Positions 1 to 41,775 of a stretch of 41,775 nucleotides of DNA are shown one piece after another. The notes below the pieces were generated by a model. It saw only the letters and a list, made by a program, of their open reading frames with translations. It ran no database searches and had not been told where the DNA came from. Location of the stretch: sequence record MH363708. The stretch is one strand, 5' to 3'. Both the position numbers and the translations under genes were made by a program. Source of the DNA: Escherichia phage C130_2. How positions within the stretch are numbered: the stretch's first letter is position 1; each line of letters starts with the position of its first letter.

Positions 1-285
1 TTTCATCGTCTTTGCCTCATTGTTTCGTGAATGTGTGGTGAGCGTACAACAAAGGGGCCGCAGCCGCAAGCCCCTTGATATCCTCCCAGCGAGGCTGGGC
101 TTAAATTGCCCTGTCGCTGCTCTTCGCCAGGTGTCCACCTTTGCCGATCCAGGCGCTGGCGCGCTGGTATTCGCTGGCGATCAACTCGTCGGTAACATAC
201 AGCCCGCCCCGATGATATGCCGCGTTAAACTCCGGCGATTCGTTGTAACCACGGCTCATAGCGTCTGCTATGGCTTCCAGCGCCT
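1..285. repeat. Terminal exact repeat, left copy (identical to 41491-41775)
   Basis: Bases 1-285 match 41491-41775 exactly on direct comparison. Consistent with a circular or circularly permuted genome written with an overlap, or with a short direct terminal repeat. Confidence 0.9.
54..99 (-). terminator. Tandem GC-rich hairpins downstream of gene 101-1222
   Basis: GGGGCCGCAGCCGCAAGCCCC (54-74) and CCCAGCGAGGCTGGG (85-99), followed on the minus strand by a U-rich stretch, then RBS and ATG of the next gene (copy at 41496). Confidence 0.4.
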
Positions 286-1222
286 CGCGTCGCTTCTGCT
301 GCTGGCCCGCCAGGTCTTGCGCTACTGTCTTCACGAATGCTTCGGCATCGGTTGGCTGGGTGCTGCCGTCGCTGCGTGGCGTCGCTGGGTCGCCTTTCAG
401 CACCCAATGCCCCTGCGTCACCTCAATTGCGTTGCCGGACTCGGTGAGCGCTTCCCACGCTTTGAGCGGCACGGCGTGCCCGTGGTTGATCTCCGTCACC
501 AGTGCGCGCGCCTGGCCCACGGTCTGCCCGATCTTCTCCAGACGTGCGGCAAGGTCGGCAATCGGTGGAGGCAGTACGCCACCAGCCAGCGCCAGCCCGT
601 GCAACGATTCGCGCAGGTTGGCTATTGCTTCGCCGTCCTCAACGCTAAACGGCACGCCCTCAAGCGCTTTGCAAAGGTCAAGCGCGCTGGTCGCCAGGTT
701 GCTAACCTGCTTGCGCCAGGTGTCGGCGTCCTGCTTGATCGTGGCGCGCAACTTTTCGTTTTCCTGCTCGGCGTCGGCTAACTGCTGGCAAAGCTGGGTG
801 TTAACATCGTTGATCGCCTTGATCGCCTTGTTCTCTCCCTGCTGGTAGCCCAGCACCTGATCGCGAAGTCTGACGATCTCCGCTTCGGATTCGCGCATAA
901 GGAACTGAAACACGGCTGGCGGCGTGCTCCACTGCCCAGCATTCTTGCGCATTGCCTCGCGTTGCTCGCTCTGCTCCAGTGCGGCGCGCAGTTGTTCGAT
1001 CCGGCTGTGCAACTCATGACTATTGCGCACCCAATCTGCATGACCAATCGCCACCAGCCCGCAGAACGTCACGCCAAACGTTAACAGCGCGCCGGTTGAA
1101 ATGAACGAGGCCGATTCGCCGCCCAAAACCCAGCCAGCCGCAGCCAGCGCCGTTGCCAGTGCCGAAACAATGAGCGCGTGACCTACTCCAAACAATTTGT
1201 TTACCATTGTGATTATTTCCAT
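101..1222 (-). CDS. Membrane protein with N-terminal transmembrane helices and long coiled-coil region, function unknown
   Basis: 373-aa ORF; two to three hydrophobic helices near the N-terminus, then heptad-like Q/E/L/R-rich sequence. Preceded by promoter-like site 1296-1345 and a 16-bp palindrome in the leader. An alternative start at 1207 is possible. Confidence 0.55.
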   Translation of the reverse strand: MEIITMVNKLFGVGHALIVSALATALAAAGWVLGGESASFISTGALLTFGVTFCGLVAIGHADWVRNSHELHSRIEQLRAALEQSEQREAMRKNAGQWSTPPAVFQFLMRESEAEIVRLRDQVLGYQQGENKAIKAINDVNTQLCQQLADAEQENEKLRATIKQDADTWRKQVSNLATSALDLCKALEGVPFSVEDGEAIANLRESLHGLALAGGVLPPPIADLAARLEKIGQTVGQARALVTEINHGHAVPLKAWEALTESGNAIEVTQGHWVLKGDPATPRSDGSTQPTDAEAFVKTVAQDLAGQQQKRREALEAIADAMSRGYNESPEFNAAYHRGGLYVTDELIASEYQRASAWIGKGGHLAKSSDRAI

Positions 1223-1295
1223 TGTTAACTATTGTGAATCGGTGAAGCTGGCACCGTCAGCCCAGCTTTACACCGCTGTAAATGCTCGCGTTACA

Positions 1296-1345
1296 CCTCA
1301 TATATTAATCGGGTATCAAAACCCACGTTTAACAAAAAGTGCTAT
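1296..1345 (-). promoter_or_regulatory. Promoter-like bipartite element (inverted-repeat motif plus TATA-rich element) for gene 101-1222
   Basis: Minus strand reads ATAGCACTTTTTGTTAAAC, then about 18 nt, then TTAATATATGAGG. Member of the recurring motif family (see findings). Confidence 0.45.
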
Positions 1346-1551
1346 TCGATTTCGTCGTAAGTGGCGAACAATGCACCGCTCATTTTCTTACTGGCCCAGC
1401 GGCCTTTGCTGAATACCACGGGGATCAGCATGTCGTTGTGTCGGATCTTCCCTCGCTCCGGTGTCTCAAGGTCAACCGTCAGCACCATGCCGCCGCGCAA
1501 TTTGTACTGGTGATAATACTTCTTATCCACAAAATTCACTTTTACACGCAT
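1342..1551 (-). CDS. Hypothetical small protein (69 aa)
   Basis: ATG at 1551 preceded by GGGAGG 9 nt upstream; the longer track ORF 1342-1689 has no better start. Confidence 0.45.
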   Translation of the reverse strand: MRVKVNFVDKKYYHQYKLRGGMVLTVDLETPERGKIRHNDMLIPVVFSKGRWASKKMSGALFATYDEIE

Positions 1552-1618
1552 CAATAAGCCCTCCCGCGTATACGTGAGCACGCAACAAGCAAGTGCGCGC
1601 TCTTCCCCTTCACCATCA

Positions 1619-1870
1619 TCATGACGCTTGCATGAATGCCAGAAGACCGGCAAACGCACTTTGCAGCGATTGCACAACCCCAGCATCAATGCGCCATGCC
1701 AGAACTACTGCGAGAAGCACAAAGCCGGATAGCATGAAAACGATGTGTACCGCATTCCACGCGCCGTACTTCTCAACCCAATACGTGTGCCACTCTTCGA
1801 ACCGGTTAAAGCGCTGTGGTTCGTCTGGTGGCTTCTGGTCACGCTTCGGGAACTGAATCACGTTTGTCAT
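1619..1870 (-). CDS. Small membrane protein (83 aa)
   Basis: ATG at 1870 with GAGGGG RBS; hydrophobic segment FMLSGFVLLAVVLAW. Confidence 0.5.
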   Translation of the reverse strand: MTNVIQFPKRDQKPPDEPQRFNRFEEWHTYWVEKYGAWNAVHIVFMLSGFVLLAVVLAWRIDAGVVQSLQSAFAGLLAFMQAS

Positions 1871-1925
1871 TTTGGTTTTTCCCCTCTGTCTATCCGCAGC
1901 CGCAACCGCAAGCGCTCGCTCAATA

Positions 1926-1943
1926 ACCCCGCAAGGGGTTTTG
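1926..1943. terminator. Hairpin CCCCGCAAGGGG with flanking T-run
   Basis: Perfect 4-bp GC stem with GCAA loop followed by TTTT on the plus strand; lies between the AT-rich region and gene 1619-1870. Confidence 0.35.
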
Positions 1944-1949
1944 ACTGCG

Positions 1950-2115
1950 AGTGATAGCGAGCTTGCGAGCGTTAGCGAGTAATCATACGTAGTATATTTA
2001 TATAGGTTTTTTGATTCTTGATAACTCTTTAACTATCAATGACTTACAATGATTATTATCAGAGGCTTTTTGATTCACGTAAGCCATTGAATTTAAAAGA
2101 GTAATCAGCCGTTTT
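1950..2115. other. Candidate replication origin: four GCGAG direct repeats followed by an AT-rich tract
   Basis: TGCGAG, TAGCGAG, TTGCGAG, TAGCGAG spaced about 9-10 bp apart (1955-1988), then about 120 bp of AT-rich DNA with repeated TTGATTC / ATCAATGA-like words, immediately downstream of the replication-protein gene. Confidence 0.35.
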
Positions 2116-2124
2116 TGCCCTGAA

Positions 2125-3666
2125 TCATTGTTCAGCGAGCGGAGGCATTGAGGCTTGTTTAGCCGTTAGCGTCGTGCCGCCGTTCAACTCGTCAAAGGCT
2201 CGGATATATTGCTTCTCGATCAGGGTGCGGATTGACCGCAGGATGTTTGACCGGTGCGCCCTCAACTTCTCTTCGCAGATCTTCGACAACTCGCTTTGCA
2301 ACGCCTTCCCGCCGCAGTAGTGGATCAGGATATCCAAAACCTTTTGTTCGGCGTTCGTCGGCTTCTGCTTGCCCTCGGCCCGCTCTTTCTTCTTCTCGCC
2401 CTCCAGGTGCGCTTTTAGCTCTTCTGCCAACTGCTCTTCGGTCACGATCTCGCACTGGTTGAAGTAGCCGCCACAATAGGCCGGATCGATAGGCCGCAGA
2501 CCGGCGAGCGGATTCTCTGGGGGGATTGCGTCGGCAAACTCTCGTTCGTACTTCTCACGCTGGGCGCGTTCAAATTCACCCTCGAAGATCGGCATACTGC
2601 GGCGAGTCAGTCGCAGGAGTTGGGCGATCCCCCCACCACGACGCTTGCCCGCAGCCATGATCACTTTTTCGCTGTCGGTCTTGTCCAGGGTCAGCGAAAA
2701 GGTTTTCCACACTGCGCCCTTTGCAGCACCGCCGCCGCGTGATTCAAGCACCAGTGACGCGGATCGCTCGGCTTCCTTCGATACGTGCGGCACAAAGATC
2801 CCGCAAGCACCCAGCGCCGTTGAAAAGCGCTGCCCGCAAAACGTCACATACTGCTGATCGTCGTTGCTGTTTTCGTCAAGGGCTTTGCCGTTGCGCTGGG
2901 CACTGGATAGGTGAAAACTCTTTGAGTCATAAACAACCATGCAGATCCGGCGATCACCTGCAAACTCTCTGATCTCGCTAATCTGACGTGATGCCGTTTC
3001 ACCCCATTTGGGGCGCGGCAGTTTGATGATCTGACCATCGCGCATGACTTCTTTTTGAATGTCCGTAAGGGCTGCGGGCTTATCGTAGATCAGGACGTGA
3101 TCCAGGATGTTAACGCCCCATTCAAGCTGCCATGCGGAAAGGCAGTTGATCACGGTTTCCGCGTCTTCGGTAAAGAATACGCTGATCCCCTTCTTTACGC
3201 GGAAGGCATCAAGAAACGGCCTTCCGGTTGCCACGCACGCTGCCAGCATCGAAAGCAAAGTTGTTTTGCCCACACCTGGCCCCGCGTTAATCTCGTTGAT
3301 CGTCTTCATGTTGAAGAGGTATTCAACAAAGGGCGTTGGCATTTCCGGCTTCGGGTTTTGGATGTACCCACGGATCACCGCTGGCGCTTCCGGTTTTTCC
3401 GGTGCCGGTTGCGGCTGATCCTGCTGCTGATCGTCCTCAACTTCGACGATCCGATCCAGGTGATCTGACAATTCACGATCAGACGGTGGCGGCGCATCAT
3501 GCCCCACGTATTCTGGCGGCAATTCAGGCATGTTGGCATCGTCCAGCACGCCCCAATTGTCCTGCGCTTGCTCGTCCTCTTCCACGTAATGCGGCGGCAC
3601 GTCTTCTGCGTCAATAGGCGCAAACGGGCGCAAATCTTTTTTAGGGTCGAACTTTTCACCAGCCAT
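2125..3666 (-). CDS. Replication protein with RecA-fold P-loop NTPase domain (helicase or initiator-like)
   Basis: 513 aa; acidic and proline-rich N-terminus, Walker A GPGVGKTT, Walker-B-like hydrophobic strand ending in D/E; AAGGAG RBS; adjacent origin-like region. Confidence 0.55.
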   Translation of the reverse strand: MAGEKFDPKKDLRPFAPIDAEDVPPHYVEEDEQAQDNWGVLDDANMPELPPEYVGHDAPPPSDRELSDHLDRIVEVEDDQQQDQPQPAPEKPEAPAVIRGYIQNPKPEMPTPFVEYLFNMKTINEINAGPGVGKTTLLSMLAACVATGRPFLDAFRVKKGISVFFTEDAETVINCLSAWQLEWGVNILDHVLIYDKPAALTDIQKEVMRDGQIIKLPRPKWGETASRQISEIREFAGDRRICMVVYDSKSFHLSSAQRNGKALDENSNDDQQYVTFCGQRFSTALGACGIFVPHVSKEAERSASLVLESRGGGAAKGAVWKTFSLTLDKTDSEKVIMAAGKRRGGGIAQLLRLTRRSMPIFEGEFERAQREKYEREFADAIPPENPLAGLRPIDPAYCGGYFNQCEIVTEEQLAEELKAHLEGEKKKERAEGKQKPTNAEQKVLDILIHYCGGKALQSELSKICEEKLRAHRSNILRSIRTLIEKQYIRAFDELNGGTTLTAKQASMPPLAEQ

Positions 3667-3698
3667 AAAACTTTACTCCTTAATGAATGTGCCCAGCC

Positions 3699-3727
3699 AT
3701 TATGCGCAGGAGTTATCAATAAATCAA
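3699..3727 (-). promoter_or_regulatory. Sigma70-like promoter for the replication-protein gene
   Basis: Minus strand TTGATT, 17 bp, CATAAT, about 30 nt upstream of the RBS AAGGAG and ATG at 3666. Confidence 0.4.
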
Positions 3728-3757
3728 ATCAAAAAATCAATTGATTCTGACAATCAG

Positions 3758-3806
3758 AAATAGCACTTTTTGCTAAAACAGATTAATACAGACCATATAT
3801 AGTTAA
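3758..3806 (+). promoter_or_regulatory. Promoter-like bipartite element (site A) for the plus-strand early block
   Basis: AAATAGCACTTTTTGCTAAAACA (3758-3780), 18-bp spacer, CATATATAGTT containing a TATAGT -10-like hexamer; inverted-repeat centre about 42 bp upstream of the predicted start site. Confidence 0.5.
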
Positions 3807-3836
3807 CCCATCGAAACGAACAACGAGGCAGACAAA

Positions 3837-4004
3837 ATGAACTTTCCAAAAATCACTTACACCGCCAGCCGTAGCAAAAAATTCATCACCATTGAGCACG
3901 CGCCAAAATACGGCGTAAGCACCAAAGTAACGCGCAACGTTACCGGCAAACGTGAAGCGCGTCAGATTGCAAATGAGCTGGGCGGCATCTGCTGGAACTT
4001 CTAA
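3837..4004 (+). CDS. Hypothetical small basic protein (55 aa)
   Basis: ATG at 3837 with GAGG RBS 9 nt upstream; below the track size cut-off, translated manually (MNFPKITYTASRSKKF...ICWNF). Followed by a GGCCCC-TTCG-GGGGCC hairpin. Confidence 0.4.
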   Translation: MNFPKITYTASRSKKFITIEHAPKYGVSTKVTRNVTGKREARQIANELGGICWNF

Positions 4005-4012
4005 CCAACCAC

Positions 4013-4028
4013 GGCCCCTTCGGGGGCC
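4013..4028 (+). other. GC-clamped UUCG-tetraloop hairpin within the operon
   Basis: GGCCCCTTCGGGGGCC; no U-tract follows, so it is more likely an RNA stability or processing element or a weak attenuator than a full terminator. Confidence 0.35.
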
Positions 4029-4049
4029 ATATCAACTGAGGCAAAGACC

Positions 4050-4739
4050 ATGCAAAACAAAAAAGTATTCGTTAAAGAGGATCGCTATCTGGTGATCAAG
4101 CGCGCTGACCTGGAAGCGGCAACCGCTGCGGGGCTGCTGTCAGTTGGTCAGATTGCGATCCTGAATAAGATCCTTTGCGAGTCCAGCCGGATCCGCAGCA
4201 ACCGTGGCGCACGCCCGCTGCACGGCCTGTTTGTTGAAAATGACTGGCCTGAATACGACGCCGTTTTAAAGATGATTGCAGACCGCGTGGAAGGCGTGGA
4301 CGGCGCTGATAAGCAGGGGCCGATCCTTTACTGCATCGTTGACGCTGACGGCTTGCCATTCATGCAGGAATACTGCGTTGATCTGGATGCAGCCGCATTG
4401 CAAAAAGAAGTGGACGCGATGAACGAGCAAGACGGGATCCCCCCAGGTGGTGACGGCTTCCGCGTCGTGCCCCTTGAGGTGTACACCATTTCAGGCGCGC
4501 AACAACGCTGGGCCTGGTCAACGATCTTTGATCGCTTCCTGCGCACATTCCCTGAGCAAATGAACGTGCCCAACCGCAACGCAACCACGATGATTGATGA
4601 TCTGCTGGGTGAGTACGGCGAGATCCGCGATAATGCCCAGGCGGTGATCGACGAACTCGAAGAGGCGGCGAGCCATTCACCGGACGCCCGCCCAGCGATC
4701 AACAACGCGATCAAACTTCTCCGGGGTCTGCACAAATAG
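4050..4739 (+). CDS. Hypothetical early protein (229 aa), acidic
   Basis: Long ORF with GAGG RBS; no recognisable motif. Confidence 0.6.
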   Translation: MQNKKVFVKEDRYLVIKRADLEAATAAGLLSVGQIAILNKILCESSRIRSNRGARPLHGLFVENDWPEYDAVLKMIADRVEGVDGADKQGPILYCIVDADGLPFMQEYCVDLDAAALQKEVDAMNEQDGIPPGGDGFRVVPLEVYTISGAQQRWAWSTIFDRFLRTFPEQMNVPNRNATTMIDDLLGEYGEIRDNAQAVIDELEEAASHSPDARPAINNAIKLLRGLHK

Positions 4740-4780
4740 CACTTTTTGTTAAAACGATGGGATAATTACTATATATACTT
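4736..4780 (+). promoter_or_regulatory. Promoter-like bipartite element (site B)
   Basis: ATAGCACTTTTTGTTAAAAC, 18 bp, TATATATACT (TATACT -10-like), upstream of gene 4812. Confidence 0.5.
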
Positions 4781-4811
4781 ATCCCATCACTTACGAATGA
4801 GGGCAAACAAA

Positions 4812-5042
4812 ATGGCACGTTCAACGATTCGCGTTACCAACGATCAGGGCTTCGGCGGTTACTATGGCAACCTGCGCAAGTGGGAAGGCGTGAAGGCACG
4901 CGATCTGGCATGGCGTGAAGAGTTGGGCGCACCGGAAGCGGCCCAGGATCCAGACTGGTGGATCGACGAAACCACAACGCGCGGCGAGTACAACGCCCGC
5001 ACCCGTGCCCACGCTGCCAAATGGCGTGACGATTGGGCGTAA
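4812..5042 (+). CDS. Hypothetical small protein (76 aa)
   Basis: ATG at 4812 with GAGGG RBS; followed by hairpin GGTGCCCTTCGGGGCACC (5051-5068). Confidence 0.5.
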   Translation: MARSTIRVTNDQGFGGYYGNLRKWEGVKARDLAWREELGAPEAAQDPDWWIDETTTRGEYNARTRAHAAKWRDDWA

Positions 5043-5083
5043 TCAAACGCGGTGCCCTTCGGGGCACCAATGCTGGGGGATGT

Positions 5084-5428
5084 ATGGAAAAAATCGTTTA
5101 TGTGCTCATGAAGCGCCGGAAATTCTCGCAGGTGTCGCGCAATACCGCAGTTTTCGACGCGAACGGCTGCGCCCTGATCGACAAAATGATCCTGAGCCAT
5201 GCCACGCCGAAGGGCTGGAAAATGAAGCCGGTGTGGTCTTGCCGTGGCGAGCCTACTTTCTACGCTGCCGATTCTTACATGGTGTTTGATACCATCAAGG
5301 ATGCCGCAGAACATCTGCGCAAAGAGCTTGGCGGGGCTTATGCTGCGCTGACTCTGCAAGCGAAGCTGATCGCGGAGTTGTGCGATCAGTGCGATGAAAT
5401 TTACATGAGTGCAAAGGAGCCTGATTAA
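5084..5428 (+). CDS. Hypothetical protein (114 aa)
   Basis: ATG at 5084 inside track ORF 5033-5428; RBS-like GGGGG upstream. Confidence 0.5.
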   Translation: MEKIVYVLMKRRKFSQVSRNTAVFDANGCALIDKMILSHATPKGWKMKPVWSCRGEPTFYAADSYMVFDTIKDAAEHLRKELGGAYAALTLQAKLIAELCDQCDEIYMSAKEPD

Positions 5429-5688
5429 TGGCAAAGGTCAGTCTTATTGGCAACGCGGGCACCGGCAAGAAAACTGCCGTTTATAGTGTGACGCTGGACG
5501 GGTCGCCCCGTGCCTATGTGGTGGCAGGGCGTGAAATTAAGTACATGAGCGAACGACGCGGAAAGGGCGGGCGTATGCTGCGCCGCTGGCTTCCGGTGGT
5601 TCAAACGGCATTGCGTCGCCAGATCTCGGACGCGGTGCGGGAATATCAGATCGAAGAGGTGCGAAAGAGTGAAGAGGCGCAACCCTGA
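5428..5688 (+). CDS. Hypothetical small basic protein (86 aa)
   Basis: TAATG stop-start overlap with the previous gene; AAGGAG 8 nt upstream. Confidence 0.5.
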   Translation: MAKVSLIGNAGTGKKTAVYSVTLDGSPRAYVVAGREIKYMSERRGKGGRMLRRWLPVVQTALRRQISDAVREYQIEEVRKSEEAQP

Positions 5689-5956
5689 TCCGCATTCGTA
5701 CTGGAACCGCCGCCCATACCTTTTGAACAAAAGAAAGTCGCACCCTGGCGCGGTGTTTTGCAGGGTGTCCAGCGTATGCCCTGAAATGAATAAGCGCGGG
5801 CGGTTGTTTAAGCGCTGGATCGCCGCTGGCAGGTTGTACACGATGCACGGGATCTGCCTTCTGAGCGCATCAGGCCGCGTGCCCCATCTGCGCGAAGCGA
5901 TGCAAGAAGGCCGGTTATTTCTCCGCACCGATAAGGGCGGCAAAAACTTATATTAA
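5669..5956 (+). CDS. Hypothetical basic protein (95 aa), GTG start
   Basis: Track ORF starts on GTG at 5669 and overlaps the upstream gene by 20 nt; GAGG upstream. Start uncertain (internal ATG at 5786). Confidence 0.3.
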   Translation: MKRRNPDPHSYWNRRPYLLNKRKSHPGAVFCRVSSVCPEMNKRGRLFKRWIAAGRLYTMHGICLLSASGRVPHLREAMQEGRLFLRTDKGGKNLY

Positions 5957-5974
5957 TCAGTAGGAGCAAAGAAA

Positions 5975-6673
5975 ATGCGTATCACAAAGGCAATGCAGGA
6001 AACAATTTTCGAAAACATTATTGCAGACAATCACCCGCTGCGCGTCCGTGCCGATAAGGTGCGCTGGAACGTCGCGCGCATGGTGGCAGATCTGGTGCTG
6101 GAAGCCCGCGCAAAAAATGGGTTTAAATCCGACGCGGAGATCGGCGCGTTAATTGAAGAGGTGAAGGATCTTAATAAGCGCGGCAAAGATTTTTTGAATG
6201 TCTCAAACTCGTTTAATAAATTCCGTCTGGAAGGTGAGGGGGAAGAAAAATATTATTACGATTATAACCTTTATTTCACGGTTGGCGGGCAGAAGCGCGA
6301 AGCCTCTTTCCTCGGTGAGTTGGACAAGGATCACCGTCTGCGCGCCGGTATCATAACCCCAGGCGTTGGGCATGAGGTGGCGCGGCCTTACCTGGGCATG
6401 TTCACACCAACCGGACGGATCAACGTTCCTGCGGATCATTGGGTCATGGCGCGCTTGCAGGAGTTGGAAAGCGAAGTTGCAGCCATTAACGGTGAGCACA
6501 TAACGTTAAAAAGCACCGTCTTTGCAACCCTGAATAAATTCACTACGGTTAAAAAGCTGGTGGCACACTGGCCCGAAGTGGAAAAATACATTCCGAAGGA
6601 TCAGCCGGTAACGGGCACCGGCATTGCGATCAGCGTCGCGGATCTTAATGCGATGTGCGGCATTCCAAAGTAA
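5975..6673 (+). CDS. Hypothetical protein (232 aa)
   Basis: ATG at 5975 with AGGAG RBS; followed by an intrinsic terminator. Confidence 0.6.
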   Translation: MRITKAMQETIFENIIADNHPLRVRADKVRWNVARMVADLVLEARAKNGFKSDAEIGALIEEVKDLNKRGKDFLNVSNSFNKFRLEGEGEEKYYYDYNLYFTVGGQKREASFLGELDKDHRLRAGIITPGVGHEVARPYLGMFTPTGRINVPADHWVMARLQELESEVAAINGEHITLKSTVFATLNKFTTVKKLVAHWPEVEKYIPKDQPVTGTGIAISVADLNAMCGIPK

Positions 6674-6691
6674 AAATTATGACCGTCACGA

Positions 6692-6716
6692 AACCGCCAT
6701 TTGTGGCGGTTTTTTA
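6692..6716 (+). terminator. Rho-independent terminator
   Basis: CCGCCA-TTTG-TGGCGG stem-loop followed by TTTTTTATTTT. Confidence 0.6.
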
Positions 6717-6761
6717 TTTTGTGCTACCCTCAAGCCGTGATCAACCAGTCGGATTGAGGAA

Positions 6762-7061
6762 ATGAATAAACTTTGGGCATGGTTAAAGACTCGCGGGAGT
6801 AAAGCCCGTATTGTGTTAATCGGTGGGTTGGTAGCCTTCACGGCTTACATTCACTTTTCGGCGGATCGACTGCGTGAGCGTTTAACGATCCTTTGGGGCA
6901 CTTTCACTGCGACGGCTGGCGCGCTTAGTCTTGGGGATGTGGCGATCATTGTCGGTATTCTCTGCACAATCGGATCACTCCTTATTAACTGGTATTACAA
7001 GGCGCGCGATGATAAGCGGAAAGAGGCCATTTTCCGTAAAGGCAGGATCATTGATGAATAG
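6762..7061 (+). CDS. Holin, class II / pinholin-like
   Basis: 99 aa, two hydrophobic helices, highly charged C-terminus ([16 protein letters not shown]) resembling the tail of phage 21 S pinholin; overlaps the endolysin start; GAGGA RBS. Confidence 0.6.
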
Positions 7062-7545
7062 CAAATTGTTTACAAAATTCACGGCGGCACTTGGAGGCGG
7101 GGCGCTGGCTGTCGCCTTCGCTTTGCTGTCCGGTCAAAATGGGTTAGAGGGGCGTGAGTATATCCCTTATCAAGATATTGTGGGGGTCTGGACGGTCTGC
7201 GACGGTCACACCGGCCCCGATATCATCAAGGGCAAGCGGTACACGGATCGGGAGTGTGACGCGCTCACCAAAGCCGATTTAAAACGCATCGCCAGCCAGA
7301 TCGATCCCAATATCAAAGTTAAGTTGCCGGAAACCGTTCACGCGGCGATCTATACCTTCGCCTATAACGTGGGCGCGGGTGCCTTCAACAAGTCAACCAT
7401 GCTGCGCAAAATCAACGCCGGTGACACCATCGGCGCTTGCAATGAGTTGCAACGCTGGGTTTACGCTGGCGGCAAGAAGTGGAAGGGGTTGATCAACCGC
7501 CGTGAGGTTGAAACAACCGTTTGCAAATGGAGCCTTACCAAATGA
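7054..7545 (+). CDS. SAR endolysin (T4-lysozyme / GH24 family, phage 21 R-like)
   Basis: N-terminal signal-anchor-release segment ([18 protein letters not shown]), then [25 protein letters not shown]...[12 protein letters not shown], closely resembling phage 21 R lysozyme as recalled. Confidence 0.85.
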
Positions 7546-8078
7546 CGTGGGCCGCTGTAGTTGCAGCGATCCAACGGTGGTGGAAGCCAGCCGCGCTGCT
7601 GTTGCTGCTGGGTGGATCCTTCGCCGCCGGCACGGCCTGGAATGATCGGGGCTGGCAAGCAAAATGGGCTGATCGGGATGCAAAAGAATCCTCCCAGGAA
7701 ACGAACGCGCAGACCGCAGCCCGCATGATTGAACAAGGGCGAACCATTGCCCGTGAAGAGGCTGTGAAAGATGCACAACAACAAGCGGCAAAAGCTGCTG
7801 CCACTGCTGCTGGCCTGTCTGCCACTGTTAGCAAGTTGCAGCAACAAGCCGGAAAACTCGCAACCCGCCTGGACGCCGCAAAGCACACCGCAGATCTTGC
7901 CGCTGCCGTCGCAAGCAAGACAACCGGCGCAAACGCCGCAATGCTCGCCAACATGCTCGGAAGCCTTGCAGAAGAAGCTAAATATTATGCTGGAAGATCT
8001 GACGAAAGCTATCGGGCCGGAATGACGTGTGAAAGGATTTACGATCAGGTGCGGGAGTCAAACAACAAGGGGCCATGA
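7542..8078 (+). CDS. i-spanin (Rz-like)
   Basis: ATGA overlap with the endolysin stop; N-terminal TM helix then Ala/Gln-rich coiled-coil periplasmic domain; last gene of the lysis cassette. Confidence 0.65.
7771..8025 (+). CDS. o-spanin (Rz1-like lipoprotein) embedded in the +1 frame of the i-spanin gene
   Basis: Lies entirely within 7542-8078 in another frame; signal peptide with lipobox LLASC, proline-rich mature part with Cys residues; the classic lambda/P21 nested arrangement. Confidence 0.6.
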
Positions 8079-8092
8079 TGGCCCCTTTTTTT
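8069..8092. terminator. Bidirectional intrinsic terminator between the lysis cassette and the convergent Ig-like gene
   Basis: GGGGCCATGATGGCCCC followed by T7 on the plus strand and a U-rich stretch on the minus strand. Confidence 0.6.
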
Positions 8093-8888
8093 ATGCTGCT
8101 GGGTTAACTGTGACCGTGCAAACGTTGCTGGTAACGGTTTTCGGCGCGTTGTTGTTCGCGCTGGTAACGGTGCAACGGAAGCGCTTGCCGCTGTCGGATT
8201 CCTGCGGGGTGGCAAATGTCAGCGTTGGGCCGGTAGCGCCAGTGATGCCGGACGCGCCCCCGTTCGTTACGTTCGTCCAGGTGGCGCCGTCCGTGGACTG
8301 CTGCCACTGGTACGTGTAAGGCAACAAGCCGTCAGCCGCCACAACCGCCAGGCTTGCTGAGGTGCCAGCCGTCCAGGTTGCAGTCGCTGCAAGGTTCGTG
8401 GTCAGGCGGATCGCAACTTTGGTGCGCTCGCGCAGTGATTCCACGGTTTGCCCTGCGGAGTCGGTAACACGGCAGAAGTAATCACCGTTGTTGCTCGCTG
8501 CATAAGACGGGATGTTATAGGTATTCTGATCCGATCCGATTGGGTTATCAGTCGAAGAAGCGCGGCGAAACCATGCGTAATGATACGGCGGGATCCCGCC
8601 TTCCATTTCCACGGTGAAAGTTTTGTTTGCGCCCAGCGCCAGATAAGTTGCCGTGGCGTCACTGCCGTTATTGCCTGGCAGGTTGGTTGCGAAGGTGAGC
8701 GGGGGCACCTGGTTTGGATCCAGTTCGATATAAAACATACCAGTTGGATCCAGCGTGAGTGCTGCCTCTTGCTCTGCGGTCAGGTAGATAACGGAAAGTT
8801 GCGGAGTCTGCCCGCCGTCCGGCCCCGCAATGCGGGTGACTTTCCAGCCCTTAAGGGCGCGATCAGGGTGTCGGTGCCAAAAGCCCAT
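8091..8888 (-). CDS. Ig-like (I-set type) tandem-domain protein, possible virion decoration or adhesin
   Basis: 265 aa; two repeats with the Ig signature (PYHYAWF...GDYFCRV and PYTYQWQQSTDG..W...DSGKRFRCTV); AGAGG RBS. Confidence 0.55.
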   Translation of the reverse strand: MGFWHRHPDRALKGWKVTRIAGPDGGQTPQLSVIYLTAEQEAALTLDPTGMFYIELDPNQVPPLTFATNLPGNNGSDATATYLALGANKTFTVEMEGGIPPYHYAWFRRASSTDNPIGSDQNTYNIPSYAASNNGDYFCRVTDSAGQTVESLRERTKVAIRLTTNLAATATWTAGTSASLAVVAADGLLPYTYQWQQSTDGATWTNVTNGGASGITGATGPTLTFATPQESDSGKRFRCTVTSANNNAPKTVTSNVCTVTVNPAA

Positions 8889-8939
8889 TTTTAAAGCCTC
8901 TTTGTTGATTGCAATCGGGGTGATGATAAACCAGCACCC

Positions 8940-8970
8940 CCGAAAACGAAAGGAGCCGCGTTTTGCGGCC
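8940..8970 (-). terminator. Intrinsic terminator after gene 8976-9287
   Basis: Minus strand GCCGC-AAAAC-GCGGC hairpin followed by CCTTTCGTTTTC. Confidence 0.45.
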
Positions 8971-8975
8971 CTTTC

Positions 8976-9287
8976 TCATAGTTTACCTGCCTCCCTTAAG
9001 GTCTGGCGTCTGTTATGCACCTGCGCGAACGTCAGCCCCATTTCTTCGGCAATCTGTCGGCTGGTCTTGTCAGCCTTCACACCGGCGATGATCTGCCGGT
9101 CTTCCTCGGTAGTCCACCAGTGGAAAGCGCGGGTGATCGATATCTCAACCCCCAGCGCGCGTGCGCGTCCGTAAACGGATTGGCGCGGGCGTCCAATGTG
9201 CGCCACGATATCTGGCCCAGGCAGGGTGCCCGCATTGTCCAGGATGAATTGATCTTCCTTCGGTGTAAACGGCTTACCGCGTGGCAT
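8976..9287 (-). CDS. Myb/SANT-like helix-turn-helix DNA-binding protein
   Basis: ATG at 9287 with AAGGGGG RBS; WTTEEDRQII and FTPKEDQFIL motifs typical of Myb-like repeats. Confidence 0.45.
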   Translation of the reverse strand: MPRGKPFTPKEDQFILDNAGTLPGPDIVAHIGRPRQSVYGRARALGVEISITRAFHWWTTEEDRQIIAGVKADKTSRQIAEEMGLTFAQVHNRRQTLREAGKL

Positions 9288-9456
9288 TCTGGCCCCCTTC
9301 TGGCTGATCGTCTGCGAAGCGTAGCGCCTTTTGGCGCAACCCATATTTTGCCAGCGCGCGGATCAGATCGGCCCAATCAAAGCGGCTGCGGAAAACCGCT
9401 TCGGGATTGTCGCCGTTAGCCAGGCGCTTTAGCTGCGTGTGCGTGATTCGTTTCAT
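9274..9456 (-). CDS. Hypothetical small protein (60 aa)
   Basis: Internal ATG at 9456 of track ORF 9274-9582 with GAAGG upstream; overlaps the next gene by 14 nt. Confidence 0.3.
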   Translation of the reverse strand: MKRITHTQLKRLANGDNPEAVFRSRFDWADLIRALAKYGLRQKALRFADDQPEGGQNATR

Positions 9457-9710
9457 AGCCCCTTCAACCTTTTTGGATTGCTTTTTGATTTGGCAATTTC
9501 GGTTTTTATGCCTTCTTTGCCCGCCCGTGTTGCAACTGCAATGCGTGTGGTTTTGCGCGGCTTTTCGTTGAGGTATACGCATTCACCATCGTTGATCACG
9601 GCGATATCGGTCACATCAAAGACCGCCGCGATCTTCGCTATATCGTCAGCCATTCCGGCTTGCTTCACCGCTTGCCATACCTCTTGCCGGTTGCCCTGTC
9701 TGAATCGCAT
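9453..9710 (-). CDS. Hypothetical small protein (85 aa)
   Basis: ATG at 9710 preceded by GGAGG 9 nt upstream, but it overlaps 9646-10083 by 65 nt; an alternative start at 9653 gives an 8-nt overlap. Confidence 0.35.
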   Translation of the reverse strand: MRFRQGNRQEVWQAVKQAGMADDIAKIAAVFDVTDIAVINDGECVYLNEKPRKTTRIAVATRAGKEGIKTEIAKSKSNPKRLKGL

Positions 9711-10083
9711 TTAAAAACGCCTCCGCGTGTCGCACTACCTGCGCGCACATATCCGCATCGAATAAGGCAATGTGACAATCAACCTTCTCGATCCCCAACT
9801 GCTTTGCCAGCCAGGCATAAGCAACCGCCCTTTTTTTATACCCGTTGCGCCAGATCGGATCAAAGGCGGCGTGCGCACGGTTGCGGGCCTTTTTGGTCTT
9901 CGCGTCAGCGGTATTGCCCAGCGGGCGATCTGATCGCGGGTGGCAACCAACCGATGCCCCGCACGCGCAGCGATAAGCGAGAATGTGCTCAAGGTCGGGG
10001 CGGTGCGGGTACATCACTTTCCCCGTGGTCAAATAGGCGGTTTTCACACCGCCGCAGATAGCGCAATCAATAGCCTTAGTCAT
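9646..10083 (-). CDS. Zinc-ribbon protein (CxxC...CxC), nin-region-like
   Basis: ATG at 10083 (TAATG overlap with the upstream gene); N-terminal CAICGG...CACGASVGCH cysteine cluster. Confidence 0.5.
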   Translation of the reverse strand: MTKAIDCAICGGVKTAYLTTGKVMYPHRPDLEHILAYRCACGASVGCHPRSDRPLGNTADAKTKKARNRAHAAFDPIWRNGYKKRAVAYAWLAKQLGIEKVDCHIALFDADMCAQVVRHAEAFLNAIQTGQPARGMASGEASRNG

Positions 10084-10319
10084 TAGCAATCCTTGTGATC
10101 ATCCCACGGCCCGAAGCCGCCAACGTAAACAAATTCACGGCCCATGCCGCCGCCGTCCTGCCGGTCATGATAGGCCGCATTCTGGCCCGTTCTCTTCTCC
10201 TGCTTCATTGCCTTGCAGGACTTGGAGCAAAAGCGGCCCCAACCGCGCCGCAGGTCAACGGCGCGCACTTCATGCGGTTTTTTGCACCACTCGCAAGGTT
10301 TAGTGACCATCTTTGCCAT
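10083..10319 (-). CDS. Small C4 zinc-finger protein
   Basis: 78 aa; CEWCKKP...CSKSCK motif. Confidence 0.5.
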   Translation of the reverse strand: MAKMVTKPCEWCKKPHEVRAVDLRRGWGRFCSKSCKAMKQEKRTGQNAAYHDRQDGGGMGREFVYVGGFGPWDDHKDC

Positions 10320-10321
10320 GA

Positions 10322-10636
10322 TTACTGATCCCCCCAGCCGTAAGCGGCTTTTAAATTTTCGTTAGCCTTCTGCATTTGTGCGTGGGCTTCGCGCAGCGTA
10401 TCGCGTTTCACTTCCACTGACGCGGCGTAAAGGCGGGTACGGTTGCGAAGGCTGCAAGCGTTGTCGAAGTTGACGCGCGCCAGCGCCAGCGCCAGTGGAT
10501 TAACCACGCGGAGCGGTTCGGATCCTTCGCGGCTTCCGGTGAATACCAACGCTTTTGCGCGGTAGATCTCGCAGCCCGCAAAGGCTGCTTTCTTGCCCCA
10601 ATGTTTAGCGCGTAATTCCTGGATAGTTGCTTTCAT
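10322..10636 (-). CDS. Hypothetical protein (104 aa)
   Basis: ATG at 10636 with GGGAGG RBS; first gene downstream of promoter-like site C. Confidence 0.5.
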   Translation of the reverse strand: MKATIQELRAKHWGKKAAFAGCEIYRAKALVFTGSREGSEPLRVVNPLALALARVNFDNACSLRNRTRLYAASVEVKRDTLREAHAQMQKANENLKAAYGWGDQ

Positions 10637-10660
10637 CTGTCTGCCTCCCGTGTGGTTGAT

Positions 10661-10710
10661 GGGTTAACTATATATGGTCATTATGCCGGATGTTTAGCAA
10701 AAAGTGCTAT
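10661..10710 (-). promoter_or_regulatory. Promoter-like bipartite element (site C)
   Basis: Minus strand ATAGCACTTTTTGCTAAACA, 18 bp, CATATATAGTTAACCC; the 16-mer CATATATAGTTAACCC is identical to that at site A. Confidence 0.5.
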
Positions 10711-10713
10711 CAA

Positions 10714-10734
10714 CAAAAAACCGCCCGAAGGCGG
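10714..10734 (-). terminator. Intrinsic terminator (UUCG tetraloop hairpin plus U-run)
   Basis: Minus strand CCGCC-TTCG-GGCGG followed by TTTTTTGTTG, directly after the stop of gene 10735-11529. Confidence 0.6.
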
Positions 10735-11529
10735 TTAATATGGCACGTTGGCATTTGAGAGGAAAACGGCTTCGGCAAAGCCTCGCGGCGTCACACTCCT
10801 GATCGCCTTTGTCCTGGCATTCCGGCCCCCTGCGGCGTACCAGCCAGGATTGCAGCGCTTCCCGTTGATCAGCTGTATGGGCACCGGATTTTTTGGAGGC
10901 ATCACGAATGCTTCATTGCACCAAATGCCGGTTTTCTTCGGGTACGCATCGCGCGGCGGGTAGATCGTCGGGTAGATCGGGTGAGCGTCCACCTCTGGCA
11001 GATAGCCGCCATACTCGAACGGGTCGAAGGTGTGATCCGGCCTTCTCCACTGCGTGTTAAGCGTGTTAACTGCCGGATTCTCAAGCATCCACGGGATCTG
11101 CTTGCCGTCGCCGTTCTGCATGTCGCAGTAACCAGCAACCCACATCACCAGCTTTGCCAGCCTGATCGCGTCCTGCTGATCCTGTCGGCGGTTCGGGTAG
11201 TTTGGATGCGGGCGGCGCTCGCTGGTTGGCAAGTGCTTATCATCTGGATGATAGAACCACTTCGCGCCGGTGGTGGTTAGGTACGTGCATTCAGCGAAGC
11301 TGGCGACGAACTCAACGCCAGGGCCAACCATGCTGGCGATCTCCTGCGCTTGATTCACGATATCATGAGCCTTGAACCACATCCCCACGCGAACGATCAG
11401 AGGATTGACCGGATCGCGGTGAATGCCGTCAGGGTGTTTGCCGTCGAATAACCAACATTCATAACCTGCCCCCAACCAGGGGGCGGGCATAATGTCCGAT
11501 TCGTTAAAAAGGAAAATGGCTTTGCGCAT
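10735..11529 (-). CDS. Hypothetical enzyme-like protein (264 aa), function unknown
   Basis: Long ORF coupled to the upstream gene; His/Asp/Cys-rich; contains ENP and a C-terminal PRGFAEAV segment only faintly like C5-methyltransferase motifs. No confident assignment. Confidence 0.5.
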   Translation of the reverse strand: MRKAIFLFNESDIMPAPWLGAGYECWLFDGKHPDGIHRDPVNPLIVRVGMWFKAHDIVNQAQEIASMVGPGVEFVASFAECTYLTTTGAKWFYHPDDKHLPTSERRPHPNYPNRRQDQQDAIRLAKLVMWVAGYCDMQNGDGKQIPWMLENPAVNTLNTQWRRPDHTFDPFEYGGYLPEVDAHPIYPTIYPPRDAYPKKTGIWCNEAFVMPPKNPVPIQLINGKRCNPGWYAAGGRNARTKAIRSVTPRGFAEAVFLSNANVPY

Positions 11530-11533
11530 ATTT

Positions 11534-11746
11534 TTACGCCTGATTTTGCGCGCGGTCTAATTCGCGCTCGGTTGCGGTGATCACCACATAATCATGCTTT
11601 TCCATGCTGGCGAAACGAGCCAAAGCACCATCGCTTAAAAGCTGGAAAATAAAGTGATCGGAAACGCGGCTTGTTGATTCAGCCAGATCGCGCAACTGCT
11701 CAAGCTGGGTGACGGTTAATTGTGATGCGTGGATTGCAAATATCAT
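11534..11746 (-). CDS. Hypothetical small protein (70 aa)
   Basis: ATG at 11746 with AAGGA RBS; overlapping stop-start with the upstream gene. Confidence 0.4.
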   Translation of the reverse strand: MIFAIHASQLTVTQLEQLRDLAESTSRVSDHFIFQLLSDGALARFASMEKHDYVVITATERELDRAQNQA

Positions 11747-11958
11747 TGTGCGTGATCCTTTACTGATTGGCGATATTCCGCAAGGTCTTTGCGGGCCATT
11801 TCGGGCCATGATGAAACCGGTGCAACGCGGTATTCATCGAAATAAGAAGCATCAAGACTTTTTGCAAATTCTTCTGCCTCTGCAACGGTGCTGCATTCGC
11901 CGGAACCGATCAGGAATCCGACGATAAAATAAACCCACTGACGTTGTTTATGATCCAC
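11743..11958 (-). CDS. Hypothetical small membrane-associated protein (71 aa), GTG start
   Basis: GTG at 11958 preceded by AAGGGG; hydrophobic N-terminus WVYFIVGFLIGSG. Confidence 0.4.
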   Translation of the reverse strand: MDHKQRQWVYFIVGFLIGSGECSTVAEAEEFAKSLDASYFDEYRVAPVSSWPEMARKDLAEYRQSVKDHAQ

Positions 11959-11968
11959 TTATAACCCC

Positions 11969-12553
11969 TTAAAGGCGCGCTGGCATTACGGCATATTCAG
12001 CAACGCCGTTGTGCGATTTGATTTCGACAAATGCGGCGGTTGTCGCATCCTGTAAAGTAATTTTTACGATACTTGATTTCATCTGCAATGCCTTGCAAAT
12101 GCGCGTGATTACTGCGAAGTATTCGACGTTGAAGCCGATAACCTTTACACCTTCGCGCTTGCTGTCAACTTCCGTAAACACTCGGCGCAAATCAGGATAA
12201 CGCCCATCAACAAGATCCACGGTGCCCACTGCCACGCGCGCTGCCTTCAAATCAACGTCTTTGAGATCTTCCGGCTTATCGTATGCCAGCGGGAGCCAGT
12301 ACACGATCCCCGCGTCAACGTCGATTGCCGCAGTCTCAATGCCGCGCATGTTCGGCACCTTCGACACTTTCAACAATAAGCCGGTTTCCGGCGCGTTGAT
12401 CAGGTCATGCGTCAGACGAAAGGCGCGGTGCCCGTCCGTTGCCTGGATCTGGTTGCCGATGAAATGCAGGGCGTTAAGGTAATAACGCACATCGTTTTGC
12501 GCCTGGCATAAATGAGCCGCTTTAATGTGCTGCGCTTTTGCAAAAATAATCAT
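11969..12553 (-). CDS. DnaN-like protein: truncated beta sliding clamp homolog (domains II-III only)
   Basis: 194 aa. Blocks NDVRYYLNALHF..ATDGHRAFRL, DLVDGRYPDLRRVF, IGFNVEYF and C-terminal AEYAVMPARL match, as recalled, the E. coli beta-clamp segments QDVRYYLNGMLF..ATDGHRLAV, KLVDGRFPDYRRVLP, IGFNVSYV and AAYVVMPMRL. Has its own AGAGG RBS and ATG, with no domain I upstream. Confidence 0.7.
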   Translation of the reverse strand: MIIFAKAQHIKAAHLCQAQNDVRYYLNALHFIGNQIQATDGHRAFRLTHDLINAPETGLLLKVSKVPNMRGIETAAIDVDAGIVYWLPLAYDKPEDLKDVDLKAARVAVGTVDLVDGRYPDLRRVFTEVDSKREGVKVIGFNVEYFAVITRICKALQMKSSIVKITLQDATTAAFVEIKSHNGVAEYAVMPARL

Positions 12554-12600
12554 AGTCTTTGCCTCTTCTGGTAAAGCCCCATTGCTGGGGCTGTATCGCG

Positions 12601-13329
12601 TTATAAGACGCTTGCGGAAGCGTCCAGCATATCTTGCTTAGTAAGATAATCCGTCTTCACTGGCCCGCGTTTGCGTGGCTTAATCAGGAATAGTGAACTT
12701 GCCTTACTGTTTTTCCGGCCTTCCACTTCGGTTGCCGCATTCACGAATGCTACGCGCCCGTTATGGAATTTTTCTTCGCCTTTGGCGTCGGTGCCGTAAT
12801 AGCCCATGATGTTTACAATCTCGCTGCACGCCTGGATCATGTCATAGAACCATTGCGGCGAGTGGTCATGATTCAGAAGCATAACCGTTGTCACGCCATG
12901 CTGTTTTGCATTTCGTGCTGCTGCTGCAACCCAGGGGATCGGGTCTGCATACGGTGGATTACACCAGACGGTTTCCCCCTCCTTGCCCCATGCCACCTGC
13001 GGATCCAGCGCGTTTTGCTGCTCGTCGATAAACTCAACGCAAAGGGCGTTTCCGGCCTCTGCCGCAACGTCACGCGCGAACGGCCCCCAGCGGTGATCGG
13101 CATAGTTAAACAACCATTTTGGGGTGCGCCATTTCTGCCGGATAGCGTCAGGGGTTTTGCTCTTCGCAAAGCGTCGGCCCGTAATGACCTGATCCACTTC
13201 CTCCGGGGTTGCCGCCAGCGCGCCAGCGCCAGCCGCTTTCAATGCCTCTTCCAGCACCGCTTGCGGGATCGCAAAGTCTGCTGCCACCTGCGCAAGATCA
13301 ACGGTCTTGCTGTCGTTTTCGTCTTTCAT
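12601..13329 (-). CDS. DNA N6-adenine methyltransferase (phage Dam-like)
   Basis: Catalytic motif WCNPPY; ATG at 13329 overlapping the dUTPase stop (TGATG). Confidence 0.8.
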   Translation of the reverse strand: MKDENDSKTVDLAQVAADFAIPQAVLEEALKAAGAGALAATPEEVDQVITGRRFAKSKTPDAIRQKWRTPKWLFNYADHRWGPFARDVAAEAGNALCVEFIDEQQNALDPQVAWGKEGETVWCNPPYADPIPWVAAAARNAKQHGVTTVMLLNHDHSPQWFYDMIQACSEIVNIMGYYGTDAKGEEKFHNGRVAFVNAATEVEGRKNSKASSLFLIKPRKRGPVKTDYLTKQDMLDASASVL

Positions 13330-13781
13330 CACTTCGCCTTTTTATCAGTTGAGCCAAAGCCGTTGGCACCGCGTGCCGTGTCTTTGATCGTTTCCACTTC
13401 CGCGATCTGCCACTGCGGCGCGTCAACGATCATGCCCTGGGCAATAGCCGTGGTTGGGTCAATGGCTGGATATTCGCCGGTAGGGCGATCAGAAACGATT
13501 TTTACTTTCACCTCTCCGGTATAGTCGCTATCGATCACCCCCACGCAATTTGACAAGCGCGCATCCTGCTTGAATCCGTGCCCGCTGCGGCTGTAAATCA
13601 TCAGGGCTTTGCCCTTCGGAATGTCGAATACCAGCCCCGTTGAGAAGATCAGGGCGTTGATTTTTTCGTCGTAACTGCTTTCGATCCCGTAAATGTCGAA
13701 ACATGCTGATCCCTCGGTTGCATATTCTGGCAGACGCGCCAGGGGGTTTAACTTCTTAACGCCTAACACATTTGATCCCAT
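13329..13781 (-). CDS. dut: dUTP diphosphatase (dUTPase)
   Basis: Motifs SRSG, GVIDSDYTGE and C-terminal RGANGFGST characteristic of trimeric dUTPases; GAGG RBS. Confidence 0.85.
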   Translation of the reverse strand: MGSNVLGVKKLNPLARLPEYATEGSACFDIYGIESSYDEKINALIFSTGLVFDIPKGKALMIYSRSGHGFKQDARLSNCVGVIDSDYTGEVKVKIVSDRPTGEYPAIDPTTAIAQGMIVDAPQWQIAEVETIKDTARGANGFGSTDKKAK

Positions 13782-13811
13782 TGTTGGTGCCTCGTTGGTG
13801 AGTGGTGAAAC

Positions 13812-13857
13812 ATACTATATATAAAGACTTTGCAAACGCTTTAGCAATTCGTGCTAT
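13812..13857 (-). promoter_or_regulatory. Promoter-like bipartite element (site D)
   Basis: Minus strand ATAGCACGAATTGCTAAAGC, 18 bp, TATATATAGTATG, upstream of dUTPase. Confidence 0.5.
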
Positions 13858-13939
13858 TCTCTAACTGTCTTTGTTTCCTTCTGCTTTTTTTAGCCAGCCA
13901 GCTAACGCCGCGCCTTCTCCCTTTGGTTGCGGCTTTTTT

Positions 13940-14782
13940 TCAGCTTAACCACGCATTCATTGCCCCTGTGATATCCAGACCGGCGCGCACCCTGCCGCAA
14001 TCCTGGTATAAATAGATCTCGTCCTGATCCAGCGCCACCAATCGCACTTCACGATCACCCCTGTAGCGTGCTGAAACCTCGCGGCAGTTCAGCGGGGTAA
14101 AGCCGATCCATATCTCGCAACCCTTCGCGGGGCCGTCATGCTCTGCCATTGCCACGGCACAAAGGGGATCGCTGATCAGGTAGATTGGCCCGTCTTGCAG
14201 CCCCTTTGCTGGGTGGATCACTGCCACTGCGCCCCAGGTGCGAAGACCTGCCGCAAAGTGTACTGATCGATCAGGGTCTACCCGCGCCAGATTGCAGAAT
14301 TGAAGCGACGCGCCCGACTCGGCAACCTTCCTGCATGGCAGATAGGCTGATCCCTTTCTCCCCCCAGCACGCGCCATGCTCACAACTTTATCGTGCGGGA
14401 TCTCCGCGCTGTTCCTGGTGGTCTTGCTCTTCGATATGGCTTTAGCCTCTCTGGCGACGCTCTCGCGCCGTTCTGGCGTCATGCCCCCCAGCCAATCACC
14501 CAAATCATTGATCGCCTCGTTAAACGGCTGCATACGCGCTTTCATGAACCAATAAAGCCCATCATGCGAGCCGCCGCAGTCGCCGGAACAATACGCGAAA
14601 CCTTCCTCGCGCTTTTGCGGTTTTTTGTGGCCCCAGCGGAAGCGATCAACGCCGCCGCAGATGGGGCAAGATTGGTGGTTGCCGTCAAAGTTTTTGTGCT
14701 GCCAGCCGCACAACTCGATCAACGCCTTTTCCCACTTATCCCGCATTCCTCGCAAAACTGTTTGCTTGTCATGGATTGCCAT
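13940..14782 (-). CDS. Putative DNA primase (zinc-ribbon plus TOPRIM-like)
   Basis: 280 aa; CPICGG...YCSGDCG zinc-binding motif and an acidic LVALDQDE segment; divergent from the helicase gene. Confidence 0.45.
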   Translation of the reverse strand: MAIHDKQTVLRGMRDKWEKALIELCGWQHKNFDGNHQSCPICGGVDRFRWGHKKPQKREEGFAYCSGDCGGSHDGLYWFMKARMQPFNEAINDLGDWLGGMTPERRESVAREAKAISKSKTTRNSAEIPHDKVVSMARAGGRKGSAYLPCRKVAESGASLQFCNLARVDPDRSVHFAAGLRTWGAVAVIHPAKGLQDGPIYLISDPLCAVAMAEHDGPAKGCEIWIGFTPLNCREVSARYRGDREVRLVALDQDEIYLYQDCGRVRAGLDITGAMNAWLS

Positions 14783-14804
14783 TTTTGCCGGTGTCCGTTA
14801 TATT
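14776..14804 (+). promoter_or_regulatory. Sigma70-like promoter for the helicase / recombination operon
   Basis: TTGCCA, 17 bp, TATATT, about 40 nt upstream of ATG 14846 (RBS GGAG). Confidence 0.4.
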
Positions 14805-14845
14805 CATGAATCAGTCAGGTAGAAGAATAACGGAGCAAAAGACAA

Positions 14846-16903
14846 ATGGCAACCGCTGACACGTTAGAAAGCACCTTCGCAGAAAGGTTGATGGAAACGA
14901 TAGAAGACCGGATCGCCCGCACGCCGATTGAAGATCTGATCCGGCAGTTTGGCGATCTGCCGCTGGATCCTTACCCCTATCAGTGGGCCGCTTATGACGC
15001 GGTGGCGCAGTGCATCCGAAAATACCCAGGGCCGGTGATCGTTGAAGCGGCAGTGAGCGCGGGCAAAACGATCATGATCTCCATGCTGGCGCGCCGCATC
15101 ATGCAGTTGCCGTGGGATGATGAAAACCCAGCGAAAAAGCACCGCGCTTGTGTGCTGTCTCGCCAGGCTGAGATCATCGATCAGGATGCGCAGGAATTGT
15201 GGAATTTTCACGTAAACAACTCCATTTTCTGCGCTGGCCTGGGCAACAAAAAATCAACCCATTATCCCATCGTGTGCGGCAGTGAAGGCACGATGGTTAA
15301 CAGTCTGTTTGACAAGCTGGCAGACTTCGCCCCGCTCTTCCTGATCATTGACGAATGCCACCACGTCAACATTGACGATCTGATCGAATCCGAAGAAAGG
15401 ATGGTGCCCGACTACCTCAAAGACGAAAACGGCGCACTTGTTCTGGAAGACGGCGAGCCTGTCCAGATTGGCGAGCACAAAGGCGAGAATTACGAGGAAA
15501 TGATCGCCGCAAAGCGCAACGCTTACACGATCATAATCAGGACTTTGCAGGAGCGGTGCCTTAAGGTTCACGGGTGCCGGTTGCGCGTGATCGGTTACAC
15601 CGGCACCCCTTACCGTGGGGTTGATTCCATCGTCAATGAGGATTACGAAACGCCAGGATTTTGGCGCAAGACGGTGATCCGCATCACGACAAATTACCTG
15701 GTAAAAGTCGGTTCAGTTGTGCCCACTTACTTTGGCGTGTCGTCGCTGGGTTATCAGTTGGATCAGTTCGCCAGCTTCACTGAGTTTGGGGCGAAGGATT
15801 TTAGCAACAACGAAATGATCGCCATGCAGCGGCAGATCCTGAAAGATAAAAAGCTGACCTGGAAGATCATGCAAGAAGTGGTGGAACTCACCAAAGAGCG
15901 CAACGGGGTTTTAGTCACCTGCGCTGGTGTGGCCCACTGCAAAGAGGCCGCAGCGGCCCTGCCGGACGGCATAAGCTATGCGATCATCACGGAAGACACC
16001 GGCCCGAAAAAGCGAATGGAGATCATCGAAGACGCGAAGGCCGGAAAGATAAAATTCATCTTCCAGGTTAACGCCCTTACAACGGGCGTGAATGTGCCCC
16101 TGTGGGATACTTCCGTTATCCTGCGCCGTATTGGGTCACTCACCCTGTTGGTGCAACTGCTGGGCCGTGGGATGCGTATTTTAAAGGATTGGATGATTGA
16201 AGCCGGATTCAAGAAGAGCGATCACCTCGTCCTGGACTATTCGGGCACTATGGCTGCAATGGGCGGGCTGTATGAGGATCCGATCCTTGAAGATTACGTG
16301 TACACCGTGGACAAGGTGAAAGAGGATTGGAAGGAATGCAAATACGGGCACAAAAACGGCAAGCACGCGCGCCGCTGCCGCCACATTCACCCCAACGGCG
16401 AGCGCTGCGATGATTTCTTTGTTTATAAGCTCTGCGAAGACGTCAAAGACCGCAGCACGGGCCGCATCTTGCAGAAGGGCTGCGGGGCCAAAAATGACAC
16501 CGTGGCGCGCCAGTGCCGCTGCTGTGGCAACCTCCTGATCGATCCAAACAAAAACCTATCCGGCGAGCATTACACGGATAAAGATTATTGCGACGTGATC
16601 AGCTTTACGCCGCAGGTTGGCAACGGTGGATCCTTCGCTATTGAGTATCAACTCATGAAGGATGGGATCCAGTTTAAGGCGTGGGAAATTCACTGGCCCA
16701 ACTCCAAAAACCCTGGGGCGAAACAGCTATGGAACCAGTTTTTAAAAGAGCATGTTTTCATGCCGGAGCACCGCGCCACGTTGAAGGCGTGCAAATCTGC
16801 CGAAGCCGTGTTGGCTAACGTATCGTTGATCCTCCCCCCAAAGCGGGTGACGCATCGTAAAATGGGAAGCGGCAAAGATAACGTTTACAAAAAGGTATTT
16901 TGA
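14846..16903 (+). CDS. SF2 DEAD/DEAH-box family helicase with C-terminal zinc-ribbon
   Basis: Walker A AAVSAGKT, Walker B / DEAH-like LIIDECHH, C-terminal Cys clusters (CRHIHPNGERC, CRCCG). Confidence 0.8.
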   Translation: MATADTLESTFAERLMETIEDRIARTPIEDLIRQFGDLPLDPYPYQWAAYDAVAQCIRKYPGPVIVEAAVSAGKTIMISMLARRIMQLPWDDENPAKKHRACVLSRQAEIIDQDAQELWNFHVNNSIFCAGLGNKKSTHYPIVCGSEGTMVNSLFDKLADFAPLFLIIDECHHVNIDDLIESEERMVPDYLKDENGALVLEDGEPVQIGEHKGENYEEMIAAKRNAYTIIIRTLQERCLKVHGCRLRVIGYTGTPYRGVDSIVNEDYETPGFWRKTVIRITTNYLVKVGSVVPTYFGVSSLGYQLDQFASFTEFGAKDFSNNEMIAMQRQILKDKKLTWKIMQEVVELTKERNGVLVTCAGVAHCKEAAAALPDGISYAIITEDTGPKKRMEIIEDAKAGKIKFIFQVNALTTGVNVPLWDTSVILRRIGSLTLLVQLLGRGMRILKDWMIEAGFKKSDHLVLDYSGTMAAMGGLYEDPILEDYVYTVDKVKEDWKECKYGHKNGKHARRCRHIHPNGERCDDFFVYKLCEDVKDRSTGRILQKGCGAKNDTVARQCRCCGNLLIDPNKNLSGEHYTDKDYCDVISFTPQVGNGGSFAIEYQLMKDGIQFKAWEIHWPNSKNPGAKQLWNQFLKEHVFMPEHRATLKACKSAEAVLANVSLILPPKRVTHRKMGSGKDNVYKKVF

Positions 16904-17370
16904 TGAACCGGAAAGAAACAGCGCATTGGATCGAATACTGGACGGAATGGGATGAATCACAATTCCTGCCGTCCGAAGATGCAGACGCGGAAACGTGCTT
17001 CCATTGGGTTACTGAGTTTTTCCCTGATCTGCTGATCTTCCACCCCGTCAACGAGTCTGGCGGGGGCCGGAATCCGCAGTATGAGCAAAAGTTAAACGCA
17101 ATGGGCCGCGTCAAAGGGATCATGGATTATATCTTGCTGGAGCCGTTCGGCCCTTACCCCCACGCGGTGATCGAACTCAAGCGCCGGAACAAGAAGAAAA
17201 GCCGATTGAAGCCGGAGCAAAAAGAGCAACTGGAGCGCGCCCGCAGGAAAGGTGCATTTTGTGCTGTTTGTTGGGGGCCGGATGCTTTCAAGGCTTGCAT
17301 TCATGAATTAATGATGCTTAAATCTGCTCATGTTCACGAAACAATGAAGGGCAAAGACAATGCAGACTGA
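16903..17370 (+). CDS. VRR-NUC domain nuclease
   Basis: TGATG overlap with the helicase stop; PD-(D/E)XK-type motif (IMDYILLEP...AVIELKR) as in VRR-NUC proteins. Confidence 0.55.
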   Translation: MNRKETAHWIEYWTEWDESQFLPSEDADAETCFHWVTEFFPDLLIFHPVNESGGGRNPQYEQKLNAMGRVKGIMDYILLEPFGPYPHAVIELKRRNKKKSRLKPEQKEQLERARRKGAFCAVCWGPDAFKACIHELMMLKSAHVHETMKGKDNAD

Positions 17371-18367
17371 AACCGCACAACCTTACTTGCAGGTGTTTGA
17401 ATCGCACGAATTGAGCAACGAGGAATATCACGCGGAAACCGATCATATTTCGGGATCCTCGCTGCATGAACTTCTGATCCGCAGCCCTGCTGGCTGGCGC
17501 TTCAAAAAGGATAAAGAGGCGAAGGAAAAGGCGAAGGAAAGCACCGGCGCGAAGCAAAAGCCGCTGACGTTCGGCACAACGGGCCATACCTGTATGCTTG
17601 AGCCTGATCGCTTCGATCTGGAATATTACCGGATGCCGGATCCCGACGATTACCCCGACGCGCTCACGTCCGTTGCTGCGGTTACAAAGTGGCTTAAGGA
17701 TAAAGGGATCGCAGGTTACTCTGGGAAGAAAATGCCGGAACTTTACCCGCTGGTTGATATGACCGGCGAAGACGTGATGATCTGGCAACGCCTGTGGGAA
17801 CATCACCAGGGGATCGCCGGTGATCGTGAGCAAGTACCGGCAAAGGATTTTGACCGCGTGTTAATGATGCGTGACGTGCTTTTGCAGAATCAGGACTTTC
17901 ACCGCATTATCACCGAAGGCACGCCGGAACTTTCCATTTTCGCTGAGATCGACGGCGTAAAAGTAAAAGTGCGTCTTGACCGCATCACCGCTGACCGTGA
18001 GATCATCGACTATAAAACCACGCAAAGCGCGGAGCCGGAAAAATTCGGGCGGCTGGCTTTTGACAATGGTTATTATTTGAAAATGGCGTTGCAGCATGAC
18101 GTATTTTCTATCGCATACGGCGCACCAAAAGCCGTGACATTATTAGCGCAGGAGAAAGAAGAGCCATTCCTTGCGGAAGCATTCGAATTGACCGAAGAGC
18201 AATTATTATTGGGCCGCATGATGTACCGCACCGCATTACAGATTTATAAGGCGTGCCGTGATGCTAATAAGTGGCCTTCTTATTCTCGCGGTCAACGTAG
18301 AATTAAACTTCCGACGCCTGGCTATATTCAAGCGCGTTACCCTGAATACTTTAAAGCGGAGAAATAA
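17360..18367 (+). CDS. Putative PD-(D/E)XK exonuclease (recombination exonuclease partner of ERF)
   Basis: 335 aa; GAAGG RBS; motif RLDRITADREIIDYKTTQ; immediately upstream of the ERF gene. Confidence 0.5.
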   Translation: MQTETAQPYLQVFESHELSNEEYHAETDHISGSSLHELLIRSPAGWRFKKDKEAKEKAKESTGAKQKPLTFGTTGHTCMLEPDRFDLEYYRMPDPDDYPDALTSVAAVTKWLKDKGIAGYSGKKMPELYPLVDMTGEDVMIWQRLWEHHQGIAGDREQVPAKDFDRVLMMRDVLLQNQDFHRIITEGTPELSIFAEIDGVKVKVRLDRITADREIIDYKTTQSAEPEKFGRLAFDNGYYLKMALQHDVFSIAYGAPKAVTLLAQEKEEPFLAEAFELTEEQLLLGRMMYRTALQIYKACRDANKWPSYSRGQRRIKLPTPGYIQARYPEYFKAEK

Positions 18368-18369
18368 AG

Positions 18370-19092
18370 ATGGAAAACATCATTCAATTTTCGGAATCAC
18401 ATCAAACATTCATGCGGGCATTTTTTGAAGCCCGTAAGAATATCGGCAAGATTACGAAAAAACGTGAGAATGACCATTTAAAATCTAAATATGCCAACCT
18501 CGCTGACTATTTCGACGCCATTGATTCTGCCATTGAAGATCAAGGCTTAATGGTTATTCAGTCGGCGGGCCGCTTCACCGAAAAAGGCGATTTGCCGATG
18601 GAAACGCGGATCGAGCACGTCGAAAGCGGGGAATTTATGGTTGCCGTGATGGAAATTCACGTTGATAAGAAGACCGCGCAGGGCGACGGATCCGCGCAGT
18701 CTTACGCGAAGCGTTACCACATCGGATCGCTGTTCGGTATCGCTACCAGTGATGATGATGGGCACGGCGCGAAGCGCAAGGCGAAGGATTACATTAAAGA
18801 GTTTGACCTGATCACTGATATTAAAGAATTGAAAGACGAGGCCCGCGCCGCTTATCGCTTGCTGACGGGTCAGGAGACGGAGCAAAACCTTATCACAACT
18901 TACGTGACCAAACGCGAAGCCGAAGCCGCCGTGGCAAATCCTGGGTTTATTCCGGCGAAACCGCCAAAACGTGAAGTGCCACGCAAGCAAAGCGATCTGG
19001 CCCAGCCGCCAGCCGGTGTGGCTGACAACTTGCAAAGCGGCGCACAACCTGCGGATAATGCGGGCGACATTAAACCAACGGAGAGTTTTTAA
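18370..19092 (+). CDS. erf: ERF-family single-strand annealing protein
   Basis: N-terminal KSKYANLADYFDAI...GL pattern typical of ERF recombinases; located next to ssb. Confidence 0.6.
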   Translation: MENIIQFSESHQTFMRAFFEARKNIGKITKKRENDHLKSKYANLADYFDAIDSAIEDQGLMVIQSAGRFTEKGDLPMETRIEHVESGEFMVAVMEIHVDKKTAQGDGSAQSYAKRYHIGSLFGIATSDDDGHGAKRKAKDYIKEFDLITDIKELKDEARAAYRLLTGQETEQNLITTYVTKREAEAAVANPGFIPAKPPKREVPRKQSDLAQPPAGVADNLQSGAQPADNAGDIKPTESF

Positions 19093-19095
19093 CAT

Positions 19096-19623
19096 ATGGC
19101 AACGCGCGGAGTTAACAAAGTAATTATCGTCGGCAACCTGGGGCAAGATCCCGAAGTGCGATATATGCCCAGCGGCGGTGCCGTAGCAAACATCACGGTT
19201 GCCACCTCGGAAAGCTGGAACGATAAGGGCACCGGCGAGAAGAAAGAGCAAACGGAATGGCACCGGATCGTTTTGTTCGGCAAGTTGGCTGAGATCGCCG
19301 GTGAATACCTCAAAAAAGGATCGCAGGTCTACATTGAGGGCAAGTTACAAACTCGCAAGTGGACTGACAAAGACGGCGTGGAGCGCTACACAACGGAAGT
19401 TGTTGTGAGCATGGGCGGCACAATGCAAATGCTCGGCGGGAAGAATGCGCCAGCCAGCCAGACTGCGTGGGGGGATCCTCAACAACCTGGCGGCAATGGG
19501 GCAAATCCTCAACGTGGGGGCCGTGGGGCGTCTAACGGCAATCAGCGCGGCAACCGTCCGGCTAATCAGTCGCAAGGCGCTAACGAGCCTCCTGTTGACT
19601 TTGATGATGATATACCGTTTTAA
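19096..19623 (+). CDS. ssb: Single-stranded DNA-binding protein
   Basis: Near-identity over the OB fold to E. coli SSB as recalled ([28 protein letters not shown]...[12 protein letters not shown]...[13 protein letters not shown]), Gly/Gln-rich linker, acidic tip DFDDDIPF. Confidence 0.95.
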
Positions 19624-19629
19624 CTGGTC

Positions 19630-19650
19630 GGCCCCTTCGGGGGCCATTTT
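19630..19650 (+). terminator. UUCG-tetraloop hairpin with short U-run (partial terminator)
   Basis: GGCCCC-TTCG-GGGGCC followed by ATTTT. Confidence 0.45.
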
Positions 19651-19663
19651 GTAGGGCTGGCCC

Positions 19664-20098
19664 ATGAAAATTTGCACAACCTGCAAGGAATCAAAGCCGC
19701 TGACGGAATACCACGCCAACCGGCGAAGCAAAGACGGCAAATCATGCACCTGTAAGGGCTGCAAACGCGATAAAGATCGCAGCCGGTACGAATCCAACGC
19801 CGATGCAGTAAAAGCCCGTGTGCGGGCTTATCAGGCCGCAGAAGGCAAGGCCGTTGCGAATGGCTGCAAAGCTGAGTACAAAAAGCGCCACCCGAAGAAG
19901 GCGCGGGCACATCAACTGGTTAGAAATGCTCTTCGGCGCGGTGAATTAACGCGCCAGCCGTGCGAAGCGTGCGGCACGTCCAACCATGTGATCGCCCATC
20001 ATGACGATTACGATCAGCCGCTGGCGGTGCGCTGGCTGTGCGAAGATCATCACAAAGAATGGCACCGCATCAACGGAGAGGCAAAAAACCCATGTTAA
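19664..20098 (+). CDS. HNH endonuclease
   Basis: CxxC...CEACG...HHDDYDQPL...WLCEDHH arrangement typical of HNH nucleases. Confidence 0.6.
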   Translation: MKICTTCKESKPLTEYHANRRSKDGKSCTCKGCKRDKDRSRYESNADAVKARVRAYQAAEGKAVANGCKAEYKKRHPKKARAHQLVRNALRRGELTRQPCEACGTSNHVIAHHDDYDQPLAVRWLCEDHHKEWHRINGEAKNPC

Positions 20099-20478
20099 AC
20101 ACTCTGAAAGATAAAAACGTTTATTTGGCTGGCCCAATGACGGGGATCCCTGATTACAACCGCCCCGCGTTTATGGTGGCGCATTTCGCGCTGCGCCCGC
20201 ATGTGCTCGGCCTGTTGAATCCATCATTCCTGCCGGTAACGCTGCGTGATCATGCCGCCTATATGGCGATCTCCCTGCCGATGGTTGACGCGGCAGACGC
20301 GGTGGTATTCCTCCCAGGCTGGAAGGCTTCGAAAGGTTGCGCGCTGGAATTGGCCCGCGCCAATGAGCGTGGGATCCCGTGCTTCGAATACCTCAACCCC
20401 AGCAAAAAAGGCCGCTTGCCAAAACTGGTGCCTGTGGGCGATGATAGCGGGGTGAATACACGGGGGAATGAATCATGA
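20092..20478 (+). CDS. Nucleoside 2-deoxyribosyltransferase-like (DUF4406-like) protein
   Basis: ATG at 20092 overlapping the HNH stop; VYLAGPMTG...VVFLPGW...ELARA pattern of a Rossmann-like fold. Confidence 0.45.
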   Translation: MLNTLKDKNVYLAGPMTGIPDYNRPAFMVAHFALRPHVLGLLNPSFLPVTLRDHAAYMAISLPMVDAADAVVFLPGWKASKGCALELARANERGIPCFEYLNPSKKGRLPKLVPVGDDSGVNTRGNES

Positions 20479-20690
20479 AAATTGCAATCCTGATCGCTGA
20501 CGTGCGAAAGGCGAAAGGAAAGAGCCAGCGGCAGATCTCGGAAGCAACGGGGATCGCTGAGCGCCAGTTAAGCCGCTATGAAAACCAGCACGAAACGCCG
20601 TCTTTGGCAACGCTGGTTAAGGTGGCAGGGGCGCTGGGCGTCAACTTCTCTGATCTGGTTGAAGTGTCGGACATGGTTGATCCGGCTTAA
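20475..20690 (+). CDS. XRE-family helix-turn-helix transcriptional regulator
   Basis: 71 aa; QRQISEATGIAERQLSRYE HTH signature; overlapping start. Confidence 0.65.
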   Translation: MKIAILIADVRKAKGKSQRQISEATGIAERQLSRYENQHETPSLATLVKVAGALGVNFSDLVEVSDMVDPA

Positions 20691-20704
20691 TCCGGGGTGA
20701 AAAA

Positions 20705-20733
20705 ATAAGGGGCCATTGCGGCCCCTTTTTTTA
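20705..20733. terminator. Bidirectional intrinsic terminator between the plus-strand block and the tailspike gene
   Basis: A-run, GGGGCCATTGCGGCCCC, T7. Confidence 0.65.
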
Positions 20734-22983
20734 TGTTGGCGTGCGGAACGACACAACTTTTGCCGCTGCAAGCTGGGTGCCAGCCGGTGTGGCGGTCTGG
20801 ATAGCGTGAGCAATATCGATCCTGATCTCACTGGTTGGATCGTTCACGTTGACACGATAAGGCCCGCGCGTGATCCACGTAGAAAGAGGATTGCCCCCTT
20901 CACCGGCACCAGGGATCACAATTCGGCACCCTGGCGAAAGTGGCGTTTTGTAGATCCAGACCATATCACCATTATTGCCACCTAGCGGAAAGTTTGAAGC
21001 AATCGAGAAGGATCCCACGGTGGTTGCCTTGATTTTAAATTCATCAATGGCGGGAATGTACGCGCCGGAGGCGGTCACAACGAAGATCTTTCCGTCATTT
21101 CGAACAACGAGATCCCCCTCCATGAACTCACGCCCCGTGGGGAATGCGTTACCATCCCAAATGCCCGTGGCGTTCATATCAGCCGGTGACGGAATGATAT
21201 AAGTGTGATTCGATGCGGTCATTTTTGCACCGATCCCGCCGTCAATCCCCTGGCGCGGATATGGGCGCGCAAAGACGTTGGATCCTACGCTTTCGATATG
21301 CGAATAGGCGCAGCGTGACCAACCTTGATCGCCGTAGCCGTTCACGTCAGTTGCGTTAACGTTGACCATTCGCAAGATGGTGCGCCCCGTGGCAAGGTAG
21401 CCGTTTGAAGCTGTGCCGCCCGATGAATCATCACCCACGCAATCAAAGATCCGGCAATGAACATTGCTCATGTTCAATTCAGTTGCCACACCGAAAAGCG
21501 AGAATTTCGCCACGTTCACATTTTCAATGTAATACGTGTTAGTTGCCCCTGCCTTCTCGGTGCCGATACCGGCATAAAAGCGCCCTGTTTTACTGTATAC
21601 GTTGCGGATCGCCATATCGTGACAAGGGCCGCGCGCGCCAACGCCAGCATTTGTGCCCCATTCAAGCATAATAACGCGCACATCCTGGGCAAGCGTGCTG
21701 CCGGTAACTACCGGTTCACCGTAAACCCCATCAATGGAGCAACGGCGGGAGCCGTAGAAAAGCACCGTCGCAACCGTCAGGCCGGAACCGTTCGAAACGT
21801 TCTGGTTGGGGTCGCCGTGGATGTTTTCAACAACGGAATCACGAACCATTTCGAAGTGTACGATCTGACGCACTTTGTTTGCGTAAACGTTACGGATCGT
21901 AATGTTTTTGGCAAAGTTTGCGTCAGGTGTATCAATGCCATAAGGGCTTTGACCTGCAACCCCAATCCCAATACCCCAGTTTGACGGCGTGATCGGGGCT
22001 TGGCCTGTTGAGTCGATGTTATCAAGGAAAATGCCGTCAATCAGGCAACCATTATCATAATGGCGCTGTACTACGTTTAACTCGATCCCGTCGCCGCCCA
22101 TATCGTAAAACGACAAATTGCGGTAGACGCCGGACACAACCGTTGATCCCGTGCCTTGCTGGAGGATGCCGTAAAGGCCATTCCGAAACTCGGAATCGCT
22201 GACCTCAATAGTGCTTCCGTCCACTGGCACACCCTGCATCATGATTGATGCAACCTTGCTGGTTGTCGGCTTACCGTCAAACATGCAATCGCGGATCCTT
22301 ACGTCGCCGCCGTAGTGCATGATTCGCAGGTTGTTAATCACTGCACCTTCGATCAGGGTGTCAGTCAGGCGAAAATCTGCGGTGCCCTTCCAGGTTCCCC
22401 CCATGATGGTGATCCCATTCGGGTTGACCGTGCTTTCAAGCGTGCCAGACCAACCATAAGCGTTGACGATCTTCCCGTTCGCTTTGGCGTAGTCAAACAT
22501 TGCCTGAATCGCCTGTGAAACGCTGGTGTACTCTTCGCGGCCCACAAAATCAAACGGCGTCACAAAGCCTTGCAGTTTGGTTTTTAGCGTGCCTTCTGGC
22601 GTGCCCACGTATTCCCAGCCGGTAGACGATCCGATCACCTTCCACATCTGCGCCGCGTCATATTCCAGAAGGTTATCAAAGGAATATTGCAGCACGTCAT
22701 TGCGATCATAAACGTCCATGCTTGATGCGGTCTGCGTCACAAAGCGCCCAACAATCCCGTTATATTCGGGATAGCCGCTCTGGTTGATTTTGATCGGCTG
22801 CGGCACCGGCACCAGCGTTAGATCCTCATTTTCCAGGTACACTTGCACCTGATTTGCCGGATCCTTCGGGTTGGTGTCGGGCTTGCCAATATAGATATCA
22901 CCGCCGCTGATAGGCGCAAACTTGCCAACCTGAATAAACGGGCTGGACGGCATACGCACGGCAGAAAAAACAATATCGCTCAT
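20731..22983 (-). CDS. Tailspike protein (P22-like N-terminal head-binding domain, beta-helix receptor-binding domain)
   Basis: ATG at 22983 with GAGG RBS; N-terminus GDIYIGKPDTNPKDPANQVQVYLENED...PIKINQSG..YNG matches the P22 tailspike head-binding domain as recalled; rest is Gly/Asn/Val-rich, consistent with a parallel beta-helix. Confidence 0.85.
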   Translation of the reverse strand: MSDIVFSAVRMPSSPFIQVGKFAPISGGDIYIGKPDTNPKDPANQVQVYLENEDLTLVPVPQPIKINQSGYPEYNGIVGRFVTQTASSMDVYDRNDVLQYSFDNLLEYDAAQMWKVIGSSTGWEYVGTPEGTLKTKLQGFVTPFDFVGREEYTSVSQAIQAMFDYAKANGKIVNAYGWSGTLESTVNPNGITIMGGTWKGTADFRLTDTLIEGAVINNLRIMHYGGDVRIRDCMFDGKPTTSKVASIMMQGVPVDGSTIEVSDSEFRNGLYGILQQGTGSTVVSGVYRNLSFYDMGGDGIELNVVQRHYDNGCLIDGIFLDNIDSTGQAPITPSNWGIGIGVAGQSPYGIDTPDANFAKNITIRNVYANKVRQIVHFEMVRDSVVENIHGDPNQNVSNGSGLTVATVLFYGSRRCSIDGVYGEPVVTGSTLAQDVRVIMLEWGTNAGVGARGPCHDMAIRNVYSKTGRFYAGIGTEKAGATNTYYIENVNVAKFSLFGVATELNMSNVHCRIFDCVGDDSSGGTASNGYLATGRTILRMVNVNATDVNGYGDQGWSRCAYSHIESVGSNVFARPYPRQGIDGGIGAKMTASNHTYIIPSPADMNATGIWDGNAFPTGREFMEGDLVVRNDGKIFVVTASGAYIPAIDEFKIKATTVGSFSIASNFPLGGNNGDMVWIYKTPLSPGCRIVIPGAGEGGNPLSTWITRGPYRVNVNDPTSEIRIDIAHAIQTATPAGTQLAAAKVVSFRTPT

Positions 22984-23035
22984 TGTTGGTGCCTCGTTGT
23001 TGTATTCAGGCTTTAGTGTATAGACGTTCAGGAAA

Positions 23036-23057
23036 TTAAAAAAGGGGCCGAAGCCCC
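23036..23057 (-). terminator. Intrinsic terminator (UUCG hairpin plus U-run) upstream of tailspike
   Basis: Minus strand GGGGC-TTCG-GCCCC followed by TTTTTTT; the 20-mer is identical to the terminator at 31301-31320. Confidence 0.6.
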
Positions 23058-23062
23058 TTTGG

Positions 23063-26000
23063 TTACTGCTGCCCGTAGATCTGGATCCGCTGCTCACCGT
23101 CAGGGCCGGTGATTAACGGCGGGCGCTCGTCGGTCTGCTCACCGTCGCTGGCTGCTGCCGCTGCCGGAGTACCGGCAAGCCATGCGATGAAACCAGCGCG
23201 GGCGATTTGACGTTGATCAGCCTCGGCAAGCGTGGCGATAAAGTCTTGGGCCGCTTTGCTGTTCGCAAGGCGTCGCTCTGTGGTGTTGATGATCGTCCGG
23301 CTTGGGCCGCTGGATCCATCGTCTGCCACCATGCGAGCAACCGCCCTGATCGCCTGGGTCATATCATCACCGGCGAGGAAACGATCCGCAACCTGCGAAG
23401 CCGCAGCACGGTTGGCAACTGCCCCGCGCGCAGCCTCAACGGCAACGTTACCGAAGCCAGGAGAAACCGCAGCCGCCGCCGATTGCGTCAACATGGCACC
23501 GATCCGCGTGTTAAAGACTTTATCCAAAAAGTCATTGCTGTTGTTGAAGCGGCGCGAAAAGTTGTTGATCTTGCCGGTGGCGGCGAAAGATTCACCCTCT
23601 TTGCGGGCTGCGTTGGCGACTTTCGCCAGGTTGTCAACAACTGCACGCTGATCCGCTGGCAGGTGCTGCATGAGCATTCCCAATTTGCCTGAGTTGCGCG
23701 CCTCGGTGTACCACTTCGCAAAGCCTGGAATGTTCAGGCGTTCGCCGGTGGTGCCGCTCATGCGGAATGCCATTGCAAGCGCGTTGGTCGCAACCTGCGG
23801 GCGCATAGCCGCTGGCGTTGATCGCATGAGAGTTTGAAAACCCTTTGGATCTGCGCCTTTGGTGCCCAGCGCTTTAACAGCCTGATAAATCTTGCTGCTT
23901 GCGGAATTATCAAGCTCTTTGCCCAGCACGGCTTGCTGTTTGGCCTGTAGCGCCACGCGCTGACGGGTCAGATCCTTTGCCGCATCCCACGCATCTTTCA
24001 CGCCAAACTGTGCCGCCACATCCCCTTGATCCTCGGTTAAACGGCTGTACATGGCGTTAAGGCGCGCAACGTTCGCATCCTTGTATGGGCCTTGACGCTT
24101 GTTAATCGCCGCGCCAACGTCTTTGCGCACATCGTCCAGAAGGGCGAAAGTCGGCCCGCCTCGGCTGTCGCTGGTTGGGCTTAGGCGTTCCAATACGCTA
24201 CGCTCAATCGGATCCAGGTTGGCTGCGCCGCCACGGTTACTGGCTTTCTGGTTGAGGTAATCAACCGTCTTTTCTGGATTTACCGGAGTGTGATCCGGGA
24301 TCGTGCGCAATGATTTGTTATAGGCCGCAGTTTCAGCGGTGCCGATATCATCGATCAGTCGGCTTGTCTCTGCCTTGAATGCCTGATCGAAGGTGAGATC
24401 CTCAACCGGCCCGCCTAAGTCTTCCAGCACCTTATCTGCGCGGGCAGTCAACGCCTGATACTGGCGGCTCTGCTTCTCACCCAAAAGGGATCCGGTTTCG
24501 CTGCGCAGGTTGCCGATCACGTCGCGGGTTGACTTGTCGCGCATAAACAGGCCAGGCGTCAGATCGTCAGTCACGCCCAATTCATCTGCGGCGCGCACAA
24601 CCTCTGGATCGATATCGCCACGGCGCGCAAGGTTGATCGCCGCGTTCGGTGCGCTGGAAGTCTCGCCGGTTGCCGCGTCGGTTACTGTGGTGCGCGGTGC
24701 GCTTCCGCGTGCTGCTGCGGTTGCATCCTGTCGCACGGCGTCAATAGCGGCTTGTTGCGTCGCTTCTGCGCCACCAGTACCAGTGCCAGTGCCCGCGCCC
24801 GTTGCGTCCTCTGCTGGGCGGATCAGATCACGGATCACCGGTGCTGCACGCCGTGCGGCTGCGCCAACGGCATTTACTGCCGCCTCGCCCACTGGCCCTG
24901 CTGCGATGCCGATCAGCGCGTCTTGCTGGTCGCCTTCGCTGGCTGCAAGGGCACCTGGCACGGCACGGGTTGCCGGTGCTGCGATCCGTTGCTCAAGGAA
25001 TCCCCCCAAACGGGAAAGGATGCTCGCAACCTCTGGCGAAGCTGTGCCCGCCAATTCTGCCATTTCGCGTGCGATACCCTGAATTTTCGGGGCTGCTGAC
25101 ATAGCCGCGCCACCAGGGATCGGGGTCAGACCGGCGATCAACTTCGCGCCAAACTGAGCATAAGGATCTTCGGGATCATCAAGCCCCATGCCGATCCGGC
25201 CTTCGGGGATCGGGGTATAGGTGCCGTCACCCAGCCCAACTTGCTTGCCCAGCCATGCACCGGCAGACTGTGCCGCGTTCGCTGCATAGATCGGGATGTT
25301 GAGCACGTCTTCTGCTGCGCGCACTAAACCTTTGCCCGCCTGAGTCAGATCGCGCCCAATCGTTGTGGGTGCCTGGTAATCCTGCAACTGCTCTGCGCTG
25401 TAGTAGTCGCCGCTGGTGTCTGGTTGCGGCTGTGCGGCGCTCTGCTGCGTCGTGGCGGCTTGCGGCTGTGGTTGGGTGTCCATAGTCGCTTGCGGCTGTT
25501 CTGGCGCTGCTGGCTGCGTTTCCTGCGGTGCTCGCGGGGTCAGTTCGCCAAACTGGCTGGCAAATTTGTTGGTTGATCCGGTGTCGCCGGCACGGGCGCT
25601 GGTTGCCCGCTGTGGCGCGTCGGAGTCTGTGACCGCACCCAAAGCGCGATCAATCGGGTTAACGCCGCCCGTCCACTGGTCAAAGCGTGAATCGACGTAT
25701 TGACGCCCTTCCGGCCCTGGGGTGTACTCGCCTTTTAACATGGCGTCGGTGTTGCCTGGGCCGTCATGGTACGCTTGCAGGGCCAGCCCCCAATCGCCGT
25801 AGCGGTCATACATCTGGCGCAGGTATTTTGCGCCCGCTTCGGCCTGTAGCGCAGGATTGTTGCGCACCTCTGCTGGGTCATAGCCCATATCGCGCAGCGT
25901 GCCTGGCATAACCTGAGTGCCACCAATGGCACCTTTGCTGGACGTTGCGCCAGTGTCGCCGCCAGACTCTTTGCCAACGAGCGCAGACATAAGCCCTTCT

Positions 26001-26128
26001 GGAATGCCCTGTGATGCGCCCGCCGCTTCCCAATGATTGCCGCCCTGCTGCTGCGGGGCGGTCTGCTGCGGTTGTGCCTGGGCGTTGCCGCCCAGGTTCC
26101 CGAAAGTTGCCGCAAAGTTGAAAGCCAT
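23063..26128 (-). CDS. Ejection / internal virion protein with N-terminal lytic transglycosylase (SLT) domain
   Basis: 1021 aa; N-terminal GKESGG...GGTQVMPGT...AYHDGPGN SLT signature; long Ala/Gly/Thr-rich low-complexity remainder; in the position of P22 gp16. Confidence 0.7.
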   Translation of the reverse strand: MAFNFAATFGNLGGNAQAQPQQTAPQQQGGNHWEAAGASQGIPEGLMSALVGKESGGDTGATSSKGAIGGTQVMPGTLRDMGYDPAEVRNNPALQAEAGAKYLRQMYDRYGDWGLALQAYHDGPGNTDAMLKGEYTPGPEGRQYVDSRFDQWTGGVNPIDRALGAVTDSDAPQRATSARAGDTGSTNKFASQFGELTPRAPQETQPAAPEQPQATMDTQPQPQAATTQQSAAQPQPDTSGDYYSAEQLQDYQAPTTIGRDLTQAGKGLVRAAEDVLNIPIYAANAAQSAGAWLGKQVGLGDGTYTPIPEGRIGMGLDDPEDPYAQFGAKLIAGLTPIPGGAAMSAAPKIQGIAREMAELAGTASPEVASILSRLGGFLEQRIAAPATRAVPGALAASEGDQQDALIGIAAGPVGEAAVNAVGAAARRAAPVIRDLIRPAEDATGAGTGTGTGGAEATQQAAIDAVRQDATAAARGSAPRTTVTDAATGETSSAPNAAINLARRGDIDPEVVRAADELGVTDDLTPGLFMRDKSTRDVIGNLRSETGSLLGEKQSRQYQALTARADKVLEDLGGPVEDLTFDQAFKAETSRLIDDIGTAETAAYNKSLRTIPDHTPVNPEKTVDYLNQKASNRGGAANLDPIERSVLERLSPTSDSRGGPTFALLDDVRKDVGAAINKRQGPYKDANVARLNAMYSRLTEDQGDVAAQFGVKDAWDAAKDLTRQRVALQAKQQAVLGKELDNSASSKIYQAVKALGTKGADPKGFQTLMRSTPAAMRPQVATNALAMAFRMSGTTGERLNIPGFAKWYTEARNSGKLGMLMQHLPADQRAVVDNLAKVANAARKEGESFAATGKINNFSRRFNNSNDFLDKVFNTRIGAMLTQSAAAAVSPGFGNVAVEAARGAVANRAAASQVADRFLAGDDMTQAIRAVARMVADDGSSGPSRTIINTTERRLANSKAAQDFIATLAEADQRQIARAGFIAWLAGTPAAAAASDGEQTDERPPLITGPDGEQRIQIYGQQ

Positions 26129-27451
26129 TTAAAGCCCCTCTGGTAAATAGCCCGCCCATTCTTTAAAGGCGCGTTTGTTCTCTTCTGACGGGTCAGAGAG
26201 TAGCATTTTGCGCGCCTGGGCTGGTACTCCCAATTCATCCAGCTTGGGATCATTCATCACCGCATCATAACGGCTGGTGTTGTTGGTGTATTCCTTCACG
26301 CGCCCGCCGTTGGCTTTTTCGTACCCATCGCGCAAACGCTTAAGGTAGTTGCCAAAGTTTTTGATCGCACGCTGTGCCGCTGCCGGATCCTGAATGTTTT
26401 CAGGGTCGAAGCCCATCAACGATTGCGTGATCGCCATGCTTTCTTTTTCGGACATGCCCGCAGCCGTACCGGATGCAGCCTTGAGTGCCGCCATTGATTG
26501 CGACATTGCCAGGCCTTGAAGTGACTTAAGATCCTGCACCAGTTGCTTTTCATCGTTCGCGCCAGGGATGTTGCGCGCAATGGTGCCGCTTAAACCGCTT
26601 GCGCCTTCCCACGCCGTCTGCAAACGCTGTTTGCTGGCTGGGTTTTTCTGGTTGTCAGGGATCAGGCGGTTGACCTGTCCAATTGCATTATCAAGCGTCG
26701 TAACCTGGCTGTTGTAGCCGTTCAGCCAGTCGCGCTGGGTGTCTACGGTGTCGCCGTATACCTGCGCTTGTTTCTGCTGCGCTGCGGTGCGCTCACGCTC
26801 GCTCTTCGCCAGTTCGGCTTGCTGCTTGGCTTGCTGGCCCTGATAGCGCAAAAAGTTAAACTGGCGATTCATAGCCAGATTAGCCGCCTGGATATCCTGC
26901 GAGCGAGCCGTAAGGCGGTTGCGCTCAACCTCGTTGGCGTAGTCCAGTTGGTCTTTTGTGCCCATGCTGGAAAGCTGCACCGCGTGAACCGCCTGTTCAA
27001 AGCCCTGCTGGTCTGTCTGGTACTGCTCCCACGCATCCTGCGGATCGATGTTCAGCGCCTGGAATGCACCGGCGTTTTGCTGAATAAACTGCTGTACCTG
27101 CTGCGGCCCCTGAGACATTGCCACGCGCACGCCGTTTGCAAGCTGGCCCGCCTGGGTCGCTTGCATATCGTCTTGCAGCCCGATCCGCTCTTTCAGGGTG
27201 CTAATCATCGACGGGTATTTATAAACCAGATCATTCAGCTTTTGCGGATCGCCGCGTGCCGCGCTCCAATCCTGGTTAAACTGCTGCAATTGCTGCTGCT
27301 GCTGATCCTGCTGCTGCATGGCTTTAGCACGGATCTGGTTCTGCTGCTGCAATCCGGTGTTTTGCTGGATCGTCTGAATGTTATTGAGCGTGTTTTGCCC
27401 TGCGCGCTCAATAACCCCCATGTTTTGACCGAAAACGCTCATATCTGACAT
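26129..27451 (-). CDS. Ejection protein (P22 gp20-like by position), Gln-rich
   Basis: 440 aa, translationally coupled, very Q-rich; assignment by synteny only. Confidence 0.45.
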   Translation of the reverse strand: MSDMSVFGQNMGVIERAGQNTLNNIQTIQQNTGLQQQNQIRAKAMQQQDQQQQQLQQFNQDWSAARGDPQKLNDLVYKYPSMISTLKERIGLQDDMQATQAGQLANGVRVAMSQGPQQVQQFIQQNAGAFQALNIDPQDAWEQYQTDQQGFEQAVHAVQLSSMGTKDQLDYANEVERNRLTARSQDIQAANLAMNRQFNFLRYQGQQAKQQAELAKSERERTAAQQKQAQVYGDTVDTQRDWLNGYNSQVTTLDNAIGQVNRLIPDNQKNPASKQRLQTAWEGASGLSGTIARNIPGANDEKQLVQDLKSLQGLAMSQSMAALKAASGTAAGMSEKESMAITQSLMGFDPENIQDPAAAQRAIKNFGNYLKRLRDGYEKANGGRVKEYTNNTSRYDAVMNDPKLDELGVPAQARKMLLSDPSEENKRAFKEWAGYLPEGL

Positions 27452-28113
27452 TAGATCATCGCTCCAAAGAAGCTGCCCGCCGCTTGCGGTGCGCCGTTAA
27501 GATCCTGCGCAACGCCGTTACCGATAGAGTTGTTCATATAGGCCGCTGTCATCCACGGCAACGCCGCTTTCTGGCCCTGAATGTTCCCTTTCGTCTGGTA
27601 GAGGCCGGAAAGGTTGTTAGCCGTACCGGTAGCGAAGCCGCCCAACTGCGCGCCAGCGTTCGCGCCAGTGCCCGCAATATCCATCAGGTTTGAAAAACGA
27701 TCCTGATACTGCTGATACATTTGCGTTAAGTAGTTCTGGCCCAACTGCGACGCGATAGATCCCAGGCGGTTTTGCGTGGTGCTCGCGCCCAGCGTGCCAG
27801 TTGCCTCGGCAGACGCTAACGCCGCGTTGTTCGCCGCGTTGCTCATTAGGCCGTATTCCTGCCCGCCGTAGAAGTCGGACAAAAGACCGGCGCGATCAAA
27901 GCCGTCTGACAACTGGCCTTGAGCCTGGCCCAGCGCGTCTTGACCTGCATCAACGTATGGATCCAGATAGTTTTGCGCAGTTTGCAGCCCTTCACGCTGC
28001 GCGCCCATTGCCTTATCGGTGTACTTGCTTTGCTGTTTTAACTGCTTGTTGGTGCCGATGCCGCCTAACAAGCCGCCAACGGCGTTGGTTACACCGCTAA
28101 CAATCCCGCCCAT
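27451..28113 (-). CDS. Ejection protein (P22 gp7-like by position)
   Basis: 220 aa, Gly/Ala/Gln-rich; AGGAGG RBS; synteny only. Confidence 0.45.
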   Translation of the reverse strand: MGGIVSGVTNAVGGLLGGIGTNKQLKQQSKYTDKAMGAQREGLQTAQNYLDPYVDAGQDALGQAQGQLSDGFDRAGLLSDFYGGQEYGLMSNAANNAALASAEATGTLGASTTQNRLGSIASQLGQNYLTQMYQQYQDRFSNLMDIAGTGANAGAQLGGFATGTANNLSGLYQTKGNIQGQKAALPWMTAAYMNNSIGNGVAQDLNGAPQAAGSFFGAMI

Positions 28114-28495
28114 ATGGCAACCTCCTTAAAAAAAAGTAATTTTCGTATGTGCCATCGTGCATAAGCACCCTATCAACCGGAGATTCTACAAAGCCGCCCA
28201 TTTTTAGTACAACGTTTTTAACGTGTCGGCGGTGCTCGGCAATGGGCACCCTGATCGGGAAGTGGCCCCACTTTTCGATAAACTCGCGGCACATTTGGCG
28301 GGAATGGCGGCGCGCATCCTTACGCATCGCCATGTGACCATCGATCCCGCCTTCCTCGTTATTGTGGACGCAAAACACGCCACAATCGTTGAATAGCCAG
28401 AATTGGGAAGACGGCGGCACATCGTCGGGCCATTCCGTCACGCCCCATTCACGCATCAAGCGGCACCCCTCTTGGGTGGAGATCTGGATCAGCAT
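28097..28495 (-). CDS. Hypothetical virion-module protein (P22 gp14 position)
   Basis: 132 aa, Cys/His-containing; overlapping start with the upstream gene. Confidence 0.45.
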   Translation of the reverse strand: MLIQISTQEGCRLMREWGVTEWPDDVPPSSQFWLFNDCGVFCVHNNEEGGIDGHMAMRKDARRHSRQMCREFIEKWGHFPIRVPIAEHRRHVKNVVLKMGGFVESPVDRVLMHDGTYENYFFLRRLPYGRDC

Positions 28496-29028
28496 TACGC
28501 CCCCGCTAAACCATGATACATGAGAAGATGAATAACCGCCGTCAACAACTGGCGATTCTCGATCACCGCGTTTGCGATAGCCTGCACCTCTGCTGCGGTG
28601 TAGGTGGCGCTAACTGGCAACGTGAGATCGCCCACGCCGCCTTTTTTCGCCGTGCCGGTGTTGTCCGTCCATCCGGTCTGCTGATCCCTCACAACGGTTG
28701 TGCCGTTGATTTGCAGATCTCCCCCCAGCCCCAACGCTCCCAGCAACGTTTGCAGCCCTGCGTTGCTTGTGGTCACGCTGCTTTCTTCCAGTTCATCAAC
28801 GCGCGGCGTTAAGCCCTCCACGCCCTCTTTTGCTTGCCCTGCCACCTCTGCGGCCCCGCTGGCGGTTTCCTGCGCCGTTCCTGCGGTTTCCTCGGCACCG
28901 TAAGCCGTGGTTTGCGTACCGTTGAGGATATCCACCATACGCAAAAACACGTCTTTAAACTGCTGCGGCGTGCCTGGCGGGAATGATTGCGCGTTGATCA
29001 GCAATCGGGTTGCGGTCTTTGTTGCCAC
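28495..29028 (-). CDS. Tail needle protein (P22 gp26-like)
   Basis: C-terminal QTGWTDNTGTAKKG...TYTAAEVQAIANAVIE closely matches the P22 gp26 C-terminal region as recalled. Confidence 0.7.
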   Translation of the reverse strand: MATKTATRLLINAQSFPPGTPQQFKDVFLRMVDILNGTQTTAYGAEETAGTAQETASGAAEVAGQAKEGVEGLTPRVDELEESSVTTSNAGLQTLLGALGLGGDLQINGTTVVRDQQTGWTDNTGTAKKGGVGDLTLPVSATYTAAEVQAIANAVIENRQLLTAVIHLLMYHGLAGA

Positions 29029-29038
29029 GTCTGCCCCC

Positions 29039-30487
29039 TTAATCCACTGTGCGCACGCGCGCGCCTAACAGGTTACACGGTGCCGCACCAACTGCGCGGA
29101 TCCTGAAACCAACCGTAAAGCGAGCGCGGCCCACTTTCTTAATAATCGAACGTTTTAGCCAGTGCTGCGCGCGGTTAACTTCGATCTTGATCTCTTTGCC
29201 ATACGTCACGCCGTCTTCGGTGGCGGCGATCCAGACCGTCTGCGCCTGGTTAAGCCCTGGCATGGTGCCTGGGTCGATCTCAAAATCCCACAACAACTGG
29301 TTAGAGAGATCAAGCAATTTGGTATGGCACACGATTTCTTGTTGCTCGCCGTACTGGTTGGACGTAGCCGGATCCAGAATGCCAGCAATCGAACGGCGGC
29401 GATCTCCGCAGGTGATCACGTTGCCTTCATTGCAAAAATCAATGGCGGTATAGAGATCATCGTAAAGGCCGGATTTGATCACGCTCCACACTCGCTGGCC
29501 TAACTCCTGCGATGGGGTGTTGTCGTACACCAGCACACGATCCGGCAGGTGGACTAACAGCAATTCGTGATCCTCATACTTGAGGCTTTCCAGCACGGAT
29601 GATTTTAGCTGATCCTGCGTATAGCCAGCCAGGATGCGGCGCACCGTATTGTTTGCGATATCCTGCCACTGACCGCCGCCCGCGTTCAGGTAGCCGATTG
29701 TAACCATGCCGCTTGCCGGAGTGGTGATCATGGCGAAGCTGTCGGCAAACTGGCACACCGTATAAGGCGAGAAGGTGCCCGCCTGGGTGGTGTAGGACTG
29801 CTGCCCCTGGTAGATCTGATCCGCGCTGCCGGTCAATGCGAAAAATTCAACCGTAGCGCTACCGAAGGCCAAAACGTAATCGCGCCACGCCCTGATCGCA
29901 ACGATCCCATCCGGCATGGATTCTGCGCGGTAGGCTGGCGCAACTGCATCGGGGCGGCACTCATTAAAGAGGCTGGACACCCAAAACAGATCGCTATCTT
30001 TCGTGCAAAAAATATAGCGCTGGCGCAGGTGGCAAACGTCTTTGATATCCCCCCAGGCGAAGCTAGTCACTTCCGCTGGCTGTCCGTTGTAGTCGTCGCT
30101 GGCCTTCCAGTTCTGGAATGATTCGCGCTCGCCGGTGTACTTGTACATGATCAACTGATTGTTTGCCACGATGCCTTGCGAGGTGGTGCTATGCGCCATA
30201 GGGGCACGCTCAATGCCGCCCACATCGTCGATTTCTTCGCCGTTAAGGTAAAGTTTTTGCCCGTGGATCCGGTACGGCTGATTCTTCACCGTGTTCCAGT
30301 GGACACCACGGGAGATCCCCGCCACTTCATGCGATTGCGTCAACCCAGGGAACGTGCGCAGGTAGCCGCGCGCGCCTTTGACCTGTCGAGCAATCGCCAG
30401 AAGGTTGATCGGTAGCTTTTCGATATATTGCCCGTCTTTGGCGTCTACCGCGTCACCAAAGAGGATCGGAAACTGCACCATGCCCAT
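29039..30487 (-). CDS. Tail hub protein (P22 gp10-like)
   Basis: 482 aa; size and position (between the gp4-like and needle genes) match P22 gp10; TAATG coupling. Confidence 0.5.
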   Translation of the reverse strand: MGMVQFPILFGDAVDAKDGQYIEKLPINLLAIARQVKGARGYLRTFPGLTQSHEVAGISRGVHWNTVKNQPYRIHGQKLYLNGEEIDDVGGIERAPMAHSTTSQGIVANNQLIMYKYTGERESFQNWKASDDYNGQPAEVTSFAWGDIKDVCHLRQRYIFCTKDSDLFWVSSLFNECRPDAVAPAYRAESMPDGIVAIRAWRDYVLAFGSATVEFFALTGSADQIYQGQQSYTTQAGTFSPYTVCQFADSFAMITTPASGMVTIGYLNAGGGQWQDIANNTVRRILAGYTQDQLKSSVLESLKYEDHELLLVHLPDRVLVYDNTPSQELGQRVWSVIKSGLYDDLYTAIDFCNEGNVITCGDRRRSIAGILDPATSNQYGEQQEIVCHTKLLDLSNQLLWDFEIDPGTMPGLNQAQTVWIAATEDGVTYGKEIKIEVNRAQHWLKRSIIKKVGRARFTVGFRIRAVGAAPCNLLGARVRTVD

Positions 30488-30954
30488 TATTTGCCGCTCC
30501 CGTCATTGTAAAAGCGCCCTGCGGGCCAATATGGGCGGTTGCCGTCGCCGGTTGGCATATCGTTGCGGCGTTTCAGCGGCGTTGGCACCCAAAGAGTCAT
30601 CAATAGTGCTTTCATGGCACGATCTGCACGCTTCGCCAGCCCACTTGGCACCGGCCTTTGTGCATCGTCAAGCGCTCGCATGGCGATCTGGTAGCCAATG
30701 GCGCTTAAATAGTTCAGGTCTAACCCGGAGTCGTCGGATCCGTCCAGTTCGTCAAGCGAAGGGGCGAAAATGTACGGCGTCACCGGCTCGTTGTTCTGCT
30801 TGCGCTCGTTGTGAAACTCGGTCATGTACGCTTCAAGGTCGATCAGCGCGTCGCGCTTCTGTTCCTCGTCGGCGGGGTTTAGCATGGTGTCGCCACTAAA
30901 CCCCGCCTTACGCATGGCAAAGTTTACGAACTCCTGTTTTTGGAGTGTCGCCAT
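30487..30954 (-). CDS. Head-to-tail adaptor (P22 gp4-like)
   Basis: ATG at 30954 with AGGA RBS; 155 aa; position after the coat gene matches gp4; by synteny. Confidence 0.45.
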   Translation of the reverse strand: MATLQKQEFVNFAMRKAGFSGDTMLNPADEEQKRDALIDLEAYMTEFHNERKQNNEPVTPYIFAPSLDELDGSDDSGLDLNYLSAIGYQIAMRALDDAQRPVPSGLAKRADRAMKALLMTLWVPTPLKRRNDMPTGDGNRPYWPAGRFYNDGSGK

Positions 30955-30956
30955 GA

Positions 30957-31283
30957 TCACTTATCCTTTTTGGCTGCTTTGCTGTTTTCTTTGCGCTGCT
31001 GCTGCGGCTTCTTGGCGGGCACCTCAGACGCGCCAGCATACGGCAACAACGCTTGATAATGGGTAGGCATTGGGCCGGTGCTTTCGTGGCGTTCTGGTGG
31101 CGCTGGCGTCGCTGCTGGGGCTTCTGCCTTCTTGGGCTGCGGCACGTCCGATGGGTGCGCGTACCAATCGCCGGATTTCAACGCTTCTTCAACGTCTGAA
31201 TCATTGAAAACAGCACTTTTTGCAAAGAATTTACCCCAATAAAGTTTATTCTTGCCTTCGGTGTAAAGCATGGTGGTTGACAT
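30957..31283 (-). CDS. Hypothetical protein (108 aa), Lys/Pro-rich C-terminus
   Basis: ATG at 31283 with GAGGA RBS directly downstream of the coat-gene terminator. Confidence 0.45.
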   Translation of the reverse strand: MSTTMLYTEGKNKLYWGKFFAKSAVFNDSDVEEALKSGDWYAHPSDVPQPKKAEAPAATPAPPERHESTGPMPTHYQALLPYAGASEVPAKKPQQQRKENSKAAKKDK

Positions 31284-31300
31284 GGTGAGATCCTCATATG

Positions 31301-31320
31301 AAAAAAGGGGCCGAAGCCCC
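31301..31320 (-). terminator. Intrinsic terminator after the coat gene
   Basis: Minus strand GGGGC-TTCG-GCCCC followed by TTTTTT; identical to 23036-23057. Confidence 0.65.
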
Positions 31321-31353
31321 TTATTTATACACTTTTCAATCAGGTTGCGCCAG

Positions 31354-32619
31354 TTACGGCACAACGATCTGATTTGTCGCCACAACTGCCACGTATTCTG
31401 GCACCAGGACGTTTGCACCATAAAGCGTGGTGAAACGACAAGTGGTTTCGCCTTTCAGGTGGTCGAATGCGTAGGACATGATCAGGTATGCGCCCTGCTC
31501 AGTGGTCGCCGTCATTACCTGCGGGCCTTGACCGGTAGGGAATGCCAGCTTGCCATACATCAGCTCAACGGAACCATCAGCCCAAAGCAGGTTAGTTGCG
31601 GTTGCGCGCTTGTTAAGCACGGTGATCGCAGCACCCGAAGCGGCGTTGGCCTGTACGTTGGCGTAAGCACGGGATTTCTGATCCGCGTTGTCCAGCGGCA
31701 GGATCTTCGGAGAGATCGTTACGCTGGTGCCCTGCACGCCCAGCACGCGGAATACCTGCGGCTGGTCGGTGGTTTCCTTACCGATCAGATGCACCATATC
31801 CACGCCCTCAATGGTGAAGGCGTCGCCAACTTGCAGACCTGCGCCGGAAACGGTGATCACGCCCTGACGGTTATCAATCGGCAGGTTTGACACCGGATCC
31901 ATTGCTTCCACGGTGTGCGCTGGCGCTGCTGCCAGGGTCAGATCAGCCGTGGTGCCGGTTGGGATGCGTCCAGACTGATCAACCTTGTAGCTGTCGAAGC
32001 TGGCAACGTCTGGAATCTTCGCCTTTTCGAAAGCGGTCTGGTTAATGCCGGAGGTGTAAGAGCGCCCCGCCAGTTCACCTGCGATGTTTTTATAATCGCG
32101 GGCGTTCAGGAATGCGCGCTTAGTGATGCCCATCGGCACGCCGATCATTGTGAAATTGGCGTCAGCGTCTGCGATACCATCCCAAAGATCACGGCCCAGG
32201 GTGCCGGTTGAGTTATCGCCCACACCAACAAAGTTGGTAGCGCGCAAGGTCGCCTGGGTAACGAGATCCAGATCGATTTGCGCAGCGAGGCGTTGACCTG
32301 CGGCGCGGCCCGCTTCTTTCTTGTGTTCGTCGTCGCGCATTTCGTATGCGTCGAGAGTCCACAAAACGTTTTGAGGCGCTTTATACGCCGCTGGCACCTG
32401 ACGCTGTACCAGTTCAGTTTGCGCAGCGTTGGAAACGTCCAGGCCTTCCACAATATCCATGTGGTAGCGCTGCGGGCGGTGGATCACATCACCGGCGCGT
32501 TGCATGGTCTTATCATCTGGACGGAAGATCTTAGCGTTTTTGGAGACTACGCAAGCGGCTTCGAAGCCTTCCACGTACTCTTCAAACAAGATCTCAAGGT
32601 CTTTCGTTAACTGGTTCAT
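31354..32619 (-). CDS. Major capsid (coat) protein, P22-like
   Basis: 421 aa; AGGAG RBS; C-terminal blocks QKSRAYANV and NLLWADGSVEL resemble P22 gp5 (EQRAYANVN, NVFWADDAIRIV) as recalled; strong terminator downstream. Confidence 0.85.
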   Translation of the reverse strand: MNQLTKDLEILFEEYVEGFEAACVVSKNAKIFRPDDKTMQRAGDVIHRPQRYHMDIVEGLDVSNAAQTELVQRQVPAAYKAPQNVLWTLDAYEMRDDEHKKEAGRAAGQRLAAQIDLDLVTQATLRATNFVGVGDNSTGTLGRDLWDGIADADANFTMIGVPMGITKRAFLNARDYKNIAGELAGRSYTSGINQTAFEKAKIPDVASFDSYKVDQSGRIPTGTTADLTLAAAPAHTVEAMDPVSNLPIDNRQGVITVSGAGLQVGDAFTIEGVDMVHLIGKETTDQPQVFRVLGVQGTSVTISPKILPLDNADQKSRAYANVQANAASGAAITVLNKRATATNLLWADGSVELMYGKLAFPTGQGPQVMTATTEQGAYLIMSYAFDHLKGETTCRFTTLYGANVLVPEYVAVVATNQIVVP

Positions 32620-32657
32620 CTATTTATTGCTCCTGCCGATGATGTTCGGGAATAAGT

Positions 32658-33656
32658 CTATTTCTTACCCGTTCGTTGTTTCAACTGTTTTTTCAGTCGA
32701 ATAACGGCGGTGTAATCGCCTTTTGCGCGGGCGTCGTCAATGGCTTTTTCCAGGCCCAGCACCGTTGAATTGCTGGTGTCGCCCTTCACTTCCGGCGCGG
32801 AACTAACATCCTTGCGGGTCGCAGAAGGTGCGCGCTTCGTGCGCTTGTCAAGATCGGCAATCATATAGCCAAACGCTACCGGATCATTTTCGGCGGTCTG
32901 GATCAACTCCTGCCGCAACTTGGCGTTGCTGCCCAGCGCCATAACCAGCCCCGTTGGGTTTTTGCTGGTCATGAGTACCGCCATACGGATCCCCTGTGGG
33001 ATCTCCGCTGTGGCGATCTGCTCGGCCTTCACGTAGCCTGGTACTTTCTCAACTTTTTTACGCTCTGCCATGTACGCCGTGTTTGCGGTGTTCAGGCGTT
33101 CGCGTAGGGCTTTCTCAGTGGTTTCGCGCTGGCTGTTACGCTGCTGGATCTGGTCGCGGGTTTGTGCCCATTCGTTGATCGCGGCTTCCAGCTTGTCTGA
33201 ATCCCAATCGATCCCCTCGTCGCCTAACTTCGGCATCGGCGGGACTTCTTCGGGCAGGTTCACTGGCGCGGCGGTCTGACTCTTACCGGCTGTCGATTTC
33301 AGCGTTTTAAGCTCGGTGCTGTACTCTTTGAGTTTGCCCCGCAGGTTACGCACCAAATCGGTGTCGCCTTCCTGCTCTTCGAACTCGTCGGCGGCTGGCG
33401 AGGCCAACGGCTGATCGTCAAGGAAAAATTGCAGGGATTCGGGATCTTCTTCCTCTTCCTCTTCGGGATCCTTGCCGGTGTTGCCTTTGTCGTTCCCGTG
33501 CTCGTCGGTTGACTGCTCACGGTTGCGCGTCTGGCTGTCGCGGTTCGTTTCCTGGGTGGAATCGTCGTTGATCTGCTGCTGCATACGCTCGTAAGCGTCT
33601 GCGCCCCCATCTTCCTTGCCGGTCTGGTCGTTTACTGCCTGGTTTCCGAAAGTCAT
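32658..33656 (-). CDS. Scaffolding protein
   Basis: 332 aa, highly charged with predicted coiled coil, directly upstream of the coat gene; AGGAG RBS. Confidence 0.65.
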   Translation of the reverse strand: MTFGNQAVNDQTGKEDGGADAYERMQQQINDDSTQETNRDSQTRNREQSTDEHGNDKGNTGKDPEEEEEEDPESLQFFLDDQPLASPAADEFEEQEGDTDLVRNLRGKLKEYSTELKTLKSTAGKSQTAAPVNLPEEVPPMPKLGDEGIDWDSDKLEAAINEWAQTRDQIQQRNSQRETTEKALRERLNTANTAYMAERKKVEKVPGYVKAEQIATAEIPQGIRMAVLMTSKNPTGLVMALGSNAKLRQELIQTAENDPVAFGYMIADLDKRTKRAPSATRKDVSSAPEVKGDTSNSTVLGLEKAIDDARAKGDYTAVIRLKKQLKQRTGKK

Positions 33657-33726
33657 TAGCTTTTACACTCCTATACGCGATGAATTTTTGTACCCCATCG
33701 GCGGGCAAGGTGAGTGTAAGGCAGTA

Positions 33727-33742
33727 TTTACACCGTTGTAAA
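33727..33742. promoter_or_regulatory. 16-bp palindromic element TTTACACCGTTGTAAA in the scaffold-gene leader
   Basis: Arms TTTACA / TGTAAA; the same element, one central mismatch, occurs at 1267-1282 in the leader of gene 101-1222. Confidence 0.4.
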
Positions 33743-33754
33743 GGTGAATGCACG

Positions 33755-33782
33755 AAAAAATCCACCCAGCAACGGGGCTGGG
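33755..33782 (-). terminator. Intrinsic terminator after gene 33801-34247
   Basis: Minus strand CCCAGC-CCCGTT-GCTGGG followed by TGGATTTTTT. Confidence 0.45.
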
Positions 33783-33800
33783 CAGATTCGGTGGCGGGGT

Positions 33801-34247
33801 TTAGCGGTGGAATACGCCAATAAACTTGCCCAATCGGACGATCTCAGGGCTGATCATCGGGGCGTTGTGTACGGCGTCGGCTGCGGCGGTATTCAGGCGC
33901 GAAAAGTAGCGGATCATGTGCTTCGATACGATCTCAGGGTCGGTGCCCATTTCTTCCGGCACGCAAAACCGCGTTTCGATCATCCGGCGCGGATCGTTAA
34001 CGTCTGCCGCCTGATCTTGCTCAATGGTCACGGTCAACGCCTGATAGGTGATATCCTTCGGCGGCGCTGGGCGCGGGTAAATTACCCCGCTGGCTTCGGC
34101 TTCCTTCCACTTTTTGAGCGCCTCAACGTAAGCGCTGTACTCCTGATCCGACGCTGGCAGGGTGAAGACTGGCCCGCGATCATGATCAAACTGATAGGTG
34201 CGCCCGTTGAGCGCCCCCATTAACATTGTGTAGCGATAAACGGTCAT
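33801..34247 (-). CDS. Hypothetical protein (148 aa), second gene of the insert between portal and scaffold
   Basis: ATG at 34247 with AGGGG RBS. Confidence 0.5.
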   Translation of the reverse strand: MTVYRYTMLMGALNGRTYQFDHDRGPVFTLPASDQEYSAYVEALKKWKEAEASGVIYPRPAPPKDITYQALTVTIEQDQAADVNDPRRMIETRFCVPEEMGTDPEIVSKHMIRYFSRLNTAAADAVHNAPMISPEIVRLGKFIGVFHR

Positions 34248-34256
34248 GGCATCCCC

Positions 34257-34730
34257 TTAGAATGGAATATCAGGATCAAAATCGGCCTTTGGTGCTGCCG
34301 GTACGATCTCCGCGTCCTGCACGTCTTCTGCGCGGCGCGGGTTAACTTCGCGGGCATTGTCTGCCGCTGCCACAAAATCACCCTCCAGCGGGCCTTTGTA
34401 GGTCAGCGCACGAATGCTGGCGATATCGGCAAGGAATTTGGTTTCCTGCACGGTAAAATCAGCGCGCAACTTCTGCAAGCCAGCCTCCATGATCGGCAGA
34501 CTGATCGCCGCTTGCTCTTCGGCGCTCGGCATATCGTAATCAATCGCGCACTCAAACGTTTTTAACAGCACATAGGCTGCGCTTTCGCCACCCTTGCGGA
34601 TATGCTCTTCAACGCTCCAGATCGCGGAGTAGTCGAAGGATTCAACCGATACGGATCCGCGTTTTGGCCCGCCGTTTTTGCCCTCGGCAACGCAAAGGCA
34701 CACGAACAAAGTTTTATTGATAACTGGCAT
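34257..34730 (-). CDS. Protein ending in an SSB-like acidic tip (…ADFDPDIPF), function unknown
   Basis: ATG at 34730 with AGGG RBS; last 8 residues DFDPDIPF match 7 of 8 the SSB tip DFDDDIPF encoded at 19096-19623; the first ~35 residues weakly resemble the first beta-hairpin of SSB. Confidence 0.5.
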   Translation of the reverse strand: MPVINKTLFVCLCVAEGKNGGPKRGSVSVESFDYSAIWSVEEHIRKGGESAAYVLLKTFECAIDYDMPSAEEQAAISLPIMEAGLQKLRADFTVQETKFLADIASIRALTYKGPLEGDFVAAADNAREVNPRRAEDVQDAEIVPAAPKADFDPDIPF

Positions 34731-34774
34731 ATTCTTAACCCTCATGAATTAGTGAAGTGTACGGGCAAAGAATA

Positions 34775-34813
34775 GCCCGCCGAAGCGGGCTTGTCTTTAG
34801 CAAAAAGTGCTAT
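34775..34813 (-). promoter_or_regulatory. Inverted-repeat motif copy (site E) plus UUCG hairpin at the portal / insert junction
   Basis: Minus strand ATAGCACTTTTTGCTAAAG overlapping the portal stop codon, followed by GCCCGC-TTCG-GCGGGC; no TATATAG element here. Confidence 0.4.
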
Positions 34814-37050
34814 TGCTGCGGTTGCTGGGTTGCGGTCTGCTGCGCGGCAGATAACAGGCGATCCGCTTCGCGGTTGTCTTGCTCCTGCTGCTGCTGTCCG
34901 AAGCTCTGCAAAAGCTGGATAACCTGCACCAACTGGTTGTGCTCCACGCCCGCTGCGTCTGCCAGCGTCTTGATCGTCTGCGCCTCGGTCAAGCGTCCAT
35001 CCTGGGCGGCTTTGTTGGCGTCCACGTTCAGTTTCAGCGCTTTCAGTTGCAGATCCAAATGCTTGTTTTGCTCGCCCATCAAGGCTGCATCGCCTTTCTT
35101 GTTCTCTGCGATTGCCAGTTGGGTTGCGGCGTCCGGCTGCTGGTTCTGCTTCGACTGCTCCAGCATGGCTTTTTCTTCGTCCGTTTCCGGCTTGATCACA
35201 CCCTGCAAGATCATCTGATTGCGGGCGTACTCGCGGAAGTCCTGCATTCCCTCGCCGTCCATGTTCATGATGATCAGCGCCGCAACAATCGCAGCATTTG
35301 GGCTGGCGTCGCCCATCGTGGCAAGCAAGTTGGTCAGGTTGCGCACGGTGGCTTGACGGCGCGTTGTGCTCGCCTCGCCCACATCGGCTTCAACCTCATA
35401 GCGCCCCTGCGAAAGATCGTTGAGGCCGATCTCTTCTTTCGTGGTGCGGTCAATGATCTTGCCGTCCATCAATACGAACTCATCCGATCCGTCTTCCTGC
35501 ACGATTCGAATATAATCGGTTGATCCGTACACCTCGCGCGCCATTTCACGCCATACGCGCCCCGCGTGGCGCAGGGATTTTGCGAGGTTGTCCATATACA
35601 GCGCGCCTTGCCCGTCCATGCGGGAGAAAATCGCCTCAACGGTTTCCGTTGCCAGGTTGCTTGGCATGTTCTCAAGCTGGCTGGCCCCTACGATCTGTTG
35701 AATCGTGCCGCCCGTGTATTGCAGGATCGCTGCAACGGCTGGGCTTAGTGGGGTTGTCGGGGTGAAGTTGATCACCTGCCCTGCGGCAATAACATTGCCG
35801 TCAGCGTCGCGCAACGAGTCAACCGGCAGGAATGCTGGTCGATCAGTGTTACGATCCCCCCACGCCTGAGCCAGCGGGCCTGGGATCATGTTGATATCCA
35901 CAATCGGGATATTATCGCCGCCACACTGCGCCGCGTTGTCAGCCAGCATGGACACGATCAGGTTTTCCAGGCGCTGCGCATCAACGGCTAACGTAGCGTG
36001 ACCGGCGATCCGCTCCTTGTTGTCCACGAACGAACGGCGGGCATACACGGGGATCAGCGGAATATAACAGCCTGGCAAGCGCTTTGGCTTCTCGATCCAC
36101 TCGCCACCCGATAGGATCCCGCAGTAAACGCGCGGCTTTTTGACGGTGCGGCGGCTCTGCTCTTCAAATCCGCTTTCGCTCAACTCGTCTTTGATATCCT
36201 CGATCTGCTCTTCGTCGTAAACAACGGTTTGCTGCGTGATCGGGTTCAGGTAGCTAACCACGTCCACATCTTCGATCCGCTTCTCGTAGTAGCGCGCCAG
36301 GTAAACAACGTTCGGCGTTACCCAATCAAACTGCTTGCCGGTGTCGATGGTTTCCAGCGCGGCTGGCGGCAGGGCGTCTGGATATTGATCTTCGAAGCTG
36401 TCACGATCCAGGCTGTAAAGCTCGGTGGCCCACATAGCATCACTGCGATCATACTGCTTGCTGTTCTGGTCAAAGAAGACGCACGACGCCGGATCATAGA
36501 CCGGATAGAAACGAATGTTTCGTTGCACGCTTTCGGGGTTGAATGCGTCTTCCTCTTCGGTGTCCATGCGGAAGCAACCAAAGCCGCCCGTTACCGCATC
36601 ATCAAAAGCGTTGTCGATAGCCTCGCCGCCGCTGGACTCGTTGAAGTCGGCGCGAAACTTGCCATTCATCTTGTCGGCTAACTCGTCGGACGCGGCCCCA
36701 TCCTTCGGACGGAATACCACGTTGATCCGGTTCTGGCGGTAGTCGGTAATGATGCGATCAACTTCGCGCGCCAGCTTGTTCAGCTCAAAGCGCGGGTATT
36801 TTTCAAAGCGTTTATCGTCCATCGCCCAACCGGCAGACGTGCTGCCTTCCCACTGCGCACCAACGACACGAACAAAGCGCAGCACTTCGATCATCTTCTT
36901 GCGCGTAGTCTCTTCATTCGCGTACTGTTGCCCAATGCGCTTGCGGGCACGTTCAAAGCAAGCCTCGTCGCGCTTGGTCTGCTCTGCCGCCTCGCGGTTG
37001 CGCTGGCGCGTTTCGCGTGCCTTCTGCGCTGGGGTTTTGCTATTCGCCAT
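34810..37050 (-). CDS. Portal protein
   Basis: 746 aa, GGGAG RBS, directly downstream of the large terminase; size and position as P22 gp1. Confidence 0.8.
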   Translation of the reverse strand: MANSKTPAQKARETRQRNREAAEQTKRDEACFERARKRIGQQYANEETTRKKMIEVLRFVRVVGAQWEGSTSAGWAMDDKRFEKYPRFELNKLAREVDRIITDYRQNRINVVFRPKDGAASDELADKMNGKFRADFNESSGGEAIDNAFDDAVTGGFGCFRMDTEEEDAFNPESVQRNIRFYPVYDPASCVFFDQNSKQYDRSDAMWATELYSLDRDSFEDQYPDALPPAALETIDTGKQFDWVTPNVVYLARYYEKRIEDVDVVSYLNPITQQTVVYDEEQIEDIKDELSESGFEEQSRRTVKKPRVYCGILSGGEWIEKPKRLPGCYIPLIPVYARRSFVDNKERIAGHATLAVDAQRLENLIVSMLADNAAQCGGDNIPIVDINMIPGPLAQAWGDRNTDRPAFLPVDSLRDADGNVIAAGQVINFTPTTPLSPAVAAILQYTGGTIQQIVGASQLENMPSNLATETVEAIFSRMDGQGALYMDNLAKSLRHAGRVWREMAREVYGSTDYIRIVQEDGSDEFVLMDGKIIDRTTKEEIGLNDLSQGRYEVEADVGEASTTRRQATVRNLTNLLATMGDASPNAAIVAALIIMNMDGEGMQDFREYARNQMILQGVIKPETDEEKAMLEQSKQNQQPDAATQLAIAENKKGDAALMGEQNKHLDLQLKALKLNVDANKAAQDGRLTEAQTIKTLADAAGVEHNQLVQVIQLLQSFGQQQQEQDNREADRLLSAAQQTATQQPQQ

Positions 37051-37098
37051 TTGTCGGCACTCCCTCTGGTTTCATCTGGATATCACCACGGGGCAAAA

Positions 37099-37143
37099 AT
37101 AGCACAAATTGCTAAAACATTTCACGGATTAATGATTATAGTA
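37099..37143 (+). promoter_or_regulatory. Promoter-like bipartite element (site G) driving a plus-strand ORF inside the late region
   Basis: ATAGCACAAATTGCTAAAACA, 18-bp spacer, then TGATTATAGTA (contains the TATAGT hexamer). Confidence 0.45.
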
Positions 37144-37176
37144 AACGCACATTCACTGATTAATGAGGCAAGAAAA

Positions 37177-37380
37177 ATGGGAATCGAAATTACTGTGGGC
37201 CTGTTGTTGATGCGCGTTGCTTGCGCGCTGGTGGTTGGTCTGGCTGCGGGCCGCATTGGTCGCCGTGGCTGGCTGTGGGCACTCGTCACACTGGCTGGCG
37301 GCGTGATCATCGGCCTGGGCGGTCTGTTCATTGCCGAAGTGGTGAAGGCGCGGGCCAAAAAATCCCGCGTGCCGGCGTGA
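37177..37380 (+). CDS. Small two-helix membrane protein (67 aa) transcribed antisense to the late operon
   Basis: ATG at 37177 with GAGG RBS; two hydrophobic helices (ITVGLLLMRVACALVVGLAAG, WLWALVTLAGGVIIGLGGLFIA) and a basic C-terminus; lies between the terminase and portal genes. Confidence 0.5.
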   Translation: MGIEITVGLLLMRVACALVVGLAAGRIGRRGWLWALVTLAGGVIIGLGGLFIAEVVKARAKKSRVPA

Positions 37381-37501
37381 GTGGGATCAACCCAATAACG
37401 CTGGCTATCCGCACCGCTCATGAGCGCAACGCGCTTGATCGATGGGTGGCATACGTTAACGCGGCGTTGGCGTTCAGGGCTGAAATGATGCGATTGTTTG
37501 A

Positions 37502-37518
37502 GGGGCCATAATGGCCCC
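37502..37518. other. GC-rich hairpin GGGGCCATAATGGCCCC between the terminase and portal genes
   Basis: Perfect 6-bp stem; could terminate the antisense small-ORF transcript or act as a processing or attenuation site in the late transcript. Confidence 0.4.
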
Positions 37519-37524
37519 CTTTGC

Positions 37525-39147
37525 TTATCGGTTGGACGGCACCCGCAGGTTGCTATAGTCCGGCCTGATCTGCGGCTTCGGCGGCTGCATCGTCATGATC
37601 AGACTATCTGCCATGCCTGGTGAGCGGATCTTCAACTTCTCGCGCATTTGCTTTTTCGGCATCCTGCGGAATTTCCCGTTGTTGTCGTAGATACGGGGGA
37701 TCCTGCATAGCTCGGCGCGTAGCTGGGCCATAAATTCACCGATCCCCTCGCTGTCCAGACTGATCAACTCGTCGGGGTTGCTGTACTCCCCGTGCTCAAT
37801 CGCCCTGTATGTCTTTTCAAAGCGACGGCGTAACAGGTAGATATCCTGCGATCCCCTGTCACCAAACTGATCTTTGTTTTTGCGGGTGTTGCGCCCCTCG
37901 GCCTCCTTGTTTAGCCAGTTGTCCAACTCCACTGGCGCTTCGGGATTCTTCACGCCTTCACCGGCCTTGTATTCGTCCACCAGCACGGCAGTATCTTTGT
38001 AAGCCGTGGTGATATCGCGGCGCAGGGCTGCGCCCAGGCCGGAACCATCCCAAAGGAACATATTCACGCCGTGCGCCTTCGCCCAGGTGATCGCCTTGTC
38101 GGCTGAGTCGTTGGCGTCGCCGTCATACCAGGATTGAGCGAAGCAAACAACGCTGCCGTGCCGCTCAATGTACGCCTTGTTATCTTTCCCCACGTCTGCT
38201 GGGTCAAGTGCTGCGATGCGTGCGCCGGTAGGCTTCCAGCCCATTTTCTTATGCGCATCAATGGCGGCATCGAACCATTCAGCCGGAATGATCGCATCTT
38301 CTACGCTGTCGTTAAATGCGCCGTGCCAGATATGATCGAACAAGGCGCGGGAAAGCGTCTTCCGATCAAACTCCATTTCGGCGCGCAGGGCTTCGGGGAA
38401 CCACGGGTTTTTGTCGTAGTTCACTTTGATAACGAGGTGTAGATCATCCTCGTAGATCCCTTTGGCGTCCAGTTCATGCAGGAACGGCACAATAAAGCGC
38501 TGCGAGAATGGATCCTCGCTGCTGCCTGGGTTGGCGGTAAAGATCATGCGCCCGCCTTCCTCGCGCATGGTCGGGGTCAGCTTGCGCAGACTGTCGGCGC
38601 TGAATGTCTGCGACTCTTCACCCCAAAAGCGGGTAAAGCCAAACGCCGATTTTACGCCGTCAGGGTCACGGGCCATGCCTTTAAAGCGGTGCCCGCCGCC
38701 GTTGGCGTGCCTGATCTCGTCGCGCAGGAACTCCAGCCCCTCGATCCCCTGCTTCTCGGCGCACGCCTTTAACAGCGGGTAAACGGAATCTTTGATCGAT
38801 GATTGGAACTCACGGAGGTTGAGCACCTTTGCTGCGTAGTCGTCAACGTCAGCATTGACGATGCGGCCCACGCTTTCTGACTTGCCGGAACCACGGCCCC
38901 CGATGATAACGATAAATCGTTTTGGGCGGGTCAATACCGGCTCCATGACTTCGGGGATCGTCACGGTGTGCGGCTCGGTTGTTTCCACCCAGCGACGGCC
39001 CACGCGCTTAATATTCTTGACGTGGATCGGCATGAAGTCAGACGGGCGATAGATACCGAAAACCGTTTGGGTGTGCGTTTCGATATGGCGCGCCCTCGCC
39101 TCTGCCTGGTTCGTCCGGCGCATAATGTCTTTGAGGTTACGCCCCAT
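37525..39147 (-). CDS. Terminase large subunit
   Basis: 540 aa; Walker A IIGGRGSGKS near the N-terminus, nuclease-like C-terminal half; GAGGA RBS; immediately upstream of the portal gene. Confidence 0.85.
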   Translation of the reverse strand: MGRNLKDIMRRTNQAEARARHIETHTQTVFGIYRPSDFMPIHVKNIKRVGRRWVETTEPHTVTIPEVMEPVLTRPKRFIVIIGGRGSGKSESVGRIVNADVDDYAAKVLNLREFQSSIKDSVYPLLKACAEKQGIEGLEFLRDEIRHANGGGHRFKGMARDPDGVKSAFGFTRFWGEESQTFSADSLRKLTPTMREEGGRMIFTANPGSSEDPFSQRFIVPFLHELDAKGIYEDDLHLVIKVNYDKNPWFPEALRAEMEFDRKTLSRALFDHIWHGAFNDSVEDAIIPAEWFDAAIDAHKKMGWKPTGARIAALDPADVGKDNKAYIERHGSVVCFAQSWYDGDANDSADKAITWAKAHGVNMFLWDGSGLGAALRRDITTAYKDTAVLVDEYKAGEGVKNPEAPVELDNWLNKEAEGRNTRKNKDQFGDRGSQDIYLLRRRFEKTYRAIEHGEYSNPDELISLDSEGIGEFMAQLRAELCRIPRIYDNNGKFRRMPKKQMREKLKIRSPGMADSLIMTMQPPKPQIRPDYSNLRVPSNR

Positions 39148-39568
39148 TCCTGATCATCCTCTCAATGCCCCATAGTGTGCGCACCACGATCATTTCAATG
39201 GCGTATGCCTGGTATTCGTCATTCTCCAGATCCCATTCCTGCCCGCGTGATCGGAAAATGCTGTTAAGCGTGTGGATCGCCTCATGCGCCACCCGCCCTG
39301 CCACTATGGCTGGATCGGCGTCCATCTTCACACTGAGGACGGCAAGATCCCAATTGTCCGGGGTTTGGTATGGCTGGAAGCTGGCACCGTAAGGGCGTCC
39401 GTCTTCCAGGTCTGGCAGGATATCGCGGATCGCGTCGAAGTCTTCCAGAAGATGCACGACAAGCTGCACCCGCCAGGGGTGCAACTCATAGACGTAAAAG
39501 CCAGCCGCTTCTAACTGCTGGATCGTGTTTTTATTCCGCTTCTGTCGTGGTGTCAGTGTCCGTGCCAT
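39137..39568 (-). CDS. Hypothetical protein with HEAIH (HExxH) motif; possible small terminase by position
   Basis: ATG at 39568 with GGAGAG RBS; overlaps the large-terminase start by 11 nt; no recognisable small-terminase motif. Confidence 0.4.
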   Translation of the reverse strand: MARTLTPRQKRNKNTIQQLEAAGFYVYELHPWRVQLVVHLLEDFDAIRDILPDLEDGRPYGASFQPYQTPDNWDLAVLSVKMDADPAIVAGRVAHEAIHTLNSIFRSRGQEWDLENDEYQAYAIEMIVVRTLWGIERMIRNGA

Positions 39569-40124
39569 GCTCGATCTCTCCGCGTTTCGCTGCTTCTGCC
39601 TCTGCCTGGCGGCGTTCGATCTCGTCCAGACGTTCAAGGATCCCGCTGATTTCCTGCACCTCGGCACCCTTCTTGAAGATATCGATCAGGGCGTGCGCGG
39701 CATCAATCGGGATCTCACCCTTCGCCACTGCCACCATGATCGCATCAATGCGCTGGTTTGGTGTCCAGGTCGGATCAAAGTCAAATTCGAAGTGCGGCAT
39801 GGTTGGGCGCTGATACGGGATCAGGCGGGCCAAAATGTCACGGTACATGGAAGGATCTTTCCAGGCCAACTGCAAGCCGCGCTGAATGAAAAGCTCTTCT
39901 GTGAGCGTCACCTCTTCCATCTGGCCTTCGGCGTTCAGTTGCTTAACCTTGACCGTTTGCAGGGCTTGCAATAGCAGGGTGCGGAATTGTGGCCCGCGCT
40001 TCTGGTTGCGTGGGCTTTTCGGTGGCGGGTTATCCTCGCCAAACTTCTTGCCCTCGCCACGGCCTTTGCCTGGGCCTTGCTGTGGGCCATCGTCGATCAG
40101 GGGGTCTTTGTCGTGGTCGATCAT
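39531..40124 (-). CDS. Hypothetical protein (197 aa); alternative small-terminase candidate
   Basis: Basic Gly/Pro-rich N-terminus, acidic C-terminus; weak RBS; overlaps the downstream gene by 38 nt. Confidence 0.4.
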   Translation of the reverse strand: MIDHDKDPLIDDGPQQGPGKGRGEGKKFGEDNPPPKSPRNQKRGPQFRTLLLQALQTVKVKQLNAEGQMEEVTLTEELFIQRGLQLAWKDPSMYRDILARLIPYQRPTMPHFEFDFDPTWTPNQRIDAIMVAVAKGEIPIDAAHALIDIFKKGAEVQEISGILERLDEIERRQAEAEAAKRGEIEHGTDTDTTTEAE

Positions 40125-40166
40125 TTTCGCTTCATTCTCTCATGATTACATGGTTGAAGCGATTAT

Positions 40167-40180
40167 GGGCCAAAAGGCCC
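40167..40180 (-). other. Hairpin GGGCCAAAAGGCCC
   Basis: Perfect 5-bp stem between genes 40188-40547 and 39531-40124. Confidence 0.3.
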
Positions 40181-40187
40181 AATAAGA

Positions 40188-40547
40188 TCAATCAGAGTGG
40201 GAACTATGACCGGCGCGCGGTTGCGGGGTCAGGTCGATCCAGGCGATTTCCTCCGGCGTTATGTCCACCAGCGGCGCGCCTCGGTGGTTGAATGCGTGCG
40301 GGTCGGCCTTCTTCGACTCATACCCACGAAAGCGGCGGTTTTTGTTGTACTCCCTCGCATACAGCCTGGAACAATCAACGCACTTTCCGCTGCTGGTGAA
40401 GAATCCGGCGCTGTGCCCGTCAATCTGGCAACCCTGCTGGGGGTGGTAGATCTTCGCCTTCAATAGCCGCGCCTCTGCCCTGCTCTTCGGGTGCCGCGTA
40501 GTCAATCCCGCTGGCTTCCTGCTCTGCCAATCGTTCGTATTCCCCAT
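40188..40547 (-). CDS. Hypothetical Cys-containing protein (119 aa); conflicts with 40420-40620
   Basis: ATG at 40547 with AAGGGG upstream; Cys/His cluster (CQIDGH...CVDC). Overlaps the alternative ORF by 128 nt. Confidence 0.3.
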   Translation of the reverse strand: MGNTNDWQSRKPAGLTTRHPKSRAEARLLKAKIYHPQQGCQIDGHSAGFFTSSGKCVDCSRLYAREYNKNRRFRGYESKKADPHAFNHRGAPLVDITPEEIAWIDLTPQPRAGHSSHSD

Positions 40548-40620
40548 CAATGGTGATCCCCTTCTCAATGCGTAGGGGGCCGGACACGGCCCCGCATACT
40601 TGATAAGCGATGCCGCCCAT
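40420..40620 (-). CDS. Hypothetical acidic protein (66 aa); conflicts with 40188-40547
   Basis: ATG at 40620 forms a TGATG overlap with the upstream gene stop (translational coupling). Confidence 0.3.
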   Translation of the reverse strand: MGGIAYQVCGAVSGPLRIEKGITIDGEYERLAEQEASGIDYAAPEEQGRGAAIEGEDLPPPAGLPD

Positions 40621-40865
40621 CAGCCTAACCAATCCACGGGGCGCACGTCACACAACAACCGTGAGTTTTCAACGTTCACGCCGTCTGCCGATCCGCGCAC
40701 CTGGATAAAGATCCGATGGTACGCCTTATCGCCGTTAAGGCTGGGCTTTATGTCGTAGCCGGTTACGCGGTGCGCTACCCAGCGATCAACGCTGGAAAGG
40801 TGGATCAGCACGTCACAACCCACGGGCGGCAACTGCTCACCATCCCAAATCTGTTTCATGCCCAT
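40620..40865 (-). CDS. Hypothetical protein (81 aa)
   Basis: ATG at 40865 with AGGAG RBS. Confidence 0.5.
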   Translation of the reverse strand: MGMKQIWDGEQLPPVGCDVLIHLSSVDRWVAHRVTGYDIKPSLNGDKAYHRIFIQVRGSADGVNVENSRLLCDVRPVDWLG

Positions 40866-40870
40866 TGTGA

Positions 40871-41137
40871 TCAGTCTCCTAACAAGCGGCGGCGCATTTC
40901 GGCAAGGGCTTGCACCGCCTGGGCAACGTCAGCCCGTGACGCAAGCCCGCTGATAATCTGGAAGGCTTCGGGGTGATTGATCGCCCACTCAAGCTGGCGC
41001 GCCTCCAGGCTGGAAAGCTCGGAGATCCGCCCGTCTGCCGTCTTCACGATCAGCAATGCCCGCGAATCATCCCAAATGGCGCGGGTGCGCCCCTCGTCGT
41101 TCTCAAGCTCGGTGGCTAGTGTCGTGCCCTTGCTCAT
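40871..41137 (-). CDS. Hypothetical protein (88 aa)
   Basis: ATG at 41137 with GGGG RBS, 2 nt after the upstream stop. Confidence 0.5.
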   Translation of the reverse strand: MSKGTTLATELENDEGRTRAIWDDSRALLIVKTADGRISELSSLEARQLEWAINHPEAFQIISGLASRADVAQAVQALAEMRRRLLGD

Positions 41138-41139
41138 GA

Positions 41140-41496
41140 TTAACGCCCCTGTGCTGCGTTGCCAACGCTTCTGACGGCTTCCGCATAGCTGCGTTTGGCG
41201 ATTGCCTCGGCCTCTTTGCGGGAGTACCCACGGCGCATAAGTGACGCCGTACCTTTGGCGATCAGACGCGCCTTTTTCTCTTTGCGTGTCTCGCCCTCTT
41301 TGCGGTCTGGCACGTCAGGCGGTGTGCCCATCATGGCACGCTGCATGGCTGCGCGTGGCTTCACAATACCGGCGTTGATCGCCTCCTGCCGGATGTTATC
41401 GGCGCGCATCTTCTGGATCGGCTCTGGTATCACTTCGGCTTTTTGTTTCGAACTGATCACCATGTTAACCAATGCGCTGATAATCCCTCGTTTCAT
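41140..41496 (-). CDS. Hypothetical basic protein (118 aa), first gene after the terminator hairpins
   Basis: ATG at 41496 preceded by TGAGG 9 nt upstream; the track ORF extends further but this is the first ATG with an RBS. The window begins at the reverse complement of its first two codons (ATGAAA). Confidence 0.5.
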   Translation of the reverse strand: MKRGIISALVNMVISSKQKAEVIPEPIQKMRADNIRQEAINAGIVKPRAAMQRAMMGTPPDVPDRKEGETRKEKKARLIAKGTASLMRRGYSRKEAEAIAKRSYAEAVRSVGNAAQGR

Positions 41497-41775
41497 CGTC
41501 TTTGCCTCATTGTTTCGTGAATGTGTGGTGAGCGTACAACAAAGGGGCCGCAGCCGCAAGCCCCTTGATATCCTCCCAGCGAGGCTGGGCTTAAATTGCC
41601 CTGTCGCTGCTCTTCGCCAGGTGTCCACCTTTGCCGATCCAGGCGCTGGCGCGCTGGTATTCGCTGGCGATCAACTCGTCGGTAACATACAGCCCGCCCC
41701 GATGATATGCCGCGTTAAACTCCGGCGATTCGTTGTAACCACGGCTCATAGCGTCTGCTATGGCTTCCAGCGCCT
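41491..41775. repeat. Terminal exact repeat, right copy (identical to 1-285)
   Basis: Same 285 bp as the window start; duplicates the 3' end of the 101-1222 gene, its terminator hairpins and the first two codons of the 41140-41496 gene. Confidence 0.9.

Follow-up and report, generated by a model that had tools for sequence, protein, structure and literature searches.

An identical 19-nucleotide ribosome-binding leader in front of the dUTPase and tailspike genes of Escherichia phage C130_2 and its closest relatives

Introduction

The RegA operators of phage T4 are translational sites shared by several early mRNAs. In lambdoid and P22-like phages, the concept of a boundary sequence reportedly goes back to the HK620 genome analysis by Clark et al. 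in 2001. Matus-Garcia et al. are said to have described 'promoter propagation' in prokaryotes in 2012.

A further kind of short element is known from phage TLS, in which the direct repeat aaATAGCACnnnTTGnTAAAA occurs 21 times, some 76 nt 5′ of start codons; it is also found in T1, Rtp and Rogue1 (PMC11447400). Only proposals have been made as to its role, namely that of a stoperator, an enhancer site or an UP element (PMC11447400). Our sequence-string and keyword searches of the literature, which were mostly unproductive, found the repeat described in the TLS paper only (PMC11447400), and the paper on phage Skarpretter contains nothing on regulation. Membership of a cassette that contains the repeat thus says nothing about mechanism.

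Here, we describe a short sequence which precedes two genes of Escherichia phage C130_2 and compare it with these systems. The analysed stretch of DNA (41,775 nt, record MH363708; hereafter the window) represents the complete genome of a phage, about 41.49 kb in length, bases 1–285 being repeated at 41491–41775. In IMG/VR it corresponds to UViG 2974611538_000001. Its virion genes are P22-like and its replication and recombination module is T1-like, with homologues of Erf and exonuclease VIII encoded. No tRNA or tmRNA was found in the window. 'Stutzerimonas phage vB_SstS_STP9' (STP9) is 92–95% identical to it, and Escherichia phage Skarpretter about 70–74%. In the outgroup Sortsne, the primase and dUTPase genes are separated by 173 nt, and both the band-7 gene and the repeat boxes discussed below are absent.

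Results

The repeat and its two copies

The dUTPase and tailspike genes, both on the minus strand, begin with an exact 19-nt identity, CAACGAGGCACCAACAATG, at 13779–13797 and 22981–22999, respectively. A preliminary description of this DNA had reported an identical leader of 18 nt in front of the two genes. We confirmed that identity, and its actual length is 19 nt, including an 8-nt spacer and the ATG. The first copy consists of a GAGG Shine-Dalgarno (SD) sequence, the A/C-rich spacer and the dUTPase ATG (13781–13779); the second ends in the tailspike ATG (22983–22981). The identity is abrupt on both sides. The 10 nt located 5′ of the 19-mer match at 4/10 positions, and downstream of the ATG there is zero match between the two gene starts.

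Even when up to 3 mismatches were allowed, the 18-mer was found at these two sites of the genome only, and none of 100 shuffled sequences contained two matches to it. We also compared the start regions of all 111 ATGs with an SD-like motif upstream (6105 pairs), and the next-longest common region was 9 nt. By the same test, the longest common region is 11 nt in Skarpretter and 16 nt in T1. The shuffles and the all-pairs comparison rule out a chance origin of the pair. An assembly artefact was ruled out as well, because both copies recur in independent assemblies, namely STP9, three metagenome assemblies and Logan contigs.

Properties of the translation initiation region

In both copies GAGG stands 8 nt 5′ of the ATG, and AA-GAGG matches AAGGAGG at 6/7 positions. 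Each start codon is thus preceded at 5–10 nt by a complement of the anti-SD, and each opens a real gene with homology at or near it. The GAGG motif and its 8-nt spacing fit the consensus of translation initiation regions (TIRs) in this genome, GAGGCA followed by an A-rich spacer and ATG, which is found in about 10 genes. Initiation from the 19-mer is probably efficient. The leaders did not fold better than shuffled sequences (z = +0.95 and −0.01) and an Rfam search returned no family matching them, so a known RNA family or a structured leader was rejected. The 19-mer is best read as the end at which ribosomes bind two short mRNA leaders, each with a predicted length of about 25 nt, and as an ordinary TIR that would serve each gene separately.

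A second leader family, TTCACGAAACAATGA.GG.CAAAGAC.ATG, is present in the window at 41496 (minus strand) and 17360 (plus strand).

The dUTPase copy lies at the end of a T1/TLS-type cassette

The two genes that share the 19-mer differ in their upstream control elements. The dUTPase gene (13329–13781, minus strand) encodes 150 aa with a Pfam PF00692 domain at residues 16–145, and its codon 5 is an in-frame GTG, a possible alternative start. A gap of 158 nt between the primase and dUTPase genes holds a box, a TATAGT hexamer and the leader. The box, AATAGCACGAATTGCTAAAG (13839–13858, minus strand), is a direct repeat of the T1/TLS type with the palindrome TAGCA-N5-TGCTA and 0 mismatches to TAGCAC-N4-TGCTAAA. 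Its distance to the dUTPase start is 76 nt (13857 to 13781). The −10-like TATAGT (13814–13819, minus strand) follows TTGCTA by 22 nt and precedes the ATG by 32 nt. From this position, transcription would start near 13806–13808 and the 5′ UTR would be about 25 nt long. The TATA-rich elements that had been placed 20–25 nt upstream of the leaders do exist (TATATAGT upstream of the dUTPase 18-mer and likewise at the gene starting at 3837, TATACACT at the tailspike), but they end 16–18 nt upstream of the 18-mer. In a canonical sigma-70 scan of the window, the sole sites called were the divergent pair that lies between the primase and helicase genes; the dUTPase upstream region was not called. The scan misses the cassette sites because their spacer is too long.

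The same arrangement, ATAGCAC-N3-TTGCTAAA, 22 nt, TATAGT, 30–34 nt and ATG, is present in 7 copies in the window. The distance from TTGCTA to TATAGT is constant at 22–23 nt, and most copies have 30–34 nt between the −10-like hexamer and the ATG. This spacing recurs in 12 cassettes from the window and Skarpretter and in a consensus of 211 sequences. There are 7 boxes in the window, 7 in Skarpretter and about 19 in T1. In IMG/VR, the exact box pattern was found in more than 120 stretches, mostly from genomes of 46–53 kb with many copies each (T1-like Drexlerviridae). Like the T1-like repeats, the unit whose 3′ end is the dUTPase leader is intergenic, co-oriented with transcription and placed 76 nt before the ATG, with the same 20–21-nt box, and CACCAAC...AACGAGG is also present in leaders of the T1-like cassettes. 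The two cases differ in that those repeats belong to Drexlerviridae siphoviruses, whereas the window is a P22-like podovirus related to Skarprettervirus, and in that no box accompanies the tailspike copy of the 19-mer.

A full cassette also precedes the 55-aa gene at 3837 (3759–3839, plus strand), with the box at 3759–3778, TATAGT at 3798–3803, AACAACGAGGCA at 3819–3830 and the ATG at 3837. It is 82% identical to Drexlerviridae phages, and the distance from box to start is 77 nt (3760 to 3837). This gene was said to share 13 nt with the two leaders. A shared stretch is indeed present, but it comprises 12 nt in the case of the tailspike (AACAACGAGGCA) and 10 nt in the case of the dUTPase (CAACGAGGCA). 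Over the whole 18-mer, the leader of gene 3837 matches at 14/18 positions. The idea of a reused promoter-leader cassette therefore stands for dUTPase and gene 3837, which have the same box/TATAGT unit, but not for the tailspike, which has no box.

Two other readings of the box were rejected. The sigma-54 consensus is TGGCAC-N5-TTGCW, but in all copies of ATAGCAC-N3-TTGCTA there is AG in place of GG, and the gap between CAC and TTGC is 3 nt rather than 5. The second was a T4 MotA box: TTTGCTAAA resembles TTTGCTTTA, but the reading fails because the box lies near −40 and not near −30. A search for box-binding candidates by presence or absence (window, Skarpretter and T1 versus the box-less Sortsne) gave a single weak one, the 71-aa ORF 11743–11958 (E = 1e-4 versus T1).

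Cassette cores are closer to their paralogues than to their orthologues. The cores at 35076 and 35712 of Skarpretter match at 28/28 positions and P1 and P5 of the window at 23/28, while the orthologous P2 and S_36885 match at only 14/28.

The tailspike copy follows a terminator and a candidate promoter element

The tailspike gene (20731–22983, minus strand) encodes 750 aa, with a P22-type head-binding domain and a colanidase-like body. The gene upstream of it ends at 23063. As the preliminary description had noted, a strong terminator lies in between: a G+C-rich hairpin with a T-run at 23035–23060 (minus strand), following the ejection-protein gene. This intrinsic terminator reads GGGGC-UUCG-GCCCC with an 8-bp stem and T6, and it has a twin, exact over 22 nt, at 31301–31322.

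The candidate promoter element TATACACT, with the −10-like hexamer TACACT, is located at 23015–23022 (minus strand). It follows the T-run of the terminator at a distance of 15 nt, and another 31 nt separate it from the tailspike ATG. Both the element and its 15-nt distance to the T-run are invariant in the window clade, Skarpretter and two metagenomic relatives (L173 and L175), and the intervening 15 nt vary. TACACT retains A-11 and T-7; at the −35 position there is only TTTTTA/TTTTTT, and no site upstream of the tailspike passes a sigma-70 consensus scan with 16–18 nt spacing. On the tailspike strand, the motif TAC[AG]CT is likewise found behind terminators at 33718, 34761 and 46/41536, and orthologous sites are found in Skarpretter at 23107 and 31093. 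Of the 9 occurrences of the motif on that strand, 5 are intergenic, compared with a non-coding share of the DNA of 6.5% (P ~1e-4, based on a heuristic gene list). Conservation of the element and its spacing, together with this enrichment, makes a separate tailspike start site driven from TATACACT plausible.

The ATAGCAC/TTGCTAAA box is absent within 200 nt of the tailspike, and no match to it was found upstream when up to 2 mismatches were allowed. Therefore, only the last 19 nt are common to the two genes, and not a promoter-leader unit.

Distribution of the leader among relatives

Relatives were found by an 18-mer search of metagenomes and, in Logan assemblies, through dUTPase homologues. 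They form two sister clades. The window-type clade comprises 10 genomes or contigs, with a dUTPase of 150 aa and no band-7 gene. In the Skarpretter-type clade (Skarpretter, L173/174, L175, L176, L178-181 and L182) the dUTPase has 147 aa, and a band-7 gene and a terminator separate its gene from the promoter that is common to both clades.

The dUTPase leader of the window-type clade is the exact 19-mer in 8 of 10 cases, the other two being CAAAGAGGCAACAACAATG in L170 and CAACTAGGCAATAACAATG in L171. Its tailspike leader is the exact 19-mer in all 7 cases where it is visible, L170 included. None of the Skarpretter-type members has the 19-mer before the dUTPase, where the leader reads aacaGGAG...ATG; their tailspike leaders are TAATGAGGCACTAAAAATG, TAATGAGGCAACAAAAATG or TAACGAGGTTAAATAAAAATG. 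The leader of the Skarpretter tailspike matches the 18-mer at 15/18 positions, and the spacers of tailspike orthologues vary (CACTAAAA, CAACAAAA, TTAAATAAAA). The duplication is a shared derived character of the window-type clade. A leader common to other phages was rejected, as in IMG/VR and metagenomes the exact 18-mer was confined to the clade, apart from unrelated chance matches.

Among five genomes, 0 of the 19 columns of the 19-mer are variable, compared with 15–22% upstream. Together with the 8 exact copies out of 10, this makes a constraint on the whole leader possible. Nevertheless, identity of the two copies is not obligatory, because the dUTPase leader of L170 differs from its own tailspike leader at 2 positions. 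The dUTPase leader of L171, a short contig without the tailspike, is 3 positions off the 19-mer, including a change of the SD from GAGG to TAGG. In L170/L171, 3 of the 37 differences in 2.2 kb fall within the 19-mer.

These data bear on whether the copies are kept identical by continuing gene conversion, that is, by repeated short-patch recombination, perhaps with the phage Erf and exonuclease VIII. The phage encodes both homologues, and cassette cores of one genome resemble each other more closely than orthologous cores do. However, L170 has a diverged dUTPase leader alongside an unchanged tailspike leader, the dUTPase leader of L171 has diverged too, and in no lineage did we find a pair of leaders that co-vary. 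Moreover, 19 nt offers very little sequence for homologous recombination. We regard such conversion as unlikely.

The same comparison can be applied to a shared translational operator, through which a trans-acting protein or small RNA would co-regulate translation of dUTPase and tailspike in a manner similar to T4 RegA. The whole ribosome-binding region of the two mRNAs is identical, it is exact in most genomes of the clade and it has no variable column among the five genomes. As in the case of RegA targets, one sequence overlaps both the SD and the AUG in genes of unrelated function. The differences are that there are just two sites here, in one clade only, and that the identity is lost in L170/L171 with the gene retained; the sister clade is without such a pair. 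No RNA-binding or box-binding Pfam domain was recognised in the 28 non-structural proteins scanned, many small ORFs being unannotated, and no regulator was found among them. No complementary copy of the 19-mer was found elsewhere in the genome, and there is neither an Rfam match nor a conserved structure. An obvious biological reason for coupling dUTPase to tailspike is also lacking. All this makes a shared operator very unlikely. It is most unlikely, too, that the 19-mer is a cis-regulatory RNA site read by one trans factor for both genes, be it a protein of the phage or the host or a small RNA, with the changes in L170 and L171 representing escape or retuning.

Origin of the dUTPase leader

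A MAFFT alignment of three dUTPase start regions was uninformative; hence, the protein alignment was used. The dUTPase begins with MGSNV-L in the window, MQ-L in Skarpretter and ME-L in Sortsne, and L6 of the window aligns with L3 of Skarpretter. The N-terminus of the window dUTPase is derived and has 3 extra codons in comparison with both relatives, which suggests that the start was probably rebuilt from the tailspike copy. The ancestral position of the dUTPase ATG is occupied by AAT in the window clade. Codons 2–4 (GGATCAAAT) match the SD region of Skarpretter, GGAGTAAAT, at 7/9 positions. On the other side, upstream of the dUTPase 19-mer, ACTCAC-CAACG has its homologue in the leader that this promoter has in Skarpretter-type genomes, TCTCACGGCAACGG. 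The tailspike 19-mer stands in orthologous context on both sides (tgaatacaac/AACGAGG in the window and tgattacaac-tcatt-AACGAGG in L175).

We lean towards the view that, in the clade ancestor, the start region of the dUTPase gene was remade with a patch copied from the tailspike leader, and we hold it with moderate rather than firm confidence. The start codon would have moved 9 nt upstream, and the tailspike leader would most likely have supplied the new material as a short patch. On the left, this patch may be joined within the pentamer CAACG, common to the ancestral leader of the promoter and the tailspike leader; on the right, the junction may lie at the new ATG, abutting an apparent relic of the old dUTPase SD. 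The proposed junction microhomologies are short (5 nt and 3 nt). Later on, the dUTPase copy would merely have been inherited, with decay begun in one sub-lineage. Parsimony suggests the direction of copying, the N-terminus of the dUTPase being compared with a single outgroup. The 15/18 match of Skarpretter is barely above the 14/18 of gene 3837 and is thus no proof of a greater age of the tailspike copy.

Another explanation is that both leaders drifted independently to an optimum consisting of AAYGAGGCA, an A/C-rich spacer and ATG. About 10 genes do have GAGGCA with an A-rich spacer, CACCAAC...AACGAGG is also seen in T1-like cassette leaders, and gene 3837 is already at 14/18. Yet the longest match among all other TIR pairs is 9 nt in this genome and 11 nt in Skarpretter, and the identity stops abruptly on both sides. 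The spacer CACCAACA is unlike the usual aAGACa and varies freely among tailspike orthologues. It did not recur among the retrieved loci, the closest leaders of T1-like cassettes differing from the 19-mer at no fewer than 4/19 positions. Since the spacer is free to vary, its identity points to common descent and not to convergence, which we find distinctly unlikely. Copying of the tailspike leader remains the reading that we prefer.

Tailspike exchange takes place inside the gene

According to the preliminary description, the leader could be a signature of module exchange, and a comparison with related phages was to show whether the tailspike module had been exchanged at this junction. The exchange of the tailspike is real, but it is internal to the gene. 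In a sliding comparison, identity of the window to STP9, OJJQ and OHCS drops to 56–80% over ~20746 to ~22530. It is 94–100% (STP9, OJJQ, JADHEE and OHCS) from 22531 onwards, across the leader, the terminator and the gene upstream, so that both sides of the leader are conserved. It follows from the limits of the swapped segment that the break lies about 450 nt inside the tailspike gene (~22530) and not at the leader. Pfam Head_binding covers residues 1–111 of the tailspike, and the alignment with Skarpretter gp16 begins from residue 1. What the relatives exchange is the receptor-binding body, with the joint behind the head-binding domain.

Skarpretter is colinear with the window from the tailspike through the leader to the terminator, and the tailspikes of the two are homologous over the full length (62% aa identity). 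A homology break at the leader was seen in none of the relatives compared, that is, the four close relatives and Skarpretter.

These results speak against the notion that the leader is a boundary sequence for swapping tailspike (or dUTPase) modules, as in lambdoid and P22-like phages. There is a likeness: in both cases a short non-coding stretch runs from a terminator to the tailspike start in a tailspike-exchanging group. The tailspike body is truly exchanged among close relatives of the window, and in the temperate P22-like phage CUS-3, 101 nt lying exactly between ant and the start of the tailspike are annotated as 'bsq1; boundary sequence'. However, the breakpoints here (~22530 and ~20746) leave the leader, terminator and N-terminal domain in a conserved block, and the homology break is inside the gene. 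The colinear junction of the window and Skarpretter and the confinement of the exact 18-mer to the clade in public viral and metagenome collections, save for chance matches, argue against it too. The boundary sequence of CUS-3 is unrelated to the leader, bsq1 having no sequence similarity to the 19-mer. Unlike boundary sequences, the leader has its second copy in the same genome, before an unrelated gene, and not in another phage. We give the boundary reading almost no credence.

Discussion

The leader of the dUTPase and tailspike genes is an ordinary ribosome-binding leader that was duplicated within one clade and not a new control system. It belongs to a wider set of repeated small parts. 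With the exception of one coding 18-mer, all exact repeats of at least 18 nt in the window are regulatory: boxes, promoter cores, terminators and the leader described here. They include a 22-nt promoter core repeated at 3791 and 10658, and two terminator pairs, 23038/31301 and 4012/19629. In T1, genes 35 and 36 have a common TIR of 16 nt. These exact repeats, the paralogue-like cassette cores, the second leader pair of the window and the T1 genes show that reuse of small regulatory parts is normal in this group.

The case described here resembles such reuse within a genome, as seen for T1 genes 35/36 and in promoter propagation, in that promoters, terminators and TIRs are the only places where short exact repeats occur. 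It differs in that only the TIR, and not a promoter, would have been transplanted, between two genes whose upstream control elements are not alike.

If the proposed copying is correct, a phage gene can gain a new start region by borrowing 10–20 nt from another gene of its own genome, and the borrowed parts may afterwards decay at their own pace. It is worth stressing that exact short repeats at the starts of phage genes need not signal recombination junctions or shared regulators. Tailspikes of this clade are exchanged at the classical point, behind the head-binding domain.

Finally, the T1/TLS element is also present in a genus of P22-like podoviruses, where its distances to TATAGT and to start codons are a fixed 22 nt and about 76 nt, respectively. 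This occurrence provides a second, smaller genome in which the function of the T1/TLS repeat could be tested, and the context of the leader is arguably more useful in this respect than the leader itself.

The T1/TLS repeat and its cassettes

The direct repeat of the siphoviruses T1 and TLS, aaATAGCACnnnTTGnTAAAA, is present in seven copies in the window and in another seven in Skarpretter, a phage of the sister clade. In the window, the + strand carries it at 3759-3778, 4735-4754, and 37098-37117, and the - strand at 34794-34814, 13839-13858, 10691-10711, and 1326-1346. The published record of the repeat is confined to T1-like siphoviruses, whereas here it occurs in a P22-like podovirus. Zero copies were found in Sortsne, a related podovirus.

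In every copy, the palindrome TAGCA-N5-TGCTA is separated by 22-23 nt from a TATAGT-like hexamer. If the hexamer is the -10 element, this distance places the centre of the palindrome near -42, where a class II activator site would lie. In one of the window cassettes, P2, the -10-like element is additionally enclosed by a 10-nt inverted repeat (4756-4788; GATGGGATAA ... TTATCCCATC), the arms of which are resembled by the GGGGT ... ACCCC arms found around the -10 in many Drexlerviridae cassettes. Such an inverted repeat may bind a protein, as a second site of this kind, or may form a hairpin in DNA or RNA.

Candidate late promoters and sigma-70-like sites

Another element, TACACT/TACGCT, is located a short distance 3′ of terminator hairpins and ahead of late-strand genes. 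On the - strand of the window we observed it at 23015-23020, 33713-33718, 34756-34761, and 41-46 (=41531-41536); behind it lie the tailspike and scaffold genes, the one that follows the portal gene, and the one at 41496. Skarpretter keeps the element at orthologous positions (12662, 23107, and 31093), and the scaffold copy is preceded, at a spacing of 18 nt, by a -35-like hexamer that is also conserved. Judging from these sequence features, TACACT/TACGCT elements may constitute a separate class of late promoters.

The only canonical sigma-70-like pair detected in the neighbourhood of the duplicated leader is divergent (14776-14852; TTGCCA-17-TATATT on the + strand and TTGCCA-17-TATTCT on the - strand). 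The 63-nt intergenic region that holds it separates the primase gene from the helicase gene and is close to symmetrical.

The dUTPase leader and the slot after primase

We compared the slot behind the post-primase promoter in the window (13782-13939), Skarpretter (2997-4063), Sortsne (10308-10480), and the Lumpael, IME_EC2, and Kc237 loci (L166-L168), and its gene content differed among these phages. The window and Sortsne carry dUTPase-Dam, Skarpretter-type genomes carry band-7, a terminator, and dUTPase-Dam, and Murrayvirus and Kc237 have Dam without the others. All Skarpretter-type genomes keep a small hairpin, CGGCA-ACGG-TGCCG, at the 5′ end of the band-7 leader.

Two Logan contigs of the window-type clade, L170 (SRR17230295) and L171 (SRR32034556), are 98.3% identical across 2.2 kb and encode an identical dUTPase protein. 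Of the 37 differences between them, three lie within the 19-nt dUTPase leader, where both contigs also share one further substitution. In L171 the Shine-Dalgarno sequence is lost (GAGG to TAGG). These changes may reflect a loosened constraint, or dUTPase translation may have been retuned.

Other repeats

Terminator hairpins are also duplicated, with copies at distant genome sites. Two pairs are exact (23038-23059 and 31301-31322, 22 nt; 4012-4030 and 19629-19647, 19 nt), and a third is 82% identical over 45 nt (8054-8098 and 20694-20738). This last pair, which is flanked by convergent genes, looks bidirectional from its sequence.

Near-identical leaders also form a second family, TTCACGAAACAATGA(G/A)GG(-/G)CAAAGAC(G/A)ATG, which stands before the gene at 41496 (-) and before that of exonuclease VIII at 17360 (+), with matching stretches at 17-31 and 17333-17347; the leader at 37177 is its kin. 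The sole exact repeat of at least 18 nt in the window without an obvious regulatory role is the inverted pair CCGCGCCGCAGGTCAACG (10243-10260 and 32291-32308), located within coding regions.

In six unrelated metagenome contigs (L137, L148, L149, L155, L156, and L161), the 18-mer of the duplicated leader lies inside a conserved repeated element of ~75 nt, which reads ...GTTTCAAACCGCAG...GTCGAGGATTTGAAAC GAGGCACCAACAATGAAATTGGGC... and is present twice in L149, 146 nt apart. This element is unconnected with the window phage.

Relatives, accessory genes and the tailspike body

The nearest GenBank record, that of STP9 (L001, OR754315.1), is partial, lacks annotation, and is labelled 'UNVERIFIED_ORG: Stutzerimonas phage'. 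Its host assignment looks doubtful, because the remaining relatives all infect Enterobacteriaceae.

Genes at 5975-6673 and 20092-20478, with Nmad5 (nucleotide-modification-associated domain 5) and DUF4406 (nucleoside 2-deoxyribosyltransferase-like) domains, had no counterpart in Skarpretter, Sortsne, or T1 by tblastn. In one relative, L172, a Tad2-like gene adjoins the HTH regulator gene.

The receptor-binding part of the tailspike (20746-22530) is just 56-80% identical in the close relatives STP9, OJJQ, and OHCS, while the genomes otherwise share 94-100% identity, and the break lies 3′ of the head-binding domain. As read from these alignments, the difference in the tailspike body is a recent exchange or rapid divergence inside one species-level cluster.

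Follow-up and report, generated by a model that had tools for sequence, protein, structure and literature searches.

Escherichia phage C130_2, a virulent-looking coliphage with a P22-type portal, probably carries a RecA-independent recombination module. The window, which is the whole 41,775-bp stretch of DNA that was analyzed, corresponds to the genome of this Giessenvirus (RefSeq NC_048067). Between the first-gene ATG at 16903 and the end of the SSB stop codon at 19623, four close-packed plus-strand genes encode a VRR-NUC nuclease, a PD-(D/E)XK exonuclease, an ERF annealase and a bacterial-type SSB, directly 3' of a RadD-like helicase gene (Table 1). These four family assignments had been proposed in a sequence-only reading, and all of them hold when profile, solved-structure or fold evidence is considered: the ERF, SSB, DUF3799 and PDDEXK_1 matches exceed their Pfam cut-offs, and the VRR_NUC match, which alone does not, was recovered by family profile and fold. 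The module proteins are sequence-identical to C130_2 entries YP_009812576–YP_009812581, for which RefSeq gives the names exonuclease VIII, Erf-like ssDNA annealing protein and SSB; the VRR-NUC protein is hypothetical in RefSeq and labeled VRR-NUC domain-containing in UniRef. The four genes are thus a standard phage recombination set, ordinary in that they are already annotated in published C130_2 and, as sequence comparison indicates, conserved across four phage genera rather than special to this phage.

Table 1 Features of the recombination module and related loci in the C130_2 window
Feature	Coordinates	Strand	Description or evidence
Clamp-like protein, 194 aa	11969-12553	-	Models as sliding-clamp fold; PHROG label 'RusA-like'
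Sigma-70-like promoter candidate	14776..14804	+	TTGCCA-17-TATATT, 10/12 matches; 63-bp divergent region between primase-like and helicase genes
RadD-like SF2 helicase/ATPase, 685 aa	14846..16903	+	Helicase_C, ResIII; phrog_16; Cys-rich zinc-ribbon region
Stand-alone VRR-NUC nuclease, 155 aa	16903-17370	+	Family profile, PDB and AlphaFold fold match
RecE-type PD-(D/E)XK exonuclease, 335 aa	17360-18367	+	Exonuclease VIII nuclease-domain-like, DUF3799; profiles in text
ERF-family single-strand annealing protein, 240 aa	18370-19092	+	PF04404, phrog_155, PDB 9Y6U
Bacterial-type homotetramer-class SSB, 175 aa	19096-19623	+	OB fold; Gly/Asn/Gln/Arg-rich linker; C-terminal tip DFDDDIPF
GC-rich hairpin	19630..19645	+	GGCCCCTTCGGGGGCC then ATTTTGT; 7 nt past ssb stop codon
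HNH/NinG-like endonuclease, 144 aa	19664..20098	+	phrog_2340, 6.5e-38; named endonuclease / HNH endonuclease in C130_2
SSB-tip protein, 162 aa	34257-34745	-	C-terminus DFDPDIPF

The genes are packed like an operon. The ATG at 16903 shares one base with the helicase stop codon TGA (16901-16903), the four ORFs then follow one another with, in order, an overlap of 11 nt and gaps of 2 and 3 nt, and GGAG/AGG ribosome-binding sites lie ahead of the ORF starts. By consensus match, the candidate promoter upstream of the helicase gene is the best promoter-like site within 13800-21000, but it is a weak candidate, since the count of such sites is no higher than in shuffled sequence. The hairpin following ssb is a candidate intrinsic terminator, possibly partial, that would close the helicase-to-ssb unit. 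Based on the start/stop overlap, the ribosome-binding sites, the upstream promoter-like site and the hairpin, the RadD-like ATPase, VRR-NUC, exonuclease, ERF and SSB genes probably form one unit that is co-transcribed and translationally coupled.

A block running from primase through helicase, VRR-NUC, exonuclease VIII, Erf, SSB, endonuclease and an HTH regulator to tailspike is common to C130_2 and to Skarprettervirus, Sortsnevirus and Murrayvirus. The core of this block, from helicase through VRR-NUC, exonuclease VIII and Erf to SSB, is kept with the same annotations in Skarpretter (gp09–gp14), Klebsiella phage IME279 (gp20–gp25) and Salmonella phage Lumpael (gp35–gp39), whose proteins are 42–46% (VRR-NUC), 54–72% (exonuclease) and about 69–75% (SSB) identical to those of C130_2. 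One difference is an extra DUF4406 gene downstream in C130_2, which Skarpretter lacks. It is uncertain whether the HNH/NinG-like endonuclease belongs to the module: of the three relatives examined, Skarpretter and IME279 have it at the same position beside ssb, and Lumpael has no endonuclease annotated from ssb to the regulator.

The exonuclease matched DUF3799 (78.4 bits, cut-off 26; 9e-22), PDDEXK_1 (23.2 bits, cut-off 22) and the exonuclease VIII family phrog_412 (4.5e-86), aligned with RecE (3H4R) across the catalytic core (1.7e-5), and had a weak match to NF007259 (48 bits, cut-off 1269). Residues H76, D207 and D217-x-K219 are invariant in the exonucleases of the four genera and form an H...D...DxK site shared with RecE, consistent with the PD-DXK active site described for the RecE family, in a study that also reports the dependence of annealases on SSB (PMC11611040). 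The protein nevertheless differs from RecE in that its nuclease domain is preceded by a roughly 180-aa N-terminal part rather than the roughly 560-aa N-terminal region of RecE. In the neighboring annealase, the ERF domain (approximately residues 16–138) is followed by a low-complexity C-terminal tail, and the protein was identified by Pfam (80 bits, cut-off 25; 2.4e-22), phrog_155 (6.6e-37) and the solved structure of Gp77 (6.4e-25 over residues 8–200).

This pair resembles RecET of the Rac prophage and lambda Red, where a 5'–3' PD-(D/E)XK exonuclease gene directly adjoins the gene for an annealing protein. The C130_2 annealase, however, is ERF rather than RecT or Redbeta, and the module adds its own SSB, resolvase and RadD-like ATPase, with no Gam-like gene identified. 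A second comparison is the erf region of P22 (erf, arf, abc1, abc2), which likewise encodes an ERF-family annealase; C130_2 also has P22-type portal and injection proteins, and by analogy its ERF presumably circularizes or recombines the injected genome as in P22. To our knowledge, the P22 region contains no SSB, VRR-NUC or RadD-like gene. Whereas C130_2 encodes a RecE-type exonuclease, P22 relies on host RecBCD converted by Abc2 (PMC5928155). In HK620, the annealase gene also adjoins a phage ssb, and the acidic C-terminal tip of that SSB, in its last six residues, is needed to stimulate the annealase Sak4 (PMC5928155), which sets a precedent for functional annealase–SSB pairs. The two systems differ in that Sak4 is a RecA-core ATPase rather than an ERF protein, and in their SSBs: that of HK620 is only distantly homologous and ends in NDYPPF, and that of C130_2 is a close Enterobacterales type with the exact host tip.

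As a single protein, the VRR-NUC nuclease scored 20.2 bits against the Pfam VRR_NUC cut-off of 23.8, but a 97-sequence family profile matched the solved VRR-NUC 4QBL (E = 1.8e-22) and 74 of the 97 family members individually matched PF08774. Its AlphaFold model (pLDDT 93.7) had 4QBL (psNUC), 4QBN (saNUC) and 4QBO (stNUC) as top fold matches, superposing on 4QBL with an rmsd of 1.4 Å over 122 columns and a target-normalized TM-score of 0.81. In the 97-sequence alignment D75 and K93 are invariant, with conservation of at least 90% at E91 and Q106, and the active site is conserved across the four phage genera. The fold, catalytic D...ExK motif and size class are those of the three solved proteins, although identity to them is only about 23–24%, and the model adds an N-terminal β-hairpin and a long C-terminal helix (residues 126–152) to their core. 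Because psNUC, the nearest solved relative, is a Holliday-junction resolvase and, like two phage VRR-NUC proteins, a dimer that cuts four-way junctions (PMC4103454), the C130_2 protein is predicted to be a junction-resolving or branch-cleaving enzyme and, by analogy, is best read as a resolvase. The earlier description of a complete single-strand annealing system is therefore sound for the exonuclease, annealase and SSB but not for VRR-NUC, which would act outside the annealing step. The 'RusA-like' protein was rejected as a resolvase, its model being a sliding clamp and not RusA; as it is the only other resolvase-labeled protein in the window, VRR-NUC is left as the junction-resolvase candidate.

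Antibacterial T6SS effectors with VRR-Nuc domains are also known (PMC9635880), and PD-(D/E)XK nucleases are diverse in function. Both nucleases might accordingly be offensive or anti-defense proteins, the first toxin-like and structure-specific and the second degrading host DNA, with neither acting as a partner of ERF. We consider this highly improbable, given that the VRR-NUC protein, stand-alone at 155 aa, resembles dimeric resolvases (4QBL) and not effector fusions in architecture and fold, that a RecE-type exonuclease directly upstream of an annealase is the classic two-component arrangement, and that synteny is conserved in relatives.

The gene preceding these four had been taken simply as a helicase bounding the module. 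Its product is an SF2 helicase/ATPase for which the best NCBIfam match is RadD/YejH (1e-54, 186 bits) and the only strong PDB match is RadD (6JDE; 3.3e-32), which suggests that the gene probably opens the module rather than marking its boundary. SF2 motifs and a Cys-rich region are found both in the phage protein and in E. coli RadD (6JDE/7R7J), its best solved-structure match; the phage protein is approximately 100 aa longer, with inserts, and scores far under the NCBIfam equivalog cut-off (720). Arg21, Arg49 and Arg145 are the RadD residues that bind the C-terminal tip of SSB (PMC10238739). In our alignment, Arg21 corresponds to phage R58 and Arg49 to a lysine, and Arg145 could not be aligned. 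Since the similarity is so far below that cut-off, and since RadD itself shows no independent helicase activity (PMC8887467), any role given to the phage protein is conjecture, and a function as a replication helicase is an alternative.

The SSB is E. coli-like. It matched PF00436 (137.7 bits, cut-off 26; 1.7e-40) and NF006533 (283 bits, cut-off 260) and aligned to E. coli SSB (1EQQ) with 247 bits, retaining every canonical ssDNA-stacking residue (W40, W54, H55, F60 and W88 are conserved) and the same last eight residues. Because the tip is identical to that of the host protein, the proposed contact with partners of the host SSB can reasonably be expected. The description of its OB fold as nearly identical to that of the host was overstated: identity is 83.5% (19 differences in 115 residues), and the other Enterobacterales SSBs tested are all equally far from the phage protein (83.5–86% for the whole set), compared to 70% for the P. 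aeruginosa SSB. That Enterobacterales character, the shared tip and a position inside the Enterobacteriaceae clade in 22 of 100 neighbor-joining bootstrap replicates are what one would cite for a recent, moron-like capture of the gene from E. coli. The remaining evidence makes such a capture very unlikely and favors a long-standing phage gene. The phage SSB diverges from E. coli SSB more than any of the Enterobacterales SSBs tested (88.7–96.5% identical to E. coli); nucleotide identity is ~72% to E. coli ssb1, over the OB fold only, and among E. coli replicons peaks at 77.5%, with a plasmid ssb; composition (GC 0.555, GC3 0.60) matches the phage genome (0.554); and ssb follows erf at the same position in four phage genera. 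The neighbor-joining tree groups the protein with Skarpretter-like phage SSBs, beside the cellular clade rather than inside it, with weak bootstrap support.

Two further proteins related to DNA metabolism hubs, noted earlier from sequence, proved to be real: the SSB-tip protein, for which (D/N)(I/V)PF is retained by the orthologues of four other phages, and the clamp fragment. No DNA polymerase gene was found among the window ORFs scanned, and this together with the host-type tip suggests that the SSB probably also recruits host Pol III and primosome to phage ssDNA; it may serve mainly replication, its siting beside erf reflecting only co-regulation. The same observations could be extended to the whole module, with helicase and SSB serving phage replication by host polymerase and annealing recombination being secondary. 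The module diverges from a neighboring primase-like gene, just upstream are genes for a dUTPase, a methyltransferase and the clamp-like protein, and bacterial-type SSBs occur in 666 phage records, many without an adjacent annealase. We regard this emphasis on replication as unlikely, because recombination is the dedicated task of ERF proteins and RecE-type exonucleases, the nearest characterized relative of the helicase is the recombination accessory RadD and not a replicative helicase, and a separate AAA_25/helicase-primase-like candidate is present at 2125-3666 (minus strand). Phages couple recombination to replication anyway, so the two readings differ mostly in emphasis. In a replication module, the nucleases might act on replication intermediates or break down host DNA as a source of nucleotides.

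For a recombination module, the exonuclease H...D...DxK site, ERF, the SSB residues and tip, the VRR-NUC D...ExK motif and the RadD-like ATPase are backed by evidence, and from their families we infer how they would work together. The RecE-type 5'–3' exonuclease would resect dsDNA ends to 3' single-stranded tails, which SSB would coat. ERF rings would then load onto the ssDNA, probably with help from the SSB tip, an effect shown for Redbeta, RecT and Sak4, and pair it with complementary strands that terminal repeats, replication forks or sister genomes would offer. The RadD-like ATPase, related to an E. coli protein that docks on the SSB tip, would remodel or branch-migrate the joints, and a dimeric VRR-NUC would cut four-way or branched intermediates, allowing concatemers to be packaged. 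For C130_2, the module would likely serve in genome circularization, in recombination-dependent replication and concatemer formation, and in repair.

The recombination module occupies four contiguous ORFs on the plus strand, and their outer ends match exactly the interval 16903–19623 proposed by the sequence-only reading. The genes are tightly packed: the ATG of the VRR-NUC gene shares one base with the TGA stop codon of the upstream helicase gene, the exonuclease ORF overlaps the VRR-NUC ORF by 11 nt, 2 nt separate it from the ERF ORF and 3 nt lie between the ERF and SSB ORFs. The ORF starts are preceded by ribosome-binding sites of the form GGAG/AGG. Promoter and terminator scans overall performed at or near chance level, and the only sensibly placed predictions were a site 5' of the helicase gene, a hairpin 3' of ssb and a bidirectional hairpin further downstream. 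Based on an exact-sequence look-up, the module and its flanking proteins correspond to RefSeq YP_009812576–YP_009812581 of C130_2, a member of the genus Giessenvirus isolated from cheese (PMC7552041). These entries are named, in order, DNA helicase, hypothetical protein, exonuclease VIII, Erf-like ssDNA annealing protein, single strand DNA binding protein and endonuclease. The 'hypothetical protein' is the product of the VRR-NUC gene, which UniRef lists as 'VRR-NUC domain-containing protein', and the ERF protein is identical to one encoded on an IMG/VR contig. The SSB matches that of C130_2 at 100% identity.

Features of the recombination module, its surroundings and other genes discussed in the text
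Feature	Coordinates	Strand	Remarks
Replicative-helicase candidate	2125–3666	-	AAA_25 and helicase-primase PHROGs
Nmad5-domain gene	5975–6673	+	nucleotide modification associated domain 5, 3.4e-29
Ig-domain protein gene	8091–8888	-	Hoc-like head decoration PHROGs, 4e-52
Methyltransferase gene	10735–11529		
Predicted clamp-fold protein gene	11969–12553	-	194 aa
Methyltransferase gene	12601–13332		
dUTPase gene	13329–13781		
Primase-like gene	13940–14782	-	divergent from the helicase gene
Promoter-like site	14776–14804		10/12 matches; inside the 63-bp divergent primase-like/helicase region
RadD-like helicase gene	14846–16903	+	685 aa
VRR-NUC ORF	16903–17370	+	155 aa counted from ATG; TTG one codon upstream at 16900
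Exonuclease ORF	17360–18367	+	335 aa
ERF ORF	18370–19092	+	240 aa
SSB ORF	19096–19623	+	175 aa
GC-rich hairpin and short T run	19630–19645		3' of the ssb stop codon
DUF4406-like gene	20092–20478	+	probable ATG at 20092, overlapping the endonuclease stop codon
Bidirectional hairpin	20707–20727		ends the rightward gene block facing the convergent tailspike gene
SSB-tip protein gene	34257–34745	-	162 aa

Because the VRR-NUC protein alone scored below the Pfam gathering cut-off (PF08774, 20.2 bits; cut-off 23.8) and its phmmer match in the PDB to 4QBL, the solved stand-alone VRR-Nuc protein psNUC, was marginal, we collected its homologues exhaustively. A word-indexed search had returned one near-identical match, so an exhaustive HMMER search was used instead; it yielded 419 homologues at E ≤ 0.001, 97 of which made up the family alignment. 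PF08774 was matched at E ≤ 0.001 by 74 of these 97 sequences (best 8.3e-14), and when the 97-sequence profile was compared to the PDB, 4QBL ranked first (E = 1.8e-22), followed by 4QBN and Pseudomonas FAN1. Structural comparison gave the same family: using an AlphaFold (AF2) model with a pLDDT of 93.7, the top eight Foldseek matches in the PDB were six 4QBL chains, then 4QBN and 4QBO, and the model aligned to 4QBL with an rmsd of 1.4 Å over 122 columns (target-normalised TM-score 0.81, probability 1.0). Within the catalytic D...(D/E)xK motif and Gln helix, D75 and K93 were invariant across the alignment, while E91 and Q106 were at least 90% conserved. The motif GI(S/M)D...IELK was invariant across four phage genera and aligned with PDL...IEIK of 4QBL. 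The solved proteins psNUC, stNUC and saNUC (4QBL, 4QBO and 4QBN, respectively) are homodimers with symmetric Holliday junction cleavage (PMC4103454), which characterises the stand-alone VRR-NUC class of prokaryotes and viruses. Given its family and fold matches to the 4QBL class, the VRR-NUC gene is best read as encoding the putative junction resolvase of the module. The sequence-only reading had included this nuclease in a complete single-strand annealing system; its family assignment holds, but a role in annealing does not.

The exonuclease was assigned more directly, with Pfam scores above the gathering cut-offs for DUF3799 (78.4 bits; cut-off 26) as well as PDDEXK_1 (23.2 bits; cut-off 22), a PHROG match to phrog_412 'exonuclease VIII' (4.5e-86) and a match to RecE (PDB 3H4R, 1.7e-5) spanning the catalytic core. 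Its segment 'LDRI...IIDYKTT' aligned with 'PDKI...IMDVKTT' of RecE, and H76, D207 and D217-Y-K219 were invariant in orthologues from four genera. The active site of RecE-type enzymes is PD-DXK rather than PD-EXK, with the order His...Asp...Asp-x-Lys (PMC11611040), and the active-site residues of the phage protein fit this pattern. Enzymes of this family are characterised as toroidal oligomers that degrade dsDNA processively as 5'-3' exonucleases. Compared to the model of full-length E. coli RecE (NF007259, 866 aa), the phage exonuclease scored only 48 bits versus a cut-off of 1269, with the match limited to profile positions 612–861. [quoted passage not shown] The ERF annealase was likewise recognized by Pfam (PF04404, 80 bits; cut-off 25; residues 16–138) and PHROG (phrog_155, 6.6e-37), and matched the solved ERF homologue Gp77 (PDB 9Y6U) over residues 8–200 (E = 6.4e-25). 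The Gp77 sequence accounts for 48 chains across two PDB entries (9Y6U and 9Y9C), a number consistent with large oligomers for this homologue, ERF proteins being characterised as rings that anneal ssDNA; a literature search for the solved 'Gp77' gave nothing relevant. Profile searches thus upheld the original ERF, VRR-NUC and exonuclease assignments, that of VRR-NUC by way of its family profile and fold.

For the upstream helicase, the best NCBIfam model was RadD/YejH (NF053632, 1e-54), although the score of 186 bits is far below the equivalog cut-off of 720, and the sole strong solved relative was E. coli RadD (PDB 6JDE, E = 3.3e-32). The protein also carries a Cys-rich, zinc-ribbon-like segment. 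On the basis of these matches we refer to it as RadD-like, short of orthology. RadD has been described as a recombination accessory SF2 ATPase (PMC8887467) that docks on the C-terminal tip of SSB via Arg21, Arg49 and Arg145 (PMC10238739). In a pairwise alignment, Arg21 corresponded to R58 of the phage protein and Arg49 to a Lys, and Arg145 fell outside the alignable region; this pattern is suggestive, not conclusive. We count this gene as part of the recombination module: the module had been described as lying directly after the helicase gene, which is correct as to position, but the helicase probably belongs to it. A separate candidate for the replicative helicase is encoded on the opposite strand.

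The SSB exceeded the cut-offs of PF00436 (137.7 bits; cut-off 26), NF006533 (283 bits; cut-off 260) and TIGR00621 (193.9 bits; cut-off 53.95). Its best PDB matches were 7F2N (249 bits) and E. coli SSB (1EQQ, 247 bits), compared to 187 bits for P. aeruginosa SSB (5YUN). In E. coli SSB numbering, W40, W54, F60 and W88 stack on ssDNA and H55 is a tetramer residue; based on alignment to 1EQQ/1EYG, all are kept in the phage protein (within SESW, TEWHR, LFGK and RKWTD). A disordered linker and an acidic tip of the partner-docking type are also present, and 11 of 12 tail residues match those of E. coli SSB. The expectation that the phage SSB would engage host SSB partners stands, since its final eight residues (DFDDDIPF) match the host docking tip exactly.

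We next considered whether ssb was recently captured from a host, a possibility raised by the sequence-only reading. Over the OB fold (residues 1–115), the phage SSB shares 83.5% of its residues with E. coli SSB, so the earlier description 'nearly identical' was overstated. Identity over this region was 83.5–86% to all 17 cellular Enterobacterales SSBs tested and 70% to P. aeruginosa, while the 17 cellular proteins were themselves 88.7–96.5% identical to E. coli SSB. At the nucleotide level, identity to E. coli ssb1 was ~72% and confined to the OB fold, and the best ssb match among 5,426 E. coli genomes was a plasmid ssb with 77.5% identity. Base composition (GC 0.555, GC3 0.60) was in line with the genome average of 0.554. 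In a neighbor-joining tree (Kimura distances, 100 bootstrap replicates, rooted on P. aeruginosa), the C130_2 SSB and Skarpretter-type phage SSBs formed a sister group of the cellular clade. Support was weak, with the C130_2 SSB falling outside the cellular Enterobacterales clade in 51 of 100 replicates and inside the Enterobacteriaceae in 22. Recent host capture, for which we found no supporting evidence, was rejected on OB-fold distances, nucleotide identity, GC/GC3 and the tree; because of the weak bootstrap support, the case is carried by the distances, the nucleotide identity and the synteny, and does not depend on the tree. Judged by these comparisons, the SSB is of the Enterobacterales type and has long been carried by the C130_2 phage lineage.

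Phages often encode SSBs of the bacterial type (666 records at E < 1e-30). Some SSBs (P0027, P0028) from contigs of phage-genome size (~41.5–41.9 kb) shared 91% OB-fold identity with E. coli SSB and nested within the cellular Enterobacteriaceae clade, unlike the C130_2/Skarpretter lineage. Should these contigs represent related podophages, they would point to repeated exchange or replacement of ssb within the group.

Two additional proteins that the sequence-only reading had linked to host DNA metabolism proved to be real. The first, encoded between the portal and scaffold genes, terminates in ...ADFDPDIPF, a mimic of the tip with which SSB docks its partners. In IME279, KMB41, Kc166B and Skarpretter, the orthologues share a (D/N)(I/V)PF terminus with an invariant Pro-Phe and an acidic run upstream, and the C130_2 protein had no match in Pfam, PHROG or NCBIfam. 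We regard it as a candidate SSB-tip decoy or adaptor. The second, previously read as a clamp fragment, is labelled 'RusA-like Holliday junction resolvase' by phrog_3007 and by annotations of relatives, but models as a sliding-clamp fold: for its AlphaFold model (pLDDT 75), the significant PDB matches were all DnaN/PCNA (E about 1e-5, probability 1.0), with RusA absent from them. It is therefore probably a short clamp-fold protein with a propagated misannotation, and we rejected it as a rival to the VRR-NUC protein for the role of resolvase. Elsewhere in the genome, the Nmad5-domain protein, two methyltransferases and dUTPase hint at DNA modification functions in C130_2, and the gene for the Ig-domain protein lies apart from the main structural block.

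Three other phages, Escherichia phage Skarpretter (Skarprettervirus), Klebsiella phage IME279 (Sortsnevirus) and Salmonella phage Lumpael (Murrayvirus), share both the gene order (primase / helicase, VRR-NUC, exonuclease VIII, Erf, SSB / ... tailspike) and the annotations. The C130_2-related group of ~41-kb podophages thus has the module in common as a conserved core block. Its downstream flank is more variable: an endonuclease between ssb and the HTH regulator is found in Skarpretter and IME279, with none annotated there in Lumpael. In C130_2, the endonuclease and regulator genes are separated by a DUF4406/nucleoside 2-deoxyribosyltransferase-like gene, and Skarpretter is without this gene at the corresponding position. 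In the phage collection searched, which lacks C130_2, the nearest record to this E. coli/Shigella phage was Stutzerimonas phage vB_SstS_STP9 (OR754315.1, unannotated; 93–97% nucleotide identity), for which the host is given as Stutzerimonas stutzeri. All other relatives infect Enterobacterales and the SSB is of the Enterobacterales type; this host label looks questionable. A Stutzerimonas or Pseudomonas host for the window itself was rejected, given the identical C130_2 proteins, the Enterobacterales hosts of the other relatives and the Enterobacterales-type SSB. Identical or near-identical proteins were also found on a ~41.5-kb contig of an Enterobacter hormaechei assembly.

Based on what is known of these families, the RecE-type exonuclease would resect dsDNA ends, and SSB would then coat the 3' tails. 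ERF would load on and anneal the tails, plausibly aided by the SSB tip, by analogy with Redbeta and RecT (PMC11611040; also described in a bioRxiv preprint, 10.1101/2020.04.14.041095) and with Sak4, which is aided by the SSB of a neighbouring gene (PMC5928155). Joints would be remodelled by the RadD-like ATPase and branched intermediates resolved by a VRR-NUC dimer ahead of packaging. By analogy, the module would likely serve to circularise the injected genome, to replicate it by recombination-dependent synthesis and to form concatemers. No DNA polymerase gene was found among the window ORFs scanned, so a further probable role of the SSB is to connect phage ssDNA with the host replisome.

A more ambitious reading is that the RadD-like ATPase gene, ssb and the three genes between them would form a self-contained, RecA-independent recombination machine organized around the host-identical SSB tip, on which ERF, the RadD-like ATPase and host partners dock, with the 162-aa tip protein acting as a soluble decoy that strips host SSB-interacting proteins such as ExoI, RecQ, PriA and RecO from ssDNA, or retargets them, during infection. 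We consider this combined scheme improbable; to our knowledge, hijacking of the SSB interactome has not been described for the C130_2 phage group. Overall, the sequence-only reading was confirmed as to what is present and largely right in its interpretation. The module itself is ordinary, consisting of known kinds of genes that are already annotated in the published C130_2 genome and conserved in relatives, and the clamp-fold 'RusA-like' protein and the SSB-tip-bearing protein are more unusual. Nonetheless, ERF-based systems that come with a cognate SSB have been less explored than Red and RecET, and the compact exonuclease/ERF/SSB cassette is a reasonable candidate for a recombineering toolkit. 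In four podophage genera the cassette is linked to genes for a RadD-like ATPase and a VRR-NUC protein, which makes it a natural system for studying how interactions of the SSB tip coordinate annealing, branch processing and resolution.

Follow-up and report, generated by a model that had tools for sequence, protein, structure and literature searches.

The window, as we call the whole 41,775-nucleotide stretch of DNA analysed here, is the complete genome of the published Escherichia phage C130_2 (MH363708 / NC_048067), and its mosaic is genuine and already known. We hold with high confidence that this complete C130_2 genome is that of a non-integrating, virulent, short-tailed phage of the P22 type, and that the mosaic is the ancestral architecture of its clade. 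Six of six proteins taken from around the genome, namely the helicase, coat, TerL, AAA_25 protein, tailspike and the product of a 229-aa ORF, matched C130_2 proteins exactly (AXC343xx / YP_0098125xx), which we used as a proxy for the nucleotide identity of at least 95% that delimits the species Hungariovirus C1302. In the taxonomy records C130_2 is the sole species of the ICTV genus Hungariovirus, formerly Giessenvirus (a listed synonym). The earlier note had implied a novel phage; as the exemplar of a described genus, C130_2 is not one.

C130_2 was published in 2019 (Svab et al., Arch Virol 164:321), in a paper whose title terms it a myovirus. No contractile tail genes (sheath, tube or baseplate) were found among the Pfam and PHROG matches, and the myovirus label is not supported by gene content, morphology being read here from the genes alone. 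Positions 1-285 are an exact copy of 41491-41775 (285/285 identical), giving a unit genome of 41,490 bp, and these duplicate ends suggest that a circular or permuted assembly overlaps itself there. The public records carry several problems: the 285-bp duplicated end, the 'myovirus' label and a doubtful 'Stutzerimonas' host on the nearest GenBank relative.

Using Pfam and PHROGs, we identified a complete P22-type virion module on the minus strand from 20731 to 39568. Its packaging genes are a putative TerS (39137-39568), named by position only, and TerL (37525-39147; Pfam Terminase_3). These are followed by the portal (34810-37050; P22_portal PF16510, E 8e-155), two small ORFs (33801-34745) lying between portal and scaffold, the scaffold (32658-33656; phrog_648) and the coat (31354-32619; P22_CoatProtein PF11651, E 9e-74). 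Next come the gp4-like protein (30487-30960; P22_Tail-4 PF11650, E 1.5e-21), the gp10-like protein (29039-30487; Phage_stabilise PF11134, E 3e-129), a gp26-like needle (28495-29028; phrog_1219, E 1e-22) with 52% identity to the C-terminus of P22 gp26, and a 132-aa protein in the gp14 position at the tail hub (28097-28495). The virion is of the P22 type on all the marks considered: a P22-fold coat, the portal, the gp4/gp10 adaptors and the gp26 needle.

The ejection and tailspike genes likewise carry the expected families (PF25688, PF16928 and PF09008) in P22 gene order. They encode a gp7-like protein (27451-28113; Pfam P22_gp7), a gp20-like protein (26129-27451; Pfam Inj_translocase) and a gp16-like protein (23063-26128) with an N-terminal SLT lytic transglycosylase domain (Pfam), which is 30% identical to Sf101 gp13 over 990 aa and gave no significant match in a PDB sequence search. 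The 750-aa tailspike (20731-22983; Pfam Head_binding, E 1.6e-30), which properly begins at Met39 of the long ORF, matches YP_009812583 exactly; RefSeq names its receptor-binding part 'colanic acid degradation', and a WcaM domain was found in the tailspike of a relative, a 90% cluster member. The P22-like order from terminase to tailspike proposed in the earlier note was upheld by comparison with P22 and Sf101. The earlier note gave its range as 20731-41496; virion genes fill 20731-39568, and none was recognised in 39568-41496. Small genes of unassigned function at 39531-41496 (minus strand) have no Pfam match, fall in PHROGs of unknown function and have Skarpretter homologues. They lie upstream of the packaging genes and within their leftward unit, which crosses the circular junction into 101-1222 and runs on to the AAA_25 gene.

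The early genes that had been read from the sequence (RecA-fold AAA_25, Dam, dUTPase, primase, SF2 helicase, ERF and SSB) were all recovered by Pfam and PHROGs. The gene for the 513-aa AAA_25 ATPase (2125-3666, minus strand; Pfam AAA_25, E 1.4e-11; phrog_906/3228 helicase-primase) opens the long leftward unit. This RepA/DnaB-like RecA-fold ATPase is a putative replication initiator or helicase. A PDB sequence search gave nothing significant, with a weak SarX-like wHTH match (E 0.27), and a C-terminal winged helix is possible. The protein is 58% identical to Skarpretter gp45; BLASTP showed no similarity to the T1 ST9 helicase, and homology with it was rejected. Between divergent gene blocks lies the largest intergenic region (3667-4049; 383 bp), probably an early promoter or origin region, which holds a promoter-like site on the minus strand at 3727-3699 by consensus match. 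An accessory gene for an Nmad5-domain protein (5975-6673, plus strand; Pfam Nmad5, E 3e-29) is followed on the same strand by a lysis cassette (6762-8078) of holin (6762-7061; Pfam), lysozyme (6931-7545; Pfam) and Rz-like spanin (7521-8078; tblastn to Skarpretter Rz). A bidirectional terminator (8067-8087) stands after the cassette.

A leftward early block on the minus strand (8091-14782), which also has small ORFs, encodes an Ig-like protein (8091-8888), a DUF3268 zinc-finger protein (9646-10089), a second DNA methyltransferase (10735-11529) and a RusA-like protein (11969-12553), assigned by Pfam/PHROGs, together with Dam (12601-13332; Pfam; T1 identity 34%), dUTPase (13329-13781; Pfam) and primase (13940-14782; Pfam; T1 identity 31%). 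The 63-bp region between primase and helicase is the site of back-to-back sigma-70-like promoters (14776-14852; TTGCCA-17-TATATT on the plus strand and TTGCCA-17-TATTCT on the minus strand), which are consensus matches only. The rightward early block (14846-20690, plus strand) starts with the SF2 helicase (14846-16903; Pfam; T1 identity 47%) and continues with VRR-NUC (16900-17370; Pfam; 36%), an ExoVIII-like PD-(D/E)XK exonuclease (17360-18367; Pfam; 37%) and the ERF annealase (18370-19092; Pfam; 36%). Pfam/PHROGs then assign SSB (19096-19623), an endonuclease (19664-20098), DUF4406 (20038-20478) and a 71-aa XRE-type HTH protein (20475-20690) that is conserved across the clade.

The reported absence of an integrase, a repressor and the lambdoid layout was confirmed by both Pfam and six-frame tblastn. 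Pfam gave no match to an integrase, CI-type repressor, O/P, Q or N in 55 main and 7 small ORFs, and PHROGs returned no integrase or repressor for 20 ORFs, mostly those lacking a Pfam match. With 18 lysogeny and early proteins of P22 and Sf101 as queries, the best lysogeny or lambdoid early match in six-frame tblastn had an E value of 0.02, the sole stronger match being that of P22 Erf to the window ERF (E 0.002). Non-coding gaps reach 383 bp at most, so there is no space for a missed recombinase. The marks of a temperate lambdoid phage or Lederbergvirus (integrase with attP, CI/C2, Cro, N, Q and O/P) have no Pfam match in any ORF. Two candidates were considered and rejected. The 373-aa membrane and coiled-coil protein encoded at 101-1222 (minus strand) was set aside as an integrase, having an N-terminal hydrophobic segment, coiled-coil-like sequence and no family match; the 229-aa ORF at 4050-4739 was set aside as a CI-like repressor, having no HTH or peptidase match and only PHROGs of unknown function.

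Searches for prophage or plasmid copies agree with this picture. At the nucleotide level, 5,426 complete E. coli genomes and PLSDB matched only the Rz spanin gene, and a helicase alignment with two peptide patterns, run against 100,044 species genomes, found no relative, although distant prophages could escape such a scan. The exact TerL was present in 45 blocks of an assembly collection, the longest contig being 20-50 kb in 25 of these and above 50 kb in none; among the best 120 helicase homologues the longest contig was 52.6 kb. This confinement of relatives to short contigs fits a virulent lifestyle, and the lifestyle suggested earlier is consistent with all the evidence. The related phages Kc166B and Kc237 are podoviruses by EM, with a 40-min latent period, a burst of 100 and complete lysis in 1-2 h (PMC8402661).

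It is very improbable, in our estimate, that C130_2 is instead a temperate or carrier-state free episome, with the XRE-type HTH protein as its repressor and the AAA_25 ATPase as a plasmid-type replication protein. The conservation of the XRE HTH gene across the clade and the RepA/DnaB-like family of the ATPase would suit such an element, as would a stand-alone 41,553-bp contig of the C130_2 phage type in the Enterobacter hormaechei isolate assembly GCA_051847635.1. However, no partition genes, telomere resolvase, peptidase-domain CI-type repressor or antirepressor were found by Pfam and tblastn, plasmids in PLSDB match at the spanin gene only, and members of the clade were isolated as plaque-forming lytic phages. 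Isolate assemblies are often contaminated by free phage DNA, which forms a separate contig in them; the E. hormaechei contig could nevertheless represent a carrier state rather than contamination.

The nearest GenBank relative, OR754315 ('Stutzerimonas phage vB_SstS_STP9'), has about 88% intergenomic similarity to the window and is collinear with it, most proteins being 93-100% identical; it is congeneric with C130_2 by the 70% rule and falls under the 95% species line. Its diverged loci are the AAA_25 gene (62%), the endonuclease (52%), ORF 33801-34247 (51%) and the tailspike (72%), and it lacks window ORFs 4050-4739, 5669-5956 and 40620-40865. The record is flagged UNVERIFIED_ORG and partial genome, and its host label is doubtful. 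Skarpretter matches the window in 46 of its 63 proteins at 30-75% identity, is collinear and shares the four-block layout. Its intergenomic similarity of 42-44%, by a VIRIDIC-like calculation, leaves C130_2 outside Skarprettervirus, where at least 70% is required; a nucleotide similarity of 38% between the two phages has been published (Olsen et al. 2020, PMC7552041). Skarpretter lacks the Nmad5, DUF4406 and 229-aa genes, and its band-7 gene is missing from the window. In Sortsne, at about 17% intergenomic similarity, the Nmad5 gene is absent and no counterpart of the AAA protein or of many small genes could be detected, yet gene-by-gene comparison gave the gene order of the window, with a P22-type virion and a T1-like core.

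Searches with the coat (62-75%) and with the helicase (54-66%) retrieved the same phages: Skarpretter, Sortsne, sortkaff, IME279, Kc237, IME_EC2, sortsyn, sortregn, Lumpael, KMB41, ST231 and Kc166B. Within it, the Sortsnevirus/Murrayvirus phages (Sortsne, IME279, Kc237, IME_EC2, Lumpael and sortsyn) and Kc166B have coat identities of 62-67% and helicase identities of 54-59%. Beyond the clade, the next-best helicase homologues include Drexlerviridae (T1-like) at 45-49%. On these comparisons Hungariovirus, Skarprettervirus and Sortsnevirus are a clade with an ancestral, conserved architecture, to which the shared coat and helicase types would join Murrayvirus, Kc166B and Kc237.

That a P22-type particle is joined to a non-lambdoid early region was verified by Pfam, PHROGs and tblastn. 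The further suggestion that the phage had acquired this particle cannot refer to a recent event in this genome, the architecture being clade-wide. We therefore consider it very unlikely that the window is a mosaic not described before, in which a virulent or otherwise unusual phage gained its P22-type particle only lately. The T1-like early core and CUS-3/Sf101-like head do have different nearest outside relatives, but the proteins are exact to the published C130_2, which is placed in an ICTV genus, Skarpretter and Sortsne are collinear, about ten more isolates carry these coat and helicase types, and both modules diverge comparably across the clade. This comparable divergence makes the fusion an old one; it came before at least four genera had separated. 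A chimera assembled from two co-cultured phages would have in its favour the 285-bp terminal duplication, which shows that the assembly ends were left untrimmed, but is scarcely credible against dozens of independent 41.3-42.1 kb contigs, from different sequencing runs, with identical or at least 90% identical early and late proteins, one contig followed in detail in which the early blocks lead into the tailspike/ejection genes as in the window, and collinear isolates of other genera (Skarpretter, Sortsne).

Given an old fusion, we tentatively propose, at somewhat less than even confidence, that Hungariovirus, Skarprettervirus, Sortsnevirus, Murrayvirus and Kc166B are one family-level lineage, an ancient and stable chimera of a T1-type core and a P22-like virion with a CUS-3 head. 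If true, these virulent phages would use a particle that elsewhere is characteristic of temperate ones. As a less likely variant, the E. hormaechei contig might suggest that enterobacterial isolates can carry members of the lineage as free episomes. A family name is absent from the taxonomy lines of the member genera examined, and the few papers found that name these genera contain no analysis of module origin.

An infection by C130_2 may be pictured as follows. The tailspike, attached to the tail via its P22-type head-binding domain, would bind and probably cleave a surface polysaccharide, the substrate being suggested by the RefSeq name and the WcaM domain in relatives. By analogy with P22 and Sf6, the needle and the gp7-, gp20- and gp16-like proteins would open the cell envelope for DNA entry, the SLT domain of the gp16-like protein possibly providing a murein-cleaving activity of its own. 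Two pairs of divergent blocks would be transcribed by the RNA polymerase of the host; the searches turned up neither a polymerase of this kind nor a sigma factor or N/Q antiterminator among the phage genes. Replication would use the T1-like primase/SF2 helicase-VRR-NUC and ExoVIII-ERF-SSB recombination, with the AAA_25 protein as likely initiator or helicase, and DNA synthesis would fall to the host polymerase because the genome encodes none. Concatemers may arise through recombination-dependent replication. Dam and the second methyltransferase would modify the DNA, and dUTPase would clean the nucleotide pool. The Terminase_3-type terminase would then fill CUS-3-type procapsids, probably by a headful mechanism, with which the end overlap of a circular or permuted assembly would fit, and holin, lysozyme and spanin would bring about lysis.

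The discovery value of the window is small, since the genome is published and ICTV-classified and the clade has at least a dozen sequenced lytic isolates. What our analysis adds is a name for the early region, a T1-like primase/helicase/ExoVIII-ERF/Dam core, and a placing of the virion genes, with a head of the CUS-3/Sf101 type and tail genes that are an outgroup to temperate P22-like phages. Taken together, these points make the clade a clear case of modules exchanged over long periods between virulent and temperate phages of enterobacteria.

Compared with known phages, the coat, needle and tailspike belong to the P22-type families claimed for them (Pfam, PHROGs), but the head genes are nearer to CUS-3/Sf101 than to P22. 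Identity to Sf101 is 69% for the coat, 58% for the portal, 39% for TerL and 40% for gp10, and the tailspike head-binding domain is common to both phages; identity to P22 is 27% for the coat and 30% for the portal. Judged by these values, the head belongs to the CUS-3/Sf101 type and not to that of P22, whereas the tail and ejection genes of the window form an outgroup to Sf101 and P22 alike. Temperate Lederbergvirus phages of the CUS-3/Sf101 type possess an integrase, a LexA-type repressor, N/Q, O-like replication and nin genes, all of which the window lacks, and its intergenomic similarity of 0.0% to P22 and 4.6% to Sf101 lies below the threshold of at least 70% for Lederbergvirus. When all window proteins were compared with T1 by tblastn, only lysozyme, Dam, primase, helicase, VRR-NUC, ExoVIII and ERF matched. 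The divergent primase/helicase-VRR-NUC unit and the ExoVIII-ERF adjacency of T1 are preserved, and with 31-47% identity and local synteny this identifies a T1-type replication and recombination core as one module, not family membership. The core is T1-like, a refinement of the 'non-lambdoid' label. T1 is a siphovirus with 0.5% intergenomic similarity to the window and no virion protein, whether major head protein, tape measure or tail tube, that has a homologue there, which on virion grounds keeps C130_2 apart from Drexlerviridae; it is virulent, as C130_2 is proposed to be.

The genome proved to be a known one: the helicase, coat, large terminase, AAA_25, tailspike and 229-aa ORF products are each identical to C130_2 proteins (AXC343xx / YP_0098125xx) encoded on a 41,775-bp contig, and IMG/VR holds the sequence as isolate entry IMGVR_UViG_2974611538_000001. 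C130_2 is the sole species of the ICTV genus Hungariovirus, to which the name 'Giessenvirus' maps in the NCBI taxonomy. Its RefSeq accession is NC_048067 (PMC8402661), and its publication is cited in PMC7552041 and PMC8427288 as Svab et al. 2019, Arch Virol 164:321. The novelty implied by the earlier note is thus not sustained, since the genome is published and sits in a named genus, among lytic P22-like podoviruses already recognised as a group.

A megablast search of 50,697 phage records returned one close relative, OR754315 (93-94% identity), and partial matches of ~74% to Skarpretter. OR754315 is deposited as 'Stutzerimonas phage vB_SstS_STP9', a partial genome flagged UNVERIFIED_ORG, and has a genome-wide similarity of ~88% to the window. 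The enterobacterial-type lysis genes and the ~55% G+C of the 41,775-bp window suggest that the STP9 record in fact represents an enterobacterial member of Hungariovirus. Between the two phages, identity drops to 51-72% at four loci whose neighbours are 93-100% identical: the AAA_25 gene (2125-3666), an endonuclease gene (19664-20098), the tailspike gene (20731-22983) and, between portal and scaffold, a small ORF (33801-34247). This pattern suggests local gene replacement among members of the genus.

Bases 1-285 recur exactly at 41491-41775. Because these end bases are duplicated exactly, the record was read as the assembly, circular or permuted, of a complete 41,490-bp unit, and the deposited length probably includes an untrimmed assembly overlap; the same duplication could alternatively be a real direct terminal repeat. 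Fifty-five genes were called, with no tRNA genes in the window and a biggest non-coding gap of 383 bp, and they fall into four blocks forming two divergent pairs. The long leftward unit (-) runs from the AAA_25 ATPase gene (2125-3666) across the circular junction to the tailspike stop at 20731, in the order AAA_25, small genes, terminase, portal, scaffold, coat, tail hub, ejection proteins and tailspike. The rightward block at 4050-8078 (+) ends with the lysis cassette (holin, lysozyme and spanin by domain content) and is followed by a bidirectional terminator. The leftward early block (14782 to 8091, -) encodes primase, dUTPase, Dam, a RusA-like protein, a second methyltransferase and others, and the rightward early block (14846-20690, +) encodes the SF2 helicase, VRR-NUC, an ExoVIII-like nuclease, ERF, SSB, an endonuclease, a DUF4406 protein and a 71-aa XRE-type HTH protein. 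Upstream of the 229-aa ORF, segment 3798-4041 of the 383-bp intergenic region is ~82% identical in nucleotide sequence to Cronobacter phages CS01 and SG01 and to phage sp. CRES7 and CRES9, where the matched regions are annotated 'hypothetical protein'; a 55-aa ORF lying in this segment (3837-4004) matched no family.

The early gene set proposed from sequence inspection (helicase, primase, RecA-fold ATPase, ERF, SSB, Dam and dUTPase) was confirmed in full. By domain content the window encodes two DNA methyltransferases and a dUTPase, and neither a DNA polymerase nor an RNA polymerase was found in it. Replication would therefore need the host polymerase, and transcription would proceed through host sigma-70. 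The AAA_25 protein may act as initiator or helicase; it was also considered as a relative of the ST9 helicase of T1, and was rejected as unrelated. Recombination may drive concatemer formation, with packaging presumably by headful. Two further genes, encoding an Nmad5 (nucleotide-modification-associated) protein at 5975-6673 (+) and the DUF4406/nucleoside deoxyribosyltransferase-like protein at 20038-20478 (+), are present in STP9 and missing from Skarpretter and Sortsne, and may have accessory roles in nucleotide or DNA modification.

The earlier note had found no integrase or repressor and no O/P layout, and this was borne out. No ORF matched an integrase, CI-type repressor, O/P, N or Q, and when 18 lysogeny and early proteins of P22 and Sf101 were searched against the window by six-frame tblastn, nothing fell below E 0.02 apart from P22 Erf against the window ERF (E 0.002). 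The search of host genomes for a prophage gave a nucleotide match to the spanin gene only, among 5,426 complete E. coli genomes or PLSDB plasmids. A pattern scan built from the helicase alignment, which has limited sensitivity, found no relatives in 100,044 species genomes. In the assembly collection, 45 blocks contain the exact TerL; the longest contig was 20-50 kb in 25 of these and exceeded 50 kb in none, and among contigs with any of the best 120 helicase homologues the longest was 52.6 kb. By EM, the related Kc166B and Kc237 are podoviruses; their latent period is 40 min, their burst is 100 and lysis is complete in 1-2 h (PMC8402661). Taken together, the lack of a lysogeny module, the spanin-only host matches, the absence of large contigs and the lytic relatives support a virulent phage, so that the lifestyle first suggested is a reasonable one. 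In an Enterobacter hormaechei isolate assembly (GCA_051847635.1) we observed a stand-alone 41,553-bp contig, JBPXFR010000023.1, whose TerL is identical to that of the window and whose helicase, coat and tailspike fall in shared 90%-identity clusters. Contamination is the simplest reading of this contig, though it could also reflect lytic carry-over or a carrier state.

All the P22-type virion parts claimed were found. Pfam gave strong matches for the P22 coat and portal, gp4 (P22_Tail-4), gp10 (Phage_stabilise), Terminase_3, gp7, gp20 (Inj_translocase) and the tailspike head-binding domain, while scaffold and needle were recognised via PHROGs; the genes follow the order seen in P22 and in Sf101, a CUS-3-type temperate phage. 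The true start of the tailspike is Met39 of the long ORF (22983). Of the span 20731-41496 given in the earlier note, the virion genes stand, but 39568-41496 holds small genes without known function and no recognised virion genes, and from 41491 onwards the sequence duplicates bases 1-285. The domains present make up a short-tail infection machine of P22 type, whose tailspike binds the head, along with a Terminase_3 packaging enzyme and an ejection protein with its own SLT lytic transglycosylase domain; the receptor may be a colanic-acid-like polysaccharide. The title of Svab et al. 2019 describes C130_2 as a myovirus. Sheath, tube and baseplate families had no match in the window, and the tail set at 20731-30960 is completely P22-type (gp4, gp10, needle and tailspike).

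Between the XRE gene and the tailspike, where the two modules meet, the window has just 40 bp (20690-20731). At this position a close relative, a 41,408-bp contig from SRR22430055, carries a 93-aa Tad2-like gene (PF11195, anti-Thoeris family; 15854-16135 of the contig), and in Sortsne, too, an additional small gene lies at this site. The junction resembles a hot spot at which accessory genes insert.

The earlier note had suggested a virulent or otherwise unusual phage that acquired a P22-type particle; the architecture is a property of a clade and not of this genome alone. With all 63 Skarpretter proteins as tblastn queries, 46 were found in the window, in the same order and at 30-75% identity. 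Intergenomic similarity to Skarpretter was 42-44%, which agrees with the 38% stated by Olsen et al. (PMC7552041) for Skarpretter and C130_2, and the gene order is likewise shared with Sortsne (genus Sortsnevirus). Coat (62-75%) and helicase (54-66%) searches returned the same phages: Skarpretter, Sortsne, sortkaff, IME279, Kc237, IME_EC2, sortsyn, sortregn, Lumpael, KMB41, ST231 and Kc166B. Since the virion and early modules diverge in step across the clade, their fusion is older than its split into at least four genera.

Comparison with known phages separates the sources of these modules. Coat identity is 69% between the window and Sf101, against 27% for window-P22 and 29% for Sf101-P22; for portal the corresponding values are 58%, 30% and 35%, and TerL is 39% identical to that of Sf101, with no real match between P22 and either phage. 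The head genes are therefore of CUS-3/Sf101 type. For gp4, gp10, gp26, gp7 and gp20, identity is 25-47% to Sf101 and 30-47% to P22, whereas Sf101 and P22 share 41-93%, which makes the tail and ejection genes an outgroup to both. The gp16-position ejection protein (23063-26128, -) has 1,021 aa with an N-terminal SLT domain; the 609-aa P22 gp16 aligns with it weakly (27% over 211 aa), while the 911-aa Sf101 homologue aligns over 990 aa at 30%. The nearest helicases beyond the clade (45-49%) include those of Drexlerviridae, and T1 itself shares with the window a divergent primase/helicase-VRR-NUC unit and an ExoVIII-ERF pair, with identities of 47% for helicase, 37% for ExoVIII, 36% for ERF and VRR-NUC, 34% for Dam and 31% for primase. 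The T1 virion genes have no match in the window. An explicit T1-like origin of the early core, together with CUS-3-type head genes, is the one angle for which no earlier description was found, and would favour ranking the clade as a chimeric lineage at family level.

Follow-up and report, generated by a model that had tools for sequence, protein, structure and literature searches.

The stretch of DNA analysed here, referred to below as the window, is 41,775 nt long. Exactly 285 nt are shared by its two ends, which marks the window as a circular assembly of a 41,490-bp genome; its sequence is that of IMG/VR contig UViG_2974611538_000001. The phage is a podophage with P22-type virion genes, virulent-looking in its lifestyle and kin to Escherichia phage Skarpretter (Skarprettervirus). 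In PHROG searches the minus strand shows a P22-type morphogenesis arm, made up of large terminase, portal, scaffold, coat, the Ad3 and Hc3 connectors, needle, three ejection proteins and a colanic-acid-degrading tailspike, alongside replication/recombination genes and a lysis cassette. An ARAGORN search of the window returned neither tRNA nor tmRNA. The closest database record, "Stutzerimonas phage STP9" (hereafter STP9), is 93% identical, is flagged UNVERIFIED_ORG and is without annotation; Skarpretter is the second closest, syntenic and approximately 74% identical at the nucleotide level across the aligned parts.

According to the curated gene list, 6.4% of the genome is intergenic. These spaces hold seven short hairpins with a UUCG loop (hereafter H1 to H7), a second type of hairpin at convergent gene junctions, and copies of a marbox-type promoter element (Table 1). 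An earlier note on this DNA had pointed to UUCG hairpins behind a "coat gene" and a "gp16-like gene", and both names agree with PHROG, which identifies the P22-type major head protein and an ejection protein with a transglycosylase domain.

Table 1. Position and surroundings of hairpins, promoter elements and neighbouring genes in the window, with the corresponding hairpins of phage Skarpretter
Feature	Position	Strand	Sequence or product	Surroundings	Skarpretter counterpart
55-aa ORF	3837-4004	+		First gene behind marbox promoter at 3760	
H1	4013-4028	+	GGCCCC-UUCG-GGGGCC, then AUAUCAAC; no U-tract	8 nt past stop of 55-aa ORF; 21 nt before ATG at 4050	GGCCCC-UGCG-GGGGCC (small-ORF junction)
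77-aa ORF	4809-5042	+		First gene behind marbox promoter at 4736	
H2	5051-5068	+	GGUGCCC-UUCG-GGGCACC, then AAUGCUGG; no U-tract	8 nt past stop of 77-aa ORF	
Predicted bidirectional terminator	8067-8087		AAGGGGCCA-UGA-UGGCCCCUU	Between convergent spanin (+) and Hoc-like (-) genes	
Marbox-type promoter element	10693-10710	-	ATAGCACTTTTTGCTAAA	Immediately downstream of H3 (terminator-then-promoter joint)	
H3	10719-10736	-	AACCGCC-UUCG-GGCGGUU, then UUUUUUGUUG (U6)	Overlaps DNA methyltransferase stop codon	AACGCCC-UCCG-GGGCGUU + U8
DNA methyltransferase gene	10735-11529	-			
SSB gene	19096-19623	+			
H4	19630-19645	+	GGCCCC-UUCG-GGGGCC, then AUUUUGUAGG; tail AUUUUG	6 nt past SSB gene; HNH endonuclease gene next	GGCCC-UUCG-GGGCC
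Predicted bidirectional terminator	20707-20727		AAGGGGCC-AUUGC-GGCCCCUU	Between early arm (+) and tailspike (-)	10345-10365
Tailspike gene	20731-22983	-			
H5	23041-23060	-	AAAGGGGC-UUCG-GCCCCUUU, then UUUAAUUU; U-tract UUUUUUAAUUU	2 nt past gp16-like ejection/transglycosylase stop; upstream of tailspike gene	AAGGGGC-UACG-GCCCCUU + U
gp16-like gene	23063-26128	-	DNA-transfer/ejection protein, 1021 aa, transglycosylase domain (PHROG)		
H6	31305-31322	-	AAGGGGC-UUCG-GCCCCUU, then UUUUCAUAUG; U-tract UUUUUUCAUAUG	31 nt past coat stop (31354)	AAAGGGGC-UACG-GCCCCUUU
Coat gene	31354-32619	-	Major head protein, P22-type (PHROG)		
H7	34774-34791	-	AGCCCGC-UUCG-GCGGGCU, then AUUCUUUGCC; tail AUUCUUUG	18 nt past portal stop (34810)	AGCCCCA-CGGA-UGGGGCU
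Marbox-type promoter element	34796-34813	-		Spacer holds H7 (PeSL-like composite cassette)	
Small gene	37177-37380	+		Convergent junction with large terminase (-)	
Hairpin	37502-37518		GGGGCCA-UAA-UGGCCCC	Between large terminase (-) and small + gene	27128-27146

Number, placement and strand of the hairpins

The window contains exactly seven perfect hairpins with a TTCG/CGAA loop and a stem of at least 6 bp, whereas 500 dinucleotide-preserving shuffles yield 0.17 on average and 2 at most. Their stems are 6-8 bp long without mismatches, include 5-6 G-C pairs and close a loop of 4 nt. Among all perfect hairpins of the window with stems of 6 bp or more, TTCG/CGAA is the most frequent tetraloop, and the runners-up occur twice each. 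Every one of the seven is intergenic, which given the small intergenic share of the genome has a chance probability of about 5e-9. Each lies between a stop codon and the following start on the same strand (H3 overlapping its stop) and begins no more than 31 nt past the stop. Read along the sense strand, the loop is c(UUCG)g in all seven cases and CGAA in none, a bias with a probability of approximately 0.008 from orientation alone. UNCG, and not its complement, is an unusually stable RNA loop, so UUCG confined to the sense strand is what would be expected of an RNA element.

Predicted nearest-neighbour folding energies run from -12.3 to -19.1 kcal/mol. In local windows, five hairpins have z-scores between -2.1 and -3.6, including H1 (-14.4 kcal/mol, z -2.7), H5 (-13.6 kcal/mol, z -2.4), H6 (z -2.9) and H7 (-19.1 kcal/mol, z -3.6); those of H2 and H4 are weak, at approximately -1.3. 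The sequences that follow the stems fall into three groups: a U6 tract follows H3, H5 and H6, an interrupted U-rich tail follows H4 and H7, and H1 and H2 are without a U-tract.

The earlier note had claimed that one and the same 20-mer follows the coat and gp16-like genes. The sequence AAAAAAGGGGCCGAAGCCCC does occur exactly twice, at 23038-23057 and 31301-31320, and in none of 100 shuffles. The position given for the first copy (23036-23057) was right as to the site but started two bases early, and the run shared by the two sites is 22 nt long (23038-23059 and 31301-31322). The five further hairpins of the note are all found where it had placed them, spanning 4013-4028, 5051-5068, 10719-10736, 19630-19645 and 34774-34791 once A-U extensions are counted, and its remark that some have no U-tract is borne out by H1 and H2. 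Two features go beyond that description. One is a second identical pair: H4 has the same sequence as H1, the identity extending over 19 nt (CGGCCCCTTCGGGGGCCAT, 4012-4030 and 19629-19647).

The other is a second hairpin family, AAGGGGCC-N3-5-GGCCCCTT, with one member at each of three convergent gene junctions. These hairpins have A- and T-rich runs on either side and are without UUCG (AAGGGGCC-N3-5-GGCCCCUU); that at 8067-8087, for example, is flanked by the A-rich AAACAACAA on its 5' side and a T7 run on its 3' side. The presence of another hairpin type where transcription converges fits a UUCG loop chosen for a function in RNA of one strand.

Could a small REP/MITE-like element, mobile or repetitive, have given rise to the repeats, or are they a chance by-product of base composition? 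Identical 19-22-mers are indeed repeated, and GGGGCC/GGCCCC stems are found in at least eight hairpins of the window. Composition accounts poorly for seven hairpins, given the shuffles described above, and the identity between copies ends at the hairpin edges, after 22 nt in one pair and 19 nt in the other. Searches around the hairpins found no flanking repeats or target duplications, and no extended repeat family includes the UUCG hairpins, which are placed solely after stop codons and in sense orientation. Such an origin is thus largely refuted and can be given hardly any credence. A larger duplication that left the twin terminators H5 and H6 as its remnants was considered as well and is ruled out, since only the 22 nt ending at the hairpin are identical.

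Conservation in relatives and occurrence in other phages

Hairpins are present at six matching junctions of Skarpretter, where the stem sequences differ and the pairing is kept (Table 1). Of five altered loops there, four are still UNCG (UACG twice, UCCG and UGCG), with only the free N changed, so that UNCG stands on the sense strand at five of the six homologous sites; the exception is the post-portal loop, CGGA. STP9, at 93% identity, is too near the window for covariation analysis. Five of the seven hairpins are unchanged in it and the H1 region is absent, and its post-SSB hairpin, CGGCCC-UUCG-GGGCCG, differs from H4 in both arms with the pairing intact.

The site behind the coat gene can be followed over a greater distance. 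All the enterobacterial phages examined that have this type of coat carry a terminator-like hairpin with a U-run there. CUS-3/Sf101-type prophages have GUGGGGC-UUCG-GCCCCAU followed by U5, and one member of this group (L014) shows a compensatory change of G-C to A-U. Elsewhere the loop is AUU (Murrayvirus), UUUGU (Sortsnevirus), UUUG or GAAA (Kosakonia phages) or GACAA (the distant contig L193). The position of the post-coat hairpin is conserved and, judging from this comparison, the hairpin is under selection. A requirement for UUCG at this site is ruled out by the loops of the other genera, which leave UUCG as one good choice among several. A literature search found no paper describing a P22-type post-coat terminator. 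H6 resembles its counterparts in other podophages with a P22-type coat in having a GC hairpin and a U-run behind the coat gene, whereas loop and stem vary with lineage (the five loops above, and UACG in Skarpretter).

The twin terminators have changed together: both have UACG in Skarpretter and both have UUCG in the window. UACG is a rare loop, found in 3 of 119 distinct contexts of the hairpin 18-mer among the IMG/VR matches listed. Sharing so rare a loop suggests that the two sites have not evolved independently, and points to copying or gene conversion within the genome.

Hairpins of this kind are by no means confined to the lineage. The 18-mer AAGGGGCUUCGGCCCCUU is widespread in unrelated phages, and in IMG/VR the 18-mer AAGGGGCUNCGGCCCCUU occurs in at least 120 stretches representing at least 119 distinct contexts, on unrelated contigs that include those of jumbo phages; the loop is UUCG in 114 of 119 distinct contexts among the matches listed. 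In loci from T1-like and other coliphages, approximately 1 Mb in total, UUCG/CGAA again ranks first among the tetraloops (40 of 191 distinct GC hairpins), and UUCG caps 30 of the 90 hairpins that are oriented by a U-run. A UUCG design peculiar to this phage is therefore ruled out, as it is common both in IMG/VR contigs and in T1-like loci. The earlier note had spoken of a family and a designed set; its related hairpins are real and non-random, but they are not specific to this phage, as the 18-mer is present in at least 119 contexts of unrelated phages. On the sequences compared, the "family" is a generic convergent design and not the product of common descent.

As intrinsic terminators or intercistronic hairpins in RNA, the hairpins are nothing out of the ordinary and belong to a type known in phages since 1988. 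In that year Tuerk and colleagues reportedly described C(UUCG)G hairpins between the cistrons of phage T4 and in bacterial terminators, and UUCG is said to be enriched in E. coli terminators (d'Aubenton-Carafa, 1990). H1 to H7 share with those hairpins the loop, the C-G closing pair and an intercistronic position on the sense strand of the mRNA. The T4 and bacterial hairpins have been tied to termination and mRNA stability, whereas the roles proposed here are read from sequence. A further difference from T4 is the lineage, that of a podophage with P22-type virion genes, in whose relatives the loops drift within UNCG and sometimes beyond it.

A loop that is invariantly UUCG in seven of seven hairpins of one genome, two pairs of identical hairpins, and the lack of canonical U-tracts at H1, H2 and H7 are also what might be seen if the hairpins were recognised by a protein or a nuclease, for example RNase III, an RNA-binding regulator made by the phage or an antiterminator. 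This is improbable on several grounds. RNase III needs stems longer than 6-8 bp, so those of the window are too short for it; the stem sequences vary among the seven and between relatives; the many unrelated phages that carry the 18-mer make a phage-specific partner unlikely; and a search of the whole window against Rfam at gathering thresholds gave zero matches, so that no known RNA family is assigned to the hairpins.

Marbox-type promoters and a possible exchange of modules

Two of the hairpins, H3 and H7, adjoin a repeated promoter element. The 18-mer ATAGCACTTTTTGCTAAA is present in eight copies in the window, where 0.04 would be expected. Behind each copy, at a distance of 19-21 nt, comes a -10-like hexamer, and then a short leader, an RBS and an ATG. 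Within the 18-mer, GCACTTTTTGCTAAA agrees at all 15 positions with the marbox consensus 5'-GCAHWWWWTGYYAAA-3'; it lies in forward orientation and overlaps the -35, a class II geometry. This consensus is the binding site of MarA, SoxS and Rob (PMC6900184).

The element is not restricted to this genome either. Exact copies of the 18-mer in IMG/VR lie, among the matches listed, on contigs of mostly 46-52 kb, with some of approximately 41 kb and of 176-180 kb. A -10-like hexamer follows 19-21 nt downstream in 81 of 110 distinct IMG/VR contexts, where controls are flat, and an RBS and ATG follow in 84 of the 110. A 91-nt cassette used as a query retrieved 136 phage records, the majority being siphophages of Escherichia and Klebsiella, approximately 44-52 kb long. 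Marbox cassettes are common to T1-like and other coliphages. Pfam searches found no AraC/MarA-type activator among the 10 unassigned ORFs, and a literature search found no papers linking marboxes to phage promoters. In many unrelated coliphages a perfect class II marbox recurs with a constant spacing to the -10, which suggests that such phages couple the expression of their genes to stress regulators of the host that respond to compounds such as salicylate and dipyridyl and to oxidative stress. If so, the marbox observation could matter more than the hairpins themselves.

The arrangement of H3 and H7 recalls the PeSL cassettes of T4-type phages, which are composites of a promoter and a stem-loop (Arbiol et al. 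2010, PMC2839356; Comeau et al. 2014, PMC4122927). As in those cassettes, hairpin and promoter share one intergenic space. In PeSL the stem-loop lies most often between the -35 and -10 boxes (PMC2839356), and H7 is likewise found between promoter boxes, with the marbox (34813-34796) on one side and, on the other, the -10-like TATTCT of the promoter that follows. This hairpin-in-spacer layout recurs in Skarpretter and contig L193 with other stem sequences and the pairing kept, the L193 hairpin being GCCCUC-UACG-GAGGGC. The promoter part is also repeated genome-wide, and some copies coincide with the edges of indels or replaced segments when a close relative is compared. In contrast to PeSL, the genome here is that of a 41-kb podophage and not of a T4-type myovirus, and a marbox with a -10 takes the place of the consensus -35/-10. 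Five of the hairpins, H1, H2, H4, H5 and H6, have no promoter fused to them.

Might the hairpins and the promoter cassettes beside them then be DNA-level recombination joints for the swapping of gene modules, similar to PeSL, with any role in RNA secondary? H3 with its promoter and H7 in its promoter spacer do copy the PeSL layout (PMC2839356). Homology to STP9 breaks at four regulatory elements, namely at 1345 (the end of a marbox motif), 4734 (the start of a marbox cassette), 5081 (13 nt past H2) and 19642 (within H4), and the gene directly after H4 encodes an HNH endonuclease. The gp16/tailspike boundary, where H5 lies, is known as a place of high flux in P22-like phages (PMC2629481), and the rare UACG loop of both Skarpretter twins is a sign of copying between sites. 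The breaks are compatible with module exchange at hairpin/promoter joints. Most breakpoints lie at gene boundaries anyway, however, and these elements take up approximately a quarter of the intergenic DNA. Neither the 4 of approximately 9 boundary breakpoints at such elements nor the 4 of 12 homology edges against STP9 that fall at a marbox motif or hairpin is clearly above what intergenic location would lead one to expect. The association of mosaic breakpoints with the hairpins is accordingly suggestive, yet no stronger than expected of intergenic sites. Moreover, only 19-22 nt are shared at the hairpins, H5 and H6 lie away from the STP9 breakpoints, and the strict sense-strand UUCG and the U-tracts favour selection on RNA. 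A primary role as recombination joints is therefore unlikely, though it deserves more weight than a recognition site.

A tentative proposal, less likely than not, is that the UNCG hairpins and marbox promoters form a portable toolkit, by which host MarA, SoxS or Rob would be recruited, modules would be exchanged and terminators would be homogenised within a genome. In its general form the cassette reads ATAGCACTTTTTGCTAAA-N20-TATAGT followed by a leader of the CATCGAAACGAA type, and it is common to Skarpretter-like and Murrayvirus podophages, T1-like siphophages and myophages of RB43 size.

Probable roles of the hairpins in transcription

The reading preferred here is that the hairpins act on RNA, within mRNAs, and do so in three functional grades; this is probably correct. 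Their sequence, position, strand asymmetry, conservation and predicted folding are described above, and it is from these that we infer termination, read-through and stabilisation. The earlier note had offered terminators, attenuators or RNA-stabilising elements as functions of the whole set. The intergenic position and sense-strand UUCG of seven out of seven, the three U6 tracts and the matching Skarpretter junctions uphold that range of functions, but the set is functionally heterogeneous.

H3, H5 and H6 are predicted to be strong, efficient Rho-independent terminators for host RNA polymerase, and they resemble such terminators of E. coli and coliphages in their 6-8 bp GC stem, 4-nt loop and U6 tract. 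H3 would close the methyltransferase unit, H5 the tail/ejection operon ahead of the tailspike, and H6 the scaffold-coat unit. H4 and H7, with interrupted tails, and H1 and H2, with no U-tract, fall short of the full definition of a Rho-independent terminator. H4 and H7 are most likely partial terminators, that is, attenuators. What, then, is the role of the remaining two? Termination at H1 and H2 is unlikely because of the missing U-tract; both are most likely non-terminating and should not be filed as intrinsic terminators. By analogy, they would most likely block 3'-exonucleases or pause RNA polymerase, and so stabilise the promoter-proximal cistron.

The region around the coat gene indicates what such a system could achieve. 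Scaffold and coat are the two most abundant virion proteins of P22-type phages. The scaffold gene is preceded by a hairpin that resembles a terminator (33765-33782) and by TTTACA-18-TACACT (33742-33713), which looks like a promoter. With these elements in front and H6 at the end, scaffold and coat look like a unit in their own right, shut by H6. No sense promoter was seen in the interval between H6 and the next gene, so the low-copy connector, needle and ejection genes would rely on read-through at H6 for their supply of transcripts. Since scaffold and coat are bracketed by a predicted promoter and H6, it is a reasonable inference that the hairpins set transcript stoichiometry, as the earlier note had supposed. 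Between H5 and the tailspike gene, TATACACT is conserved in the window and in Skarpretter, which hints that the tailspike gene may have a promoter of its own.

These hairpins leave knowledge of termination as it stands, and offer a clean natural case of strand-specific selection for UNCG loops. Their practical value lies in a transcription-unit map for an unannotated phage lineage, on which H3 and H4 would separate the early units.

Predicted marbox promoter cassettes

The 18-mer ATAGCACTTTTTGCTAAA occurs eight times in the window, against 0.04 copies expected, and is followed at about 20 nt by a -10-like hexamer and then by a leader, ribosome-binding site and ATG. Its core, GCACTTTTTGCTAAA, agrees with the consensus marbox, the binding site of MarA, SoxS and Rob, at 15 of 15 positions, and is oriented in class II geometry (forward and overlapping the -35 position). 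At least 120 IMG/VR stretches (L083-L202) contain the exact 18-mer. Among the matches listed, these include phages of T1-like size, of about 41 kb and of 176-180 kb, and the distance from 18-mer to -10 is fixed in 81 of 110 contexts. A literature search for marbox promoters in phages found no paper.

A weaker copy, with TATTCT 19 nt further on, lies antisense within the gene following coat (30957-31283, minus strand), and is directed towards the start codon of that gene and H6, the UUCG-loop hairpin after coat. At position 20630 of Escherichia phage Skarpretter the 18-mer is identical to this copy, compared with an overall identity of only ~74%. The motif could be the promoter of a short antisense RNA of ~60 nt, or its conservation could merely reflect that of the FAKSAV peptide.

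Coordinates of regulatory features and associated genes in the window
Feature	Position	Strand	Remarks
Marbox 18-mer	3760-3777	+	
Marbox 18-mer	4736-4753	+	
Marbox 18-mer	37099-37116	+	
Marbox 18-mer	1328-1345	-	
Marbox 18-mer	10693-10710	-	
Marbox 18-mer	13840-13857	-	
Marbox 18-mer	34796-34813	-	
Weaker marbox copy	31210-31227	+	ACAGCACTTTTTGCAAAG
TATACACT	23015-23022	-	Conserved; also Skarpretter 12664, 31095
TTTACA-N4-TGTAAA palindrome	1267-1282		
TTTACA-N4-TGTAAA palindrome	33727-33742		
Second-family hairpin	8067-8087		Convergent junction
Second-family hairpin	20707-20727		Convergent junction
Second-family hairpin	37502-37518		Convergent junction
Second-family hairpin	40576-40593		
HNH/endonuclease VII-type gene	19664-20098	+	Immediately 3' of H4
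Small gene	37177-37380	+	Between portal and large terminase genes, both (-)

Candidate -10 motif and operator

The octamer TATACACT is found shortly downstream of H5, the terminator after the gp16-like gene, and ~35 nt upstream of the tailspike ATG. The Skarpretter copies likewise have terminator hairpins upstream, and in Murrayvirus and Sortsnevirus TTATACT directly follows the post-coat terminators. These sequences may represent a -10-only promoter motif, perhaps a late one. The palindrome TTTACA-N4-TGTAAA, present in two copies, is a candidate operator for some regulator. One copy shares bases with the -35-like hexamer of TTTACA-18-TACACT, the scaffold/coat promoter predicted at 33742-33713 on the minus strand. 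The second copy is situated in the stretch that separates the marbox promoter at 1345 from the minus-strand gene 101-1222.

Genome ends and host

Positions 1-285 and 41491-41775, the two ends of the window, form an exact 285-nt repeat, and the unit genome is therefore 41,490 bp; the repeat is explained by circular assembly or terminal redundancy. The closest record, STP9 (L001, OR754315.1), is labeled a Stutzerimonas phage and carries the flag UNVERIFIED_ORG. The tailspike is of the colanic-acid-degrading type, and the lysis genes, which have 81-85% nucleotide identity with phage N15 and with phages of Salmonella and Citrobacter, are enterobacterial in type. The window is also syntenic with Skarpretter, an E. 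coli phage; together these features point to an enterobacterial host.

Convergent junctions and possible module boundaries

A second hairpin family, AAGGGGCC-N3-5-GGCCCCUU flanked by A- and T-rich runs, is present at all three convergent gene junctions of the window. These hairpins look like bidirectional terminators, and Skarpretter has conserved counterparts at the corresponding junctions (10345, 27128, 39822). The one at 37502-37518 is the closing element of the small gene between portal and large terminase, which would be driven by the predicted marbox promoter at 37099; at the matching position Skarpretter has three annotated plus-strand genes (gp30-32).

Homology with STP9 has edges at 1345, 4734, 5081 and 19642. 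One break falls within H4, the UUCG-loop hairpin after the SSB gene, and the others fall at the edges of marbox cassettes and at H2, the UUCG-loop hairpin at 5051-5068. The location of these breaks at hairpins and marbox cassettes, with an HNH gene directly after H4, suggests from sequence comparison that gene modules may be exchanged at regulatory joints.

Follow-up and report, generated by a model that had tools for sequence, protein, structure and literature searches.

A P22 gp16-type ejection protein with an N-terminal SLT domain in Escherichia phage C130_2

The gene and its neighbours

The window analysed here is a 41,775-nt stretch of DNA from Escherichia phage C130_2, in which no tRNA genes were found. 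The 1021-aa ORF at 23063-26128 (Table 1) is confirmed and lies on the minus strand, a detail unstated in the original prediction; the frame on the plus strand across the same interval is full of stops. Its ATG comes directly after the stop codon of the gp20-like gene and has a ribosome-binding site, GAGGGG, ~7 nt upstream. The terminator-like hairpin found at the 3' end of the gene also occurs after the coat gene, at 31305-31322. By exact-sequence look-up the product is identical in all residues to YP_009812584.1 / AXC34344.1 of C130_2, and A0A384ZRT2 matches it at 100% in BFVD. Its database names are 'DNA transfer protein' and, for the UniProt entry A0A384ZRT2, 'Transglycosylase SLT domain-containing protein'. 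The fusion of an SLT domain to a gp16-type protein in C130_2 is already known and annotated, and is ordinary among related phages.

Table 1. Coordinates of the 1021-aa gene, its parts and associated features
Feature	Position	Strand	Basis or remarks
SLT + gp16-type ejection ('DNA transfer') protein, 1021 aa	23063..26128	(-)	ORF list; ATG start
N-terminal leader, aa 1-29, Q/G/A-rich	26042..26128	(-)	pLDDT ~30; mean hydropathy -0.68
SLT lytic transglycosylase domain, aa 30-165, including conserved post-SLT extension (P139, E140, Y144, D146, R148, F149)	25634..26041	(-)	
Glu54 codon, predicted catalytic acid/base	25967..25969	(-)	Aligned with Slt catalytic Glu and T7 gp16 E37
Linker 1, aa 166-257, Q/P-rich, predicted disordered	25358..25633	(-)	Composition, entropy; pLDDT <50
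Conserved gp16 core, aa 258-436	24821..25357	(-)	Motifs G-(K/R)-G-L...N-I-P...D-P-Y-A-Q...P-x-P-G; hhalign, BLASTP
Linker 2, aa 437-504, Ala/Gly/Thr-rich (TGAGTGTGTGG)	24617..24820	(-)	Poorly conserved; low model confidence
All-helical C-terminal body, aa 505-985, phrog_6704 type	23174..24616	(-)	pLDDT 70-90 over 505-850 and 910-985
C-terminal tail, aa 986-1021, and stop codon	23063..23173	(-)	Specific to C130_2 + STP9 lineage; low model confidence
Intrinsic-terminator-like hairpin (AAAGGGGCTTCGGCCCCTTT, then T-run)	23041..23060	(-)	Directly 3' of the stop codon of the 1021-aa gene
gp20-like ejection protein, 440 aa, functional partner	26129..27451	(-)	Pfam Inj_translocase PF16928, 57.5 bits; phrog_2534
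gp7-like ejection protein, 220 aa, functional partner	27451..28113	(-)	Pfam P22_gp7 PF25688, 51 bits; phrog_598
Separate lysis cassette: holin, Phage_lysozyme endolysin (140 bits), Rz-like spanin, embedded lipoprotein ORF	6762-8078	(+)	

The gene is the last of a gp7-gp20-gp16 block and stands before a tailspike gene with a P22 Head_binding domain, which is the position of gp16 in P22-type phages. The same order (gp7-like, gp20-like, gp16-type, tailspike) is seen in P22, Sf6, Sf101, and Skarpretter. phrog_770, which P22 gp16 itself matches at 887 bits, matches aa 134-905 of the C130_2 protein (E 2.5e-40). This synteny and the phrog_770 match, along with the match of the core to Sf6 and P22 gp16 and the Pfam SLT match given below, bear out the proposal that an ejection protein with an N-terminal SLT domain occupies the gp16 position. 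On this sequence evidence the 1021-aa protein is a P22 gp16-type ejection protein carrying an N-terminal SLT domain, and is probably functional. A search of the available literature found no virion proteomics of C130_2 or close relatives and no explicit discussion of SLT-gp16 fusions.

Some family names suggest an external tail-associated lysin (a 'lytic tail fiber protein') rather than an internal ejection protein: the N-terminal part hits phrog_21143 ('lytic tail fiber protein') and phrog_2013 ('lytic tail protein'), and the RefSeq name of the Sf101 homolog is 'lytic tail fiber protein'. However, these PHROG matches extend no further than the SLT domain and gp16 core, and phrog_21143 is also hit by P22 gp16. 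The location of the gene within the ejection block, its gp16 core, the lack of any fiber, spike, or baseplate domain in a Pfam search, and the presence in C130_2 of its own tailspike and needle all make a tail lysin very improbable. A role in end-of-infection host lysis instead of entry, as an endolysin or auxiliary lysin, might be considered because SLT domains are known in some phage endolysins and phrog_669 and phrog_1044 ('endolysin') match weakly. Yet C130_2 has a complete separate lysis cassette, given which the endolysin reading was rejected, and the 1021-aa protein is fused to a gp16 core, belongs to the late virion operon, and lacks any signal or SAR sequence; we regard any part in lysis as extremely improbable.

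The SLT domain

The profile search proposed as a check on the original prediction finds Pfam SLT (PF01464) on aa 33-135 at 63.1 bits (E 2.2e-17), with the cutoff at 21.3 bits. The three motifs quoted in that prediction (ES, QVMPGT, and AYHDGPGN) are all present, as K53-E54-S55, Q72-V-M-P-G-T77, and A119-Y-H-D-G-P-G-N126, and are invariant or nearly so in an alignment of 25 homologs. In the alignment with P. aeruginosa Slt, Glu54 falls on the catalytic Glu, at a column where the inactive-mutant chains 6fcq and 6fc4 have Q. In the AF2 model aa 30-165 have a pLDDT of 80-94 and adopt the goose-lysozyme-like α-helical fold. No matches were returned when PDB sequences were searched with the full-length protein, and the isolated N-terminal 170 aa gave weak matches to Slt and MltE. 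Outside the family, the closest SLT relatives are other virion entry enzymes, i.e., PRD1 P7 and tape-measure/tail proteins. By sequence and fold the domain is a family-1 (Slt-type) lytic transglycosylase; it looks active and is very likely functional, though the activity itself is inferred.

The SLT domain could alternatively be catalytically inert, serving only for peptidoglycan binding or anchoring, or as a 'wing' in the structure of the conduit, the part played by T7 gp16-N in the periplasmic tunnel. Besides its catalysis, this domain of T7 has a structural place in the tunnel (PMC8954989), the best Foldseek match in PDB is the T7 tunnel chain itself (7k5c_B, T7 gp16-N), and many P22-type phages do without an SLT domain. 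Against this, all of the signature motifs are conserved as described and Glu54 is invariant (25/25 homologs) at overall identities down to ~30%. The domain is also the best-conserved region of the family, with 27% invariant columns versus about 1-4% elsewhere and 50-72% identity between homologs whose bodies share 26-49%; such conservation would not be expected for a mere scaffold. We consider an inert domain distinctly unlikely; a dual role, as enzyme and structural element, is conceivable.

The rest of the protein and the distribution of the fusion

The leader that precedes the SLT domain lacks a hydrophobic core in a hydropathy scan and is unlike a secretion signal; in the alignment it is absent from Sf101-type homologs, which begin directly at the SLT domain. 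What follows the SLT domain had been described as a long Ala/Gly/Thr-rich low-complexity region, which proved overstated. Low complexity is confined to aa 201-240 (Q+P 48%, within linker 1) and aa 441-480 (A+G+T 65%, within linker 2). Between these stretches is the conserved core, and aa 505-985 are confidently modelled as helical. The supposed region is in fact a pair of short linkers, one on either side of a conserved gp16 core, in a protein whose overall composition is A 17%, G 10%, and T 7%. Linker 1 varies in length among homologs and is gap-rich in the alignment, with 1% invariant columns, and linker 2 has zero invariant columns. The C-terminal tail region is 60% gaps in other homologs.

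The core is common to the C130_2 protein and the SLT-less gp16 of P22 and Sf6. hhalign aligns query residues 247-436 with 73-246 of the Sf6 homolog at 99.9% probability, and the core with P22 gp16 residues 66-137 at 91.7% probability; BLASTP aligns P22 gp16 74-247 with residues 263-460 of the C130_2 protein (E 2e-5). Sequence homology to P22 and Sf6 gp16 is found for the core only. The core contains Ala/Gly-rich, moderately hydrophobic segments, with hydropathy peaks at 275-293, 328-346, and 405-423. No segment of the 1021-aa protein reaches transmembrane-level hydrophobicity, the maximum 19-residue Kyte-Doolittle mean being 1.37, and classical transmembrane helices were rejected on this ground.

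The helical body matches phrog_6704 (E 3.7e-69) and is of a type shared by Sf101, Skarpretter, and an SLT-less protein of E212. It has no specific structural match in PDB, and direct comparison with the C-terminal part of P22 gp16 by BLASTP and hhalign detects no similarity. The case for homology between these two C-terminal parts draws on synteny, the common core, and intermediates.

By describing the SLT domain as grafted into a P22-type ejection set, the original prediction implied something unusual. The fusion is in fact widespread and already annotated, this exact protein included. It occurs in Skarpretter (gp17), IME_EC2, Lumpael, Sortsne, IME279, Kosakonia phages Kc237 and Kc259, Sf101 (gp13), and Huey, and in prophages of Serratia, Klebsiella, Cronobacter, Hafnia, and E. 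coli. PF01464 is present in each of the best 120 database clusters. These SLT-gp16 homologs are 30-49% identical to the C130_2 protein over nearly their full length (30% over the full length for that of Sf101, a Lederbergvirus), and they share its domain order (SLT, linker, core, helical body) and its place after a gp20-like gene; they differ in linker lengths, N-terminal leader, and C-terminal tail. PF26808, precomputed on P22 gp16, is listed for more distant SLT-bearing homologs and not for the C130_2 protein's own cluster.

The SLT domain is found with and without each of two body types. P0088 combines it with a P22-type body (33% identity to P22 gp16 74-598, E 4e-74), and P22 gp16 has that body without it; C130_2 and Sf101 combine it with the phrog_6704-type body, which the Lederbergvirus E212 has without it (26% identity to the C130_2 body, E 4e-45). 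The domain thus appears to behave as an optional N-terminal module that assorts independently of the body. Annotation does not always follow these differences: the SLT-less gp16 of E212 is labelled 'transglycosylase', and the SLT-bearing gene of Sortsne is truncated in RefSeq. A natural split of the Sortsne gene, with the SLT domain apart from the body, was rejected, since one uninterrupted ORF of 1015 aa can be read there; the apparent split is an artefact of annotation.

Wall cutting in P22-type ejection sets would accordingly be an optional plug-in module on gp16, one present in true Lederbergviruses, Sf101 among them, and in many prophages. The natural two-by-two set (with or without SLT, on two body types) would offer a convenient system for asking when virion muralytic activity is needed in podovirus DNA entry. 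For C130_2 itself the practical value is small: an annotated domain is confirmed as very likely functional.

Proposed role in entry and comparison with known systems

The reading we favour, and consider quite probable, is that of an ejection protein of the P22 gp16 class, packaged in the virion, with a catalytically competent family-1 lytic transglycosylase at its N-terminus. By homology and synteny with P22, the protein would be packed in the capsid alongside its gp7-like and gp20-like partners. In P22, ~12 gp16 molecules are injected per virion. Once the phage has adsorbed and the needle plug is released, the C130_2 protein would leave in extended form via the portal/tail channel; ~340 of its residues are flexible and of low model confidence, which is compatible with such a state. 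With no signal-like or hydrophobic segment at its N-terminus, the protein would need ejection to reach the periplasm. There the SLT domain would refold and use Glu54 to cleave MurNAc-GlcNAc bonds, opening a local hole in the peptidoglycan for a trans-periplasmic conduit. The core and helical body would then join the inner membrane and, with the gp20-like tube, complete the channel for DNA, as suggested by the biochemistry of P22 gp16, which is membrane-associated and works with gp20 in the DNA conduit (PMC10883804). Sequence alone does not support this membrane step, offering only the moderately hydrophobic Ala/Gly-rich segments noted above.

T7 depends on gp16-N only where the peptidoglycan is highly cross-linked (PMC8954989), and by analogy the SLT module of C130_2 probably matters mostly under that condition; this would explain why P22, Sf6, and E212 manage without one. 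The SLT domain and aa 135-175 (invariant residues P139, E140, Y144, D146, R148, F149, and Q173) might also dock on the gp20-like tube as T7 gp16-N, through its 'wings' and 'molecular tape', docks on gp15. If so, the ejectosomes of SLT-bearing P22-type phages would have kept a periplasmic-tunnel architecture of common ancestry with T7, with P22 and Sf6 as variants that lost it secondarily. We regard this extension of the favoured reading as unlikely.

Among known systems, P22 gp16 (609 aa) and its Sf6 homolog (665 aa) share with the C130_2 protein their position in the ejection set, the core, and phrog_770. Both lack an SLT domain by Pfam, and where C130_2 has SLT and linker they have ~43-70 unrelated N-terminal residues; their C-terminal half is not detectably similar to that of C130_2 in direct comparison. 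The statement in the original prediction that the P22 protein is shorter and without SLT was correct, and the suggested comparison with Sf6 and P22 gave the same result for both, with the core common to all three.

The likeness to T7 gp16 (internal virion protein D, 1318 aa) that had been proposed holds for the SLT domain (~120 residues) and fails for the rest of the protein. Both proteins have an N-terminal SLT domain, with E37 of T7 opposite E54, followed by an 'EGRxY' extension, and each is the last and largest product of a three-gene ejection set. BLASTP aligns C130_2 aa 33-150 with T7 gp16 16-144 at 28% identity, and the hhalign alignment covers only aa 30-149. Beyond the SLT domain no homology was found by sequence or fold, the molecular-tape region and C-terminal hub of T7 gp16 included. 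T7 gp16 also forms an internal core stack, which according to a review P22-type phages do not have (PMC8954989). PRD1 P7 and other virion-borne entry transglycosylases come from another virus lineage and occur in another protein context, where a gp16-type body is absent, but they have a related SLT subtype (~39% identity) and likewise carry it in the virion for genome entry.

The SLT domain and the gp16 core

The gp16-position ejection protein of C130_2 (SLT-gp16) is one ORF of 1,021 codons in the ORF listing, as predicted; on translation, the plus-strand frame over the same interval is not open and has many stops. Its ATG comes right after the upstream gene's stop codon, a GAGGGG ribosome-binding site is found ~7 nt 5' of the ATG, and a GC-rich hairpin with a T-run lies 3' of its own stop codon. 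The original prediction placed a lytic transglycosylase (SLT) domain at the N-terminus. The domain was looked for in Pfam, and PF01464 matched residues 33–135 with 63.1 bits (E = 2.2e-17), against a curated cutoff of 21.3 bits; all three motifs on which the prediction drew are present (K53-E54-S55, Q72-VMPGT77, A119-YHDGPGN126). The N-terminal 170 residues align with PDB sequences of P. aeruginosa Slt, E. coli Slt70, and MltE, and E54 falls on the catalytic Glu column of the Slt alignment, where the inactive mutants 6fcq and 6fc4 have Q. In an AlphaFold2 model from a 25-sequence alignment, residues 30–165 have pLDDT 80–94, and in a Foldseek search of the PDB the top match of the model is the T7 gp16 N-terminal part (7k5c_B) within the ejectosome periplasmic tunnel. 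Within the protein, constraint is strongest in the SLT domain: 27% of its columns are invariant in the homolog alignment versus 1%–4% in other segments, and it is 50%–72% identical in homologs with bodies just 26%–49% identical, which argues for a working enzyme.

Gene order, PHROG 770, and core profile matches agree that this is a gp16-position ejection protein. PHROG 770 matches residues 134–905 (E = 2.5e-40), and P22 gp16 scores 887 bits against the same family. When a profile of the family alignment was compared with single gp16 sequences, residues 247–436 matched Sf6 73–246 (99.9% probability) and residues 255–339 matched P22 gp16 66–137 (91.7%); BLASTP against P22 gp16 gives E = 2e-5. 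A domain search found no SLT match in P22 gp16 (609 aa) or the Sf6 homolog (665 aa); both share the core and are shorter. For P22 gp16, the much smaller size and the lack of SLT had been anticipated. Segments were delimited by combining the model with composition, conservation, and homology. The low-complexity region had been described as long, but conserved sequence is flanked by two short linkers, and the described region therefore amounts to those linkers. Over the whole protein, no transmembrane-level hydrophobicity was found (19-residue Kyte-Doolittle mean ≤1.37).

Features of C130_2 (nucleotides) and segments of SLT-gp16 (residues)
Feature	Position	Strand	Remarks
Lysis cassette	6762-8078	+	holin PF16080, endolysin PF00959, Rz-like DUF2514, embedded lipoprotein ORF
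Lipoprotein-like ORF	7771-8025		84 aa, inside lysis cassette
Hoc-like ORF	8091-8888	-	265 aa; Hoc-like, Ig-domain head-decoration families, phrog_2973, E 4e-52
DNA methyltransferase ORF	10735-11529	-	phrog_757, early region
DNA methyltransferase ORF	12601-13332	-	phrog_111, early region, separate from the preceding
Bidirectional hairpin	20707-20727		3' of tailspike
Tailspike ORF	20731-23097	-	mechanical start GTG 23097
Hairpin with T-run	23041-23060	-	after SLT-gp16 gene
SLT-gp16 gene	23063-26128	-	1021 aa
132-aa ORF	28097-28495	-	position of P22 gene 14
Hairpin with T-run	31305-31322	-	after coat gene
Leader	aa 1-29
SLT domain	aa 30-165
Disordered linker	aa 166-257		Q/P-rich
gp16 core	aa 258-436
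Linker	aa 437-504		Ala/Gly/Thr-rich
All-helical body	aa 505-985		phrog_6704 type, confidently modelled
Tail	aa 986-1021		lineage-specific

Gene context and the lysis system

The minus-strand order is portal, scaffold, coat, gp4-like (P22_Tail-4), gp10-like (Phage_stabilise), needle, a 132-aa ORF of unknown type, the partner ejection proteins gp7-like (PF25688) and gp20-like (PF16928), SLT-gp16, and a tailspike with a P22 Head_binding domain, the same as in P22, Sf6, Sf101, Skarpretter, and Sortsne. The 132-aa ORF shares 17 nt with the start of the gp7-like gene; it has no similarity to P22 gp14 and no Pfam match, and its sole match is phrog_17333 (function unknown). The hypothetical-protein genes Skarpretter gp20 and Sortsne gp35 resemble it in position and approximate length. 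The 132-aa ORF may substitute for gp14/IVP-A in function without being related to it. The mechanical tailspike start would overlap the SLT-gp16 gene; Head_binding begins at residue 39, and ATG 22986, with ACGAGG upstream, is likely the true start. The receptor-binding part matches phrog_6117, "colanic acid degradation" (E = 1.5e-220). The late operon contains two copies of one hairpin (AAGGGGCTTCGGCCCCTT, then a T-run), and P22 likewise has an annotated stem-loop after its coat gene. The Hoc-like ORF is distant from the virion gene block.

C130_2 carries its own lysis cassette. The endolysin scores 140 bits against Phage_lysozyme, has a hydrophobic segment in its N-terminus, and could be of the signal-anchor-release type. 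Inspection of the SLT-gp16 N-terminus revealed no signal-like sequence. A role for SLT-gp16 as the lysis enzyme is therefore rejected, and the protein would reach the periplasm by ejection.

Spread and modularity of the fusion

The predicted fusion of SLT to a gp16-type protein stands as an architecture, but it is already annotated and common among relatives. A 100% identical entry of 1,021 aa in BFVD, A0A384ZRT2, is named [quoted passage not shown], and AXC34344.1/YP_009812584.1, "DNA transfer protein [Escherichia phage C130_2]", is an exact-sequence match; both halves of the interpretation are thus public. SLT-gp16 is a deposited, annotated, and already known member of a widespread family. 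The phage (Hungariovirus C1302, MH363708) was isolated from cheese (PMC7552041). SLT-gp16 shares its architecture with proteins of Stutzerimonas phage STP9 (OR754315, 93% amino acid identity) and Skarpretter (49%), as well as of IME_EC2, Lumpael, Sortsne, IME279, Kosakonia phages, Sf101, Huey, and others. In a 5.8-billion-protein database, PF01464 was found in 120/120 best clusters, many of them on contigs of megabase size from Serratia, Klebsiella, Cronobacter, Hafnia, and E. coli; those homologs are therefore prophages, and are labeled "lytic transglycosylase domain-containing protein". At ≥60% identity the SLT subtype is found in 29 phage records, beyond which its nearest relatives are other virion entry enzymes, e.g., PRD1 P7. 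In precomputed Pfam, PF26808.1 is assigned to P22 gp16 and to many SLT-bearing homologs from prophages, and is listed for neither the C130_2 nor the Skarpretter cluster. STP9 is attributed to Stutzerimonas stutzeri and C130_2 to E. coli/Shigella (window GC 0.554), and the homolog P0123 (WP_439197425.1; protein cluster at ≥90% identity) comes from a 41,553-bp contig of an Enterobacter hormaechei assembly. Among such different hosts of close relatives, at least one attribution may be doubtful.

Both kinds of gp16 body occur with and without SLT. The P22-type body carries it in P0088 of a K. aerogenes prophage (33% identity to P22 gp16 74–598, E = 4e-74) and lacks it in P22; the phrog_6704-type body carries it in C130_2 and Sf101 and lacks it in E212 (no Pfam SLT; 26% identity over query 404–985, E = 4e-45). 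Judged from these sequences, SLT is a module that assorts independently on gp16 proteins, in agreement with the movable muralytic domains of podoviral internal virion proteins described by Hardies et al. (PMC4819975). Its patchy presence fits a conditionally useful function.

The E212 protein (707 aa; locus L008 1811-3934, MZ043897) is named "transglycosylase", and phrog_29864, "transglycosylase", scores 587 bits against the N-terminal half of P22 gp16, where SLT is absent; such labels on SLT-less proteins look like annotation transfer from SLT-bearing relatives. In Sortsne (locus L007 3387-6434, NC_048178) the ORF is continuous (1,015 aa); the RefSeq gene begins at an internal codon (position 4218), and two small "hypothetical protein" ORFs cover the SLT part.

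Entry and comparison with P22 and T7

In P22, ~12 gp16 molecules are injected per virion (PMC8402733), and gp16 is membrane-associated and a partner of gp20 in the conduit (PMC10883804); T7 gp16-N is needed where peptidoglycan is highly cross-linked (PMC8954989). From these data we infer that SLT-gp16 would be packaged within the capsid, ejected via the tail, cleave peptidoglycan locally, and form an inner-membrane conduit. SLT-bearing Sf101-type Lederbergviruses and many P22-module phages and prophages depart from the published pattern, which is valid for P22, Sf6, HK620, and CUS-3 as sampled.

The proposed resemblance to T7 gp16 holds for the SLT domain, including a post-SLT EGRxY extension (residues 33–150 versus T7 gp16 16–144, 28% identity by BLASTP; hhalign coverage, residues 30–149), but not for the remainder, where no match was found by sequence or fold. 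We consider it improbable that SLT and the adjoining conserved segment dock on a gp20-like tube, as T7 gp16-N does on gp15; such docking, if true, would imply a tunnel architecture shared with T7.

Follow-up and report, generated by a model that had tools for sequence, protein, structure and literature searches.

SSB ends in a tip of six to nine residues which serves as a docking hub for more than 12 genome-maintenance enzymes and is a target of antibacterial inhibitors (PMC5872125). In the E. coli protein this tip reads DFDDDIPF; primase, Pol III chi, PriA and exonuclease I are among the proteins that dock onto the SSB-Ct hexapeptide (PMC5872125). Tips of phage SSBs recruit partners too, phage annealases among them, as exemplified by the SSB tail of HK620 with Sak4 (PMC5928155); moreover, contacts between acidic SSB tails and the DNA-binding site of the same protein are reported in the discussion of that paper. 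The SSB of phage T7, gp2.5, has an acidic tail ending in Phe which contacts the DNA polymerase (PMC12339929).

In this work a gene of Escherichia phage C130_2 was analysed whose product ends in a peptide resembling the SSB tip. The sequence studied, hereafter referred to as the window, is a single strand of 41,775 nucleotides (record MH363708). The gene, ORF1, is located between the genes for the portal and scaffold proteins, next to a second small gene, ORF2.

Organization of the portal-scaffold region

The minus strand of the window carries, in reading order, the genes for TerL, portal, ORF1, ORF2, scaffold, coat, and gp4-like and gp10-like proteins (Table 1). A preliminary description of this DNA had reported two extra genes between a P22-type portal gene and the scaffold gene, bracketed by a motif copy and a UUCG hairpin upstream and by a terminator downstream. 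All of these elements were confirmed, the flanking signals by motif search, terminator scan and RNA folding, and every detail of the observation that could be checked proved correct. The accompanying statement that the portal gene of P22-like phages is directly followed by the scaffold gene holds for Sf101, a temperate, P22-like Lederbergvirus, and the same arrangement is found in Kosakonia phage Kc259.

Table 1. Features of the ORF1 locus and the SSB gene in the window (aa, amino acids; residue numbers refer to ORF1).
Feature	Position	Strand	Remarks
TerL (large terminase)	37525-39147	minus	
Portal, P22-type	34810-37050	minus	PF16510, E 8e-155
Palindromic intergenic motif TAGCACTTTTTGCTA(AAGACA)	34792..34812	minus	directly 3' of portal stop codon
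Hairpin AGCCCGC-UUCG-GCGGGCU followed by AUUCUUUG	34774..34791	minus	terminator-like; terminator scan, RNA fold
Shine-Dalgarno sequence GAGGG	34739..34743	minus	8 nt upstream of ORF1 ATG at 34730
ORF1, 157 aa, acidic, orphan family	34257..34730	minus	ORF list and sequence
Small beta domain, residues 1-68 (strands 3-15, 27-30, 52-64)	34527..34730	minus	variable, exchangeable part
Long amphipathic helix, residues 70-110, LPIMEAGLQKLRADF..E..LADIASI	34401..34523	minus	predicted structure
Linear motif LTYKGPLEGDFVAAAD, residues 109-124	34359..34406	minus	near-invariant columns; pLDDT <50
Acidic motif DAEIV, residues 139-143	34302..34316	minus	conserved in both allele types and the tipless lineage
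SSB-tip-like peptide DFDPDIPF, residues 150-157	34260..34283	minus	
ORF2, 148 aa	33801..34247	minus	AAGGGGA before start, overlapping ORF1 stop
Intrinsic terminator downstream of ORF2	33755..33789	minus	13-bp stem, 6-nt loop, U6
Scaffold	32658-33656	minus	
Coat, P22-type	31354-32619	minus	PF11651
SSB of the phage, OB fold	19096..19623	plus	PF00436, E 1.7e-40

The sequence TAGCACTTTTTGCTA occurs once as an exact match, behind the portal gene, and once with three mismatches at 10689-10709, with zero occurrences expected from shuffling. About seven copies of the palindromic motif (repeat families D4/D13) are present in intergenic regions of the window. In phage sortregn, which does not possess ORF1, the motif and the hairpin likewise follow the portal gene, with 94% conservation. 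RNA folding yielded −20.9 kcal/mol (z −3.1) for the UUCG hairpin and −21.2 kcal/mol (z −3.7) for the terminator downstream of ORF2; none of 200 shuffled sequences was as stable as the latter. A consensus scan did not reveal a sigma-70-type promoter ahead of ORF1, and a search of the whole window against Rfam returned no family. The start of ORF1 is supported by its homologs, all of which begin with Met-Pro at the equivalent position.

ORF1 carries an SSB-like tip but is not an SSB

ORF1 ends in ...AAPKADFDPDIPF (...PKADFDPDIPF, followed by the stop codon). In a six-frame translation of the window, only two frames terminate in IPF, those of ORF1 and of the phage SSB. The latter ends in DFDDDIPF, and the near-identity of the two endings claimed in the preliminary description was confirmed. 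The SSBs encoded in nine of nine related genomes all end in DFDDDIPF; as these tips are identical, they offer no variation with which that of the ORF1 tip could be compared.

The predicted structure of ORF1 consists of three strands and one long helix. With a pI of 4.56 for the whole protein and of 5.2 for residues 1-68, the composition of ORF1 speaks against DNA binding. The helix is the best-conserved block of the protein, and residues A74, E82, L85, R89, A90, E96, I103 and A104 are invariant across remote homologs. In the best registers, hydrophobic residues occupy nine of 12-13 a/d heptad positions. Judged from this conservation and the heptad-like pattern, the helix probably forms a coiled coil through which ORF1 oligomerises. 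Residues 113-157 were modelled with a pLDDT below 50 and are thus predicted to form a disordered tail, which is acidic (11 of 45 residues; pI 4.05). The motifs LTYKGPLEGDFVAAAD and DAEIV in this region are, like the helix, conserved at least as strongly as the tip. A tip placed at the end of such a low-pLDDT segment fits what would be expected of a docking peptide.

The preliminary description had also considered that ORF1 might be a highly degenerate SSB paralog, which could still bind ssDNA. Both proteins share the tip, the N-terminus of ORF1 is beta-rich, and ORF1 resembles SSB in having a disordered linker that leads into an acidic tip terminated by Pro-Phe-COOH. Beyond this nothing points to common descent: Pfam searches yielded no SSB match, the model contains no OB barrel, and when the ORF1 family was compared with the phage SSB by hhalign, the last eight residues alone were aligned, with a probability of 1.6%. 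Likewise, the faint similarity of the N-terminus to the first beta-hairpin of SSB that had been noted before was not detected. ORF1 lacks an OB fold, is acidic, can be aligned to SSB over its last eight residues only, and is not an SSB; the paralog explanation is refuted by sequence and predicted fold, and we attach virtually no probability to it.

Recent gene conversion from the SSB tip was considered as a source of the ORF1 tip and rejected. The two sequences are identical at 22 of 30 nucleotides, but of the seven sense codons that they share, four show differences at synonymous sites only.

Size and distribution of the ORF1 family

The ORF1 family is tiny. Clustering at 90% identity gave 29 clusters among 5.8 billion proteins, and an exhaustive search of 1.8 billion proteins gave five representatives at 50% identity. 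Carriers belong to a clade of lytic, high-GC podoviruses of enterobacteria with P22-type heads (Sortsnevirus, Murrayvirus, Skarprettervirus and relatives), namely (i) the Sortsnevirus members sortkaff and IME279; (ii) the Murrayvirus members KMB41, sortsyn and IME_EC2; (iii) Skarpretter; (iv) Kc166B; and (v) the mislabelled record OR754315. Copies of ORF1 or ORF2 were found neither in 5,426 complete E. coli genomes nor in plasmids, which argues that ORF1 is not a prophage or plasmid gene.

The carriers Skarpretter, sortkaff and KMB41, and also sortsyn, whose ORF1 protein is tipless (see below), grow on E. coli K-12.

Searches with ORF1 and ORF2 against Pfam, NCBIfam, PADLOC and PHROGs did not identify a significant family, and PADLOC and the known anti-defence families yielded no match to ORF1. 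A profile search of PDB sequences with ORF1 returned a single chance match to a nanobody (E 2.3). In a Foldseek comparison with BFVD, the Skarpretter homolog was the only significant match. Uncharacterised BFVD phage proteins of 93-104 amino acids were retrieved with a Foldseek probability of 0.99-1.0 and an E value of 0.013. In addition, five of 21 family members weakly matched phrog_2479 (about 107 amino acids) over the beta domain and the start of the helix; the best match (E 0.0044) involved residues 3-90 of P0039, and ORF1 of the window itself did not match. The phrog_2479 and BFVD proteins are too short to include the tail and tip of ORF1.

Conservation and loss of the tip

A Pro-Phe-COOH ending of the type [I/V/F/S]PF is present in 28 of the 29 cluster representatives, down to identities of 23-27%. 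The residue at position −2 of the tip is I, V or F in all members except P0039, where it is S, and the last eight residues of every member include at least one Asp or Glu. The endings comprise KPDLDIPF (STP9), DKPLDIPF (sortkaff, KMB41), DIDKDGIPF (P0009, P0043), DDKFNVPF (Kc166B), DPDLDIPF (Skarpretter, 31% identical), DDALDVPF (P0037), DDEEDFPF (P0044), DADFDDIPF (P0045, 25% identical), ATFDDFPF (P0046, P0047) and FKDSPF (P0039). In most alleles the tip is less rich in acidic residues than that of SSB; many contain just one or two Asp among the final six positions, and Gly or Asn occurs at position −3 in some.

A second family of non-SSB proteins, encoded by Skarpretter and Kc166B, also ends in D-x-[DE]-L-P-F.

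Conservation of the C-terminus might in principle reflect a constraint on the nucleotide sequence, imposed by translational coupling, the ribosome-binding site of ORF2 or a recombination joint, with no function residing in the peptide. The overlap of the ORF1 stop with the Shine-Dalgarno sequence of ORF2 would be compatible with such a constraint, as would the confinement of the DNA similarity between allele types to the block formed by tail, tip and ORF2 start. However, the peptide is kept while its codons vary synonymously among members (CCA/CCG, TTC/TTT, GAT/GAC; for Ile and Val, ATT/ATA/GTC/GTT), and it is also kept in loci L026 and L032, where the downstream gene is a different one and lies 45 nt away. 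We therefore regard a purely nucleotide-level cause as very unlikely. Given the synonymous changes and a spacer between DAEIV and the tip that varies in both length and sequence, the constraint acts on the tip peptide. At the protein level, the ORF1 tip evolves under purifying selection.

The pattern of conservation also bears on an explanation in which the acidic tail and tip would mimic ssDNA, bind to the DNA-binding groove of SSB OB folds and thereby modulate loading of SSB late in infection. The composition of the tail would suit this role, and the tail of T7 gp2.5 is said to contact its own DNA-binding site in cis. Selection is, however, seen on the terminal hydrophobic-Pro-Phe and not on total charge, and the variable spacer is sometimes basic or neutral, which is typical of docking into a pocket rather than of polyanion mimicry. 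We consider such an anti-SSB activity improbable.

One lineage has lost the tip. The Murrayvirus EC2 protein, found in IME_EC2 (China), sortsyn (Denmark) and the metagenomic cluster P0010, ends in ...DAEIV. A clean deletion of about 45 nt has removed the tip and fused the stop codon to the next start codon (ATGA). The EC2-lineage phages are independent isolates which form plaques on E. coli; since they are viable without it, the tip is dispensable for plaque formation and growth on laboratory hosts. These data qualify the proposal of the preliminary description that ORF1 is a tip mimic. The conservation of the tip and its location on a predicted disordered tail strengthen the idea, while the deletion in the EC2 lineage weighs against it. 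Homologs devoid of the motif, which had been named as an observation that would speak against the proposal, thus do exist in this narrow lineage, but 28 clusters retain the motif.

The portal-scaffold gap is a mosaic accessory region

Between zero and four genes, belonging to five families, occupy the gap between the portal and scaffold genes in the phages compared, with Kc259 and Sf101 having an empty gap. ORF1 is absent from the sister phages Sortsne, Lumpael, Kc237 and ST231, all four of which possess a member of the ORF2 family. The latter is the constant component of the gap and is always located just upstream of the scaffold gene. It exists in long (about 148 amino acids) and short (89-137 amino acids) forms which are homologous (hhalign probability 94.8%, E 5.5e-8); the model of ORF2 has a pLDDT of 84 and did not match any known fold. 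The earlier view of a two-gene insert is thus correct as to the presence of two genes, but what it described is a mosaic hotspot with a constant ORF2 family and an optional ORF1.

Exchange of ORF1 is most evident in the metagenomic locus L030. Its TerL, portal, scaffold and coat proteins are 97-100% identical to those of the window (portal 99%), whereas its ORF1 is a Skarpretter-type allele which is only 25% identical. The reverse is seen in sortkaff, with 59% identity for the portal protein and 76% for ORF1. At the DNA level, the window and L030 are 96% identical as far as position 34739, which lies nine bases ahead of the start of ORF1, and share no similarity across the body of the gene. 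Similarity resumes at 34286, i.e. in the tip-coding segment, amounts to 83% through ORF2 and returns to 96% past the ORF2 stop. The positions of these two joints indicate that the body of ORF1 was swapped as a module while the tip was retained. As read from these comparisons, the phylogeny of ORF1 is decoupled from that of the flanking genes, and the portal-scaffold gap is a mosaic accessory hotspot in which ORF1 is optional and exchangeable.

The position of ORF1 raises the possibility that it encodes a virion or assembly protein, i.e. a minor procapsid or internal protein which is co-assembled via portal or scaffold and might be ejected along with the DNA. The Pro-Phe end of ORF1 would then dock onto a phage structural protein or act in the next host, and the likeness to SSB would be secondary. 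In most members the gene indeed lies between P22-type portal and scaffold genes, in the structural block. One member weakly matches a head-scaffolding PHROG over the helix (E 6e-4), and two other gap genes, in Kc237, are annotated as 'internal virion protein' (annotation only). The PHROG match, however, is limited to a helical stretch of biased composition and loses its significance once corrected for 21 queries. Nor is there any likeness to the ejection proteins of P22: no Pfam or PHROG match of ORF1 indicated homology to the internal or ejection proteins gp7, gp20 and gp16, and in loci L007 and L030 ejection-type genes are located downstream of tail accessory genes. The literature on these phages reports neither proteomics nor a function for genes in the portal-scaffold gap. 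Further, ORF1 is missing in close relatives with the same head genes, its alleles have been exchanged between phages that share 97-99% identity in portal, scaffold and coat proteins, and the remote homologs P0046 (L032) and P0039 (L029) are encoded among small non-structural genes with no portal gene adjacent and nonetheless keep the tip. Absence in relatives, allele swaps and homologs outside the head module disfavour an obligatory role in head assembly, and we consider a virion function of ORF1 unlikely. The same facts favour an accessory ORF1 that faces the host or a conflict, with a constant tip and a variable N-terminal domain.

Proposed function of ORF1

We tentatively propose, with somewhat less than even confidence, that ORF1 is an exchangeable accessory protein whose mimic of the SSB tip docks onto SSB-partner proteins, either as a decoy or as an adaptor. 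The free tip would insert into those sites, composed of a hydrophobic pocket and a basic ridge, which read the tip of host or phage SSB. Candidate targets of the host are exonuclease I, RecQ, PriA, Pol III chi and primase; candidates encoded by the phage are the ERF annealase, the exonuclease and the helicase. As a decoy, ORF1 would titrate such partners off SSB-coated DNA, and as an adaptor it would link a partner to the binding target of its N-terminal domain or of ORF2. The architecture of ORF1, the conservation and the dispensability of its tip, the lack of an OB fold and its accessory, mosaic character are results of the analysis, while the binding to SSB partners, the oligomerisation, the late expression and the direction of the effect are inferred. 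Besides the loss of the tip in the EC2 lineage, the low number of acidic residues in many tips speaks against the proposal, as does the strong conservation of the helix and of the two other tail motifs, for which docking of the tip offers no explanation.

The genome offers a setting for interactions of this kind. Besides SSB, its products include an SF2 helicase (14846-16903), a primase-like zinc-ribbon protein, an AAA_25 protein (2125-3666), a VRR-NUC nuclease, a PD-(D/E)XK exonuclease (17360-18367) and an ERF-family annealase (18370-19092); a scan of the larger ORFs revealed no recognisable DNA polymerase. As all nine SSBs carry the exact E. coli tip, we infer that these phages depend on proteins which read DFDDDIPF.

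A bolder version, which we regard as possible but rather doubtful, holds that ORF1 is a multivalent decoy of the SSB docking hub. Here an oligomer displaying several tips would, in the course of infection, titrate or redirect SSB-interacting enzymes of the host, or a defence nuclease or helicase equipped with a pocket for the SSB tip. The rapidly exchanged N-terminal domain would set the specificity, and ORF1 might be one example of a wider habit of these phages to equip non-SSB proteins with SSB tips, of which the second family in Skarpretter and Kc166B would be another.

Should ORF1 bind SSB partners, it would represent a competitor or adaptor for the SSB hub that has evolved in a phage. It would then reveal which SSB partner matters to a lytic phage without a recognisable polymerase among the ORFs scanned, and could be used as it stands to perturb the SSB interactome. 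The system lends itself to experiment, as carriers and a natural tipless variant are available on E. coli K-12 and two allele types exist in near-identical phages.

Comparison with known systems

The literature searched did not contain a natural non-SSB protein with an SSB-Ct peptide or a phage mimic of the SSB tip. ORF1 resembles SSB-Ct (DDDIPF) in that it also ends in hydrophobic-Pro-Phe-COOH, preceded by acidic residues and located on a predicted disordered acidic tail; being probably oligomeric, it would display several tips. It differs from SSB in being acidic throughout, in the missing OB fold and homology beyond the last eight residues, and in the lower number of acidic residues in the tip of most alleles. 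Moreover, SSB is a core gene whereas ORF1 is optional and exchangeable.

The closest analogue in its logic is found in phage T7, where a non-SSB protein has an SSB-like tail in a phage that encodes an SSB. Work from the Richardson laboratory reportedly showed that the gp4 helicase-primase possesses an acidic tail which, like that of gp2.5, ends in Phe and contacts the same basic patches of the polymerase. Two tails that are alike imply shared or competing docking sites. The enzyme gp4 belongs to the core of the replisome and its partner is known, whereas ORF1 is accessory, has no enzymatic domain and is usually encoded in the structural block. Also, its tip copies the DIPF of the host type, whereas that of T7 is phage-specific.

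ORF1 further resembles moron and anti-defence genes of variable hotspots, and viral mimics of short linear motifs of the host, in its mosaic presence, in allele replacement with sharp joints, and in belonging to a cassette with its own terminator; like their products, the protein is small and acidic, with an orphan fold and a host-like docking motif. Host-takeover genes less commonly occupy a position of this kind, in the structural block and presumably expressed late. Taken at the level of sequence, ORF1 is plausibly a case of host-hub motif mimicry that has arisen on an orphan protein family.

Genome ends and closest relative

The first 285 nt of the window (1-285) recur exactly, in direct orientation, as its last 285 nt (41491-41775). 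It follows that the window represents a complete genome of approximately 41,490 bp that was assembled with an overlap, the source of which is either terminal redundancy or a circular assembly. Among public records the closest is OR754315.1, an unannotated entry (UNVERIFIED_ORG) labelled 'Stutzerimonas phage vB_SstS_STP9', which is collinear with and 92% identical to the window over 4.5 kb (32601-37100). Its SSB has an E. coli-type tip. OR754315.1 is a member of the enterobacterial phage group to which the window belongs, and its Stutzerimonas host label is doubtful.

Positions of the features described in this section
Feature	Locus	Position	Strand	Size
Palindromic motif AAATAGCACTTTTTGCTAA	window	1327-1345, 3758-3776, 4734-4752, 10692-10710, 31208-31226, 34795-34813, 37097-37115
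GGGGCC-N-GGCCCC hairpin + T7	window	8054-8098, 20694-20738
Replication and recombination module	window	14846-19623, 2125-3666
Acb2/Tad1 hairpin-domain gene (PF24729)	L026	334-630
	L027	342-641
Further gap family	L004	3120-3590		~150-185 aa (family)
	L026	5473-5940
	L009	4395-4949
ORF1 tip deletion site (compared with L002, 6430-6480)	L011 (sortsyn)	3390-3420
	L010 (IME_EC2)	3420
Second non-SSB family, member 1	L012 (Skarpretter MK105855)	35151-35696	+	181 aa
Second non-SSB family, member 2	L013 (Kc166B MW258711)	1936-2460	+	174 aa

Variants of ORF1 and its neighbours

In Murrayvirus EC2, about 45 nt have been lost in a natural deletion that takes away the tip of ORF1, the non-SSB protein encoded between the portal and scaffold genes, together with the initial codons of the gene that follows, and leaves an ATGA stop/start overlap between the two. 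This deletion provides a natural tipless control which is ready for use. Locus L030 (ENA ERZ27333684 k113_170556; region 7001-8154) carries the other allele type of ORF1 within flanking DNA that is 96% identical to the window; this ORF1 shares 25% identity with that of the window and ends in DADFDDIPF. An additional gene of 89 aa (7885-8154) lies there between ORF2, the second gene of the interval, and the scaffold gene, and it does not look related in sequence to the short form (89 aa) that occurs in the ORF2 family.

Some phages have a member of a further gap family preceding ORF1. The stretch ...AEAEIVGFRE... in this family resembles the conserved DAEIV motif in the acidic tail of ORF1, a likeness that may reflect a common short motif for one partner, or chance.

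A second family of non-SSB proteins with SSB-like C-terminal ends is represented by just two records of the phage collection, Skarpretter (...PDYDLPF) and Kc166B (...KDSELPF), and has no homolog in the window. The two proteins are 76% identical across their first ~150 residues (tblastn), and the gene is located in the early region, adjoining a large AAA ATPase gene in divergent orientation.

Intergenic elements

Inspection of the window revealed about seven intergenic copies of the palindromic motif AAATAGCACTTTTTGCTAA, two of which, in the early region, are followed ~30 nt downstream by a TATATA-like element. The post-portal copy and its hairpin are 94% conserved in phage sortregn, although the two portal proteins share just 61% identity. 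The motif probably serves as a promoter or operator that is specific to the phage. A GGGGCC-N-GGCCCC hairpin with T7 directly after it occurs twice, in copies that are 82% identical; both sit where the coding strand changes according to the ORF list (~8.09 kb and 20.7 kb), and probably function as bidirectional terminators.

Anti-defence and replication genes

The phage carrying the remote ORF1 homolog P0037 has an Acb2/Tad1-domain gene upstream of its terminase genes. Since PF24729 is an anti-CBASS/anti-Thoeris sponge family, this phage group has anti-defence genes embedded next to its structural block. The small ORFs of the window at 39137-41628 had no Pfam match.

The replication and recombination module encodes an SF2 helicase, a VRR-NUC protein, a PD-(D/E)XK exonuclease (DUF3799), an ERF annealase, the SSB, an AAA_25 protein and a primase-like zinc-ribbon protein. 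A scan of the larger window ORFs revealed no recognisable DNA polymerase. All nine SSBs examined across the phage group end in DFDDDIPF, the exact tip of the E. coli protein.
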